Shown here: in pieces, positions 1-64,000 of the stretch
How the letters are laid out: each line of letters starts with the position of its first letter
How positions within the stretch are numbered: the first letter of the stretch is position 1
Assembly (NCBI GenBank): GCA_964016885.1
Contig: OZ024754.1
Span: forward strand, 21,576,001-21,640,000
Length of the DNA: 64,000 bases
Direction of reading: 5' to 3'
Source: Eledone cirrhosa
Lineage: Eukaryota
Made by a program: the position numbers and the translations under genes
Notes under the pieces: model-generated
What the model saw: the letters and a program-made list of their open reading frames with translations, nothing else
Database searches by the model: none
Told to the model about the DNA's origin: nothing

Positions 1-3000
1 GGTGCACCATATCCCTGTATGTTGGAATAGGTGCACCATATCTCTATGTTGGAATAGGTGCACCATATCTCTATGTTGGAATAGGTGCACCATATCCCTG
101 TATGTTGGAATAGGTGCACCATATCTCTGTAGGTTGGAATAGGTGCACCATATCTCTGTAGGTTTAAATAGGTGCACCATATCCCTGTATGTTGGAATAG
201 GTGCACCATATCCCTGTATGTTGGAATAGGTGCACCATATCCCTGTATGTTGGAATAGGTGCACCATATCCCTGTATGTTGGAATAGGTGCACCATATCC
301 TTGTATGTTGGAATAGGTGCACCATATCTCTGTATGTTGGAATAAGTGCACCATATCTCTACATGTTGGAATAGGTACACCATATCGCTGTATGTTGGAA
401 TAGGTGCACCATATCCCTTTATGTTGGAATAGGTGCACCATATCGCTGTATGTTGGAATAAGTGCACCATATCTCTATGTTGAAATAGGTGCACCATATC
501 CCTGTATGTTGGAATAGGTGCATCATATCCCTACATGTTGGAATAGGTGCACCATATCGCTGTCTGTTGGAATAGGTGCACCATATCCCTGTATGTTGGA
601 ATAGGTGAACCATATCCCTTTATGTTGGAATAGGTGCATCATATCGCTGTATGTTGGAATAGGTGCACCATATCTCTATGTTGAAATAGGTGCACCATAT
701 CCCTGTATGTTGGAATAGGTGCATCATATCCCTACATGTTGGAATAGGTGCATCATATCGCTGTATGTTGGAATAGGTGCACCATATCTCTATGTTGAAA
801 TAGGTGCACCATATCGCTGTATGTTGGAATAGGTGCACCATATCCCTACATGTTGGAATAGGTGCACCATATCGCTGTATGTTGGAATAGGTGCACCATA
901 TCCTGTATGTTGGAATAGGTGCACCATATCCCTGTATGTTGGAATAGGTGCACCATATCGCTGTATGTTGGAATAGGTGCACCATATCCCTGTATGTTGG
1001 AATAGGTGCACCATATCTCTATGTTGGAATAGGTGCACCATATCCCTGTATGTTGGAATAGGTGCACCATATCTCTGTAGGTTGGAATAGGTGCACCATA
1101 TCTCTGTAGGTTTAAATAGGTGCACCATATCCCTGTATGTTGGAATAGGTGCACCATATCCCTGTATGTTGGAATAGGTGCACCATATCCCTGTATGTTG
1201 GAATAGGTGCACCATATCCCTGTATGTTGGAATAGGTGCACCATATCCTTGTATGTTGGAATAGGTGCACCATATCTCTGTATGTTGGAATAAGTGCACC
1301 ATATCCCTACATGTTGGAATAGGTACACCATATCGCTGTATGTTGGAATAGGTGCACCATATCCCTTTATGTTGGAATAGGTGCACCATATCGCTGTATG
1401 TTGGAATAGGTGAACCATATCCCTTTATGTTGGAATAGGTGCACCATATCGCTGTATGTTGGAATAGGTGCACCATATCGCTGTATGTTGGAATAGGTGC
1501 ACAATATCTCTGTAGGTTTAAATAGGTGCACCATATCGCTGTATGTTGGAATAGGTGCACCATATCTCTGTAGGTTTAAATAGGTGCACCATATCCCTGT
1601 ATGTTGGAATAGGTGCACCATATCCCTGTATGTTGGAATAGGTGCACCATATCTCTGTAGGTTGGAATAGGTGCACCATATCTCTGTATGTTGGAATAGG
1701 TGCACCATATCGCTGTATGTTGGAATAGGTGCACCGTATCCCTGTATGTTGGAATAGGTGCACCATATCCCTGTATGTTGGAATAGGTGCACCATATCCC
1801 TGTATGTTGGAATAGGTGCACCATATCTCTATGTTGGAATAGGTGCACCATATCCTTGTCTGTTCGAATAGGTGCACCATATCGCTGTATGTTGGAATAG
1901 GTGCACCATATCCCTGTATGTTGGAATAGGTGCACCATACCTCTATGTTGGAATAGGTGCATCATATCGCTGTATGTTGGAATAGGTGCACCATATCTCT
2001 GTATGTTGGAATAGGTGCACCATATCCCTGTATGTTGGAATAGGTGCATCATATCCCTACATGTTGGAATAGGTGCACCATATCGCTGTCTGTTGGAATA
2101 GGTGCACCATATCCCTGTATGTTGGAATAGGTGCACCATATCGCTGTATGTTGGACTAGGTGCACCATATTGCTGTATGTTGGAATAGGTGCACCATATC
2201 GCTGTATGTTGGAATAGGTGCACCATATCCCTACATGTTGGAATAGGTGCACCATATCGCTGTATGTTGGAATAGGTGCACCATATCGCTGTATGTTGGA
2301 ATAGGTGCACCATATCGCTGTATGTTGGAATAGGTACACCATATCGCTGTATGTTGGAATAGGTGCACCATATCCCTACATGTTGGAATAGGTGCACCAT
2401 ATTGCTGTATGTTGGAATAGGTGCACCATATCCTGTATGTTGGAATAGGTGACCATATCCCTGTATGTTGGAATAGGTGCACCATATCGCTGTATGTTGG
2501 AATAGGTGCACCATATCCCTGTATGTTGGAATAGGTGCACCATATCCCTGTATGTTGGAATAGGTGCACCATATCTCTGAAGGTTGGAATAGGTGCACCA
2601 TATTTCTGTATGTTGGAATAGGTGCACCATATCCTTGTATGTTGGAATAGGTGCACCATACCTCTGTATGTTGGAATAGGTGCATCATATCGCTGTATGT
2701 TGGAATAGGTGCACCATATCTCTGTATGTTGGAATAGGTGCACCATATCCCTGTATGTTGGAATAGGTGCATCATATCCCTACATGTTGGAATAGGTGCA
2801 CCATATCGCTGTCTGTTGGAATAGGTGCACCATATCCCTACATGTTGGAATAGGTGCACCATATCGCTGTATGTTGGAATAGGTGCACCATATCGCTGTA
2901 TGTTGGAATAGGTGCACCATATCCCTACATGTTGGAATAGGTGCACCATATCGATGTATGTTGGAATAGGTGCACCATATCCTGTATGTTGGAATAGGTG

Positions 3001-6000
3001 CACCATATCCCTGTATGTTGGAATAGGTGCACCATATCGCTGTATGTTGCACTAGGTGCACCATATTGCTGTATGTTGGAATAGGTGCACCATATCGCTG
3101 TATGTTGGAATAGGTGCACCATATCCCTACATGTTGGAATAGGTGCACCATATCGCTGTATGTTGGAATAGGTGCACCATATCGCTGTATGTTGGAATAG
3201 GTGCACCATATCCCTACATGTTGGAATAGGTGCACCATATCGCTGTATGTTGGAATAGGTGCACCATATCCTGTATGTTGGAATAGGTGCACCATATCCC
3301 TGTATGTTGGAATAGGTGCACCATATCGCTGTATGTTGGAATAGGTGCACCATATCCCTGTATGTTGGAATAGGTGCACCATATCGCTGTAGGTTGAAAT
3401 AGGTGCTCCATATCCCTTTATGTTGGAATAGGTGCACCATATCGCTGTATGTTGGAATAGGTGCACCATATCCCTGTATGTTGGAATAGGTGCACCATAT
3501 CCTTGTATGTTGGAATAGGTGCACCATATCCCTGTATGTTGGAATAGGTGCACCATACTGCTGTATGTTGGAATAGGTGCACCATATCCCTGTATGTTGG
3601 AATAGGTGCACCATATCCTTGTATGTTAGAATGGGTGCACCATATCCCTGTATGTTGGAATAGGTGCACCATATCCCTGTATGTTGGAATAGGTGCACCA
3701 TATCCCTGTATGTTGGAATAGGTGCACCATATCCTTGTCTGTTGGAATAGGTGCACCATATCGCTGTATGTTGGAATAGGTGCACCATATCCCTGTATGT
3801 TGGAATAGGTGCACCATATCTCTGTATGTTGAAATAGGTGCACCATATCCTTGTCTGTTGGAATAGGTGCACCATATCGCTGTATGTTGGAATAGGTGCA
3901 CCATATCCCTGTATGTTGGAATAGGTGCACCATATCTCTGTATGTTGGAATAGGTACACCATATCCCTACATGTTGGAATAGGTGCACCATATTGCTGTA
4001 TGTTGGAATAGGTGCACCATATCCTGTATGTTGGAATAGGTGCACCATATCCCTGTATGTTGGAATAGGTGCACCATATCTCTGTATGTTGGAATAGGTG
4101 CACCATATCCTTGTATGTTGGAATTGGTGCACCATATCTCTGTAGGTTGGAATAGTTGCACCATATCCTTGTATGTTGGAATAGGTGCACCATATTGCTG
4201 TATGTTGGAATAGGTGCACCATATCCTGTATGTTGGAATAGGTGCACCATATCCCTGTATGTTGGAATAGGTGCACCATATCCCTGTATGTTGGAATAGG
4301 TGCACCATATCCCTGTATGTTGGAATAGGTGCACCATATCCTTGTATGTTGGAATAGGTGCATCATATCTCTGTATGTTGGAATAAGTGCACCATATCCC
4401 TACATGTTGGAATAGGTACACCATATCGCTGCATGTTGGAATAGGTGCACCATATCCCTATATGTTGGAATAGGTGCACCATATCGTATGTTGGAATAGG
4501 TGCACCATATCCCTTTATGTTGGAATAGGTGCACCATATCGCTGTATGTTGGAATAGGTGCACCATATCTCTGAAGGTTGGAATAGGTGCACCATATCTC
4601 TGTATGTTGGAATAGGTGCACCATATCCTTGTATGTTGGAATAGGTGCACCATACCTCTGTATGTTGGAATAGGTGCATCATATCGCTGTATGTTGGAAT
4701 AGGTGCACCATATCTCTGTATGTTGGAATAGGTGCACCATATCCCTGTATGTTGGAATAGGTGCATCATATCCCTACATGTTGGAATAGGTGCACCATAT
4801 CGCTGTCTGTTGGAATAGGTGCACCATATCCCTGTATGTTGGAATAGGTACACCATATCCCTGTGTTGGAATAGGTGCACCATATCGCTGTATGTTGGAA
4901 TAGGTGCACCATATCTCTGTATGTTGGAATAGGTGCACCATATCTCTGTATGTTGGAATAGGTGCACCATATCGCTGTATGTTGGAATAGGTGCACCATA
5001 TCCCTGTATGTTGGAATAGGTGCACCATATCTCTATGTTGGAATAGGTGACCATATCTCTATGTTGGAATAGGTGCACCATATCCCTGTATGTTGGAATA
5101 GGTGCACCATATCTCTGTAGGTTGGAATAGGTGCACCATATCTCTAGGTTTAAATAGGTGCACCATATCCCTGTATGTTGGAATAGGTGCACCATATCCC
5201 TGTATGTTGGAATAGGTGCACCATATCCCTGTATGTTGGAATAGGTGCACCATATCCCTGTATGTTGGAATATGTGCACCATATCCTTGTATGTTGGAAT
5301 AGGTGCACCATATCTCTGTATGTTGGAATAAGTGCACCATATCCCTACATGTTGGAATAGGTACACCATATCGCTGTATGTTGGAATAGGTGCACCATAT
5401 CCCTTTATGTTGGAATAGGTGCACCATATCGCTGTATGTTGGAATAGGTGAACCATATCCCTTTATGTTGGAATAGGTGCACCATATCGCTGTATGTTGG
5501 AATAGGTGCACCATATCGCTGTATGTTGGAATAGGTGCACAATATCTCTGTAGGTTTAAATAGGTGCACCATATCGCTGTATGTTGGAATAGGTGCACCA
5601 TATCTCTGTAAGTTTAAATAGGTGCACCATATCCCTGTATGTTGGAATAGGTGCACCATATCCCTGTATGTTGGAATAGGTGCACCATATCTCTGTAGGT
5701 TGGAATAGGTGCACCATATAGCTGTATGTTGGAATAGGTGCACCGTATCCCTGTATGTTGGAATAGGTGCACCATATCCCTGTATGTTGGAATAGGTGCA
5801 CCATATCCCTGTATGTTGGAATAGGTGCACCATATCTCTATGTTGGAATAGGTGCACCATATCCTTGTCTGTTCGAATAGGTGCACCATATCGCTGTATG
5901 TTGGAATAGGTGCACCATATCCCTGTATGTTGGAATAGGTGCACCATATCTCTGTATGTTGGAATAGGTGCACCATATCCTTGTCTGTTGGAATAGGTGC

Positions 6001-9000
6001 ACCATATCGCTGTATGTTGGAATAGGTGCACCATATCCCTGTATGTTGGAATAGGTGCACCATATCTCTGTATGTTGGAATAGGTACACCATATCCCTAC
6101 ATGTTGGAATAGGTGCACCATATCGCTGTATGTTGGAATAGGTGCACCATATCCTGTATGTTGGAATATGTGCACCATATCCCTGTATGTTGGAATAGGT
6201 GCACCATATCTCTGTATGTTGGAATAGGTGCACCATATCCCTGTATGTTGGAATTGGTGCACCATATCTCTGTAGGTTGGAATAGGTGCACCATATCCTT
6301 GTATGTTGGAATAGGTGCACCATATCCCTGTATGTTGGAATAGGTGCACCATATCCCTGTATGTTGGAATAGGTGCACCATATCTCTGTAGGTTGGAATA
6401 GGTGCACCATATCGCTGTATGTTGGAATTGGTGCACCATATCTCTGTAGGTTGGAATAGGTGCACCATATCCTTGTATGTTGGAATAGGTGCACCATATC
6501 CCTGTATGTAGGAATAGGTGCACCATATTGCTGTATGCTGGAATAGGTGCACCATATCCCTGTATGTTGGAATAGGTGCACCATATCTCTGTAGGTTGGA
6601 ATAGGTGCACCATATCGCTGTATGTTGGAATAGGTGCACCATATCCTTGTATGTTGGAATAGGTACACCATATCCCTGTATGTTGGAATAGGTGCACCAT
6701 ATCCCTGTATGTTGGAATAGGTGCACCATATCCCTGTATGTTGGAATAGGTGCACCATATCCCTGTATGTTGGAATAGGTGCACCATATCCCTGTAGGTT
6801 GGAATAGGTGCACCATATCCCTGTATGTTGGAATAGGTGCACCATATCTCTGTATGTTGGAATAGGTACACCATATCCCTACATGTTGGAATAGGTGCAC
6901 CATATCGCTGTATGTTGGAATAGGTGCACCATATCCCTGTATGTTGGAATAGGTGCACCATATCTCTATGTTGGAATAGGTGCACCATATCCCTGTATGT
7001 TGGAATAGGTGCACCATATCTCTGTAGGTTGGAATAGGTGCACCATATCTCTAGGTTTAAATAGGTGCACCATATCCCTGTATGTTGGAATAGGTGCACC
7101 ATATCCCTGTATGTTAGAATAGGTGCACCATATCCCTGTATGTTGGAATAGGTGCACCATATCCTTGTATGTTGGAATAGGTGCACCATATCTCTGTATG
7201 TTGGAATAAGTGCACCATATCCCTACATGTTGGAATAGGTACACCATATCGCTGTATGTTGGAATAGGTGCACCATATCCCTTTATGTTGGAATAGGTGC
7301 ACCATATCGCTGTATGTTGGAATAGGTGAACCATATCCCTTTATGTTGGAATAGGTGCACCATATCCCTGTATGTTGGAATAGGTGCACCATATCTCTGT
7401 AGGTTGGAATAGGTGCACCATATCTCTGTAGGTTTAAATAGGTGCACCATATCCCTGTATGTTGGAATAGGTGCACCATATCCCTGTATGTTGGAATAGG
7501 TGCACCATATCCCTGTATGTTGGAATAGGTGCACCATATCCTTGTATGTTGGAATAGGTGCACCATATCTCTGTATGTTGGAATAAGTGCACCATATCCC
7601 TACATGTTGGAATAGGTGCACCATATCGCTGTATGTTGGAATAGGTGCACCATATCCCTGTATGTTGGAATAGGTGCACCATATCGTTGTATGTTGGAAT
7701 AGGTGCACCATATCCCTTTATGTTGGAATAGGTGCACCATATCGCTGTATGTTGGAATAGGTGCACCATATGTCTAGGTTTAAATAGGTGCACCATATCC
7801 CTGTATGTTGGAATAGGTGCACCATATCCCTGTATGTTGGAATAGGTACACCATATCCCTGTATGTTGGAATAGGTGCACCAAATCCCTGTATGTTGGAA
7901 TAGGTGCACCATATCGCTGTATGTTGGAATAGGTGCACCATATCCCTGTATGTTGGAATAGGTGCACCATATCGCTGTATGTTGGAATAGGTGCACCATA
8001 TCGCTGTATGTTGGAATAGGTGCACCACATCCCTACATGTTGGAATAGGTGCACCATATTGCTGTATGTTGGAATAGGTGCACCATATCCTGTATGTTGG
8101 AATAGGTGCACCATATCCCTGTATGTTGGAATAGGTGCACCATATCGCTGTATGTTGGAATAGGTGCACCATATCGCTGTATGTTGGAATAGGTGCACCA
8201 TATCCCTGTATGTTGGAATAGGTGCACCATATCGCTGTATGTTGAAATAGGTGCTCCATATCCCTTTATGTTGGAATAGGTGCACCATATCGCTGTATGT
8301 TGGAATAGGTGCACCATATCCCTGTATGTTGGAATAGGTGCACCATATCCCTGTATGTTGGAATAGGTGCACCATATCCTTGTATGGTGAAATAGGTGCA
8401 CCATATCGCTGTATGTTGGAATAGGTGCACCATATCCCTGTATGTTGGAATAGGTGCACCATATCCCTGTATGTTGGAATAGGTGCACCATATCGCTGTA
8501 TGTTGGAATAGGTGCACCATATCCCTGTATGTTGGAATAGGTGCACCATATCCTTGTATGTTGGAATGGGTGCACCATATCCCTGTATGTTGGAATAGGT
8601 GCACCATATCCCTGTATGTAGGAATAGGTGCACCATATCGCTGTATGTTGGAATAGGTGCACCATATCCCTGTATGTTGGAATAGGTGCACCATATCGCT
8701 GTATGTTGAAATAGGTGCTCCATATCCCTTTATGTTGGAATAGGTGCACCATATCACTGTATGTTGGAATAGGTGCACCATATCGCTGTATGTTGGAATA
8801 GGTGCACCATATCCTTGTATGTTGGAATAGGTACACCATATCCTTGTATGTTGGAATAGGTGCACCATATCCCTGTATGTTGGAATAGGTGCACCATATC
8901 TCTGAAGGTTGGAATAGGTGCACCATATCCTTGTATGTTGAAATAGGTGCACCATATCCCTGTATGTTGGAATAGGTGCACCATATCTCTGTATGTTGGA

Positions 9001-12000
9001 ATAGGTACACCATATCCCTACATGTTGGAATAGGTGCACCATATCGCTGTATGTTGGAATAGGTGCACCATATCCTGTATGTTGGAATAGGTGCACCATA
9101 TCCCTGTATGTTGGAATAGGTGCACCATATCTCTGTATGTTGGAATAGGTGCACCATATCCCTGTATGTTGGAATTGGTGCACCATATCTCTGTAGGTTG
9201 GAATAGTTGCACCATATCCTTGTATGTTGGAATAGGTGCACCATATCCCTGTATGTTGGAATAGGTACACCATATCCCTGTATGTTGGAATAGGTGCACC
9301 AAATCCCTGTATGTTGGAATAGGTGCACCATATCCTTGTATGTTGGAATAGGTGCACCATATCCCTGTATGTAGGAATAGGTGCACCATATTGCTGTATG
9401 CTGGAATAGGTGCACCATATCCCTGTATGTTGGAATAGGTGCACCATATCTCTGTAGGTTGGAATAGGTGCACCATATCGCTGTATGTTGGAATAGGTGC
9501 ACCATATCCTTGTATGTTGGAATAGGTACACCATATCCCTGTATGTTGGAATAGGTGCACCATATCCCTGTATGTTGGAATAGGTGCACCATATCCCTGT
9601 ATGTTGGAATAGGTGCACCATATCCCTGTATGTTGGAATAGGTGCACCATATCCCTGTAGGTTGGAATAGGTGCACCATATCCCTGTATGTTGGAATAGG
9701 TGCACCATATCACTGTATGTTGGAATAGGTGCACCATATCTCTGTATGTTGGAATAGGTGCACCATATCCCTGTATGTTGGAATAGGTGCACCATATCCC
9801 TGTATGTTGGAATAGGTGCACCATATCTCTATGTTGGAATAGGTGCACCATATCCCTGTATGTTGGAATAGGTGCACCATATCTCTGTATGTTGGAATAG
9901 GTGCACCATATCTCTGTATGTTGGAATAGGTGCACCATATCCCTGTATGTTGGAATAGGTGCACCATATCCCTGTATGTTGGAATAGGTGCACCATATCC
10001 CTGTATGTTGGAATAGGTGCACCATATCTCTATGTTGGAATAGGTGCACCATATCTCTGTATGTTGGAATAGGTGCACCATATCCCTGTATGTTGGAATA
10101 GGTGCACCATATCTCTATGTTGGAATAGGTGCACCATATCGCTGTATGTTGGAATAGGTGCACCATATCCCTGTATGTTGGAATAGGTGCACCATATTGC
10201 TGTATGTTGGAATAGGTGCACCATATCTGTAGGTTTAAATAGGTACACCATATCCCTACATGTTGGAATAGGTGCACCATATCGCTTCATGTTGGAATAG
10301 GTGCACCATATCCCTGTATGTTGGAATAGGTGCACCATATCCCTGTATGTTGGAATAGGCGCACCATATCCCTGTATGTTGGAATTGGTGCACCATATCC
10401 TTGTATGTTGGAATAGGTGCACCATATCTCTGTATGTTGGAATAGGTACACCATATTGCTGTATGTTGGAATAGGTGCACCATATCCCTGTATGTTGGAA
10501 TAGGTGCAACATATCGTTGTATGTTGGAATAGGTGCACCATGTCCCTTTATGTTGGAATAGGTGCACCATATCGCTGTATGTTGGAATAGGTGCACCATA
10601 TCTCTAGGTTTAAATAGGTGCACCATATCCCTGTATGTTGGAATAGGTGCACCATATCCCTGTATGTTGGAATAGGTGCACCAAATCCCTGTATGTTGGA
10701 ATAGGTGCACCATATCGCTGTATGTTGGAATAGGTGCACCATATCTCTGTATGTTGGAATAGGTGCACCATGTCGCTGTATGTTTGAATAGGTGCTCCAT
10801 ATCCCTTTATGTTGGAATAGGTGCACCATATCGCTGTAGGTTGGAATAGGTGCACCATATCGCTGTATGTTGGAATAGGTGCACCATATCCCTGTATGTT
10901 GGAATAGGTGCACCATATCCCTGTATGTTGGAATAGGTGCACCATATCCCTGTATGTTGGAATAGGTGCACCATATCCCTTTATGTTGGAATAGGTGCAC
11001 CATATCCCTGTATGTTGGAATAGGTGCACCATATCCCTACATGTTGGAATAGGTGCACCATATCCCTTTATGTTGGAATAGGTGCACCATATCCCTGTAT
11101 GTTGGAATAGGTGCACCATATCGCTGTATGTTGGAATAGGTGCACCATATCCCTGTATGTTGGAATAGGTGCACCATATCTCTATGTTGGAATAGGTGCA
11201 CCATATCTCTGTATGTTGGAATAGGTGCACCATATCCCTGTATGTTGGAATAGGTGCACCATATCCTTGTATGTTGGAATAGGTGCACCATATCCCTGTA
11301 TGTTGGAATAGGTGCACCATATCCTTGTATGTTGGAATAGGTGCACCATATCCCTACATGTTGGAATAGGTGCACCATATCCCTGTATGTTGGAATAGGT
11401 GCACCATATCCTTGTATGTTGGAATAGGTGCACCATATCCCTACATGTTGGAATAGGTGCACCATATCCCTGTATGTTGGAATAGGTGCGCCATATCCTT
11501 GTATGTTGGAATAGGTGCACCATATCCCTACATGTTGGAATAGGTGCACCATATCTCTGTGTTGGAATAGGTGCACCATATCTCTGTATGTTGGAATAGG
11601 TGCACCAAATCCTTGTATGTTGGAATAGGTGCACCATATCCTTGTATGTTGGAATAGGTGCACCATATCCCTGTATGTTGGAATAGGTGCACCATATCGC
11701 TATATGTTGGAATAGGTGCACCGTATCCCTGTATGTTGGAATAGGTGCACCATATCCCTGTATGTTGGAATAGGTGCACCATATCCCTGTATGTTGGAAT
11801 AGGTGCACCGTATCCCTGTATGTTGGAATAGGTGCACCATATCCCTGTATGTTGGAATAGGTGCACCATATCCCTGTATGTTGGAATAGGTGCACCATAT
11901 CCCTTTATGTTGGAATAGGTGCACCATATCTCTGTAGGTTGGAATAGGTGCACCATATCCTTGTATGTTGGAATAGGTGCACCATATCTCTGTATGTTGG

Positions 12001-15000
12001 AATAAGTGCACCATATCCCTACATGTTGGAATAGGTGCACCATATCGCTGTAGGTTGGAATAGGTGCACCATATCGCTGTATGTTGGAATAGGTGCACCA
12101 TATCCCTGTATGTTGGAATAGGTGCACCATATCCCTGTATGTTGGAATAGGTGCACCATATCCCTTTATGTTGGAATAGGTGCACCATATCCCTGTATGT
12201 TGGAATAGGTGCACAATATCTCTGTAGGTTTAAATAGGTGCACCATATCGCTGTATGTTGGAATAGGTGCACCATATCTCTGTAGGTTTAAATAGGTGCA
12301 CCATATCCCTGTATGTTGGAATAGGTGCACCATATCTCTGTAGGTTGGAATATGTGCACCATATCTCTATGTTGGAATAGGTGCACCATATCGCTATATG
12401 TTGGAATAGGTGCACCATATCCCTGTATGTTGGAATAGGTGCACCATATCCCTGTATGTTGGAATAGGTGCACCATATCCCTGTATGTTGGAATAGGTGC
12501 ACCATATCCCTTTATGTTGGAATAGGTGCACCATATCTCTGTAGGTTGGAATAGGTGCACCATATCCTTGTATGTTGGAATAGGTGCACCATATCTCTGT
12601 ATGTTGGAATAAGTGCACCATATCCCTACATGTTGGAATAGGTGCACCATATCGCTGTATGTTGGAATAGGTGCACCATATCCCTGTATGTTGGAATAGG
12701 TGCACCATATCCCTGTATGTTGGAATAGGTGCACCATATCCCTTTATGTTGGAATAGGTGCACCATATCGCTGTATGTTGGAATAGGTGCACCATATCTC
12801 TGTATGTTGGAATAGGTGCACCATGTCGCTGTGTTTGAATAGGTGCTCCATATCCCTTTATGTTGGAATAGGTGCACCATATCACTGTATGTTGGACTAG
12901 GTGCACCATATTGCTGTATGTTGGAATAGGTGCACCATATCCCTACATGTTGGAATAGGTGCACCATATCGCTGTATGTTGGAATAGGTGCACCATATCC
13001 CTGTATGTTGGAATAGGTGCACCATATCGCTGTATGTTGGAATAGGTGCACCATATCCCTGTATGTTGGAATATGTGCACCATATCGCTGTATGTTGGAA
13101 TAGGTGCACCATATCCCTCTATGTTGGAATAGGTGCACCATATCTCTGTATGTTGGAATAGGTGCACCATATCTCTGTATGTTGGAATAGGTGCACCATA
13201 TCTCTGTATGTTGGAATAGGTGCACCATATCCCTGTATGTTGGAATAGGTGCACCATATCACTGTATGTTGGAATAGGTGCACCATATCCCTGTATGTTG
13301 GAATAGGTGCACCATATCTCTGTATGTTGGAATAGGTGCACCATATCTCTGTATGTTGGAATAGGTGCACCATATCTCTAGGTTTAAATAGGTACACCAT
13401 ATCCCTGTATGTTGGAATAGGTGCACCATATCCCTGTATGTTGGAATAGGTGCACCATATCCTTGTATGTTGGAATAGGTGCACCATATCCCTACATGTT
13501 GGAATAGGTGCACTATATCCCTGTATGTTGGAATAGGTGCACCATATCCTTGTATGTTGGAATAGGTGCATCATATCCCTACATGTTGGAATAGGTGCAC
13601 CATATCCCTGTATGTTGGAATAGGTGCACCATATCCTTGTATGTTGGAATAGGTGCACCATATCCCTACATGTTGGAATAGGTGCACCATATCCCTACAT
13701 GTTGGAATAGGTGCACCATATCCCTGTATGTTGGAATAGGTGCACCATATCCTTGTATGTTGGAATAGGTGCACCATATCTCTGTATGTTGGAATAGGTG
13801 CACCATATCTCTGTATGTTGGAATAGGTGCACCAAATCCGTGTATGTTGGAATAGGTGCACCATATCTCTGTAGGTTGGAATAGGTGCACCAAATCCTTG
13901 TATGTTGGAATAGGTGCACCATATCCCTGTATGTTGGAATAGGTGCACCATATCGCTGTAGGTTGGAATAGGTGCACCATATCTCTGTAGGTTGGAATAG
14001 GTGCACCATATCCCTGTATGTTGGAATAGGTGCACCATATCCCTGTATGTTGGAATAGGTGCACCATATCCCTGTAGGTTTAAATAGGTGCACCATATCC
14101 CTGTATGTTGGAATAGGTGCACGATATCCCTTTATGTTGGAATAGGTGCACCATATCGCTGTATGTTGGAATAGGTGCACCATATCCCTTTATGTTGGAA
14201 TATGTGCACCATATCGCTGTATGTTGGAATAGGTGCACCATATCGCTGTATGTTGGAATAGGTGCACCATATCTCTATGTTGGAATAGGTGCACCATATC
14301 CCTGTATGTTGGAATAGGTGCACCATATACCTGTATGTTGGAATAGGTGCACCATATCCCTGTAGGTTGGAATAGGTGCACCATATCGCTGTATGTTGGA
14401 ATAGGTGCACCATATCCTTGTATGTTGGAATAGGTACACCATGTCCCTTTATGTTGGAATAGGTGCACCATATCGCTGTATGTTGGAATAGGTGCGCAAT
14501 ATCTCTGTAGGTTTTAATAGGTGCACCATATCGCTGTATGTTGGAATAGGTGCACCATATCTCTGTAGGTTTAAATAGGTGCACCATATCCCTGTATGTT
14601 GGAATAGGTGCACCATATCTCTGTAGGTTGGAATCGGTGCACCATATCTCTGTATGTTGGAATAGGTGCACCATATCGCTGTATGTTGGAATAGGTGCAC
14701 CATATCCCTGTATGTTGGAATCGGTACACCATATCTCTGTATGTTGGAATAGGTGCACCATATCCCTGTAGGTTTAAATAGGTGCACCATATCCCTGTAT
14801 GTTGGAATAGGTTCACCATATCCCTGTAGGTTGGAATAGGTGCACCATATCTCTGTAGGTTTAAATAGGTGCACCATATCGCTGTATGTTGGAATAGGTG
14901 CACCATATCTCTGTATGTTGGAATAGGTGCACCATATCCCTGTATGTTGGAATAGGTGCACCATATCTCTGTAGGTTGGAATAGGTGCACCATATCGCTG

Positions 15001-15386
15001 TATGTTGGAATAGGTACACCATATCCCTGTAGGTTGGAATAGGTGCACCATATCCCTGTATGTTGGAATAGGTGCACCATATCTCTGTAGGTTTAAATAG
15101 GTGCACCACATCCCTGTATGTTGGAATAGGTGCACCATATCCCTGTATGTTGGAATAGGTACACCATATCCCTGTAGGTTGGAATAGGTGCACCATATCC
15201 CTGTATGTTGGAATAGGTGCACCATATCTCTGTAGGTTTAAATAGGTGCACCACACCCCTGTATGTTGGAATAGGTGCACCATATCCCTGTATGTTGGAA
15301 TAGCTGCACCATATCTCTGTAGGTTGGAATAGGTGCACCATATCGCTGTATGTTGGAATAGGTGCACCATATCGCTACATGTTGAA
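1..15386. repeat. 29-bp tandem satellite/minisatellite array (about 530 units in window, continues beyond left edge)
   Basis: Consensus GGTGCACCATATCCCTGTATGTTGGAATA repeated head-to-tail, with 27- and 28-bp deletion variants. Variation is concentrated after CCATAT (CCCTG/CGCTG/CTCTG/CCTTG/CCCTAC/CCCTT). Ends at ...CGCTACATGTTGAA. Confidence 0.99.
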
Positions 15387-15562
15387 AAAGAATCCAGTAA
15401 CAAAACATTGGCCTAAAGAGAGGTCCATGATGACTATGAAACCTGTGATGGGGCTCATATGGCTAACTCCTGCTTTAACAGGAAACACCCCCACCCCCAC
15501 CCCCCAAAAAACTCTAAATATTGTTCTTATTGCTCATAATTTCCTTTATTTTCTTCCTTTAG

Positions 15563-15723
15563 GATTTGGAAGCATTTTGCCTTATTTCTATCCCATCTCT
15601 TGTGTATTTTTCCTGATTCTGCGAGAACGTAGAGATGCTGCTCTTTGTAAGAAGAAACATGGCCTCAGCTGGGACCATTACTGCAAAGCTGTTAAGTATC
15701 GGATCTTCCCTTATATCTATTGA
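15563..15723 (+). CDS. LBR: Terminal coding exon of a lamin B receptor / Delta14-sterol reductase (LBR/TM7SF2, ERG4/ERG24 family) gene
   Basis: Polypyrimidine tract TTCCTTTATTTTCTTCCTTT with AG acceptor at 15561-15562. The phase-1 exon reads (G)FGSILPYFYPISCVFFLILRERRDAALCKKKHGLSWDHYCKAVKYRIFPYIY*, collinear with the vertebrate LBR C-terminus as I recall it (GFNHILPYFY...HREARD...CKKKYG..W..YC..V.YRIFPYIY). LBR versus a TM7SF2-like paralog cannot be resolved from one exon. Confidence 0.9.
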
Positions 15724-16649
15724 AACCAAAGCCAAAAACCACTCCAGTGGTTCTCAAAGACTTATTCCTCCTCCTCACATTCTAACTTCACCATTCATTT
15801 CACACTTTTTTCTAAACATTTTATACATTCTATTACAATTTTTTAAATTTCCAAAGATTTATATGTACATAAAACCACAACAACAATAACACTAAAACAT
15901 TTCCATTATTTGTTTGTTTCCACAAATGGTAGTACTCAGGCTGTTTATGTTTTTTTGTTTTTTCTTTTGCATCAACCCAGTTCACAAACCACTTAAATCA
16001 TGTCAGTTAACAAAGAGAAAGTCATTTCACATGTCACTAATGAGCTTGGGGGAAACATGGCATGAACATCACTTGTTCATTTCCCAAATCTGGTGCCTTT
16101 ATGCATCTATCAATATTCAGTTAAACTAGACATATTTTTGGTACACTTTTGTACCGTTTTTTTATATAAGGTCCGTGATGTTTGATAGTAATTATTTTGT
16201 TATTGTTATCTTTACTATTATTACATGTAATTTCCTTCATTTACCATTTATTTTATGTGTTATTCGTTAATATTTTCTATAAACAGTGATCTCATTGCTC
16301 AATATATTATATTTTTTTATTAAAAAAATAAGCCAAAAAATGTAGCTGTAACGTTAGCAGTATTAATGGTGAAGGGAAGTAATTTCCTTTTATCAGTATT
16401 ATTGTCTTCAATAAAGGGAAGTAATTTCTCTCTATATCAGTATTATTACTAGATGGGAGTGCCGTCGTCTTCTCCCTCTTTGTCACACACACACATTTTC
16501 TCTCTCTATTTATGTACTCTTTCGCTTGGCGCTCCTCCTCTTCTATATATAAAATGAGCAGGATCGACAGACAGATAATGCTCTAATATAGATCACCAAT
16601 AAAGGGAGGTAATTGCCTCTATGTCGGCAATTAATTGTAACGGGCGTTG

Positions 16650-17385
16650 TATTTGCAGAGTTATTAGAGTGACGGACAAATAACTACTTTGCGGTGTTTG
16701 TTCCTGTCGAGGTCAACTTTGCCTTTCATCCTTCCAGATCGATACAATAATGTACACAATAATGTACCAGCTAAATATTTGGGTCGATATAATCAACATT
16801 CACCTGAATTGCTGGTTTTGTATCCTTTTGTATCAATATTAATCAAGAGAGGTAATTTCCCAGTATGTCAACAGTATAAGTGAAGGGAGGTGATTTCTCA
16901 CCGCTATTTACCTAAGTATCGTCAGCTATTATTTACTTCTTATGTAGAACATTTTTAATTAGTGGATTTCTGAAAATTGTTCCTGTAACAAGTTAAAATT
17001 TAATTTGATGTCTAATTTTATCCAAATAGTGCTAATGGAACTATATTTATAAACCTTGCGTTTTATTATTATCATTGTGCCAAGGACGATGGATTGGCAG
17101 TAATCGATAGAGCGTTGGACACTCTGCTTCGTGGCATAAAGTGACGGCCCTTTGCTTTTCATCCTTCCAGGGTTGGTAAAATAAAGTACCTCCAAAATTA
17201 TTGGCTTTGTGCCTAAATTAGAAACCATTATAAGGGTGGTGGATTGGTAGAATCATTAGAGCATTGAACAAAATACTTTGTGGGTTCACCATTTATCCAG
17301 GGTCGATAAAATAAAGTACCAATTAAGTATTGGAGTCGATTTAATTGTTTTTCCATTCCCACCAAAATTCTTAGAAATACAAGGC
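16650..17385 (+). mobile_element. Cluster of decayed SINE copies
   Basis: Recurring core TTTGCCTTTCATCCTT...GTCGATAAAATAAAGTACC at about 16720, 17150 and 17300, the same family as 30105, 32553 and 33113. Confidence 0.7.
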
Positions 17386-17389
17386 AGAA

Positions 17390-18058
17390 GTAAAAGGCAG
17401 GGGATCAGCAGTAGGGCCTTGCAAGGGTAGAGACCAACCTTGTTTGTTGTTGTGGTGTATTCTTTATCAATCCAGGATTGCTTGTGCTTGACATTAATGT
17501 AGGGATACCATTTTTCATTAGTAGTGACAATGGAACGTAACCAGTTGGTTGTGCGATGGTAGGAGAGCAGAGAAGTCTCAGCTGCCGTCTGACATTCACG
17601 ATTACAGTCAGTCAGATTGTGCAGCAACCATTGGTCCAGGTTTGACAGTTTCCTATTGCATGCAAGTCATTGAGGGTAGTTGTTTTCGATGCCCTAAGCA
17701 CTTAGGAGAGTTGATGTGATGTTTGACTTGGGTCAACTTTCACCAGCTCATGCAGTTACCATTAAAGTTGGATAAACGTCCTGAGCAAGGTTGATCTTCA
17801 AGGCTGAAATCCCTGGAATGGAAGCATGCAAACCAGTCCATGGCACTGCATTCAGGCATGGTATGTAATCCAAATGCTTTGTTATTGCAACTACTCAGAT
17901 TTGGATAGATCTATGTTGCTTTCCCGTTGACCACGTAACAGAAACTGAAAAAAATGCACATGGTGCATGTTACTTCTTATACAACCTTCAAAATTTCCAA
18001 AAAAAACTTTAGCAAAATACCTCCTTTTGAAAAATGGCAAGAACTTTCTGTCTGACTG
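17390..18058 (-). mobile_element. Truncated, decayed mariner transposon (5' part)
   Basis: Minus-strand translation ...WLRSIVTTNEKWYPYINVKHKQSW...GLYPCKALL resembles mariner IVTGDEKW..Y.N..RK.SW. A TIR-like end TA-CAGTCAGACAGAAAGTTCTTGCC lies at 18036-18060. Confidence 0.8.
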
Positions 18059-18227
18059 TATATATATGGGTAAGATGTTACTAGGCAAGACCATTATTCA
18101 ATTTAATACTTTATATTTTAGAAAAGTAGAGTGTAGATATTACTCATAGAAGTTCTCTGCTCTCCGGTAAAGCTTTTACTGTTTTGATAGCAAATGAGAA
18201 ATATATTTATTGACGACCTACTGCAGT

Positions 18228-18310
18228 TTCTTCAGATAGGACCTGGTGGAAGGTGTGCTTGAGGACTCTGGCCCCACAATCCTCCCAGGAATAAGTGGGC
18301 AAAGAAGATA
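18228..18310 (+). mobile_element. Short 3' end fragment of an RTE-like LINE
   Basis: Similar to 31845-32008 (GACAGGACC...GAGGACT.TG.CCC...AGGAATAAGTGGG). Confidence 0.5.
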
Positions 18311-19439
18311 GCTTAACATCCTTTAATGATTTGGCAGAAAATATTATAACACAGGCCTCTTAATGTTTACAGTATCTTTACTATTGAACAGATCATTGTG
18401 AAAATGTGCAGTACTAAAGACTTTAATAATGTGATACATATTACTGTTTTATACTTTTCAAGAATATCTTGCTAAAGTACTTTCATGCAGTACAGGACAT
18501 TGGGTTAGTAAAGCATGAATATGTGTTTAATAGAGCTTAGCACAGCTTATCTGTGTAGAAGAGGGGACAACGTGGTGAGTAATGATTTAACTTAGACAGT
18601 ATCTATAGTGTCTAGTATCTCCTGGTTTTAGGTTCAATACCCAGTATTTATGTAGAATACACAGAGTTGTGCAATGTTTTTATCTAACACTTGTTGACCT
18701 CATTGTATGTATTATTGTATTGCCCTAACCTTTTACCATTGACTCTCTTTACTATCTCATATAATATCGAATCTATGAGATTTTTATATTTATTTTGAGA
18801 ACAATACTTTAATATGAGTGGCCAGTTTGAACAGAAACAGGTAAAAAAATTCTGGCCAGATACAGCCGGTTTAAATGCATTTACACTACGCTATATATAC
18901 TATTGTATTTTTGCGGTAAAGGCTTTAACTCGTATAATGTTGAATCTTTTGATATTATTTATTTTGAGAACAATACCTTAACATCAGTATGAGTGGAGGG
19001 TTACAGCCAGTTTGAAGAGGAGGTGGTGAGAGAATTCTGGCCAGCTATGGCCAGTTCAAATGCTAAAAGAGTGAAATAATTATTTAAAGAATTGAACATG
19101 AGTTTGTTATTGGTTGACATATCTGTTGTTTTACTAATTAATCTCTCTCTCTCTTATATATATTACTTACTTATCACCTTCATTTACTTATTCAGTTCCA
19201 TAACAGCAAAACTTTCCATTGTTGCCTTCCATTTTCACATGACCTTACACTGTAAAATGAAACAAAAACACTAATTTTGTCATTTTTAAAACTTTCATCC
19301 CTTTTCTCTTCTTCCCCAAGCACCCTGCCAAGTATTAACAGTTTATATTTAGTCAGTAGCATTTTACTTTATCCCAGATAAAGCAAAAATTAATTTTTAA
19401 TGGTCCGATCCACCATGCTGTTAATGTTGTAAAATATAA

Positions 19440-19760
19440 AAATAAATGGACCTCTACTAGGTTTTGGTGATGAGTATCCCAGTTGTTTAATCAACAGACC
19501 AGCCTGCTTGTGAAATTAACATGCAAGTGGCTGAGTGTTCCACAAAGATATTTACACTTAATATAACTGACAAGGAGGTTCAATGTGACACTGTATGTGT
19601 GAGAAGGTTGCTCCTTTGAATTATAGGTACAGTTCATCTTGTATTATAGTACAAGTGACTGAGTATTCCACAGACATGTCTACTTTTAACATAGTCTCAG
19701 GAAGATTCAGCATGACACTGTGTCTGGTAAGGTTGGTCCTTTGAATTGTATGCCCAGTCT
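19440..19760. repeat. Decayed interspersed repeat (SINE-like) with internal duplication
   Basis: The block CAAGTG.CTGAGT.TTCCACA...TGACACTGT...AAGGTTG.TCCTTTGAATT occurs twice (about 19524 and 19651). Confidence 0.55.
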
Positions 19761-21059
19761 ATCTCATAGGGTTCCATATATTTTCCATCTACCCATTTTC
19801 CCTAACAAGGCCTGAGGGTGACCTGAAGCTGTGGTTAACAACACATGTCCAAGATTACATACAATGACATCAGACCCTGATTGTGAAGTGAGGGTGTAAT
19901 ACTGGTGTAAACAGGAGCAGTGCTAGAATTGGTGAATTATATTAGCGTCAAGTAGAAATCTGAGAGTTCCTTTAAGTGGTCATTTACCAACTTGCTACAA
20001 GGGGACAAGATACAAAAGCCTGGTTAACTCTTCTGAGACCAACCTGACCAAAACCAGCACTGGTTCTATCAAACACAACATCAATTTTAAAAGGCTCCTG
20101 CTCATATATGTTAAGTTACTATCTTAACACTTTCGTTACCACATTTCTAATGAAAGATACTGCCTATAATTTTGAAAATAATAAAGCATTTGAAGAGTTT
20201 TAAGTAAAATAATTAACTTTAACAAATTGTTTTTAAAAAATTGTCTTCCACTTATTTTCAATATTTGTACATTGAGGACATTTTGTTTAAAATATCTGGA
20301 GTTTGTAAAGTTTTATTTGGAGGTTCACCTACTCATCAATTAACTGGTCTCTACTTAACAATTATTTATTCAAAACCAACAAAAAAATGTATATATCCAT
20401 GTTGAAATACTTTCAATATTACATAATATACATGGTGGGCATCCAGCTGTAGTAAACATGTGAGAATAAAACATGTGAGTGAGACATAGTCATCTGTATT
20501 GTCTAGCTCATGCAAGCATGGAAAATAGATGTAAAGTGGTGATAATGATGATTTGGGTATGAGCTGAAATTGCTGTAACCAGGATTAGACACAAGTCTAT
20601 TCATCCTATGTACCAGCATAGAAACATATATAAAAAGAATGACATATATACAGGAAGTGTTTTGTTAAAATGTTTGGGAGCTTTGTGTATACTAAACTCA
20701 AAAATACCTGTAGCCTCTCTTATTTTATTCTTTTATATCTTTTACTAGTTTCAGTCATTAGCTTGCAGCCGTGGTAGGCCATGGCTTTGAAGGGATTTAT
20801 TTAATCATTGACCCCAGTACTTATTTTATCGAGTCTGGTATTTACTTCATCATCTATCTCTTTTTGTTAAACTATTAAGAAGAACATACAAATGTAAGTA
20901 CATATACAGGTGCATATAATAATAGTGATATGCATCCAGCTATAGAAACCAAGACATGGTGATCTGGCTTGGCTTGTCTCACGACAAGGCAGCTCATCTA
21001 ACCCATGCTAATGCGGAGAAATCCACATTAAACAGTGGTGATGATACACATGCACACAC

Positions 21060-21225
21060 ATAGAAACATTACAGACATCTACACAGTTTTTTTTGTCCAC
21101 TAGATTTCACTCTGAAATCATTGCTCAACCCGAGGATATGGCAGAAGAGACTACCTCAAGGTGCCATGCAGTGGGACTGAGCCTAAAACCACATGGTTGC
21201 TAAGCAAACTCTTTAACCACGCAAC
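21060..21225 (-). mobile_element. Decayed tRNA-derived SINE
   Basis: Minus strand begins GTGGTTAAAGAGTTTGCTTAGCAACCATGTGGTTTTAGGCTCAGTCCCACTGCATGGCACCTTG, a tRNA-like head. Confidence 0.55.
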
Positions 21226-21601
21226 TGTGTGTGTATATATATATATACACACACACACACTTACATATATATATACATGTATACAAAAGTATCAACAGAA
21301 ACTCAATCCTCTTTCATCAAATAAAATGTATAATTATTTTTCGATGCTAATATCTGTTTCTCCTCCAAACTTTTATACACATCATATAAAGTATTGAGCT
21401 ATTCCTTTCCCTGAAAAGCTGGCAATTACACTATATAAGTCTATTCCTTTATTCTCTTTTGAGAATTGATAATATAGTTCTACCTTTGATAGATATATAT
21501 ATACACACAGATAAATCCACCAATCAATGATAGGGTCTAAACTGTATGAAGAACTCAATGTAATCCGTATGTAAATGTCGTGAAGCAAAGTTTAAAATAC
21601 A

Positions 21602-21877
21602 AAAACAATGAAATTAAACAAAAAACAGTTAATTCATAGTACAACTCATTATTTTACGATCGTTTCTGGGTGGGTAGTTCCCCGTATGTCTATTCTATTA
21701 TTGATCTATGTAAAATATATTACAAAATATCATAGTAAGAAAATATACATACGTCTTCACTACCCGCCGTCTTCAGAAATAATATAATAGATATACGGGG
21801 AACTACCACCCAGAAACAATCGTAAAATAATGAGTTGTACTATGAATTAACCGTTTTTTGTTTAATTTCATTGTTTT
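21602..21877. mobile_element. Inverted-repeat element (Penelope pLTR-like) containing a hammerhead ribozyme
   Basis: Arms of about 90 bp at 21602-21692 and 21788-21877 are reverse complements. Followed by (TA)n. Confidence 0.75.
21649..21782 (-). ncRNA. Type I hammerhead ribozyme with very long stem II
   Basis: Minus strand: TTATTT-CTGAAGA-[about 103-nt irregular hairpin: GGGTAGT/ACTACCC, CGTATGT/ACATACG]-GAAAC-GATC-GTA-AAATAA. Stem I is 6 bp and stem III is the palindrome ACGATCGT. Confidence 0.7.
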
Positions 21878-21889
21878 ACTATTTGTATT

Positions 21890-21929
<40 letters not shown>

Positions 21930-22063
21930 AAAGTATGTCCATAGAATCATTTGATAAAATATATACATTATTTCCTCTCCCAATCAGCATAATCAACTAT
22001 ACAAAAAACCAATTAAACAAGGCACCTATGAAGAAATAATAGATTATATATATATATATATAT

Positions 22064-22139
22064 ATATAAGTTAAAACAATGGAATAAAAAATCAAGTCAT
22101 TAGAAACTTGATTTTTTATTTCATTGTTTTAACTTATAT
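22064..22139. repeat. Near-perfect hairpin with 34-bp arms adjoining (TA)n
   Basis: ATATAAGTTAAAACAATGGAATAAAAAATCAAGT - 8 nt - ACTTGATTTTTTATTTCATTGTTTTAACTTATAT. Confidence 0.85.
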
Positions 22140-22245
22140 CATGACTCTGTTTTCCGGGATTTATTTTAACCTACAACATTTTCATCAACATATGGATTAC
22201 ATTGAGTTCTTCATGCAGACTAGACCCCACAACTTACCGTGGATA

Positions 22246-22280
<35 letters not shown>

Positions 22281-22388
22281 ATTTCATTGTTCTGTAAAGA
22301 GCTCAATGGAAGTAAAATGCAAAACAAACCATTCCAGAGCACACTTATACAAGAATATTACAGAAAACCACATTAATTATATATTATA

Positions 22389-22602
22389 CTAGCCCACCAG
22401 TGACACGATGGGTCATGTTCACTTAAAAATAATTTTTAAATAATTAGAATATACACAGACATGTATATAATGAAAAATGAAATTGGAAGGCCCATATATA
22501 TATGTGTGTGTATATATTCACACACACTTAGAAAGCCTTAATTTTTAAATAATTAACATATACACAGACATGTATATAATGTAAAATGAAATTGGAAGGC
22601 CC

Positions 22603-22661
<59 letters not shown>

Positions 22662-23275
22662 CACCGGTCACAGACAGACTCCCATATATATATTCACACA
22701 CATACACATCTACACACACACACACTTAGAAACCCTTTCTATTTAGCAGGATACAGTAATGCTGTATTCGTTTCTTTGAAGTCACCGGTTGCAATTTCAT
22801 TTTACAACACCACCAGCTCTCTCTCACTCTTCTATTTTCCTTCTCTGTCTCCTCTCTCCCTCTCTATGTTTCTCTATTTATGAAGGTACCCAGAAAATCC
22901 CATATCACAGAAACCCATGATCCGATTTACATGAAACTTGTTTTATCCCATTTGTATCCCTATTTCAGGGGCAACTTCCTTTCAAAGTATTTTCCCATTA
23001 TGCGCCCTTTTGGCTGTATTACATTACAGACAAGCAAGCTATCACAGAGTTTTATTATACACTAGACCACCAGTGACCCTTGGGTCACATTCACTTCAAA
23101 ATATTATTTTAAAATCATGTTCACTTAAAAATAATTTTTAAATAATTAAAATATACACAGACATGTATATAATGTGAAATGAAACTGGAAGGTCCATATA
23201 TATACGTGTGTATGTATATACATATATATATGTGTATATGTATGTGGGTGTCTGATCTATATACACTGGTCATAG

Positions 23276-23308
<33 letters not shown>

Positions 23309-23550
23309 CACAACACCATCAGCTCTCTCTCCTATTCTCCTCTGTCACCTCTTTCTCTCTCTCTCTGTTTATGAAGGTACCCAGGAAAAACCCCGTATCT
23401 TGGAAACCCATGCTCCGATTTACATGAAACTTGTTTTATTCCATTTGTATCCCTATTTCAGGGTCAACTTCCTTTCAAAGTATTTTCCCATTATGCGCCC
23501 TTTTGGCTGTATTACATTACAGACAAGCAAGCAATCACAGAGTTTTAGTA
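22389..23550 (-). mobile_element. Two head-to-tail non-autonomous Helitron-like units (22389-about 23058; 23062-about 23550)
   Basis: Each unit ends on the minus strand in CTAG|T. The second has the subterminal hairpin GTGACCC-AA-GGGTCAC (23073-23088) 7 nt upstream of CTAG. The two units are highly similar, for example CCGATTTACATGAAACTTGTTTTAT...ATCACAGAGTTTTA. Confidence 0.7.
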
Positions 23551-23736
23551 GTATATATATATATATTTATATATATATATATATAGATAGATAGATATAT
23601 ACATAGATAGAAGATTGTATATGACAAGGTACAAAAGTAACCAATGTGTAAAAATATTACTTACATTACTTGTTATAGTTTAGCTCTAACAAGTGATGCA
23701 AGTATATTTTTATATTGTCATATATATCGTAATATA

Positions 23737-23820
23737 CAGGGTGCGGCAGAAATACCTCCCATATTTTACTCGTTCAACCCTTGAAATGTAGGAGTTATTT
23801 TTGCCACTGTTGATGTCTGT
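23737..23820. mobile_element. Tiny Tc1/mariner-type MITE remnant
   Basis: Starts TA-CAGGGTG and has the inverted repeat GGCAGAAATACCTCC / GGAGTTATTTTTGCC. Confidence 0.45.
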
Positions 23821-24360
23821 AATATTATTGTATGTATATATATATACTCACGGTATGTTCAATGTTTCTTTAGGAGGATTGGTTACATAAATCATTTCCA
23901 TGGAGCCTCGTTCATAATAAATATTTATTATATAGTTTACTTATGTGGAATTGTGATCCATTGTTTTTTACAAATCAAATTAAATTTTAAAACAATTTTT
24001 CGTTTGTCTTCCATCCTCTTGTGTACATATATGTTTGTGTTTATATGTATATAGGAAGGATCTTGAATCGTTTTTCTTCTTTTTTTTTAATCAATGAACT
24101 ACCTATTATACAGTACATGGCTAAATATTCTACAGAAACAACAGGACACTGACAAAGGTGGACTCTTAAATCATGGCTTTAATCCATTCCTAAAGGCATT
24201 TGTACACTTTCCATGTAATATTTCTCACAGCATTTAATTCAATGTGCAACACTGAAATTTAATCCAGAGCCATATAATTGCAATAAAGATATGCATTTTA
24301 TGTTATGAGGGCGAGCAACATTTCTAACCATTCAGCTGAACATTTCAACACTACCAAGCT

Positions 24361-24456
24361 GTAACATTTCAAAGCTACTGAGTGGTAACATTTCAAAGCT
24401 ACTGAGTGGTAACCTTTTATAGCTACTGAGTGGTAACCTTTCATAGCTACTGTGTG
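24361..24456. repeat. 24-bp minisatellite, 4 copies
   Basis: GTAACATTTCAAAGCTACTGAGTG repeated four times with substitutions. Confidence 0.9.
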
Positions 24457-24949
24457 GCACCCAATGCAGTGACAGCACAGCTTAGAGAGAACACTGGAGA
24501 TAAGTAATGAAAAGTGTTTGCTATGAAATGTGGCTGAGATCAAATCAAGTGAGCATGTTTAGCTATAGCTGGCTGTCTTTTTAATCATTATATAAGTTAT
24601 CTATGTATTTGAAGTTTTTATAAACTTTTTACTTATATTAATGATCACTTTATTATTGTTACAATTTCCTTGTGCCAAATTCATATTTTAAGAATCCTGG
24701 TTGAATCTAGTCTGTTTTGACAAAATTTAGTCTGCCCACAAAATAAATGGGAGTGGACAGTGGTAGCTAGTTTTATTATTCCTTTTGTCACGATCCTTTA
24801 TTAAAATCTAAAAAAACATGGTTATTGCTGATTACATCCACTGGTTTTTCATATATATATATAAGACATGAGGATATATTTTCATTGATCACAAGAAAAT
24901 GGTTCTGATTTTTTTTTTATGTTATTTTAAGAATCCCATATGCCATCCA

Positions 24950-25065
24950 GAGGACATGTGGCCTAGTGGTTGGAGTGTTAGACTCACACTCATAAGGTCG
25001 TTGTTTTGATTCTGAAAACCAGGCTAGATGTGTTCTTGAGCAAGATGCTTCATTTCACATTGCTT
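24950..25065 (+). mobile_element. tRNA-derived SINE head (decayed)
   Basis: CATGTGGCCTAGTGGTTGGAGTGTT...TTCTTGAGCAAGATGCTTCATTTCACATTGCT, the same family as 36340-36535 and 60568-60660. Confidence 0.65.
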
Positions 25066-25769
25066 TCCATGATAGTGTTGGGGCCCCTATCACTAAAGCA
25101 CCTAAAAAAAACTCCTACGAGTTGCAGTGTTGTAGGAGGCCAGCTAAAAGCTACATGTCAGCTGTAAATTTCATTTCATTATTTCATTTTTATTTTTCCA
25201 TTTCACCTAGAAGGTAATATATGGGATTTTTTCATTTAAAAGACAGAAAAAAAAACAAAAGCAAAAGCGAATTCATGTATTTGTTGAAAAATAATTTCTT
25301 ATTAAAATGATTATCAAATAATATATGTATTGAAATTTTGTTTAAAGTTTTTATCTTTTCCCTTGGTGTTTCCAAAGAATACTAGAAATGTGTGTGTGAG
25401 AGAGAAAGATGTATGTCTACTGCCTTAATCTGACCTGTTGTCAGGTGGACTAGCTTTCTAAATAAAGAAATCTAGCTTACATCTAATTTTATTTCTTCTC
25501 TATTTCAATGGCCTACAAATGATTTCTGTTGCTTTTATTTCTTGTATTATATCTTATGCCACTCCTTACCTCTAATACAGGATTCCAGTTATTTAGCATA
25601 CACACACACTCACGTGTGGTTCCCCAACTCGTGTCAGAATGGGAAGCGGACGTAAACTGATGATATATATATATACATACACACACACACACACACACAT
25701 GTGTGTGTGTTGCTTTGTGGATTAAGTAAATTTCGTTCTACTTTCTACTCTCTCACCAAACATGTTATT

Positions 25770-26355
25770 CCTGTATTTTTCGACTTGTAAGACACACAGT
25801 TGGTTAGAAGAAAATGTACTATTTATAAGGTTTTTATTTTAAAAAAAATACAACTTGATATTGATATTTCAAAAGAGAGAAGGAAAAAAAATACTATTGT
25901 TGCAGACACAAAAGAGTTATTTTATTCTTCCATGTTACTCAGTCAATACCATATTATTTACAAATATCCTCAGCATTATCCTCTATTATCTATAATTTAT
26001 TATTTTTCTTTACAAATTAGGAAGTAATGTAACTAGCTGTTTTTAGCATTAGTATTAACTATGCATGTTTATTTATTTCTACAGCTACACTTATACATAG
26101 TTCTAACCCATGCTAGCGTGGAAGACGTTAAACGATGATGAGTTTGTGTATAGTATACATGTATTAAATCCTGTAACGAACTGGGGTGGATTTAATCAAC
26201 TTACCCCTCCCTCCAAAAAAATGTTGGCCTTGTGCCTAAATCAAAAACCATTATTATTATCTTATTTACCCCTTTAATGTATAGGGTGCGAGCATATTTT
26301 GACATCAAATATTCGGGGGAGTAAAAAAAGTGTATCTTATACATGGGTAAATACC
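25770..26355. mobile_element. Degenerate Tc2/pogo-like non-autonomous DNA transposon
   Basis: Imperfect terminal inverted repeats GTATTTTTCGACTTGTAAGACACAC and GTGTATCTTATACATGGGTAAATAC. Confidence 0.45.
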
Positions 26356-27596
26356 TAGGATTGACTTAAATGGGGATAATTCACTTATGTGAGGCTAATC
26401 ATGTTGTCGGAACAAGCTTTCCCTCACCCCACCCCTTTTTCACAATTACATATATACACACCTCCACAGACAAATATACACATCTTCACAAATACATATA
26501 TACACTCATTCACAGACAAATATACACATCTTCACAAATACATATATACACACATTCACAGGCACAGATATATATATACACACCTTCACAAGCAGTCATA
26601 TATACACATTTATGCAAAATGGAGTCTTGCTTTATCATCGAAAGAAGGGCAGGTAACTCTGTTGGTCACTTGGTACATTGATTCAATTAAAACAACAGTT
26701 TATGAATGTTACTTAAATCTTCCTCTCTTGCTGCTGCTAATATCATCAATTCTATTACTACAGCGTGAAGGTGGCTAAATTTAGCAACAAAACATGTATT
26801 GCTGTATACAAACTTTCTTAGCTTCTTGCAGAGTTTGTTTTGAAGCTGAAAATTTCTGTTGGATTCAATGCCAATGAATGTTATATTGTTATACGGCCTC
26901 ACTGCAAACTGCTACAAATCCTGCCTCGCTTAATTTTATAGTTACCCTTTTGTTACCATATTTGTAATGAAACATGATTTTCAAATATTTTGGAAGGATT
27001 TAGTAATAATATAGTAAACTTCATTGTTATTAAGCCGGTGTTTGGAATATAATTTACAAAATGTTTTTATGTAAAATTGTAATGGAAGGTATTTAGATAA
27101 ATATAAACACTTTATCCCTTTCGTTATATTTCTAATAAAAGATACTGTTTATGGTTTTCAAGTAGTTTTGAAAATATTCAAGAATCTAGAAGGGTTTAGT
27201 CATTAGCTTTCTCGTTATTAAGTTGGTGTTTGGAGCATAAAGGTTCTTTAAAATTATGTTTGAAAGTTTTTAGATCAATATAAATACTTTAAAATAAGCA
27301 GATTCATATCAAAAGGGTTAAACCCTTTAGTAGCATGAAACAAACCAGTAATACGTGGTGGTTAGATCACTTTGATCACTACACTAGCTACAAATAGGTG
27401 GTAGTGTGCCAAGTAAAAATAAAGTATTATTGAATGTCCTTTTATTATTAAAAAGATAGTTATATACTGCATGCCAAAGACTTGTGAAGATTTTATATAT
27501 CCACACACACTCAGGTGTTTACTGTTATTGATACCATTAAGCCTTTGTACCAACCTGATCAAATCTGGTCCTGGTTCTATTAAACAAAACAATCCA

Positions 27597-27730
27597 TTTA
27601 AATATTGGCAGGGCTTCACTTTGTCGTTCACCCACCCCTCTAAGTTCAAATATTGGTGGGACTTGACTTTGTCATACACCCACCCCTCTGAGTTCAAACA
27701 TTGGTGGGGCTTCACTTTATCATTCACTCA
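27597..27730. repeat. 48-bp minisatellite, about 3 copies
   Basis: Units resembling TTCAAATATTGGTGGGACTTGACTTTGTCATACACCCACCCCTCTGAG. Confidence 0.85.
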
Positions 27731-28020
27731 TCAAAGGGTCAATAAAATAAGCAATAAGTTTATTAGGGAGTTGATTCACCCGACAATATCTGACCACTCA
27801 CCCACACACATTGATATATACAATTTGTTATGTACCAAGTTAAAAACCTAAGACTGACTATATCACCCTTATCCCCTACATAAATTTTCTGTGTACCTAA
27901 TAAAAAAAAAACTAAGAGTATGCCCCTTCTTCCCCTGTAAATACAATTCACTATGTACCTAGTCAAAAGTAATCAGTAAAACCTTAACACTCATTGTTTT
28001 CGGTTTTTTTTTATCATATA

Positions 28021-29134
28021 CAGTGTAATAGGTAAATTGGGACCATTTAAATATCTTTATTATAATTGCTATAACTTGGAAAAATCAAACACTGTAAATT
28101 TTATGTTTATACCAATTTATTGTGGTGTGTTTAGCACTTATTTTAGTTCAATGTGATCGCCATTTGCTTTCTTGACCAGTTCAAACCATTTATGAAATGA
28201 GGCCTTAACTATTTCTTCCTCTTTCACTTTACCGAATGCTCGCTTGATAGAAGCCTTCAGTGAAGACACACGGTTGTGAGAAGTTGCATTGGATATTGCT
28301 TCAACTGCAGACCATTGCCAAAAATCACATGTATTCATATCTGGCAAGCTAGAGGGCCGGATATCATTAGGGACAAACATGGGCAATACCTTCTTAAACA
28401 ATTCTACCATCATAATGCTTCCTAATCCAAGGTAACAAAACTTCTAATACTCTGCTGTGTTGATTTTAAGGCCTGCTTCAATAAAAGGAGGAGGAATCAT
28501 TTCCCATCAGTTGCAACAGCTCCAAAGACCATAATGGAAGCCAGATTCTTGATATGCATTGGGAAAGGTCATGTGCTATCATTTGTGAGTTTTGACGGTT
28601 TGCAACTTTGTCTACCACAAACTTCTTTTCATCCACAAAGATGTGGATGTCTCTGCCATGATGTTTCAGATGACTAAGAAGTTTGGGATTTCTTTGAGCT
28701 TGAATGGCTTTGGAGCAGGTACTTAGGATGTTACAGTGTCTCCTCGTGTATAATTTCATATGGAGGTCTTGTCTCCATTTTACTGATTCCTTGATATTTT
28801 AAGTCCTGTTAAAATGAGAGGTGTGCATTTTCGGTCACTGCGAGGACTGTGGGGCTTTCTCTGAACATCCTGACTTTTCAAATTGGCTACAACTCTAAAA
28901 GCAGCAGATTTGGCATATTTTGTGACTAACAATCTTCCCAGTACGGAATAATTTGGCAATTACACTTCTATGGTTTAATTCTTTATTAAAATTCATAATT
29001 TGTTCGATCTAAAGTGAAAAATAGTATAAGTGATTATTCAAACTGGTACTATTTAAAATTTAGACTCCAACAAAATCTATACAATTAGAAATATGCCCAT
29101 TTGAAACTTGTCCCAATTTACCTGTTACACCCTG
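28021..29134 (-). mobile_element. Decayed Tc1/mariner-superfamily (maT/rosa-like) DNA transposon with both TIRs
   Basis: TIRs CAG(GG)TGTAA.AGGTAAATTGGGAC at both ends with TA target duplication. Broken transposase: IFVDEKKFVVDKVANRQN (28478-28759) and RPSSLPDMNTCDFWQW...SLKASIKRAF...NGDHIE (28138-28413). Confidence 0.88.
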
Positions 29135-30104
29135 TATGTATGTGTATATATATATATACACACACACATATATTGTATCATCTTGAAGAGGACAAAATTA
29201 TTAGTTAACTTTATAACAAGAAAAGAAATTGTATGTTCTACTCTCACTTTTCTCTCAACTCAACATGGAAAAAACGTGTTAAACATATTTTATATAACAT
29301 CTTTTTTGTTTATATTTTGTTGTAATATTTGTGTTATTTTCTACTTCAATCCAATCCCTAATTGTATATCTTTCTAAAGGATCAATAAATCAGTCAATAT
29401 CACTATTGTTTTGTTTTGTTTCTTGTTGTTGATTAATAGATTATCGACTCCTTCTTTACTTCAGATGGTGATAGACCAATCCACCTTATTTTAACCCTTT
29501 AGTGACCAACCTGGCCAAAACCAGCTCTGGTTCGATGAAATAAAGGTTTCCAATTTGGATTAAAATCTTCCAACATAATTTCATATAAGAACCTTACATT
29601 AAATCAGTCTTAGTAAGGAAATAATTAATAATTTTAGTAAATCCCTCAAATTTTTTCATTAATCAATTAAAATAGAGTGTATTTCATTAGATATGCAGTA
29701 CCACAATAAATGGCACTCAGTATGCTTTGTAAATTGGTAGTGAATATACAGAGACAACATAGGGCTGAGAAGACTTCGGTCTTGTTGAAGATATAACACT
29801 ATCTAGTGTTGGTGCCACAGTAAGAGACACCCAGTACACTTTGTAAGTAAAAGACACCTAATATACCTGTAAAGAGCATATAAAAACAACAACATAGGGT
29901 GGAAAAGATCATTTAGTCCTGCTAAGGACATAACACTTTCTCTAGTGCTTGTGTCATAATAAAAGACACTCGGTACTCTTTGTAAATTGGTTACTGTTAA
30001 GAAAGCCATTCAGCTATAGAATTCATGTCAAAACAGACATGTTTCTCTGACCTGTCTAGTCTCAACCTGTCCAACCCATGCCATGGTGGAAAGCATAAAT
30101 AAAA

Positions 30105-30266
30105 TAATTGTTTCTACTTTAGATACAAGGCCAGTACATTACTGGTACTTTATTTTATCGACCCCGTAAGGATGAAAGGCGGGATTTGAACTCAGACTGT
30201 AAAGGAATGTAACTATGCTAGAAAGCATGGCGTCCAACCCTCTACCGATACTGCCAATTCACGCCT
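30105..30266 (-). mobile_element. tRNA-derived SINE
   Basis: Minus strand GGCGTGAATTGGCAGTATCGGTAGAGGGTTGGAC...GAGTTCAAATCCCGCC...CCTTTCATCCTTACGGGGTCGATAAAATAAAGTACC. Confidence 0.8.
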
Positions 30267-31176
30267 AAATAAAATAATGATGCCTATAGTTTTTTACTGT
30301 TTACGATATTATTCAGTGGTGGCCATGACAACTCCGAAACCATTGGTGACACATTAAGTGTATGAAACTTTGTTTACACTATATATATATTGTATGTGTG
30401 TGTAGACATAATCTTCACTATATCTTGTTTCAGAGCCACAGTATGCCACTATTTAACTAAAATTGAAACTAGCTTGACAGAAGACACAGATGTGCTCTCT
30501 CATTGATACAGTTGATTAAAATATAAAATGCATTGTCTTTATCTTATCTCTACTGCTTCAACTTTCTTGGGTATTTTTTTCTGATAACCTCTGCCATTTA
30601 ATGTCTTTTCATTTGACTAGAAAGTTGTTTAGGAGAAACCAGAAGATTCAGAATGTGGGTATTTGTTCTGGAGCTCTGAGTTCAAATCCTGCCGTGGCTA
30701 AGTTTGCCTTTCATCCTTTCAAGATCAATAAAGTACCAGTTTAATACTGCTCTCTCTCTTGCCCCCCTCCTCTGCAAACTTGGAGAGAGATGAGCTCTCC
30801 CTAATTCAAAATGCACAAGACGTATCATGATGGCGCTCCTCTGATTTCATCAGTTCAGGACCCACGGATTAATGGATGGATAAATTTATACACCCAGTAC
30901 ACTCTGTAACATGACAGCCATTGAACTGAGAAAGTATAAAATACACCTGGTACACTCTATAAAAGTGACAGCCAATGTAAGTTCAAGAAAACTCTTTAAT
31001 CCTGCTGGAGACATAATAACCTTAGTGTTGCTGATACAATTAAAATACACCTAGTACACTCTGTAAAGTGGATGGCATTTGGAAAGGCATCCAGCTATAG
31101 AAACCATGTCCAAATGGAATTTATGACCGAGATATACTCCTGCCCATCTTGTTTGAAATTGTGTCAATTCGTTTAA

Positions 31177-31374
31177 CCCTTTAGCATTTAAACCGGCTGC
31201 ATCTGGCCACAACCCTCTCACCTCTTTCTGTACAAACTGGCTGCTCATACCTACATTAAGGTATTGTTCTCAAAATAAATAACATCAAAATTTCCTAGAT
31301 TCAATATTATGTGAGGTAAAACCTTTACCGTGAAAATACAATACTAAATATAGAATAATGTAAATGCTAAAGGG
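31177..31374. mobile_element. piggyBac-type MITE
   Basis: TTAA on both sides (31173-31176 and 31375-31378) with 14-bp TIRs CCCTTTAGCATTTA / TAAATGCTAAAGGG. Decayed relatives lie near 18730-19075, 26945-27320 and 29490. Confidence 0.8.
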
Positions 31375-31844
31375 TTAAGCCATGCCTTTATGGAAAGCAG
31401 ACATAAAATGGTGATGATGATGATAAATAATTATTATCATCTGCTAGCAATCACTCTTACATCATTTGCTGTATTTTAATACAATAGCTGGAAACTGATG
31501 CAACAATTTTAATTATTTTGTGAATACATTTTAACAATTTTAAAATGCAAATTTTAAATTTCCTTTGAATATCTCCAGTATCTTTTCACAATGTCAATCT
31601 GATTGATATTAACATTTTAAACTCACTTTTCTATGCATGTATGGGTTAGACTGATGCCAACCCTTTTAGTTGCTTCTTACAACATGCAGGGATATGGTGT
31701 ACCAATTCTAATGTAAAATGGCAGCCTGAGAAGAATATAAACTCAATCTTTGTGATATTTGTACAACCCCCTCCCCCACTAAAAAATCTACAGTTACAAA
31801 AATAATTGTATTACATTTTCAATCAAAAAAATGCTGGACATATT

Positions 31845-32008
31845 TTACAAGATGGTTGGATAACATCCATGAGCTTGGCTGGTCACGCTTGGGGATCCAG
31901 CTGGATCAGTTGGAGACAGTTGCTTCTGACAGGACCAGCTGGGGGGAGTGTTGGAGGACTTTGCACCCCATCACCCTCTCAAGAATAAGTGGGTGGAGAA
32001 GAAAATGT
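31845..32008 (+). mobile_element. 3' fragment of an RTE-like LINE
   Basis: Translates RWLDNIHELGWSRLGIQLDQLETVASDRTSW, a typical non-LTR ORF2 C-terminus. Confidence 0.6.
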
Positions 32009-32552
32009 TGTTTAGTTTAGAGGTGTTCCAACTATGATCATCATGTGCTTTTCTCTGGCATTAACCCTTCTTTTTCAAGGTAGTAGGGTGTAAATTGATG
32101 CACATTTGGGTTGAAACTAATTTCGAGAGGCTTGCTAATGCTTATAAATTTATAGAAGTCATGGGCAAACTGCGACCCGTTTAGCTTTGGCACACCTAAA
32201 TGAATGTTTTTAATAGTGCAGCCCACTGCTTGGAAAAGGTTGACCATGTCTGTCTTATAGGGTAAAAAGAATGTTAGTTCTGATTCATCTCATCTCACAC
32301 TTATGAACAAGGACATTTATTGGTGTATAACGTTTAGTTATTATTGGTTCCCCAGTATGAGCACTCAATGTAGGTCCAGTTACCGATGTAGTATGGTATG
32401 TTTGGTATTATACCGTAATCGGTATCCCTAAGAAGCAGAACATTATAATAATAAGTATTCTTATTTTATATTTATATATATATGTGTGTGTGTGGAACTG
32501 GCTGTTGAAACAGCAGGAGCTCAGCCGTCGAAGTCTCGACTGTTTATAATAT

Positions 32553-32744
32553 ATAATTGTTTCTATTTTTGGCACAAGGCCAGCAATTACCCAGTACATT
32601 ACTGGTACTTTATGTTATCGACCCCGTAAGGATGAAAGGCAAAGTTAACCTCGGCGGGATTTGAACTCAGATCATAAAGAGATGTAACTCTATGCTTCAG
32701 AGCATGGTGTCCGACTCTCTACCGATACTGCCAATCCACCGCCC
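32553..32744 (-). mobile_element. tRNA-derived SINE (well preserved)
   Basis: A-box-like TGGCAGTATCGG and B-box-like GAGTTCAAATCC on the minus strand, the same family as 30105. Confidence 0.85.
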
Positions 32745-33112
32745 TAATATAATATATAATATATACATACGAGTTGTCGAGGAACCCAACCGCCTGACTG
32801 ACAATGAGTTTGGCGAAGAATCGGACGAGATATTTTCGTTTTCTTATTTCGAAATGCGAAATGATTACATGTAAGTCTCATTAATATACCTGACTTGTCT
32901 TTTCGAAAATAAATAGGTATTAGTTGCTTTATAGTAGAGAAAACTCCTTCAAATCCCACCCTGCAATCCTAAAAAAGAAGGACAACACATTATTTATATA
33001 TATATGTACGTCAGACCTGTCAACTCTCCCCGTTTTTTTTTTTTTTTTTGTTTTTTAGTTTTTTTTTTTTTTGTGAAAATGAATATAGCTTTCATTATGT
33101 AAAATCTTCCCA

Positions 33113-33250
33113 TGGTGGATTGGCAGTATCGGTAGAGGGTCGGACGCCATGCTTTGACGCAAAGAGTTATGGCCTTTGCCTTTCATCCTTACGGGGTCGA
33201 TAAAATAAAGTACCAGTAATGCACTGATTTAATTGCTGGCCTTGTGCCAT
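33113..33250 (+). mobile_element. SINE copy (internally deleted), inverted relative to 32553-32744
   Basis: GGTGGATTGGCAGTATCGGTAGAGGGTCGGACGCCATGC...CCTTTCATCCTTACGGGGTCGATAAAATAAAGTACC. Confidence 0.8.
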
Positions 33251-33621
33251 TTTAGTTTTTAGAGGTTGGCATGTCTGATACATATATACATATATAGATA
33301 TGTATATAATGTGTTGGTGGTCGTGGTTGGAACAGCTTTGATCATGATTAACGACATCCCAGTAATATTTAATGTCCAAACTAACAAGACAAGAGTCCAG
33401 TGTACCCTTTCTTGGTTAAAAAAGAAAATCCTGTATATGAGACAGTTTACGAAATCAAGAGAAAGGGTGTGAGTCATTGGCATGTATTTATAACACGTAC
33501 GTCAATACATAGAGATGGAAACTTGTTAATTTTAGCATTTTGAAGACAATAAAATATTGTTTTGAAAGATCACATGTATATGTGTATATATATATATGTG
33601 TGTGTATATATATATATAAAA

Positions 33622-33953
33622 ACTACCCCCACCCATTCACACCACCCCCTTCAATGTGAAGTTATGTTGGTACTACAACATCCAGTCCGAAACAAATGAG
33701 GTTGTGTAGGTGTCACGACAAAAAAACACACAGTCTACGCTGTAATGTGGCCGTGTAGGTAACACGGTAAAAACCTCCCAGTCCACACTGTAAACGTGGT
33801 TGGTGTTAGGAAGGGCATCCAGCCATAAAAAACCCGCCAGACAGTCCTATACGAGCAGGACAACCAATCTTGCCTCAAGTGGGAAAACTCCCGTCCAAAC
33901 CCATGCAAGCGTGGAAGATGGACGTTAAACGATGATAATGATGATGATGATGA
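33622..33953 (+). mobile_element. 3' UTR-only copy of RTE family B
   Basis: Matches 47655-47980 and ends in a (GAT)n tail. Embedded in (TA)n. Confidence 0.85.
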
Positions 33954-34360
33954 TATAATATATATATATATATGTCCGAAACGTTAAGACCCTCTTCCTG
34001 CTATATCAAGAATTAACCTAATATATCCCTTCCATATACTGTACCAATTGTGTTATTTCTGTTTACCTTTTACATATATATATATGTAAATGACATTATT
34101 CTTTCTGCACCATTTCTTTAACATGTCCAACACCACCATTCTACACCAATACATATTATTATCATTTGATAATGCATAAAATGCTGAAACCGTTAATAGA
34201 CAATTATTAAATATATAAATAAATAAATAAATGCCATTGTTAATTAATAAATAAATTAACTAATACCTTAACACTTCACACAAAGTAAAATATTTTGTTT
34301 TAAACATTTTCTAATCCAGAAAAAAAAAATTCTTCCTAATAATCGTCTTTTTCTCCCTAT

Positions 34361-34407
<47 letters not shown>

Positions 34408-34522
34408 CATATTTATATATATACATATTTATATATATACACACGTTCGGAACTGGCTGTGGAGGCGGCCGTCGGGGTACTGACTCTTTTCATATATGTA
34501 TGTGTATATATATATATATATA

Positions 34523-35320
34523 TCATCATCATTTTGCGTCCGCGCTTCCCTGCTTGCAAGGGTGGGATGGGTCTTATTCAGCACAGCATCTCTCCACTCG
34601 TCACGGTCCTTCGTCATCTCCACCGTGTGCTTCAATGATCTGAGGTCTGTTCTCACCACCTCCGCCCATGGTTTTCGTGGTCTACCTCTACCACATCTTC
34701 CTTCAACTGGCATTTCCTGGCACTTCTTCATCCATCGGTCATCCTCCATGCGCATCACATGTCCATACCACCTCAGTCTCCTCTCCCGTACACTACATTC
34801 TATCCCTCTCAGACACAGTTTCTCTCTCAACTCATCCATGCTGGGTCGTTCACGCACATTGACACTGCACATCGAACGGAGCATGCTTGCCTCATTTCTC
34901 TCCAGCTGTCACATAACCTCTGCAGTTGCTGCCCATGTCTCACTACCATGGAGCATCGCACTCCTCACAGAAGCATCATATAACCGGCCTTTCGTACGCA
35001 GGGAGAAACCCTTCTTTGTCAACAGAGAAAGCAGCTCCCTAAACTTCTTCCAACCTGTCCTTATTCTAGATACTATGGCCCTAGGAACCTGCATTTGAAA
35101 TATGTATCTATCTCTAATTGTATCTATGTCTAATTTCCCTGTACATCTACTGCATACGTATTTCTCCCTACCTGTTAGTTTGCCTGCTATCCCGCTACAT
35201 CTCTTGTGTACCCAGGATCTGCATTGTGTGCATTTTATAGAATTTATGCCAGTTCCTTTTCTGCATATCGAACATGGCCATTTCCCTGATGGAATCAGTT
35301 TTGTCCTCTTTTCTACTCAT
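34523..35320 (-). mobile_element. 5'-truncated RTE LINE, family A
   Basis: Near-identical to the 3' part of 40030-43310 ([15 protein letters not shown]...[10 protein letters not shown]...GRPRK), with a (GAT)n tail. Confidence 0.92.
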
Positions 35321-35324
35321 GAGT

Positions 35325-35959
35325 ATTTGTGTGTGTGTGTTATGCGAGAGACAGCAGAAAAAGTGTGTGGGATACATAGAATTTTCATTCTGCAACCATT
35401 ATATTATGATATTTGTATCCAAATGATTTTAGATGTATGTATTACCTGCTTGCCCGTCCTTCTGTTTCTCTTTCCCTGCCTCTCTCTCCTCTCTCTCTCT
35501 TTAGATGTGTATGTAGTTTTCCTAATCTGTCTCTCTAAGAGGGTTACCTTTTGATGTATGTATTACCTGCTTGTATGTTGACCGAATTTGAAGGAGGTTA
35601 TCCTTTTGAAATAAACATACATACGACGCTCATCTCTATGTTGACATATTGAAGGTAGATACGGAAAGTAAAAGAGTGTTGTCATATAGAGAGTGAAGAG
35701 AGACAGAGAGTAAAGCAGTTAAATTATAGAGAGGGTGAAAGAGAGAGAGAGAGAGAGAGAGACGACGCTCAGCTTTATAATATTAGAGAGTGAAGAGCGA
35801 CAGAGAGTAAAGCAGTTAAATTATAGAGAAGGGGAATGATCTATTATAGAGAGAGGGAAGAGCGTTGGAGAGAGTAAAGCTAAGAAACTATAGGGAGGTG
35901 TGTAGGATACATACATACATAATACATACACATGACACTCAGCTTTATAATATTATAGA
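35325..35959 (-). mobile_element. Helitron-like non-autonomous element, 5' part, with internal duplications and (GA)n
   Basis: Minus strand starts A|TCTATAATATTATAAAGCTGAG, a Helitron-type 5' TC end. The motif CTCAGCTTTATAATATTA is repeated at about 35768 and 35938. Confidence 0.5.
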
Positions 35960-35978
35960 TATATATCGAAATCACTAG

Positions 35979-36071
35979 ACGTATCTGAGGAACCTGCGAA
36001 TCCAGAGTCAGGTTCGATCCACAAACAGATCGCACCTCGAGCTGTTCGCCGGAGAAACAATTGTAATACGT
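35979..36071 (+). ncRNA. Type I hammerhead ribozyme, long-stem-II family, copy 1 (element about 35966-36185)
   Basis: ACGTAT-CTGAGGA-[62-nt hairpin: CC/GG, GCGAAT/GTTCGC, AGGT/ACCT, CGATC/GATCG]-GAAAC-AATT-GTA-ATACGT. Confidence 0.8.
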
Positions 36072-36194
36072 AATAAATTGTGTTCTGATGCATCACTGAT
36101 TCTTCGTTTTCCATATTATCATACTCTGCTCCGAAGGAGCATAGAGTGCTCAACTGGCATACTGCCTATGCAACCATACGACTTTATATATATA

Positions 36195-36335
36195 TCATTT
36201 CATTCATTTCATTTTACGTCTGCTTTTTCCCTGCTTGCAAGGGTGGGACGGGAACTGATGCTGGCTTGATTTCTACAGCTGGATGCCCTTCCTAACACCA
36301 ACCTCATTTACAGTGAGTGCTGGGTGCTTTTTTGC
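36195..36335 (-). mobile_element. Bipartite RTE-derived non-autonomous element (GGAAGGGCATCC module plus RTE-A 3' tail)
   Basis: Minus strand ...TTGGTGTTAGGAAGGGCATCCAGCTGTAGAAATCAAGCCAGCATCAGTTCCCGTCCCACCCTTGCAAGCAGGGAAAAAGCAGACGTAAAATGAAATGA. Confidence 0.75.
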
Positions 36336-36339
36336 CATA

Positions 36340-36535
36340 GCATCTCCACAACCATTTTGCAGTGGAATGATATGGACCCCAGTCCCTATCATCTCATTTC
36401 TACAGCTGAGTAAACTGGAGCAATGTGAAATAAAGTGTCTTGCTCAAGGAAACAACATATCACCCGGTCTGAGAATTGAACTCACAACCTTTCGATTGCA
36501 AGGCCAATGCTCTAACCACTAAGCCATGTGCCTCC
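36340..36535 (-). mobile_element. tRNA-derived SINE
   Basis: Minus strand GGAGGCACATGGCTTAGTGGTTAGAGCATTGGCCTTGCAATCGAAAGGTTGTGAGTTCAATTCTC, with A and B boxes. Confidence 0.82.
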
Positions 36536-36698
36536 ATATAACAATATATATATATATATTGTTATACTTTGGGAGGGTCATGTTGCCAATAAGAAACACA
36601 TGCACCAGTTGCTTTCACTCCAATTTATTATAAATTTAAGAATTTATAAATTTCCAGTTGATTGGTTGGTTCCACAACCGGACGGTTGTTCATATATT

Positions 36699-36741
36699 GT
36701 CAAAGCTCTTTCGTCACACATTCTGTGACCTCTTCAGTGAC
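36699..36741 (-). ncRNA. Minimal type I hammerhead ribozyme in a pLTR-like element (about 36558-36975)
   Basis: Minus strand GTCA-CTGAAGA-G-GTCACA-GAATG-TGTGAC-GAAA-GAGC-TT-TGAC. The element end TTGTTATACTTTGGGAGGGTCAT is shared with 38197 and 58823. Confidence 0.72.
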
Positions 36742-36991
36742 TGGGGATTCTTTTTGTTTTGTGCCTCTCCTTTGTTCTGTCCTACGCCATCTTGTTTTTG
36801 TGTGTGTTGTGTGCTTAGTTTGCACATGTGTTACATCCGGGGGTCTGTGTGTGTTTTTATTTGTTTATTTACATGTTACTGGTTGGTTGTTTGTTCTATG
36901 TGTGTGTGTGTTTTCATTTTGTCCTTAATTGTAAGTTGTGATGTTGCTATTCCATTCATGTTTTCTATTCAATTTTAATATGTATATATAT

Positions 36992-37490
36992 GTCGGGTCA
37001 CTCTTGAGTGCTACTGGTAACATGTAACCCAGTACAACCTGTCGCATGGTCGGGTCGTCGGCGACTAAACAGGCAACCCCACCAAGTTTACTTGGTGATC
37101 TTAGACACCCTGCAGCACAAAAAACAAAACCTGACAAAGGGCGGAAGAACTCATAAGAGTCAATGGCCATCCAAAAGTGTATAAATATGTATATACACAT
37201 GTACGTATGTATATATATACGTGGGGACATAGAAATAGTTGGGCTGGACACCCGATCGCGTGGTTAAACCACTGGGAGTGAAGGACTCCTAGCCTTTGTC
37301 AGGGCATTCTTCTAGGAGAAGGCAACTCAGGAAACTGAGATAACTCCGATATAAAACCTGCGGCTCAGTAGTTACCGATGATGTTGAGCTTTTCTTCTTT
37401 TCGGGTTATAGCTACTGTCGCTCAGAGAGTGGGATTGACTCAGTGCACAGTCTTTCCTCACTTTAAAAAATATCTTCACACACAGGCATT
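36992..37490 (+). mobile_element. RTE-type 5' UTR-derived element
   Basis: Homologous to 48780-49113 on the opposite strand. Contains a CTAGGAGAAGGCAACTC motif typical of RTE 5' UTRs. Confidence 0.6.
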
Positions 37491-37602
37491 GCACGATAGA
37501 ATTAATTAATAATTATTAATAATGGTATATCGTGCAATGGCCATACTCGATAACAATGGGGCAGCCATCATGTATATATATATGTATACATACATATGTA
37601 TA

Positions 37603-37645
<43 letters not shown>

Positions 37646-37970
37646 GTACGTGTGTCTGTGTATATCTCTGTGTGCATGTATGCGTATAGTTGTGTGACTA
37701 TTTATGTGTGTGAATGTAAGCACATAAGCTACTCTGTATCTGTCAGTATCTCTGTGTGTGTGAGTGGGAGTGTGAGCTGACAAACAGCAGTAATTTTGCC
37801 GACGGAGCAGTGGGTGAGTGATAGCCTATGCTCTGACGGTCAGCGGGCTGCTACAAGTGGTCAGAATAATGATGACGTCACTAACCAGTGACCAACCCAA
37901 GGATGCGCAAAGCGGGTGACGATATAGGCTTGTAGGGCCAGAAAGAGGATATGATCCGAAATCAATAGAC

Positions 37971-38058
37971 GTGTCCGAGGAACCTGCGAGACTAGAGTCA
38001 GGTAGATCCACACACGCATCGCACCTCAAGCTGTTCGCCGGGGAAACAATTGTAACAC
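37971..38058 (+). ncRNA. Hammerhead ribozyme, long-stem-II family, copy 2 (core U4>C variant)
   Basis: GTGT-CCGAGGA-[hairpin]-GAAAC-AATT-GTA-ACAC. Stem I has a G-C pair where copy 1 has A-U. Confidence 0.65.
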
Positions 38059-38196
38059 AATAAACTGAGTTCCGACGCATCACTGATTTTTCGTTTTCGA
38101 TTTTATATATATATATAGATACATATGTGTATATATATATGACGGCGATGGATTTGTTTTGCGAGGTTTTTGATATGAAATTGTGTGTCGAAACAA

Positions 38197-38603
38197 ATAT
38201 TGTTATACTTGGGGAGGGTCATATTGTTGTAATAATATTGCCAGAAATAATAACAGAACACACTCACTGTTTGGTTGGTTTTCGCTTCTGTAACTTTTAT
38301 ATCTCCATAGTTAATTTATTTGGTCAGTTAATTCATGACGGTCAAAAATACAGATATAAACATATATAAAGTCTAACAAAGTTCTTTCGTTGCACATCTG
38401 CAACATCATCAGTGGTACTATTATCATGTTCCCTCCTATTGTATTGTATGTCTACACCATTGATAAACATTGAGGACCAAATATATTAACTATGGAGATA
38501 TAAAAGATACAGAAGTGAAAACCAACCAGACAGTGAGTGTGTTCTGTTATTATTTCTGGCAATATTATTACAACAATATGACCCTCCCCAACTATAACAA
38601 TAT
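38197..38603. mobile_element. Inverted-repeat (pLTR-like) element with arms of about 125 bp
   Basis: 38197-38324 is the reverse complement of 38475-38603. A one-arm relative lies at 58823-58960. Confidence 0.85.
38374..38417 (-). ncRNA. Minimal type I hammerhead ribozyme in the spacer of the inverted repeat
   Basis: Minus strand TACCA-CTGATGA-T-GTTGCA-GATG-TGCAAC-GAAA-GAAC-TT-TGTTA. Confidence 0.68.
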
Positions 38604-38642
<39 letters not shown>

Positions 38643-38759
38643 TGTGTATATATATATGTATATATATATATATGTGTGTATATAAATATATGTATATATA
38701 TGTATATATATATGTATATATATATATATGTATGTATATATATATGTATACATATATAT

Positions 38760-39130
38760 TCTAGGAGAAGGAAAACTCTGATATAACACATGCAACCCTG
38801 ATGGTATCCAATGATGTTGACTTATTCTTATTTTTGGTAAATATCATCTTGGTTAAGAGAGTGGGACTGGCTTTGTGCAGTGCCTTTGCTCACTATAAAA
38901 GCTTCACGGCCAGGCATTGATTTATATCTGGAGATCTCTCTGCACTTGTCATCACATGGTACCATGGGCCCAGCACTAAGTGTCAATAATTGTCACAAGT
39001 GTAGTGTTTGTACCAGAGTTTTTAAGTCGCTGGCTGGACTGAAAAGTCACACTCGTTCAGCGCATCGGTAGGGGTTCTCCTACATGGATATAAAGTAGTG
39101 GCCGTACTCGAAAACGAGTTGGCAGCCACC
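38760..39130 (+). mobile_element. 5'-truncated bipartite RTE derivative (5' UTR piece plus C-terminal C2H2 finger and 3' end)
   Basis: Starts CTAGGAGAAGGAAAACTCTGA and ends ...[25 protein letters not shown] then GTACTCGAAAACGAGTTGGCAGCCACC. An inverted copy lies at 48506-49113. Confidence 0.75.
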
Positions 39131-39211
39131 ATATATATATATATATGTATGTGTATATATATATGTGTATATATATATATGTATATATATATATGTGTAT
39201 ATATATATATG

Positions 39212-39262
<51 letters not shown>

Positions 39263-39529
39263 ATATATATATATATGTGTATATATATATGTGTATATAT
39301 ATATATATGTGTGTATATATATATGTGTATATATATATGTGTGTATATATATATGTGTATATATATATGTGTGTATATATATATGTGTATATATATATGT
39401 ATGTATATATATATATGTTTATATATATATGTATGTATATATATATATGTGTATATATATATGTATGTATATATGTGTATATATATATGTATGTATATAT
39501 GTGTATATATATATGTGTATATATATATG

Positions 39530-39563
<34 letters not shown>

Positions 39564-39661
39564 ATGTGTATATATATATATGTATATATATATATACATA
39601 TATATGTATATATATATATACATATATATATGTATATATATATATACATATATATATATAG

Positions 39662-39700
<39 letters not shown>

Positions 39701-39708
39701 TACATATC

Positions 39709-39752
<44 letters not shown>

Positions 39753-39785
39753 GATACATATATATATAGATACATATATATATAG

Positions 39786-39822
<37 letters not shown>

Positions 39823-39966
39823 TATGTACATATATATATATATATATATATGTAGATACATATATATATACATACATATGTATATATATATACATACATA
39901 TGTATATATATATATACATATGTATATATATATATATACATATGTATATATATATATATACATATG

Positions 39967-40019
<53 letters not shown>

Positions 40020-40029
40020 GTATATATAT
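39131..40029. repeat. About 900-bp compound (TA)n/(TG)/(CA)/(GA) microsatellite
   Basis: Directly visible. Similar long tracts lie at 43322-43875, 46985-47156, 47980-48505 and 56665-57056. Confidence 0.97.
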
Positions 40030-43000
40030 CATCATCATCATCATCATCATCATTTTACGTCAGGCTTTTCCCTGCTTGCAAGGGTGGGACGGGTCTTATT
40101 CAGCACAGCATCTCTCCACTCGTCACGGTCCCTCGTCCCCCGTGAGCTTCAATGATCTGAGGTCTGTTCTCACCACCTCCGCCCAAGTTTTTCGTGGTCT
40201 ACCTCTACCACGTCTTCCTTCAACTGGCATTTCCTGGCACTTCTTCACCCATCGGTCATCCTCCATGCGCATCACATGTCCATACCACCTCAGTCTCCTC
40301 TCCCGTACACTACATTCTATCCCTCTCAGACACAGTTTCTCTCTCAACACATTTATGCTGGGTCGTTCACGCACATTTACACTGCACATCCAACGGAGCA
40401 TGCTTGCCTCATTTCTCTCCAGCCGTCGCATATCCTCTGTGGTTGCTGCCCATGTCTCACTACCATGCAGCATCGCGCTCCTCACACAGGCATCATACAA
40501 CCGGCCTTTCGTACGCAGGGAGAAACCCTTCTTCGTCAACAGAGGAAGCAGCTCCCTAAACTTCTTCCAACCCGTCCTTATTCTAGATACTATGGTCTCG
40601 GAACACCCTACTCCCATGCTAATCTGATCTCCTAGGTACCGGAAGCTATCCACCACTTCTATAGCGCCCTCTCGCATTTGAAAAATGTGTCTATCAGTGC
40701 GACTTCTACTGTCTAATTTCCCTGTACATCTACTGCATACGTATTTCTCCCTACCTGTTAGTTTGCCTGCTATCCCGTTACATCTCTTGTGTACCCAGGA
40801 CCTGCATTGTGTGCATTTTATAGAATTTATGCCAGTTCCTTTTCTGCATATCGAACATGGCCATTTCCCTGACAGAATCAGGGTTTTGTCCTCTTTTCTA
40901 CTCATCAACACTTTTGTCTTAGCTAGATTTACTCTCAGTCCTCTTGCTTCCAACTGCTGTTTCCATAGCCGGAATTTATTCTCTAGCTCCTCTACTGATT
41001 CTGCTATAAGAGCCAGATCGTCAGCATAGAGAAGTTCCCATGGACAGCCAGTCTTAAACTCCTCTGTTATGGCTTGGAGGACTATAATGAACAAGAGCGG
41101 GCTGAGGACCTAACCCTGATGTACTCCTACTTGTATCTGGAATTCCTCACTAAACTCCATTCCTACCCTGACTTTACTGAGAGTACCTCTGTACAAAGTT
41201 TGCACTGTCCTCACAAGCCATTCCTCAACACCTAGCTTCCTTAGGGACCACCAGATGACAGATCGGGGTACCCTATCAAAGGCCTTCTCTAGGTCAACAA
41301 AGGCTAAGTATAGTGGCTTATTCTTCTCTAAGAACCTCTCTTGCATTTGTCTCACCAAGAAGAGGGCATCTGTTGTACTCTTCCCAGGCACAAAACCAAA
41401 CTGCATCTCATCTAGTTTGACCCTTTCTCTAATTAGTTGTGCTAAAATCCTTTCTGCCACTTTCATAACCTGATCTATCAGTTTTATACCCCTACAATTG
41501 CTCATCTCCAAAGCATCCCCTTTACCTTTGTAGCAATTTATGAGAATACTGCTGCACCAGTCTTTGGGTATGACACCACCATATATAGCCTGATTGATGA
41601 TGCGTGCAACCAGTTTAGTGCCTACGTCCCCTGATGCCTTCAGCATCTCAGCAACTATTCCCGATGGTCCGGCCGCCTTACCATTTTTCATTTCCCTAAT
41701 CGCCTCTTGGACCCTATATTCGTCAATCTCAATAGCTGGTCCCTCTGTCAGATCTACCAAGGGTAATTTCTCTCTCTCCCATTCGTTCTCCACATTCATC
41801 AGTCTCTCATAATGACATTTCCAGGCCTCCTTTTTCTGGTCATTCGTGACACTAAGTACACCGGCATCATCCCGGACACATTTATCTCCAACAACATCCT
41901 GATTTGCATTGACACGCTGCCTTGCAATGTGGAACACCGCACGCCTCTGATCTTCCCGTCGCAGAACATTGGCAAACCTCCTACTCTCTGCCTCCCTGCG
42001 TGCTAAGTACACCTGACGTCTAGCTTCTCTCTTAGTGGCTGTATATTCTTCCCTACTCCCACCCTTTTTCCAAGCCTTCCATGCTAGTCTTTTGTCTCTA
42101 ATAGCCTTATCTACTGTGCTGTTCCACCACCAGGTCACTCTCTGTCTGGTTGGAGCTCTGCTCCAGCCACAGGTTTCATCAGTAGCCTGCAGCAAGTTGT
42201 CACGTAAGAACTTCCAGTTATTATCTATGTCATACGTCTCTAAATCGTCTTCTTTTTCGTCATATACATCTTGAAGGGCTTTCCTAAATTTGAATTTTAG
42301 TGAAAGGTCTTTTAGCTTCCAGACCTTTCTTCTCCACACCTTCCTATATGTCTCATTCCATCTCTTGCTTACTGAGATATCACTAACAACTAACCTATGC
42401 TGTGGGGTACATTCTTCCCCAGGGTATGCCTTGGTATTAGACACTATCTGCCTGTCCCGCTGCCTAACTAGCAGGAAGTCAATCTGGCTTATGTGCTCAC
42501 CAGATTTGTAGGTTATTAGGTGATTGGCAGGTTTCTGGAAGTTTGTGTTGCAAATAGTCAATGTACTTGCATCACAAAATTCAAGAAGTCTCACTCCTTC
42601 TTCATTTCTTGAACCGTAACCGTGCCCACCATGTACCCCAGTATAACCATCCTGGAGCTGTCCAACATGACCATTGAAGTCTCCTGCTAGCATAACGATG
42701 TCTCCGTCCTCTGTCATTGTGGTTGTTTGCAAAAGTTGCTCATAAAAGCAGTCTTTCTCATCTTTGCCTAGGCCTGCTTGGGGAGCATAGACCGAGATGA
42801 TTGTCAGTAGTCTCCTACCTACAACTAATCTAAGCTTAATTATTCGATTACTAACTCGAACTACCTCTATTGTCTTATTGATCCATTTCTCAGCCAGGAA
42901 AATGCCTACTCCTCCTAACCCATCATCCTTACCTACCCAGAATAGCTTATAGCTAAGACGCTTGCCTACGACTAGTCTCGCAGAGGCACCTCTCCATCTC

Positions 43001-43310
43001 ACCTCTTGCACGCAGCACACATCCACCTGCCTTCTCTCCAGCATCTCCGCTATTTCAGCAGATCTACCTCTGAGAGTGCCAACATTAAGTGTTGCAACTC
43101 TGAGATGCGACGTCTTCATATTTTTCTATGCTGTTTTGTTGCTGTGCTGATAAGCTTTTTGGCATTGATACACTGGTTGGATGCCCTTCCTAACACCAGC
43201 ACCACTTTACAGCATGGACTGGGTGCTTTTATTTGTGCCACCAGCACTAGAGAGGATGTCTTACTAGACTGAAGGGCCCTCTCTACCCCTCCATTTTACA
43301 GCATGGTCAT
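40030..43310 (-). mobile_element. Near full-length RTE-clade LINE, family A (APE endonuclease, RT, PHD-like finger), with one nonsense codon
   Basis: ORF 43119-41110 (TLNVGTL, VQEVRW, AGDFNGHVG, IDFLL, QFGFVPGKST, FVDLEKAFD, GVHQG*) continues in frame as 41094-40123 ([35 protein letters not shown]). (GAT)n tail at 40030-40052. Confidence 0.97.
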
Positions 43311-43770
43311 TAAAAAAAAAAAATATATATATATATATATACATATGTATATATATATATACACACATATATATACATATGTATATATATATATACACAC
43401 ATATATATATATATATACACACATATATATACATATATATATATATATACATACACATATATATATATATACATATATACATACATATATATATATATAT
43501 ACATACATATATATATATATATATATACATACATATATATATACATACATATATATATACATATATATATATACATATATATACATATACATATATATAT
43601 ACATATATATATACATACATAAATATATATACATATATATATACATACATATATATATACGTATATATATATACATATATATATATATATAGATATATAT
43701 ATATAGATATATATATATATATATATAGATATATATATATATACATATATATACATATATATATATATAC

Positions 43771-43801
<31 letters not shown>

Positions 43802-43812
43802 CATATATATAC

Positions 43813-43875
<63 letters not shown>

Positions 43876-43880
43876 CGCAT

Positions 43881-46850
43881 AAATAAATTATACAATTTTT
43901 AAAGTTGTTCAAATCATTTAATAGCTGACAATCGTTTCTTCCAAACTCTCGTTTGGAATCATCAGAGCATTATCAATGTTTGCACATAATTACCCTCCTA
44001 TTCAACTGAACAATAATATAGACGCATATAAATTGATGTTGTGAGCAACAGTTTCGTATTTGCAGGGTGGAATGGATGTAACATATATTTTACGAGAATT
44101 GTACAATAATTGTACAAACATTCAAGTTCAAATTCAAATTCAAATCAAATTAAAATCAAATTAAAAGCAAAAGCATGGAGTTAAATACATGCAACAGATA
44201 AAACAAGAGAATAGTCCAATCATTAAAGAGGCATTTAGAAAGGAAGAGTACATTAACAATTCATTTGCAGGCGTGTGGTGAGTGCAACTGCATAAGTCAT
44301 GTATATGAGGAGACAAGCAAAGCTATTATGCATATATAGATGAGTAAATACTGCACTTTAAGCAAATATGTTAACGTATTAGAATCTATGGTGGATGCTG
44401 TATGCTGATAGCGTTCGAATTTGTGTGTGTTGAGAAACGTAGTGTTTGCAGACTTTTCCATCACATATGTTGAATTAAATTTTAGTTAATGTTTATATTG
44501 AATGTTTTAAGTTAGTTAGTGCAATGGATTGTAAATTAGTTTTAATGTATTCATATTCATAGACTATATTTCCGGTAAATTTTCCAATTGTTAATTTCCG
44601 GAAGTGAATAAGGGGAGCTAATGCCGAAGGGGAGGTAACTAGCTAATTAAGTTCAATTCAGTTATTAAAATTCTTTGCTCTAATACACAATATAATGTGA
44701 TACCATTGAATATCTATTACATAATGCTGTATATTTATACCTGATTTTAAATACAGTCTATTTTACTATCATACATTTAAGGTCCCCTTAGATTGTTATG
44801 TATTCATTACTGGACAAGATATATGTTATGAAGAATTGTATAGCTGTTAATATGTCTAAATAGATATATCATATGTGTAATAATATACATTATTGTTTTA
44901 AAAGTTAATCCCTAATATACAATGCTATTACATTTTATATTTAATAATAAATGTATATATACTTTATTATTATTATATACATGTTAAATATTTAAGTATT
45001 TAATTATACAATTATAAATGCATATATAGTTTATTATCACATATTACATTAAATGTCTCTACATACATTATACATATCCATTACTGTATATAATATAATT
45101 AATCTATTGTGGTTATATCACAAGGTGGTAACTCTATGTCTAATTCTAACTGTTATTGCAGAGCATAAGGTTAGAGATGAATAGGAGTTGTGTAGCGGAA
45201 AGAGTTGGTCGAAGGGTTTGTGGTTGTGGGTGCTGCTAAGTCCTAGATGTGTAGTGTTAATGGTGGTGGGGAATTCAAATCTGACATTGTTGTATACTAA
45301 CAGCTAGGTTTAAAGTTATGGAACGAGTGCTGGTACTGGTGTTGGCACGAGGAAAATGTCTCTGACTTTCTATTAAGGAGGTCTGGTTTCGAAAAGATTA
45401 TAGTATGGGTCTCCAGAAGGCAGAGATTACACATTTTATTCGGTGGTTTATACGATGAGGCCCTACCTACTACTTCCATTGCAGTGTAAATGGTCTATTC
45501 CTAGTTTTCAGAGAGTGTATGTAGCTAGATAAAGAAGTGGAGCTGGCTAGATTGTGTTTCTTGAAAGAGTGGAGGTGCGAGTTGTATCTCGTCTTGAAGT
45601 TGTTCGAAGTAGAACCTATATATGTTTTAGATTTGTTTGCGTTGACAGTGCATAAGTAGATGATGTCTTTGGTTAAGCAATTATTACCTAAGGGGCAAGT
45701 TCTATTAGTTCTACAGTTACATTTATTCTGGGTGTTAGCTTGCCGGTTCCTATGTTGTGAAGAATTCTGGTTGCTAGGGTAGCACTAGGGTAATGATGTC
45801 TATCATTCGTATTGATTTCATTAGTGCTATTATCATTATTACTATTATTACTACTATAGTTTACAGGTACTAAGTTTACCTCCTGTTGTGTTTTAATTAT
45901 TTGGAAATAGTTATTAATCTTCCTTTTATTACTACTAGCTATATGGTATGCTATGTTAGGTGTGGTGGAGTACGATATTTTAATTGTATTTTTATTGATA
46001 AGGCTATGGTACTTGTGGCCGGTCGGGAAGTTTTTTTCTAAGATTGAGAAGAAAGCCTTAGGCAAGTTGGTAGAGACGTTTATATTGAAAAGGGGGTTGA
46101 AGAATGTATTAGTTCTCCTATTTTTGTTTATATTATTGTTTTTTGAGGTATTCATATCCCTGTTTAAATTATTATTGTGGTGTTTACTTTGGTGCGAGTT
46201 AAGTTTGGTATTAATCTTCGTCCTAGAGTTATAGTGGCTAGTGCTTTTACTATTTTTCCTCATGGCCATATTATGAGAAATAATGTTGTAACTATGTGAT
46301 TTTATAGGTAGGAATTCAATCTCATATGTCCTGATTTAGCTAAGGCCTCATTATAGTATTGTGAATTGTTGTTAAATATGGTTTCATTATATGATAGATT
46401 AGAGATTCTATTAGATATTCCTTTGGTAATGGAGTTTAATATGGATTTAGGGTGGTTAGAGTTGGTATTCACATAAATTAGTTTTTCGTTAGGTTTATGA
46501 TAGGGTGTGTATATTTTAGAGTCTAGGCTAAGGGTAGCGTCAAGGCAGTTGACGTTTTTAGTGTTTTTATCTAAGGTGATACTTAAGTTGAAGTTTTTGA
46601 AATTTTGTGTAACTGTTTCCTAGTTCTTTCTATATTAAATGTTTTATAGTCTATGAGAAGAAGCGCATCAATGCGGTATAAACCACCTGTAAATATGAAA
46701 CTGTTGCTCACAACATCAATTTATATGTATCTATATGTTCAGTTGAATAGGAGGTTAATTATATGTGCAAACATTGATAATGCTCCAATGACTCCAAACG
46801 AGAGCTATTAAATGATTTGAACAACTTTGATAATTGTATAATTTATTTAT
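43881..46850 (-). mobile_element. 5'-truncated Penelope-like retroelement (Neptune type) with inverted pseudo-LTR
   Basis: Minus-strand remnants include the RT C-terminus (NCLDATL..YTPYHKPN..IYVNTNSNHP), FFNPLFNINVSTN..KNFP..KISYS, a Cys linker CNC..CPLGNNCL, GIY-YIG (IIY..TYIGST..FKTRYNSH) and CNLCLLE..LLNRKSE. Inverted repeat arms at 43881-44070 and 46683-46850. Confidence 0.9.
43919..43972 (-). ncRNA. Type I hammerhead ribozyme in the Penelope pLTR
   Basis: Minus strand TAATGCT-CTGATGA-TTCCAAAC-GAGA-GTTTGGAA-GAAAC-GATT-GTC-AGC(T)ATTA. Perfect 8-bp stem II with a GNRA loop and a GUC cleavage triplet. Confidence 0.88.
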
Positions 46851-47068
46851 TTTCCTGCTCTGTAAAACAACTGATGTTCATACATTGAGCTATTTCTCTT
46901 ACGGGTAATAAGGTAATAAGAAATTACTGACCTTCCTGTTTATAGTTGTTTCTACTATATACATAACTATAAATAGTATTATTATTATATATATACATAT
47001 ATATATACACATATATATATACATACATATATATATACATACATATATATATATACATATATATACAC

Positions 47069-47139
<71 letters not shown>

Positions 47140-47156
47140 TATACATATATATATAA

Positions 47157-47980
47157 AAATGAAAGGCAGGTTGTATGATGCCTGCATACGAACAGCAATG
47201 TTGCATGGCAGTGAGACCTGGGCATTGTGTGCAGAGGATATACGCAGACTGGAGAGGAACGAAGCTTGCATGCTCCGCTGGATGTGCAATAGTAATATAC
47301 GTGAACGGCAAAGCATAAACGAACTAAGGAAAAAATTAGAAATAAGAGGGATCAGATGTTGTTTACTCGAGAGAAGGCTACGTTGGTATGGTCACGTGAT
47401 ACGCATGAAAGACGACAGCTGTATAACAAAGTGCAGGGCAATAAAGATAGACGGTAGCCACGGAGTAGGCAGACCCAGAAAAACCTGGGACGACCTGATA
47501 AATTCCGACCTCACACACTTACACCTCTCCAAGACAATGTCACTGGACCGAGATCTTTGGCGGTACTCAGTAATAGAGAAGACCCGCCTTACCTAAATAC
47601 AAAGTAAAACCTACTACAGTCAGTAGGCATCTCTAACAAAATACACCCCCGTCCCACCACTCCCACCCCATCCACACCGCCCCTTTCAATGTAAAGTTAT
47701 GTTGGTGCCACAACATCCAGGCCGAAACAAATGAGATCGTGTAGGTGTCACGACAAAAAAACACACAGTCCACGCTGTAATGTGGCCGTGTAGGCAACAC
47801 GGTAAAAACCTCCCAGCCCCACACTGTAAATGTGGTTGGTGTTAGGAAGGGCATCCAGCTGTAGAAAACCCGCTGGACAGTCCTATGCGAGCAAGACAAC
47901 CACTCTTGCCTCAAGTGGGAAAACTCCCGTCCAAACCCATGCAAGCGTGGAACATGGACATTAAACGATGATGATGATGA
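47157..47980 (+). mobile_element. 5'-truncated RTE LINE, family B
   Basis: ORF 47159-47596 is nearly identical to the C-terminus of 52457-53380, followed by 3' UTR and a (GAT)n tail. Confidence 0.93.
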
Positions 47981-48029
47981 TACATATATATATATATACA
48001 TATACATATATACATATATATATATATGC

Positions 48030-48060
<31 letters not shown>

Positions 48061-48320
48061 AATATACATACATACATATACATATATATACATATATATA
48101 TATACATATATATATACATTCATATATATATACATACATATATATATACATACATATGTATATATATATATATATATGCAGACATATATATATATATATG
48201 CATACATATATATATACATATATATATATATATTTATACGATATTAACAAATGGAAACTATATTTATAAAAGCATATTTATTTCATTTTTGTATCCCAAC
48301 AATTTAAATAGAACTTCTAC

Positions 48321-48351
<31 letters not shown>

Positions 48352-48395
48352 AATATATATATATATATATATGCATACATATATATATATATATA

Positions 48396-48477
<82 letters not shown>

Positions 48478-48505
48478 TATATACACATACATATATATAT
48501 ATATA

Positions 48506-49113
48506 TGGTGGCTGCCAACTCGTTTTCGAGTACGGCCACTACTTTATATCCATGTAGGAGAACCCCTACCGATGCGCTGAACGAGTGTGACTTTTTAGTC
48601 CAGCCAGCGACTTGAAAACTCTGGTACAAACACTACACTTGTGACAATTATTGACACATAGTGCTGGGCCCATAGTACGATGTGACGACAAGTGCAGAGA
48701 GATCTCCAGATATAAAGCAATGCCTGTGCCGTGAAGCTTTTATAGTGAGCAAAGGCACTGCACAAAGCCAGTCCCACTCTCATAACCAAGATGATATTTA
48801 CCAAAAAGAAGAACAAGTCAACATCATTGAATACCATCAGAGTTGCAGGTGTTATATCAGGGTTTTCCTTCTCCTAGAATTCTGCCTTGACAAAGGCTAA
48901 GGGGTCATCTCTCCCGGTGATTTTGGATGGCCATTCACTCTTAAAAGCTCCTTTGCCCTTTGACAGGTTTTGTTTTTAGTCCTGCAGGATGTCCAAAGTC
49001 ACCCTCCTCACCAAGAAACCTTGGTGGGGTTGCCAGTTTAGTCGCCAACGACCCGACCATGAGACAGGTTGTACTGGGATACATGTTACTAGTAGCACCA
49101 ACTGGTGACCTGA
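48506..49113 (-). mobile_element. Bipartite non-autonomous RTE derivative (apparently complete, about 610 bp)
   Basis: The 5' part is homologous to 36992-37490 and the 3' part is near-identical to 38760-39130. Flanked by (TA)n on both sides. Confidence 0.75.
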
Positions 49114-49260
49114 CATAAACATATGTATGTATATATATATACATATGTATATATATATCTATACATATACATACATATATACATATGTATATATATATAT
49201 ATATACATACATATGTATATATATATATATACATACATATGTATATATATATACATACAC

Positions 49261-52200
49261 ATTTAAAACCTCTCGCTAACTACCCCATTTGTTTTTCTAA
49301 AATAACAATCTTGTTTGTTTAAATTTGGCCGAAAACAATTCTAGGATTTATAAAATGGCCTCATTGTCTCTCTTATCCTTTACCCCGCCCCCCACTATAT
49401 CGTATTACGCGCTGGCTAGTTCACCCTCAGTTCACCCTTTCAATCACTCCCTTCTCTCACCAAATATAAACAAACCTGTTGCGAGGTACGAATCTCAGAA
49501 TTTGTCAACGCTTTAAATGGTCAGACCCTCGTCGTTCTCTGCGAAGTATAATGTAAATGCCATTTTTCTTATCTCTCTCCAGCCTATCGGTCCATTCATT
49601 CATATTGTTCTAAATAATCTTCTCTCTGCTATTGGTCCATTCATTCATATATCCGTACCTTCGCCCAGAATCCAATCTTTTGCTCTCTCTCAATGCTATT
49701 CTATAATTCTGTCTGGTTGTTTCTAAATAATCTTCTTGTATTTTAAAACCCCATTATTCGCTTATTATTACTGTTATATGCTTCCCCAATTATGCCCAAA
49801 ATTCAAATATTTCATTTAAAACCTCTCGCTAACTACCCCATTTGTTTTTCTAAAATAACAATCTTGTTTGTTTAAATTTGGCCGAAAACAATTCTAGGAT
49901 TTATAAAATGGCCTCATTGTCCCTCTTATCCTTTACCCCCCCCCCCCACTATATCGTATTACACGCTGGCTAGTTCACCCTCAGTTCACCCTTTCAATCA
50001 CTTCCTTCTCTCACCAAATATAAATAATCTTCTCTCTGCTAACTACCCCATACCGCTCCCTCCCGCCCCCACTCTCCACCTTATTATTTGGACCAATCAC
50101 AAGTCAACGGCCTATGCTATCACTTCTGGCTGCTTTTCGATATGATGGATGGACTAAGGAATTTCTGGAGAGTCTGAAGAATCTGGACACTCGATGACAA
50201 TGCCAAAGATAACGACAAATTCACCTCATGCTGCCGGACGAAAGGGCAAGGCCCCTTCCTCTTTGTTTCGGCTGCGGATGGCCAACATAACCCCAACCCC
50301 ATCCCCCTCACCCCTCCCTGCGCCCCATCCTCCAAACACAATCCAAAACTTCAGAGTTGGTACCATGAATGTAGGCACCTTAAAAGGCCGCTCTAACGAG
50401 GTTGTAGAAATGCTTGAACGTAAGGAGGTTGATGTTTGCTGTATCCAAGAGACCAGGTGGAGGGGCAGGTCTGCTAGATGTGGGTAAAAAACGTTGCTAT
50501 AAGCTTTTCTGGGTGGGAAATGACAATGGGATAGGTGGGGTAGGAATCATGTTAGCAGAAAAATGGGTGGATAAGATAATAGATGTAAATAGAGTAAATG
50601 ACAGAATAATTAAAATAAGACTTGTTCTAAATAGAACTACTGTGACAGTATATCTGCATACGCGCCCCAATCCGGACTGCTTGGCGCTATAAAAGACAGA
50701 TTCTATGAGACACTGATGCTCACTACCTCCCAAATAACCGACAGTGACTATATAATTATTGCTGGCGACCTAAATGGCCACGTTGGACAACATTGTGACG
50801 GCTATGACGGAATCCACAGAGGCTATGGGTTTGGTACTAGAAACGAGGAAGGCTCCAGAATCCTGGAATTCTGTGATGCAAATAACCTAACTATTTGTAA
50901 CACTAACTTCAAAAAACGAGACAATCACTTGATCACCTACAGATCAGGGGAACATACCAGCCAGGTAGATTATATCCTTACCAGAAGACGTGACAGAGTG
51001 TCTGTTGTAAACACTAAATCCCTCCCCCATGAAGAATGCACCTCCCAACATTGACTGATAATTAGCGACCTCATAGTCAGGACGAGACGTACTAGACAGC
51101 AGAAGAGGGCTATCCTCAGGAGAAAAATATGGAAGCTAAAGGACCCTACAGCCAGAAATAAATTTAAAAGCATATTACTTGATGCTTTCGACAGTAAGGA
51201 AGAGCAATTAGAGTCGTACAATATAGAGGAACAGTGGGAATTTCTGAAAGCAAACCTGCTGATGGCGGCAGACGAGGTCTGTGGCTGGAGCAGGCCTGTA
51301 GGCAAGAGGAGAGTAACATGGTGGTGGAACAGTAAGGTGGAGGAGTCAATTAAGGCCAAAAAGCAGGCTTGGAAAGTATGGCGGGATGGGGGAAGTAGAG
51401 AGGACTATCAAGTGGCCAGGAGGGAAGCTAGGAGACAAGTGTACTTCGCAAGAAGGGAAGCAGAGGAGAGAAAGTTCAAGCATGTTCTACAACGCGAGGA
51501 CCAAAAACGTGAGGTGTTCAGGATTGCTAAGCAATGTGTCAAGGAAAACCGTGATATTGTCGAGGAGAAGTGTATACTAAATGATGATGGCATACTTGCC
51601 ATCACTGACGCTGATAAGAAGGTAGCTTGGAAGTGTCACTACGAAAGGCTACTAAATGAGGAGAATAAATGGGAGAAAGACAGTCTTCCCCCACATCGAC
51701 CCAATAGAGGGACCAGCAGTGTTAGTTGAAGGTAGTATAATAAGTAAGGCAATCAAAGATATGAAGACGGGTAAGGCGGCTGGGCCTTCGGAAATAGTTG
51801 CTGAGATGCTGAAAGCCTCTGGAACGGTAGGACACACCATGGTCACCCGGATAGTAAACCAAGTCATACAGAATGGGGTTGTTCCGAAGGACTGGCGTAG
51901 CAGCATCATCATTAACTGCTACAAGGGTAAAGGAGACGCCCTAGATAGGAGTAACTATAGAGGCATTAAATTAATCGCCCAGGTCATGAAGGTCACGGAA
52001 AAAGTAATAGCGCAACTAATCAGAGAGAGAATTGATCTAGATGAAATGCAGTTCGGGTTTGTATCAGGCAAAAGTACCACAGACGCTCTTTTCATTGTAC
52101 GACAACTACAGGAGAAGTACCTAGCTAAAAGTAAACCCCTATACTTAGCTTTTGTTGACTTGGAGAAAGCCTTCGACAGAGTTCCCCGTTCCATTATCTG

Positions 52201-53720
52201 GTGGGCCCTTAGAAAACTAGGTGTTGATGAATGGCTTGTGAGAGCTATACAAGCCATGTATAAAGAAACAGTCAGCAAGGTTAGAATTAACAACGAATAT
52301 AGTGAAGAGTTTAGCGTAAAAGTAGGTGTTCATCAGGGCTCTGTTCTTAGCCCCCTACTATTTATTATTGCCCTTCAGGCTATAACAGTGGAGTTCAAGA
52401 CCGGTTGACCATGGGAACTCCTATACGCAGATGATCTAACGCTCATAGCTGAATCAATGGCCGAGCTAGAGAAGAAATTCCAAACATGGAAGCACAGCCT
52501 AGAATCAAAAGGCCTTAAAATTAACCTGGCTAAGACTAAAGTTCTAGTTTGTAGGAAAGAAAATAAGGCGCCGGTCCCTTCCGGGAAATGGCCATGCTCA
52601 GTGTGTAGGAAAGGCGTAGGTAGAAACTCCATTTTATGTCCCAAATGCAAAATATGGGTGCATAAAAGATGTAGTGGGATCACAGGTAAGCTAACTAAGA
52701 ACACAGATTTTACATGTGGCCGGTGCTCTGGTGCAATAAGTAGCAGCAAGTGCCCACAAAATGCTAGCTCTTTCAATTGCGCAGAGGGTTCTATAGAAAT
52801 AGTGGACAGCTTCCGTTACCTGGGTGACAAAATCAGCAGTGGGGGAGGGTGCTCCGAAAGTACAGTAGCTAGAATCAGAACTGGATGGAAAAAGTTCAGA
52901 GAGCTTATACCACTATTAGCCGCTAAACGGTTCTCCCTAAAAATGAAAGGCAGGCTGTCTGATGCCTGCATACGAACAGCAATGTTGCATGGCAGTGAGA
53001 CCTGGGCATTGTGTGCAGAGGATATACGCAGACTAGAGAGGAACGAAGCTTGCATGCTCCGCTGGATGTGTAATAGTAATATACGTGAACGGCAAAGCAT
53101 AAACGAACTAAGGGAAAAATTAGAAATAAGAGGGATCAGATGTTGTTTACTTGAGAGAAGACTACGTTGGTATGGTCACGTGATGCGCATGAAAGACGAC
53201 AGCTGTATAAAAAAGTGCAGGGCAATAAAGATAGACGGTAGCCACGGAGTATGCAGACCCAGAAAAACCTGGGACGACCTGATAAATTCCGACCTCACAC
53301 ACTTACACCTCTCCAAGACAATATCACTGGACCAAGATCTTTGGCGGTACTCAGTAATAGAGAAGACCCGCCTTACCTAAATACAAAGTAAAACCTACTA
53401 CAGTCAGTAGGCATCTCTAACAAAATACACCCCCGTCCCATCCACACCGCCCCTTTCAATGTAAAGTTATGTTGGTGCCACAACATCCAGGCTGAAACAA
53501 ATGAGATCGTTTAAGTGTCACAACAAAAAAAAACACACAGTCCACGCTGTAATGTGGCCGTGTAGGCAACTCGGTAAAAACCTCCCAGTCCCACACTGTA
53601 AATGTGGTTGGTGTTAGGAAGGGCATCCAGCTGTAGAAATCAAGCCAGAATCAGTTCCCGTCCCACCCTTGCAAGCAGGGAAAAGCGGATGTAAAATGAA
53701 ATGATGATGAATGATGATAA
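49261..53720 (+). mobile_element. Full-length but disabled RTE-clade LINE, family B, with tandemly repeated 5' region
   Basis: APE and RT pieces at 50194-53380 (TMNVGTL, IQETRW, AGDLNGHVG, QFGFVSGKST, YADD, PHD-like CSVC..CPKC..HKRC..CGRC). Broken by frameshifts near 50478, 50650 and 51690 and by stops at 51052 and 52406. 49261-49470 recurs at 49814-50024. The exact 5' boundary is uncertain. Confidence 0.92.
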
Positions 53721-53869
53721 ATATATATATATATACAAACATATGTATATATATATCTATATATACATACATATGTACATATGTATATATATATATATAT
53801 ATATAGTGGTAGAACACTGGAAGGTAATATCCGTAGTGGTAGAGCACTCAGTCCATGGGACGAGTTAGG

Positions 53870-54019
53870 TAGAAGTGGTTACACAACAGTTAGTTCACCA
53901 TACCGAGAACAATTGTTTCACCTTAGCAGATCCTCAGCTCGTAATGGACATTGTTCTGTATAACCATGTCCATTACTTGTTCTCGGTATGGTGAACTAAC
54001 TGTTGTGTAACCACTTCTA
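53870..54019. mobile_element. Inverted-repeat element (43-bp arms) overlapping a hammerhead ribozyme
   Basis: TAGAAGTGGTTACACAACAGTTAGTTCACCATACCGAGAACAA and its exact reverse complement, with an inner hairpin GTAATGGACAT/ATGTCCATTAC. Confidence 0.8.
53904..53941 (-). ncRNA. Minimal type I hammerhead ribozyme
   Basis: Minus strand CGAG-CTGAGGA-TCTGCTAAGGT-GAAAC-AATT-GTT-CTCG. Stem I is perfect, stem III is palindromic and stem II is weak. Confidence 0.65.
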
Positions 54020-54139
54020 TATATATATATACATACATATGTGTATATATATATATATATACATACATATGTATATATATCTATATATACATACATATGT
54101 ATATATATATATATACATACATATGTATATATACATATA

Positions 54140-55580
54140 TCATCGTCATCATCATTTTACGTCCGCTCTTCCCTGCTTGCAAGGGTGGAACGGGTCTTAT
54201 TCAGCACAGCATCTCTCCACTTGTCACGGTCCTTCGTCATCTCCACCGTGAGCTTCAGCGATCTGAGGTCTGTTCTCACCACCCCCAACCATGTTTTTCG
54301 TCGGTCTCCTCTCCCATACACTACATTCTATCCCTCTCAGACACAGTTTCTCTCTCAACTCATCCATGCTGGGTCGTTCACACACATTGACACTGCACAT
54401 CCAACGGAGCATGCTTGCCTCATATCCTCTGCAGTTGCTGCCCATGTCTCATTACCAAGCAACATCGCGCTCCTCACACAGGCATCATATAACCGGCCTT
54501 TCGTACGCAGGGAGAAACCCTTCTTCGTCAGCAGAGGAAACAGCTCCCTAAACTTCTTCCAACCCGTCCTTATTCTAGATACTATGGCCTCGGAACAGCC
54601 CCCTTTCATGCTAATCTGATCTCCTAGGTACCGGAAGCTATCCACGACTTCTATAGCACCCGCCTGCATTTGAAAAATGTGTCTATCAATGCGACTTCTA
54701 CTGTATACATATTTCTCCCTAGCTGTTAGTTTGCCTGCTATCCCGCTACATCTCTTGTGTACCCGTGCATTTTATAGAATTTATGCCAGTTCCTTTTCTG
54801 CATATCGAATATGGCAATTTCCCTGACGGAATCAGAGTTTTGTCCTCTTTTCTACTCATCAACACTTTTGTCTTAGCTAGATTTACTCTCAGTCCTCTTG
54901 ATTCCAACTGCTGTTTCCATAGCCAGCATTTATTCTCTAGCTCCTCTATTGATTCTGCTATAAGAACCAGATCGTCAGCATAGAGAAGTTCCCATGGACA
55001 GCCAGTCTTAAACTCCTCTGTTATGGCTTGGAGGACTATAATGAAGAAGAGCGGGCTGAGGACCGAACCTTGATGTACTCCTACTTGTATCTGGAATTCC
55101 TCACTAAACTCCATTCCTACCCTGACTTTACTGACAGTACCTCTGTACAAAGTTTGCACTTTCCTCACATGCCATTCCTCAACACCTAGTCTCCTTAGGG
55201 ACCACCAGATGACAGATTGGAGTACCCTATCAAAGGCCTTCTCTAGGTCAACAAAGGCTAAGTAAAGTGGCTTATTTTTCTCTAAGAACCTCTCTTGCAA
55301 TTGTCTCACCAAGAAGAGGGCCTCTGTTGTACTCTTCCCAGGCACAAAACCAAACTGCATCTCATCTAGTTTGACCCTTTCTTTAATTAGTTGTGCTAAT
55401 ATTCTCTCTGCCACTTTCATAACCTGATCCATCAGTTTTATGCCCCTATAATTGGTCCTCTCCAGAGCATTCCCTTTACCTTTGTAGCAATTTATGAGAA
55501 TACTGCTGCACCAGTCTTTGGGTATGACATCACCATATATAGCCTGATTGATGATGTGTGCAACCAGTTTAGTGCCTACG
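54140..55580 (-). mobile_element. 5'-truncated, internally deleted RTE LINE, family A
   Basis: ORF 54746-55432 is near-identical to the RT of 40030-43310, with intact HQGSVLSP and YADD. Confidence 0.93.
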
Positions 55581-55811
55581 TATATATATATATATATTCA
55601 TATGTATGTGTATATATATATATATATATATATACACGTATGTATATATATATATATGAATAAATTTAGTCCTTCATCAGTGATCTTCCAACCTTAATTG
55701 GTATTTCATCGCTTTAATACATACGTATGTATATATATATATTTATATATATATATATATGAAAGACGTAAACAAGAAAATTATGAAAATCGACTTACTT
55801 ACTAAAATTTC

Positions 55812-55892
55812 ACTTCAACTAATTAGTTTCTGTAAGGGAATAAATATGGTTACGGAGCGTACCCACAGAGAAACCTTACGTCATCAGGAAGT
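55812..55892 (-). ncRNA. Type I hammerhead ribozyme
   Basis: Minus strand ACTTC-CTGATGA-C-GTAAGG...CCTTAC-A-GAAAC-TAATTA-GTT-GAAGT. Confidence 0.82.
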
Positions 55893-56449
55893 CTATTCTC
55901 AGCTAAGCTCCCAGGCAATGTGAGGACACTGGGAACTTATATAAAAATAATTCAGTGGATTCTGTGGGTACGCTCCGTAACCATATTTATTCCCTTACAG
56001 AAGTTGGAGTGAAATTTTAGTAAGTCGATTTTCATAATTTTCTTATTTACATCTTTCATATAATTGTTCTGCATCCCCTTGCATAGAACCACAAAGTTAC
56101 TAAGACAAAACATATATTTGCTAGCATAGGTATGCATCTGTATACATATGTTAGTAGATATACTAATTCTTTATAATTATCTCCAAATTATTTGTTGAGC
56201 AAAACTTGCCGAAATTACTACTATGGTTCATGGTATTGGCTAGGCCCTTGTCTTATTAGCACTCCACTCCTCACTGATTAACCTCAGTGTCACGTGATTG
56301 ATTCTTTTGAATTTGCCACTGACCAAGTAGGCAGTGAATTTTTTCAATGTCTTGGAATTTAGTCCCCGCTCGCTTTTTTCCATCCACTGAATTATTTTTA
56401 TATAAGTTCCCAGTGTCCTCGCATTGCCTGGGAGCTTAGCTGAGAATAG

Positions 56450-56530
56450 ACTCCCTGATGACGTAAGGTTTCTCTGTGGGTACGCTCCGTAACCATATTT
56501 ATTCCCTTACAGAAACTAATTAGTTGGAGT
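56450..56530 (+). ncRNA. Type I hammerhead ribozyme
   Basis: ACTCC-CTGATGA-C-GTAAGG...CCTTAC-A-GAAAC-TAATTA-GTT-GGAGT, with the stem III palindrome AACTAATTAGTT. Confidence 0.82.
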
Positions 56531-56777
56531 GAAATTTTAGTAAGTAAGTCGATTTTCATAATTTTCTTATTTACGTCTTTCATATAATTGTTCTGCATCC
56601 CCTTGCATAGAACCACAAAGTTACTAAGACAAAACATATATTTGCTAGCATAGGTATGCATCTGTATGTATATATATATACATATGTATGTATATATATA
56701 TACATATGTATGTATATATATATATATATATACATATGTATGTGTATATATATACATATGTATGTATATATATATAC

Positions 56778-56832
<55 letters not shown>

Positions 56833-56866
56833 TACATATGTATGTATATATACATATATACATATG

Positions 56867-56916
<50 letters not shown>

Positions 56917-56980
56917 TACATATGTATGTATATATATATATACATATGTATGTATATATATATATATATATATACATATG

Positions 56981-57038
<58 letters not shown>

Positions 57039-57056
57039 CATATGTATATATATATA

Positions 57057-57517
57057 TGTAGCGAAATCTGTCCACGCCTTGAACCTCGGGTGACACCTAA
57101 AAGTCAAATTATAGGTCACCATCCTTTCCGGCGTGGACAGGTTCATGCGTGGGCGATCCCTTCGAGGTGGGAGACAGAAAGCGACAGGTATATAAAGACT
57201 GTATGATCCCACGTCTAACATATAGTAGATCGAAACAGTACGCTATAGTATAGCTATGTAAAGATTCACCACAACTACAGGCCGCCGAGGTCTACAGACA
57301 ACCACAGACCATTACTCTCTCTCTCTCTCCTGGTCTCAGACTACACCAGCCTCATGAACCAACAACAAAATAACATCGTCAACCTTCGCAACTCGTGATA
57401 ACTTGTTAATCATTCTTTTTGACTGAAGTGAAGTAAACCTTTTTATATATAAAGTAAATCAGCTATTCCTGTTATTTCATCTAACAACCATTACTAATAC
57501 CTTTGTTACCAACTACA
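57057..57517 (+). mobile_element. Probable solo LTR
   Basis: Begins TGTAG and ends CTACA, about 460 bp. Has TATAAA near 57191 and AGTAAA polyA-like signals near 57432 and 57453. The target duplication is not clean. Confidence 0.5.
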
Positions 57518-57567
57518 AATACCCTTCGTTAAATATATATATACATATGTATATTATATATGTATAT

Positions 57568-58292
57568 ACGATATATTAACAAATGAAAACTATATTTATA
57601 AAACCATATTTATTTCATTATACATATTCCAAGGACACCAAGTTAAATTATTTAAATTATGGTGTGCTTTCATCAGATAAAATATAATATAGAACAGTTT
57701 TATAAATAAATATTGACATACGCTTAAAGAATGCGACCATTTCTGTTGGAAGCTCCCGGATAGTGGGGTTATAAATTTATTTATACTATTATGCAAATAA
57801 GTGTTGGATATTTTAAAATCACAGTAGATTTAAAATAAGCTGTTGGGGTATGGAGAAAGGGAAAGAAAAGAAAGAGAACAAAAGAAAAAAGAGAAAAAGA
57901 GCAAACTCTAAGAGGAAAATAAGAAAACAAGAAAAAGAGAAAGAGAAGAAAAAGAAAAGAGAAAAGAGAAAGAGAAAGAGAAAGCTCTAAGTGATAGGTT
58001 GTTATATTAGCGTAACTTTTAAGATGAAGTGAAAAAATAAATATTTATTGGATGAGTAAAGAAGAGTAAATAAGCGTGAATGGAAAATAAATAAATAACA
58101 GGAGAATTTTAATCAGTGTTTAAATATGATTAAATATTTAGTTTATCAATTAAATTATCCATTAAATTATTGAGATCCATACATTAAAAATTGAGATCTA
58201 TATATTATTAAAACTATATATTATTAAAAAAACTATATACTATTAAAAGAATATATTCATATATATACATACGCACACATACATATATATAC

Positions 58293-58330
<38 letters not shown>

Positions 58331-58783
58331 CTACACATACATACATATACAGACATACAATAAAGGACTTTTTATGTTTAAGATATAGGAATTTTCCTAA
58401 ACTTATAGATTTTTCGGAGAAACCAGAGAAAAAGAACTGGAGAAAATCATTTCTATGTAATAGCAAAACAGCGTGAAGGAAATTAAGTTATTTACTTATA
58501 TCAAATGTTATAAATGTTAAGATAATAAAGGAAATTTAAGATTATACAAACCTTATGTTATTATACAAACCTTAAATTATTTAATAAATTTTTATAAATT
58601 TTATATCTAATAGATCCACCTATTATGTAATTGTGACTGTTATTATATAAGTTTGTTTATCACGAACCTTAAGAAAACCCTTATAACCGAGTGCATTCGA
58701 ATTGTATGTATATATATATATATATACATATATGTCCCCCACATATATACACACAGACACACACACACATACAGGTAGATATG

Positions 58784-58824
<41 letters not shown>

Positions 58825-59670
58825 TTGTTATACTTGGGGAGGGTCATATTCGTGTAATATTGCCAGAATTAATAACAGAACACACTCACTGTTTGGTTGG
58901 TTTTCGCTTCTCGCTGTCTTTTATATCTGCGATCTAACTTACTCGGTCCTCAATGTTGCCATATATATATAGAGAGAGAGCTATACAGTACATAGTATAA
59001 TTGAAGTACATAATATATAAAATAAAATAAAAAATAAAAAATAAAATAAAAATGAATTATATTACGATTTGGAAATATATTCTTACAATTATAAGCAATA
59101 TAACTTTAAAGCAATATAATTTTTAAAAATATTACAGAATATTTTAAGATATAATTTAAAAATAAGAATATGTCTAAAAAAATTCAGCATAAAAATTTAA
59201 ATTTTTACAGAATATTTTAAGATATAATTTTAAAATAAGAATATGTCTAAAAAAATTCAGCATAAAAATTTAAATTTTTTTATATAATATTTAACTCTTT
59301 AGTATGTTTAACTTAATTTTTATAACTATATGGGAAATTTTCAAAGAAGAAGAAAGAGAAACTTTCAAAGAAAATATTTTCCCCTTTTAAGAGCTTTCAG
59401 TATGTTTATCTAGAAAAATTTTTTTAGACTTGAGAGTTTTTTTGCATAATAGTATAAATAACTTTATAACCCCACTATCCGGGAGCTTCCAACAGAAATG
59501 GTTGCATTCTTTAAGGGTATGTCAATATTTATTTATAAAACTGTTCTATATTATATTTTATCTGATGAAAGCACACCATCATTTAAATAATTTAACTTGG
59601 TGTCCTTGAAATATGTATAATGAAATAAATATGGTTTTATAAATATAGTTTCCATTTGTTAATATATCGT
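57568..59670. mobile_element. ORF-less element bounded by inverted pLTR-like repeats of about 230 bp carrying hammerheads
   Basis: 57568-57797 is the reverse complement of 59441-59670. The interior is A-rich and includes a 74-bp tandem duplication at about 59132-59280. Confidence 0.8.
59556..59625 (+). ncRNA. Type I hammerhead ribozyme (the mirror copy at about 57613-57682 has GAAA>GGAA)
   Basis: TTTTAT-CTGATGA-AAG-C-ACACCA...TGGTGT-C-CTT-GAAA-TATGTA-TA-ATGAAA. Confidence 0.72.
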
Positions 59671-59759
59671 ATTTTTACTCCAATAATTTGTTGAGTGCTT
59701 TATATAAGTTATAAAAATATTTGCTTGTTGTATCCCAACAATTTAAATAGAACTTCTAC

Positions 59760-59816
<57 letters not shown>

Positions 59817-59849
59817 TATGTATGTATATATATATATATACATCTATCT

Positions 59850-60042
59850 TAGGCGGGTAAAATTCCTGAGATCCATGGACGAGTTCTCTCCAGCAGTCTC
59901 TGTCCCTCATTATCGCTGCCATGTCCTGCGTCTCCAACAGACCAGTGTCTGTGCTTCGGGCATCAACATACGTTAACCTTGGTCTTCCTCTTCTAGTGTG
60001 TCCATGTAGGGGCTCCCACATGCTCACCGACATCCAGAGTTG
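59850..60042 (-). mobile_element. 3' fragment of a third RTE-like LINE
   Basis: Translates WEPLHGHTRRGRPRLTYVD...DTGL...AAIMRDRDCWRELV. Confidence 0.75.
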
Positions 60043-60139
60043 ACATATATATACATATGTATATATATATATATAAATGAAGTAATTCCGTCGGAAAAGT
60101 CCAGGAAAAAAGAGTGCTCTAGGTAGGTAACAGAGCTTA

Positions 60140-60357
60140 ATAGTTATGTAATAAACAACATAAGGCAATTATTCCATTTACCAGTGGTTTCTTAAAAGCA
60201 AAAAATTTTGCTTTCAATCCTCAGAATGAAAAAATCCTGGTCTCTCTCTCCTGAGACCAGGATTTTTTCATTCTGAGGATTGAAAGCAACATTTTTTGCT
60301 TTTAAGAAACCACTGGTAAATGGAATAATTGCCTTATGTTGTTTATTACATAACTAT
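60140..60357. ncRNA. Near-perfect palindrome (arms of about 105 bp) encoding a hammerhead on each strand (60173-60230 minus; 60267-60324 plus)
   Basis: Plus strand TTCATT-CTGAGGA-TTGAAAGCAA-loop-TTGCTTTTAA-GAAAC-CACTG-GTA-AATGGA, with a mirror copy on the minus strand. Confidence 0.85.
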
Positions 60358-60387
60358 ATGTATATGTATATATATATATAACATATG

Positions 60388-60430
<43 letters not shown>

Positions 60431-60567
60431 ATTAAAATACTGGAGCGTGTTGGAGTTAAACACCCTCTTCGTATTATAGAAATGACAGTATGTATTGAAG
60501 GCTTCTTTGTTTTATTTTCATAATATATATATATATATATATATATACATATGTATATGTATATACA

Positions 60568-60660
60568 TATGAAATAAAGTGTCTTGCTCAAGGAAACAAC
60601 ACATCACCCGGTCCGAGAATTGAACTCACAACCTTTCGATTGCAAGCCTACTGCTCTAAA
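60568..60660 (-). mobile_element. SINE head fragment
   Basis: Near-identical to 36425-36515. Confidence 0.8.
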
Positions 60661-60680
60661 CAACATAAATATATATATAT

Positions 60681-60820
60681 ATATTTCAGAGGTACTGTGC
60701 TGTTTTTTCAGTATGCCCTCATCAGATAAAATATATGAATTGATGTATGACATACCTCAACTGTCTTGATGAGGGCATACTGAAAAAACAGCACAGTACG
60801 TCCGAAATATATATAATAAA
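60681..60820. repeat. Inverted repeat made of two partial hammerhead copies
   Basis: Minus arm TTTAT-CTGATGA-GGGCATACTG..CAGTACCTCT-GAAATATA. Plus arm TTGATGA-GGGCATACTG..CAGTACGTCC-GAAA-TATATA-TA-ATAAA. Confidence 0.7.
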
Positions 60821-60962
60821 ACATATTTTGATTATGTGAACGTATTCATTTATTAATATTTTGAATAATATTACTAACTCCAGAAAACTTCCTTGTAGAG
60901 TGCTTTTAATCTATTGTAAAACTATATTCATTGAGTAATCAATGAATCATATTAATCTTTGG

Positions 60963-61016
<54 letters not shown>

Positions 61017-61136
61017 GGTGTTGGATGCTTAAAGCGTCCGTATCCGGTAGGTCGTTTGAGTACTCGATGCTCTCACAGAGCAGAGTATGATATCACAAAA
61101 AAAGAGAATCAGTGTTGCGACGAATGGAATTTATTG

Positions 61137-61232
61137 GACATATTACAATCGTTTCTCTGGCGACCATCTCGAAGCACGATCGATGTGATGATCGAACTTG
61201 ACTCTGAAAATCGCAAGGTCCTCAGATACGTC
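61137..61232 (-). ncRNA. Hammerhead ribozyme, long-stem-II family, copy 3 (element about 61013-61240)
   Basis: Minus strand GACGTAT-CTGAGGA-[GCGATT/GGTCGC, AAGT/GCTT, CGATC/GATCG]-GAAAC-GATT-GTA-ATATGTC. Confidence 0.8.
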
Positions 61233-61279
61233 TTGATTCTACGAAGCAGATTTTCCAAAATCCATGATTTTTGGAAAAT

Positions 61280-61540
61280 TTTACGTACGCTTTTCCCTGC
61301 TTGCAAGGGTTGGACTAGTGTTTGGCAGTAGCATGTATACTGGTTGGATGCCCTTCCTAACACCAACACCACTTTACAGCATGGACTGGGTGCTTTTATT
61401 CGTGCCACCAGCACTAGAGAGGTCGTCTTACTGGAGTCAGGGGCCCTATCCACCCCTCCATTTTACAGCATGGACTGGGTGCTTTTATTCGTGCCACCAG
61501 CACTAGGGAAGTTGTCTTACTGGACTTCTCTACCCCCGCA
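61280..61540 (-). mobile_element. Bipartite RTE-A derivative (tandemly repeated 5' UTR joined to 3' tail)
   Basis: 61338-61480 matches the RTE-A 5' UTR at 43170-43306, with an internal repeat of about 90 bp. 61281-61315 matches the RTE-A 3' end. Confidence 0.75.
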
Positions 61541-62519
61541 CCAATTTATTCGGAGTGGTGGCTCTCCTAGACGTTGCCAACACTACGACTTACGGAGCCT
61601 CCGTCCACCCCTTGTTTGCTCGATAATATATTCACAAGGGAGTGGTTATCATACAGCGTCGGGCATGTATACCAAACGTGGTGGAGGAGGGATGGTTGGG
61701 AAATGAGAAGGAAATATGGCTATACGCACACATTTAAATATCAACATTCACATCACATATGTCATATATATATACATATATATACAAATCTCATGCAAAC
61801 CGAAAAGTTTGGAGATACGAATAATAATAAACTTTTAATATATATATATATGTGTATGTGTGTTGTTTAAATCACTTTAGTGAATCCTGTACATGTTATG
61901 TCAAATAAATGGTAAACACCTCACCCTACACGCATACAAGATTTATTATACAGCAGCTACACGGGTTTCACACACGATCTATTTATGATATGTATATATG
62001 TGTGTGTGCGTGTATAATAATAATAATTATTATTATTATTATTATGGAATACAGTAGCTAATAAAGAAATATAAACCCTCTAAAATAATTCAAGGAGAGA
62101 AAAATAATTCTAAAAATATGAAAGATATTTGAAATTGGAAGATTTATAATTTGTTTTGTCTGAGATATTTTTACATCTCCCTGTAATAAATAATGAACGA
62201 TCCCATTTTCAAACACAATTATCAATAATTGATTTAATTATCTCTCTTAAAAGATATTCCTTCTTAGTATTAATCCATACGGTAATTTTATCTCAAGTCG
62301 CTATTTTATTTCTATATATATATATATTTCTGTTAATTAACCCAGTACAATTTCTACCCTCTCTCCTTTTCTCTTATTACGCTTAGGTTAATATTTAGAA
62401 CGAAAAACACAAACACGTATATACACACACACACACACACATACATACATATACGTTATTCCGGGTTGAATCGGAGGTAACCACAGTAAGTAAGGTACTC
62501 AATACATAGCAGAGTATAA

Positions 62520-62648
62520 AAGTTTTAATATAGATGAGATTCTACAGGACTAGAACTGTTTCATTCTTTAGAAATCATCAGGATTCCTGATGATTTCTAA
62601 AGAATGAAACAGTTCTAGTCCTGTAGAATCTCATCTATATTAAAACTT
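62520..62648. repeat. Perfect palindrome (63-bp arms, 3-nt loop) centred just upstream of a hammerhead core
   Basis: Arms at 62520-62582 and 62586-62648 are exact reverse complements. Each reads outward as CC-TGATGA-T-TTCT-AA-AGAA-T-GAAAC. Confidence 0.92.
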
Positions 62649-64000
62649 ATATATATAGCAATTTCCTCTTGCTCAAGCATATAATATATGAAACACAAGG
62701 GTAAAAGTTCCTAAGGTACTCTACTCTCTATGTAGTGAAAGAGCACTATTATTTTGGGAGAAATGTAGCTTATGTACTGTGCAGCGGACTTATTGGTGTA
62801 CACACACACGTATATATATACTGTTCCAGCCATACATATATATATTTACATATGCGTGTGTGTACACAACACACTAGTTAACCTTTTTTTTAATCCCTAC
62901 TGAGAGATGATGCTACAGTAATCTACCCGTCAGTGATTTTATATGTATTTTATCTACGAGAGATATTTTAGAGTGATCTCTTTTCATTGAGATCTTATTT
63001 ATAATCTGACAAATTTATGTATATATATAGAATGAGGGTAAGACGAAATTCTTTACAGAATACTGAAGCCTTAGGTAACGCTTTAAATATATCTGAAGCA
63101 AATACAATAAACATTATTAATAACACAATTGAAATGGCAAAATCAGTGTCTAAAAAACTTGAGAATACAATAAAGAAAACCTGTAAATCCTGCAACCATT
63201 TTAGATACATACATTGCTTGAAATTGCCAAAAAAAAAAAAAAAATGCCGGTTTATTGGTAAATAGAAATAAATTGTAGTTAACATTCTAAATATTTTCAT
63301 ACATTATGTCTGCAAAGCTATATTTATGACGAATTGTTGTGTGTAATGTAGAAATACAGATAAAAATGACACTTGGTTTTTAGGTTATAAATATTTGGAA
63401 TATAAACTGTTTTATATGAAATAATCAGCGAAGAATACAATAACATGAGCAAACCATGTTTACAAGATGTTGGTAGAAGTTTAAAGAGGGTCTTAAGTCA
63501 GGTATTATAGAAATGAAAGGTAGGTATAATTCATAAAATCTCTCGTTTTGAGAAATAACTTCAACTTAGTTCCTTCAATTTCTAAATTTCATTAATAATT
63601 TCTGCACGTATAAACATATAATTTTATTAAGAGTAGAAATTTAAAGGGATGACTTTTGTGAAATGTCCGCATTCTGGAGATATTCGTATATATGTCTATG
63701 TGTGCTGACCAAGCAAATAGGAGAACAAATATCTCTTTCACAGACAAAATTATTTTTAAAGAGAAATTTTGTTAGTGGATTTCTTTTTATGAGAAATATT
63801 AGAGGTTAGTATCCCGAGATCGAACGAAAGGGTTTATATGCAGGTGTATGATATTACCTCTGTTGTCAATACAATTTGTCAATAAGAAAAAAAAAATTAT
63901 TTACATAGTCGAACAGGAACAAAAATAAATATATCATTTATTAATTCTTGAAGCTTTGTTTCATTTTTTATTCTTTTCTCGGTGTGTATATTAGTAATAA

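What the first reader, a model, noticed from the sequence alone, without database searches (positions are those of the whole stretch)
35966..61240. Three diverged copies of a long-stem-II hammerhead family show covariation
Seen: copies at 35979-36071 (+), 37971-38058 (+) and 61137-61232 (-) differ substantially but keep pairing. Stem I is ACGTAT/ATACGT, GTGT/ACAC and GACGTAT/ATATGTC. Stem II has GCGAAT/GTTCGC versus GCGATT/GGTCGC and AGGT/ACCT versus AAGT/GCTT, with apical CGATC/GATCG. The pair closing stem II next to the core is non-canonical (A.A, A.G, C.A) instead of the usual G-C. Downstream sequence (ATCATACTCTGCTC...GAGCAT.GAGT.CTCAA) is shared by copies 1 and 3. Inference: a non-coding element of about 220 bp or more whose RNA structure was under selection, with a variant hammerhead architecture.
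Basis: partly seen in the sequence, partly recalled or inferred. Interest (0 to 1): 0.75.

Follow-up and report, generated by a model that had tools for sequence, protein, structure and literature searches.

The report
Long-armed hammerheads of Hydra-clade Penelope elements
These three repeats are cut-off ends of a known kind of animal jumping gene, each carrying a predicted self-cutting RNA with an unusually long arm whose fold is conserved across eight lineages in this genome; it likely cuts only weakly, and it sits just before a conserved signal that may end transcripts.

Summary
The three copies are real, but they are not a 220-bp non-coding element. They are 5'-truncated 3' ends (pLTRs) of Hydra-clade Penelope-like retrotransposons from three subfamilies, inserted in (TA)n. 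Full-length copies read pLTR-ORF-3'UTR-pLTR. A core pattern matches 5,019 times in the genome against 1 for the control. Across eight subfamily majorities (43-93% identical), 180 of 200 stem cells pair, with 19 compensatory pair types; none of 1,041 neutral simulations reached either value. One cited covariation (AAGT/GCTT) is private to copy 3 (1 of 30). The pair next to the core is free rather than always non-canonical: G-C in the most diverged subfamily. Added here: U4-to-C in 1,306 of 5,019 matches, a conserved AG/G internal loop, and AAUAAA/AUUAAA just after stem I in 8 of 8 subfamilies and a short-arm sister family. Copies run unbroken through the predicted cut site, so uncut or re-joined RNA was the template. 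Cleavage is untested. This scan reported long-arm Hydra hammerheads before on other DNA of this genome. Verdict: new variant of a known kind.

The parts
35966..36182 (+). Copy 1: 5'-truncated 3' pLTR of a Hydra-clade PLE, subfamily A, with tail, between (TA)n runs
   Evidence: 92-95% identical to the pLTRs of full-length L096
35979..36071 (+). Type I hammerhead of copy 1: stem I 35979-35984/36066-36071, core 35985-35991, 62-nt stem II arm 35992-36053, stem III with self-complementary loop 36057-36064, predicted cut after A36065
36005..36042 (+). Conserved 2x1 purine internal loop in the arm (GAGUC 36005-36009 opposite GAGC 36039-36042) and the distal hairpin it encloses
   Evidence: GARUC/GAGC in 8 of 8 subfamily majorities; 3' strand a fixed 11 nt from the core
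36072..36077 (+). AAUAAA directly after stem I; predicted poly(A) signal (inferred)
36120..36182 (+). PLE tail between the two copy termini (about 36119 and 36182), with hairpin 36123-36147; likely the two reverse-transcription start sites (inferred from PMC11167929)
37650..38104 (+). Copy 2: about 450-bp 3' end, subfamily C, stopping at the first terminus (no tail); start approximate
   Evidence: 82-85% to full-length L095
37971..38058 (+). Hammerhead of copy 2 with U4-to-C core (C37976), A.G closing pair, predicted cut after A38054; AAUAAA at 38059-38064; apical stem decayed
61013..61256 (-). Copy 3: 3' pLTR, subfamily B, with tail (about 61089-61013), followed by (TA)n
   Evidence: 88-91% to the pLTRs of full-length L097
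61137..61232 (-). Hammerhead of copy 3: core starts 61225, 63-nt arm, C.A closing pair, predicted cut after A61144; AAUAAA at 61135-61130

Best explanation
The three copies are 5'-truncated 3' ends of Hydra-clade Penelope-like retrotransposons, and each holds a structurally conserved long-armed type I hammerhead that likely works as a weak, conditional ribozyme, predicted to cut only some transcripts at each pLTR while uncut or re-joined RNA serves as template. Shown: element anatomy (pLTR with hammerhead and tail, ORF starting about 170 nt after the cut site, long 3' UTR, second pLTR); insertion into (TA)n; two fixed 3' termini downstream of the cut site; cDNA running unbroken through the site; selection on the fold. 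Inferred: the element's RT starts at one of the two termini flanking the tail hairpin, as measured for PAc. Inferred: stem III (2 bp plus a self-complementary loop) needs a second copy or the bound element protein to fold. Inferred: the loosened base of stem II and U4C keep cutting slow enough for full-length templates to survive, while cutting of read-through transcripts releases unit-length RNA. Inferred, weaker: the AG/G internal loop is a docking or protein-binding site.
For: Full-length elements: 8 of 20 ORF-anchored loci hold a hammerhead-bearing pLTR at both ends, 4.4-4.9 kb apart in the three measured. ORF motifs RMRWRAF, SDKTGN, CxCX5C, CxxC before E and CxH after N, no CCHH fit the Hydra definition (PMC8557442 section 11). 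Termini: of 261 core-intact copies, a simple repeat starts at +45-59 in 130 and at +125-139 in 82. 10 of 20 ORF-anchored loci start 119-594 nt upstream of the cut site; only one duplicated event (L106/L108) starts at it. Covariation: 24 of 28 alternative pair states between subfamilies keep pairing, 18 by double change, against 180 of 393 and 13 of 393 for deviations within subfamilies; 0 of 1,041 tree simulations reach 180/200 paired cells or 19 compensatory types. C3, G5, A6, G8, A9, G12, A13, A14, A15.1, U16.1 and A17 are the same in 8 of 8 majorities. Loop III changes from AAUU to AUAU in subfamily D and stays palindromic. Folds that capture the core lie within -2.8 to +0.8 kcal/mol of the active fold in six subfamilies, but are 8-12 kcal/mol worse in G and H. 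Papers: metazoan PLE hammerheads cut poorly and as dimers (PMC4209133); the PAc hammerhead cuts only with its protein and is not needed for insertion in vitro (PMC11167929).
Against: No cleavage or RNA data. Monomer folding gives stem III a probability of at most 0.16. U4C lowers activity in vitro (PMC3088659 passage), yet 1,306 of 5,019 matches carry it, which also fits loss of catalysis. Loop III of subfamily H (AUUU) is not palindromic. Subfamily B3 has U4C without a stronger core-capturing helix, so the tuning idea fits only one of two U4C origins. Energies ignore tertiary contacts. The structure was drawn from the same sequences, and II.1, II.4, I.5 and I.6 were left out of the count (one search includes them). 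ORFs were linked to subfamilies A, B, B3, C, C2 and weakly H (N-terminal hits only); none was found for D or G.
Confidence: 0.62

Rival explanations
1. The hammerhead and the hexamer behind it form one 3'-end cassette. AAUAAA/AUUAAA directs polyadenylation before the RT start sites, and cutting 7-15 nt upstream uncouples the RNA body from that signal, as in mammalian Clec2 3' UTRs. This would sort transcripts into mRNA, decay or template. It can coexist with the best explanation.
For: Hexamer at +7 to +15 in 8 of 8 majorities, the one change being to AUUAAA. Present within 25 nt in 227 of 261 copies against 4.1% of random windows. Present in 6 of 6 copies of a short-arm sister family (4 AAUAAA, 2 AUUAAA). 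The spacing moves with stem I length, as a linear signal would, and a U-rich tract follows. Clec2 precedent in PMC6765202 (passage). That these are the two commonest poly(A) hexamers is recalled, not from a call.
Against: 0 of the other 18 short-arm hammerhead hits have it, and most published Hydra rows lack it, so it is not general. The copies are related by descent, so 227 of 261 is not independent. A-rich strands next to stem I can be tertiary contacts. No RNA 3' ends were seen. Use of the signal in the 5' pLTR would end transcripts before the ORF.
Confidence: 0.25
2. The fold is kept as a binding platform for the element's protein or for translation of the ORF about 170 nt downstream, and catalysis has lapsed in the younger subfamilies.
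For: U4C fixed in three majorities, free closing pair, cDNAs cross the site. PAc catalytic mutants still insert in vitro. Hammerheads in 5' leaders are tied to cap-independent translation in viruses (PMC13725137), although there a core mutation abolished the effect.
Against: Eleven core positions are unchanged over 43-93% identity while the flanks turn over; a palindromic loop III is kept by double change in D.
Confidence: 0.13
3. A stand-alone non-autonomous element (retrozyme- or SINE-like) of about 220 bp.
For: Most copies are short and lack coding sequence.
Against: 5' ends range from under 10 to over 300 nt upstream of the core among 260 copies with no fixed start. Longer copies reach the endonuclease C-terminus. 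No short tandem monomer was seen in the loci read.
Confidence: 0.03
4. The covariation is chance among decaying repeat copies.
For: True for the AAGT/GCTT change in copy 3; folding z-scores are unremarkable.
Confidence: 0.02

Closest known systems
Hydra clade of C-terminal EN+ Penelope-like elements (Craig et al. 2021, PMC8557442), including Hydra-1_Obim
   Same: RW(K/R), DKT, CxCX5C, CxxC and CxH motifs, no CCHH, (TA)n targets, type I hammerhead near the 3' end, short stem III. The tail hairpin (CTC-stem-loop-stem-GAG) is also visible at the 3' ends of Hydra-2_Ajap and Hydra-2_Amil (seen by eye).
   Different: Stem II arm 57-63 nt against 3-7 bp stems with 3-10 nt loops in the 26 Hydra rows of File S2. 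Unit 4.4-4.9 kb against under 3 kb. A.A, A.G, A.C closing pairs and U4C are not in that table. Hydra-1_Obim has a short canonical hammerhead and is a different family.
[quoted passage not shown]
   Same: Type I, palindromic loop III, inverted copy pairs close by, predicted dimer dependence and low activity.
   Different: Those have helix II of up to 7-8 bp, a conserved G10.1-C11.1 pair and an extra nucleotide after A9. Here the arm has about 20 bp in four helices and the closing pair is free.
PAc/Poseidon of Anolis (Frangieh et al. 2024, PMC11167929)
   Same: Two internal RT start sites that define a tail; AT-rich targets; uncut RNA used as template.
   Different: Different clade. The PAc hammerhead overlaps the start codon; here the cut site lies about 170 nt upstream and the tail is about 75-80 nt, not 30-40.
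PLE-X1 hammerheads of spike mosses and Chara (File S2 of PMC8557442)
   Same: Long stem II regions (34-nt and 29-nt loops) and a C.A closing pair occur there.
   Different: EN-minus Chlamys-related plant elements; long loops rather than a covarying multi-helix arm.
Natural core variants (Perreault et al. 2011, PMC3088659)
   Same: U4C (a viroid variant) and a U10.1.U11.1 mismatch are documented as weakened but tolerated.
   Different: Rare single cases there; here U4C is fixed in whole subfamilies, 1,306 exact matches.

Membership tests
Hydra-clade PLE | Single ORF with RT and C-terminal GIY-YIG endonuclease, no N-terminal EN | tested here: met
   RT pieces followed by EN at the C-terminus in broken genomic copies
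Hydra-clade PLE | RWK motif and DKG changed to DKT | tested here: met
   RMRWRAF (R for K) and SDKTGN; definition
Hydra-clade PLE | CxCX5C linker; CCHH absent; CxxC and CxH around conserved E and N | tested here: met
   CNCRVGEEC; one C between VVY and YIG; CKLCLSE then N...CRH
Hydra-clade PLE | (TA)n insertion, pLTRs, inverted truncated copies, tail | tested here: met
Hydra-clade PLE | Placement in the Hydra clade on an RT tree | not tested
   reference proteins were seen only in the paper supplement and compared by eye; two searches gave no usable relatives
Hydra-clade PLE | Generally short (<3 kb) with a canonical hammerhead (typical, not diagnostic) | tested here: not met
   4.4-4.9 kb between hammerheads; 57-63 nt arm
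Type I hammerhead ribozyme | Conserved core CUGANGA, GAAA, UH at a three-way junction | tested here: met
   11 positions invariant in 8 of 8; U4 is C in 3 of 8 (a documented variant)
Type I hammerhead ribozyme | Stems I, II, III supported by covariation | tested here: met
   the two stem III pairs are invariant, so they give no covariation
Type I hammerhead ribozyme | G10.1-C11.1 closing pair (usual, exceptions known) | tested here: not met
   G-C in 1 of 8 majorities; exceptions
Type I hammerhead ribozyme | Loop I/loop II tertiary contact | tested here: inconclusive
   no terminal loop near the core; a conserved AG/G internal loop about one turn out is a candidate only
Type I hammerhead ribozyme | Site-specific self-cleavage | not testable with these tools
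   needs a bench assay
Non-LTR retrozyme | Short non-coding monomer in tandem arrays, independent of an ORF | tested here: not met

The most novel reading that the evidence does not exclude
A retrotransposon lineage has built an RNA switch: a detuned hammerhead with a long arm carrying a conserved docking loop, fused to a poly(A) signal and placed upstream of the RT start hairpin. Cut, polyadenylate or read through would decide whether a transcript becomes mRNA, is destroyed or is copied. The subfamily series, from G-C closure and a strongly favoured active fold in G/H to loose closure and U4C in the others, would record that tuning and offer a natural test of what PLE hammerheads are for.
Probability: 0.22. 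Interest if true: 0.72.

Novelty: new variant of a known kind. Interest (0 to 1): 0.43.

Why it matters
What hammerheads do in Penelope-like elements is still open (PMC8557442 and PMC11167929 say so). This lineage gives eight natural versions of one ribozyme with graded core and closing-pair changes, thousands of copies with readable ends, and a neighbouring poly(A)-like signal, so short RNA assays can test the question. It also shows that over 5,000 hammerhead-like motifs in one animal genome have an arm long enough to be missed by Rfam (no hit for copy 1) and probably by standard descriptors.

Tried and rejected
Rfam: no hammerhead among the 150 listed of 203 window hits and no hit at E<=10 for copy 1. 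Single-strand folding: not better than shuffles. RNAalifold recovered the stem II arm only, not stems I and III. Pfam on two ORF pieces: nothing significant. Protein relatives: none among 2,350 candidates, weak evidence. Sequencing runs: no RNA holder listed; four runs of unknown kind gave contigs only, with loose ends at the two termini, and say nothing on expression. The long-arm pattern in metagenomes (10 hits) and viral contigs (1 hit): none folds into the arm, so treated as chance; other animal genomes could not be searched. A fixed 5' start for short copies: not seen (the 20-50 nt excess may come from how queries were chosen). Neptune, Nematis and Naiad membership: rejected on motifs. 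Core capture by the stem II 3' strand as a general switch: predicted strongly only in subfamily B (P about 0.5), at most 0.07 elsewhere. Likeness of stem I to the Drosophila promoter element RGACGTGY: exact only in subfamily C, not pursued. Lunse et al. 2016 (PMC5785218) was not held; it may describe further PLE hammerhead variants.
Full report
Observation. The three hammerhead-like copies are at the stated places. A covariance model built later from 36 genomic copies scores them at 159, 132 and 123 bits, the next hit in the window at 21 (relatives of the copies are in the model). Rfam finds nothing for copy 1 at E<=10. Folded alone, none beats shuffles.

What they belong to. Each copy has thousands of look-alikes in the 3.0-Gb genome (3,783, 2,246 and 2,465 first-look candidates, 40 scored each; these are not copy numbers). 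Copies end in (TA)n, are variably cut at the 5' side and often have an inverted partial copy in front. One copy runs upstream into an endonuclease C-terminus and another downstream into an ORF start. Searching with that ORF start and fetching 20 loci gave full-length elements: pLTR, ORF of about 2.8 kb, long 3' UTR, pLTR. Eight of the 20 hold a hammerhead-bearing pLTR at both ends. The ORF pieces show RMRWRAF, SDKTGN, CxCX5C, CxxC and CxH, and no CCHH. These are the diagnostic marks of the Hydra clade (PMC8557442: passages, section 11, supplement parts 1, 2 and 52 and a supplement search). I built no RT tree. The host is probably a cephalopod; that is inferred from likeness to Hydra-1_Obim and from earlier notes, not established by a call.

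Scale and subfamilies. A pattern of core, 52-62 nt, and GAAAC..GTA gives 5,019 exact matches against 1 for the reversed control; 1,306 have C at position 4. Five more searches gave subfamilies C2, B3, D, G and H beside A, B and C, 30 best loci each. Their majority sequences are 43-93% identical around the motif. Copies are 90-98% identical to their own majority, with G the most diverged (best hits, so biased upward). Further variants with U-A and U.U closing pairs appear in the listing and were not collected.

Covariation. On 36 near-majority copies of six subfamilies, 93.5% of cells pair and 9 of 28 pairs change on both sides; slid partners pair at 25-42%. Across eight majorities and 21 pairs, 24 of 28 alternative states keep pairing and 18 are double changes; deviations of 240 copies from their own majority keep pairing in 180 of 393 cases and are double in 13 (four mostly mismatched pairs left out). 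With those four included, 180 of 200 cells pair with 19 compensatory types; 1,041 simulations on the tree with matched parsimony length reached at most 170 and 13. Selection acted on the masters.

Architecture. Eleven core positions are invariant in 8 of 8. U4 is C in C, C2 and B3, two origins on the tree. The arm is 57-63 nt. The pair next to the core is A.A, A.G, A.C, C.A, C.A, G.U, U.G or G-C; the second pair is always C-G; the third takes five pair types; the fourth is a pyrimidine mismatch in six and G-C in G and H. A GARUC/GAGC internal loop is kept in all eight at a fixed distance on the 3' strand. Stem III is 2 bp with loop AAUU, AUAU or GAUU, a CpG-decayed mix in G, and AUUU in H. Folds that capture the core are within -2.8 to +0.8 kcal/mol of the active fold in six subfamilies and 8-12 kcal/mol worse in G and H (nearest-neighbour energies only).

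Context of the cut site. Among 261 core-intact copies, a simple repeat starts at +45-59 in 130 and at +125-139 in 82. These two termini flank a hairpin-containing tail, as the two RT start sites of PAc do (PMC11167929, parts 1-2 of 4 read). The ORF starts about 170 nt after the site. Of 20 ORF-anchored loci, 10 begin 119-594 nt upstream of the site, 4 begin 18-63 nt after it, 2 near-identical duplicates begin at it, and 4 begin further in. The template was therefore uncut or re-joined RNA; my data do not separate these. AAUAAA or AUUAAA follows stem I at +7 to +15 in all eight majorities and in 227 of 261 copies, against 4.1% of random windows. It is also in 6 of 6 copies of a short-arm sister family, one of which lies in this window, and in 0 of the other 18 short-arm hits. 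I read it as a likely poly(A) signal; this is untested.

Mechanism. Most likely the element protein binds its RNA near the tail, nicks (TA)n and starts cDNA at either terminus, leaving mostly truncated 3' ends like these three (inferred from PAc). The hammerhead likely cuts a fraction of read-through transcripts once paired through loop III or helped by protein (inferred from PMC4209133, parts 1-2 of 4 read, and PAc), and weak activity preserves templates. Rivals are a poly(A)-coupled switch, a non-catalytic binding fold, a stand-alone short element and chance.

Known and new. Hammerheads in PLE pLTRs, the Hydra clade, closing-pair mismatches and U4C are all in print (PMC3088659 section 8 and passages, PMC7229834 passages). 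Seven library searches showed no report of a 60-nt covarying arm in Hydra elements or of an adjacent poly(A) signal. PMC5785218 was not held, the library lacks most subscription papers, and I did not open the supplements of PMC4209133 or the 2026 bioRxiv preprint (part 1 and passages read); these could hold similar variants. PMC13725137 (abstract, first part of Results, Discussion), PMC6765202 and PMC2377424 (passages) were used for context. Earlier notes of this scan describe long-arm Hydra hammerheads elsewhere in this genome; I read them after reaching my own reading, and they are not independent support.

Verdict. Real and selected; a new variant of a known kind; interest 0.43.

Noticed in passing
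window 43890-46830 (minus strand): A second, 5'-truncated Hydra-type element: thumb and endonuclease pieces at 46505-45336, a short-arm hammerhead at 43968-43924 (8-bp stem II, GAGA loop, AUUAAA at 43922-43917) and an inverted pLTR piece near 46830-46690.
   Followed up: partly
window 60146-60350: Head-to-head pair of short-arm hammerheads of a third family (stem III like that of Hydra-1_Obim), forming a long inverted repeat; no poly(A) hexamer after stem I.
   Followed up: partly
window 1-about 15000: Satellite with a 29-bp unit, about 500 copies.
   Followed up: no
window 40757-41705 and 51747-52695: Inverted pair of 949-nt arms, 70% complementary, 10 kb apart.
   Followed up: no
window 60679-60811: Long palindrome between (TA)n runs, possibly another inverted pLTR pair.
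   Followed up: no
L065:306-3734 (minus strand): Open 1,142-aa RT frame of a LINE-like element near a subfamily-B copy.
   Followed up: no
L037, L108, L295: U4-to-C cores also occur in 3 of 6 copies of the short-arm sister family, so the change recurs beyond the long-arm lineage.
   Followed up: no
window 36120-36147 and published Hydra-2_Ajap, Hydra-2_Amil 3' ends: The first tail hairpin keeps the same frame in a sea cucumber and a coral family, a candidate RT start signal.
   Followed up: partly

What the first reader, a model, noticed from the sequence alone, without database searches (positions are those of the whole stretch)
55761..56670. Two otherwise near-identical hammerheads differ by a clean compensatory pair in stem I
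Seen: the minus copy has ACTTC/GAAGT and the plus copy has ACTCC/GGAGT, while the 71 nt between are identical. Two of the few differences between the 200-bp arms fall on the two partners of one predicted base pair. A third copy (55961-56145) lacks the palindromic stem III (GAA[ACTAATTA]GTT). Stem II closes with a C.A mismatch, as at 21649 and 61137. Inference: direct evidence of structural constraint, or of templated repair within the hairpin, and of a recurring non-canonical core variant.
Basis: partly seen in the sequence, partly recalled or inferred. Interest (0 to 1): 0.7.

Follow-up and report, generated by a model that had tools for sequence, protein, structure and literature searches.

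The report
Chance double mutation in retrozyme copy
The matching pair of changes in this predicted self-cutting RNA motif is most likely a coincidence in one of thousands of copies of an ordinary non-coding jumping repeat; the real signs that the fold is conserved lie between the repeat's subfamilies.

Summary
In this subfamily 38 of 1,079 copies have T and 10 of 704 have A; only the window copy has both. All 30 fetched T copies are T·G, 8 of 9 callable A copies are C·A, and independence predicts 0.2-0.35 doubles. At two neighbouring pairs 1 of 23 changes is compensated, so hairpin repair is not needed. The locus is one insertion of a 525-bp non-coding tandem repeat (at least 2,875 copies; retrozyme, Penelope-type): two divergent arms in (TA)n, with outer ends at two fixed sites (71 of 88 insertions use one of each). 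Structural constraint is real but shows between subfamilies: compensated pairs in stem II and its hairpin, and a compensating insertion in stem I. The C·A is fixed (216 of 223), but stem II base mismatches, C·A included, are already tabulated for Penelope hammerheads (Craig 2021, File S2). The stem III deletion is private decay. The scan reported such two-armed retrozymes before, on other DNA.

The parts
55756..55960 (-). Inverted, 5'-truncated arm (unit positions 237-441); outer end at fixed site A, running into (TA)n; carries all four derived differences
55812..55892 (-). Type I hammerhead with the singleton T-A pair (T at 55889, A at 55815 on the minus strand; stem I ACTTC/GAAGT)
55961..56145 (+). 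5'-truncated first monomer of the plus arm: no CUGAUGA half; private 8-nt stem III deletion, 4-nt deletion and one G>A
56146..56670 (+). Complete 525-bp monomer, 36% GC, longest sense stop-free stretch 41 codons
56450..56530 (+). Type I hammerhead in the subfamily's majority state: stem I 56450-54/56526-30, CUGAUGA 56455-61, C56462·A56511 mismatch, stem II 56463-68/56505-10 with a distal hairpin, GAAA 56512-15, palindromic stem III 56515-24, GUU triplet with predicted cut after 56525
56575..56592 (+). Site A (unit 441, window 56586), one of two preferred outer ends of insertions; ends in TATA before ATT
56160..56182 (+). Site B (about 30 nt into the next unit, about 114 nt beyond A), the other preferred outer end; same TATA|ATT context; this tail is absent from the outer end of the window's own plus arm
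55577..55760 (.). Left (TA)n/(TATG) microsatellite flank, likely the target
56665..57057 (.). Right (TA)n microsatellite flank

Best explanation
The T-A pair is likely two independent mutations that happened to hit partner bases in one arm of a single insertion of a 525-bp non-coding hammerhead repeat, which was likely copied into a TA microsatellite by Penelope-type enzymes. Shown: the tandem unit, the divergent two-arm layout, the paired fixed ends, the TA flanks, independence of the two positions across copies, and structure-keeping changes between subfamilies. Inferred: tandem transcripts self-cleave after GUU, probably as dimers (stem III hairpin +1.5 kcal/mol against a 10-bp homoduplex at -9.0). 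A Penelope RT/endonuclease supplied in trans nicks both strands of (TA)n and starts reverse transcription at site A for one arm and site B for the other, on an uncut multimer or a ligated circle. After insertion each arm decays neutrally. Selection acts only on the few source copies, which is why covariation is seen between subfamilies and not among dead copies.
For: T variant 38 of 1,079 (13 of the 38 in one tandem array); A variant 10 of 704 in the same subfamily; the two coordinate lists share only the window locus. 30 of 30 fetched T copies are T·G; 8 of 9 callable A copies are C·A. Expected doubles 0.17-0.35, P(at least one) 16-30%. Neighbouring stem I pairs: 1 of 9 and 0 of 14 compensated. 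Variant rates at three stem I G positions are alike (10, 10 and 16 copies against about 704). All four arm differences are derived on the minus arm. Opposite arms of other loci differ by a median 2.1% (n=14), against 2.0% here, with a strand-symmetric spectrum. A second subfamily carries T·G as its majority state (395 T, 18 C). Architecture: 88 of 128 insertions are two-armed, 71 of 88 pair end A with end B, 1 is A-A and none B-B; 167 of 216 outer ends run into TA.
Against: The per-locus chance is low (0.31%), and one more clean double was found at the adjacent pair (L137), making 2 of 32 with the index case. Exact-match patterns miss copies with further changes, so all counts are of the better-preserved copies. 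8 of the 38 T copies were checked by coordinates only. No autonomous partner was identified, and no cleavage or expression evidence was obtained.
Confidence: 0.85

Rival explanations
1. Templated correction inside the hairpin: a change on one strand of stem I is copied onto its partner when the cDNA or RNA folds back.
For: Two clean singleton doubles (window; L137 at the neighbouring pair) among 32 callable 3'-strand variants.
Against: Leaving out the index case, 1 of 31 is compensated, against about 0.5-1 expected from background rates (my arithmetic). At least 30 T·G and 8 C·A copies stayed uncorrected.
Confidence: 0.06
2. The minus arm came from a rare source lineage that fixed U-A through a U·G intermediate under selection.
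For: U·G is a viable state: it is the majority in a subfamily of at least 395 copies, so the path C-G to U·G to U-A is open.
Against: No second copy of this subfamily has T-A. The minus arm matches the plus arm at the other 201 sites, including lineage markers. None of 18 lineage representatives has U-A at this pair (10 U·G, 8 C-G). The 3 T-A copies in subfamily 2 are single G>A changes on a T background.
Confidence: 0.06
3. The two arms were copied from different monomers or molecules, or gene conversion brought in the T from the U·G subfamily, followed by one G>A change.
For: All four differences sit on the minus arm, and the G at 56569 occurs in 8 other copies.
Against: The bases next to the T keep subfamily-1 markers (GTAAG, CTTAC). 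Opposite arms at other loci agree at a lineage marker and differ about as much as here.
Confidence: 0.03

Closest known systems
Metazoan non-LTR retrozymes (Cervera and de la Pena 2020, PMC7229834, parts 2-3 of 6 read; Li, Clavereau and Pollet 2026, bioRxiv 10.64898/2026.07.22.740005, parts 1-2 of 5 read)
   Same: Non-coding tandem units under 50% GC, each with a type I hammerhead and a weak palindromic helix III; thousands of copies; proposed Penelope origin. Axolotl HHR_Amex2 has a U·U mismatch at the base of helix II and still cleaves, better as a dimer.
   Different: The unit is 525 bp, above the 150-450 bp of the 2020 paper but inside the 51-972 bp of the preprint. Stem II carries a long loop with an extra hairpin. 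Circular RNA was not shown here.
Hammerheads and insertion structure of Penelope-like elements, especially the Hydra clade (Craig et al. 2021, PMC8557442: passages, end of File S1 and File S2 read; Cervera and de la Pena 2014, PMC4209133, parts 1-2 of 4 read)
   Same: Partial tandems, an inverted 5'-truncated copy, a tail at one end only, (TA)n targets. In File S2, 15 of 25 Hydra-clade families have a mismatch at the base of stem II (14 T·T, 1 T·C), 10 of 25 cut after GUU, and PLE-X1_cBra has the same ctgatgac...agaa (C·A) core (my count).
   Different: No RT or endonuclease ORF. The two end sites are about 114 nt apart, not 30-40. Loop II is much longer than in the File S2 motifs.
Poseidon element of Anolis, two internal RT start sites (Frangieh et al. 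2024, PMC11167929, passages read)
   Same: Both target strands are cut and extended; two RT start sites define the genomic ends; hammerhead cleavage is not needed for insertion in vitro.
   Different: That element is autonomous, with start sites 30-40 nt apart; here the element is non-coding and the A-plus-B pairing is read from genomic copies only.

Membership tests
Type I hammerhead ribozyme | Core CUGANGA, GAAA and NUH, in order, between three stems | tested here: met
   H17 is T in 219 of 223 copies
Type I hammerhead ribozyme | Stems kept by compensating changes | tested here: met
   18 lineage representatives: 94% of cells paired, 6 pairs changed on both sides, slid controls 28-43% paired (related sequences, so few independent events); matched insertion in stem I
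Type I hammerhead ribozyme | G10.1-C11.1 pair directly adjoining the core | tested here: not met
   C·A precedes the G-C pair in 216 of 223 copies; the same deviation is listed for published Penelope hammerheads
Type I hammerhead ribozyme | Match to an Rfam hammerhead model at the gathering score | tested here: not met
   0 Rfam matches in the window; the long loop II probably explains this (inference)
Type I hammerhead ribozyme | Self-cleavage | not testable with these tools
   needs an in vitro assay
Non-LTR retrozyme | Tandem non-coding unit with a type I hammerhead, GC under 50% | tested here: met
   525 bp, 36% GC, 41-codon maximum on the sense strand; no common internal region next to the units stood out among 134 loci (read by eye)
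Non-LTR retrozyme | Two or more consecutive units with complete hammerheads (the preprint's 'active' criterion) | tested here: inconclusive
   Not met at this locus (one complete motif per arm); met at other loci of the family such as L005 and L046-L058
Non-LTR retrozyme | Linear and circular monomer RNA in vivo | not testable with these tools
   no usable RNA data
Non-LTR retrozyme | Target-site duplication | not tested
   flanks are microsatellite
Non-autonomous Penelope-like element | Inverted 5'-truncated copy abutting a partial tandem | tested here: met
   88 of 128 insertions are two-armed and divergent
Non-autonomous Penelope-like element | Fixed 3' ends with a tail at one end only | tested here: met
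   71 of 88 pair A with B, 1 A-A, 0 B-B; spacing about 114 nt against 30-40 in print
Non-autonomous Penelope-like element | (TA)n target bias | tested here: met
   167 of 216 outer ends
Non-autonomous Penelope-like element | Shared end with an autonomous RT plus GIY-YIG partner in the genome | not tested
   no partner search was run; the window ORFs scanned are LINE-type RTs

The most novel reading that the evidence does not exclude
Penelope-type reverse transcription occasionally corrects one strand of the hammerhead's stem I against the other, so clean compensatory doubles (this copy, L137) arise in one step at a low rate and help the ribozyme diversify while keeping its fold.
Probability: 0.06. 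Interest if true: 0.65.

Novelty: new member of a known kind. Interest (0 to 1): 0.2.

Why it matters
Mostly a caution: one compensatory pair between two copies of a large repeat family is not evidence of selection or repair until the family is counted. The useful residue is a natural series of source lineages. Stem I keeps its helix through C-G, U·G, bulged and 6-bp forms, the stem II hairpin changes sequence but not shape, and the C·A never changes. That gives ready-made constructs for testing whether C·A hammerheads cleave, and whether one arm from each of two start sites is the general Penelope insertion rule.

Tried and rejected
Rfam scan: no match. Sequencing-run search: no RNA holder listed; laying three contig sets of unrecorded kind, one sample, gave nothing locus-specific. 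Unconstrained folding of the 91-nt motifs gave z of only -1.5 to -1.7 and an alternative pairing of the core, so folding energy alone is no support. The first similarity search was biased towards C-G copies and was not used for frequencies. Five A variants in the ACTTCC lineage looked like a compensated lineage, but they are 5 against 876 pattern matches, which is background. A linear monomer template ending at the cut site is not supported: 5 of 176 inner arm starts lie within 5 nt of it. RNA-editing scars: no A>G excess in the nearest loci (A>G 43, T>C 55). A role for the stem III deletion was rejected: it occurs only at this locus among 160 fetched, in a fragment with no 5' core. A literature search on C10.1/A11.1 numbering gave nothing relevant. 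Lunse et al. 2017 is not held (title only) and may describe further core variants; the preprint's supplements were not seen.

Full report
Observation. The two arms, 55756-55960(-) and 56382-56586(+), are 205 nt and differ at four sites: 56421, 56453, 56527 and 56569 in plus-arm numbering. 56453 (C/T) and 56527 (G/A) face each other in stem I of a type I hammerhead: ACTCC, CUGAUGA, C, stem II GTAAGG/CCTTAC with a distal hairpin, A, GAAA, the palindrome ACTAATTAGT, T (GUU, cut predicted after 56525), GGAGT. The third copy has the 8-nt deletion described, plus a 4-nt deletion and one substitution, but it starts inside loop II and has no 5' core. Rfam finds nothing in the window.

What it is. The window lies in a 3.0-Gb genome. 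The 26-nt 3' half of the motif occurs 2,875 times; this is a lower bound, since one lineage has an extra G that the pattern cannot match. Fetched loci show a 525-bp unit in head-to-tail arrays, 36% GC, with at most 41 stop-free codons on the sense strand. No common coding region next to the units stood out in an all-against-all comparison of the masked flanks of 134 loci (read by eye). Of 128 distinct insertions in 160 loci (the 13 loci of one long array left out), 88 are two divergent arms, and 167 of 216 outer ends run into TA repeats. The outer ends fall at two sites about 114 nt apart: 71 of 88 two-armed insertions use one of each, 1 uses A twice and none uses B twice. Inner starts are scattered; 5 of 176 are within 5 nt of the cut site. 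The window's minus arm ends at A, and its plus arm ends at unit position 525 without the B tail. This is the Penelope insertion pattern described by Craig et al. 2021 (passages) and explained by two RT start sites in Frangieh et al. 2024 (passages), on a non-coding unit of the retrozyme kind.

In the window's subfamily (stem II GTAAG/CTTAC) the 5' pattern occurs 1,079 times, 38 with T (13 of these in one tandem array). The 3' pattern occurs 704 times, 10 with A. The T and A coordinate lists share only this locus. All 30 T copies fetched (of 38) are T·G. Of the 10 A copies, one lacks the 5' half, 8 are C·A (two of them a duplicated locus) and one, the window, is T-A. Independence predicts 0.17-0.35 doubles, P(at least one) 16-30%. 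The other 16 of the 26 A copies belong to subfamily 2: 5 lack the 5' half, 5 are ACTTCC, 2 are C·A, 1 is G·A and 3 are T-A. In that subfamily T·G is the normal state (395 T against 18 C), so those three are single changes. As a replication I took two neighbouring pairs: G1>A is compensated in 1 of 9 callable copies (10 found; L137) and G4>A in 0 of 14 (16 found). Without the index case that is 1 of 31, as background predicts. Against my reading, with the index case it is 2 of 32, and a low rate of templated correction cannot be excluded. All four arm differences are derived on the minus arm. Opposite arms of other loci differ by a median 2.1% (14 pairs), against 2.0% here, with 64% transitions and no strand bias. 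A simulation gives 0.31% for a clean double from four random changes, so about three are expected per thousand copies. Limits: exact patterns see only the better-preserved copies, and most fetched loci come from the first contigs listed.

Where constraint really shows. Of 22 sequence clusters with three or more members (218 of 257 copies clustered, array copies thinned), 21 fold into the same 6-bp stem II, internal loop and distal hairpin; the 22nd was mis-anchored by my pattern. On 18 representatives, 94% of cells pair and six pairs change on both sides, all in stem II and its hairpin (for example U-A 10 / A-U 8 and U-A 10 / C-G 8); slid controls pair 28-43%. These are related lineages, so the number of independent events is small. 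The stem I pair of the finding is only C-G (8) or U·G (10) among them. Stem I itself runs through ACUCC/GGAGU, ACUUC/GGAGU, bulged ACUUCC/GGAGU and a lineage with a matching inserted G, ACUUCC/GGGAGU (10 of 30 fetched). All keep the helix (-2.5 to -5.8 kcal/mol), whereas the C·A form (+0.1) did not appear as a lineage state among those sampled.

The C·A. It is present in 216 of 223 complete copies and in the unrelated motifs near 21649 and 61137; other hammerheads in the window have A·A, T·T or T-A there. It is not new. [quoted passage not shown] File S2 of Craig et al. lists a mismatch there in 15 of 25 Hydra-clade families and the same C·A core in PLE-X1_cBra (my count). An axolotl retrozyme hammerhead with U·U there cleaves. 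Whether C·A cleaves has not been tested here; two searches turned up no paper on it in their listings, and Lunse et al. 2017 could not be read.

Mechanism. Shown: the architecture, the paired ends, independence of the two positions and lineage-level covariation. Inferred: dimer cleavage (hairpin +1.5, homoduplex -9.0 kcal/mol), mobilisation by a Penelope enzyme in trans with one arm from each start site, a multimer or circular template, and neutral decay afterwards.

Verdict. The sequence observation is real and the headline inference is not supported. Interest 0.2.

Noticed in passing
window 56443-56447 and 56470-56474: GAGAA just upstream of stem I is complementary to TTCTC in the internal loop of stem II; both are present in 218 of 268 copies. 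A possible stem I-loop II contact, with no covariation evidence.
   Followed up: partly
L163-L165, L172, L173, L175, L176, L179, L188, L189: Lineage with a 6-bp stem I (ACTTCC/GGGAGT): an insertion on one strand matched by one on the other; relatives keep only the 5' insertion as a bulge.
   Followed up: partly
L046-L058 (G000:C5:84.69-84.72 Mb): Tandem array of this unit over at least 30 kb, with variant units recurring along it.
   Followed up: no
window about 21640-21770(-), 35980-36065(+), 43915-43970(-), 53890-53945(-), 61130-61230(-): Further hammerhead-like motifs of other families, each with a palindromic stem III and a mismatch or A-closed pair at the base of stem II; 35985 and 61225 are relatives.
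   Followed up: partly
window 60224(-)/60273(+), 57676(-)/59562(+), 62581(-)/62587(+): Three more back-to-back inverted pairs with CTGANGA cores, probably two-armed insertions of other families.
   Followed up: no
window 1-15384: 29-bp satellite, about 533 copies, 91% matches.
   Followed up: no
window 40123-43125(-), 51656-53380(+), 54746-55597(-): Broken LINE-type elements: RT, an AP-endonuclease domain in one, and a PHD finger after the RT in two.
   Followed up: partly
L137: A second singleton clean compensatory double, at the stem I pair next to the one in the finding (ACTCT/AGAGT).
   Followed up: partly
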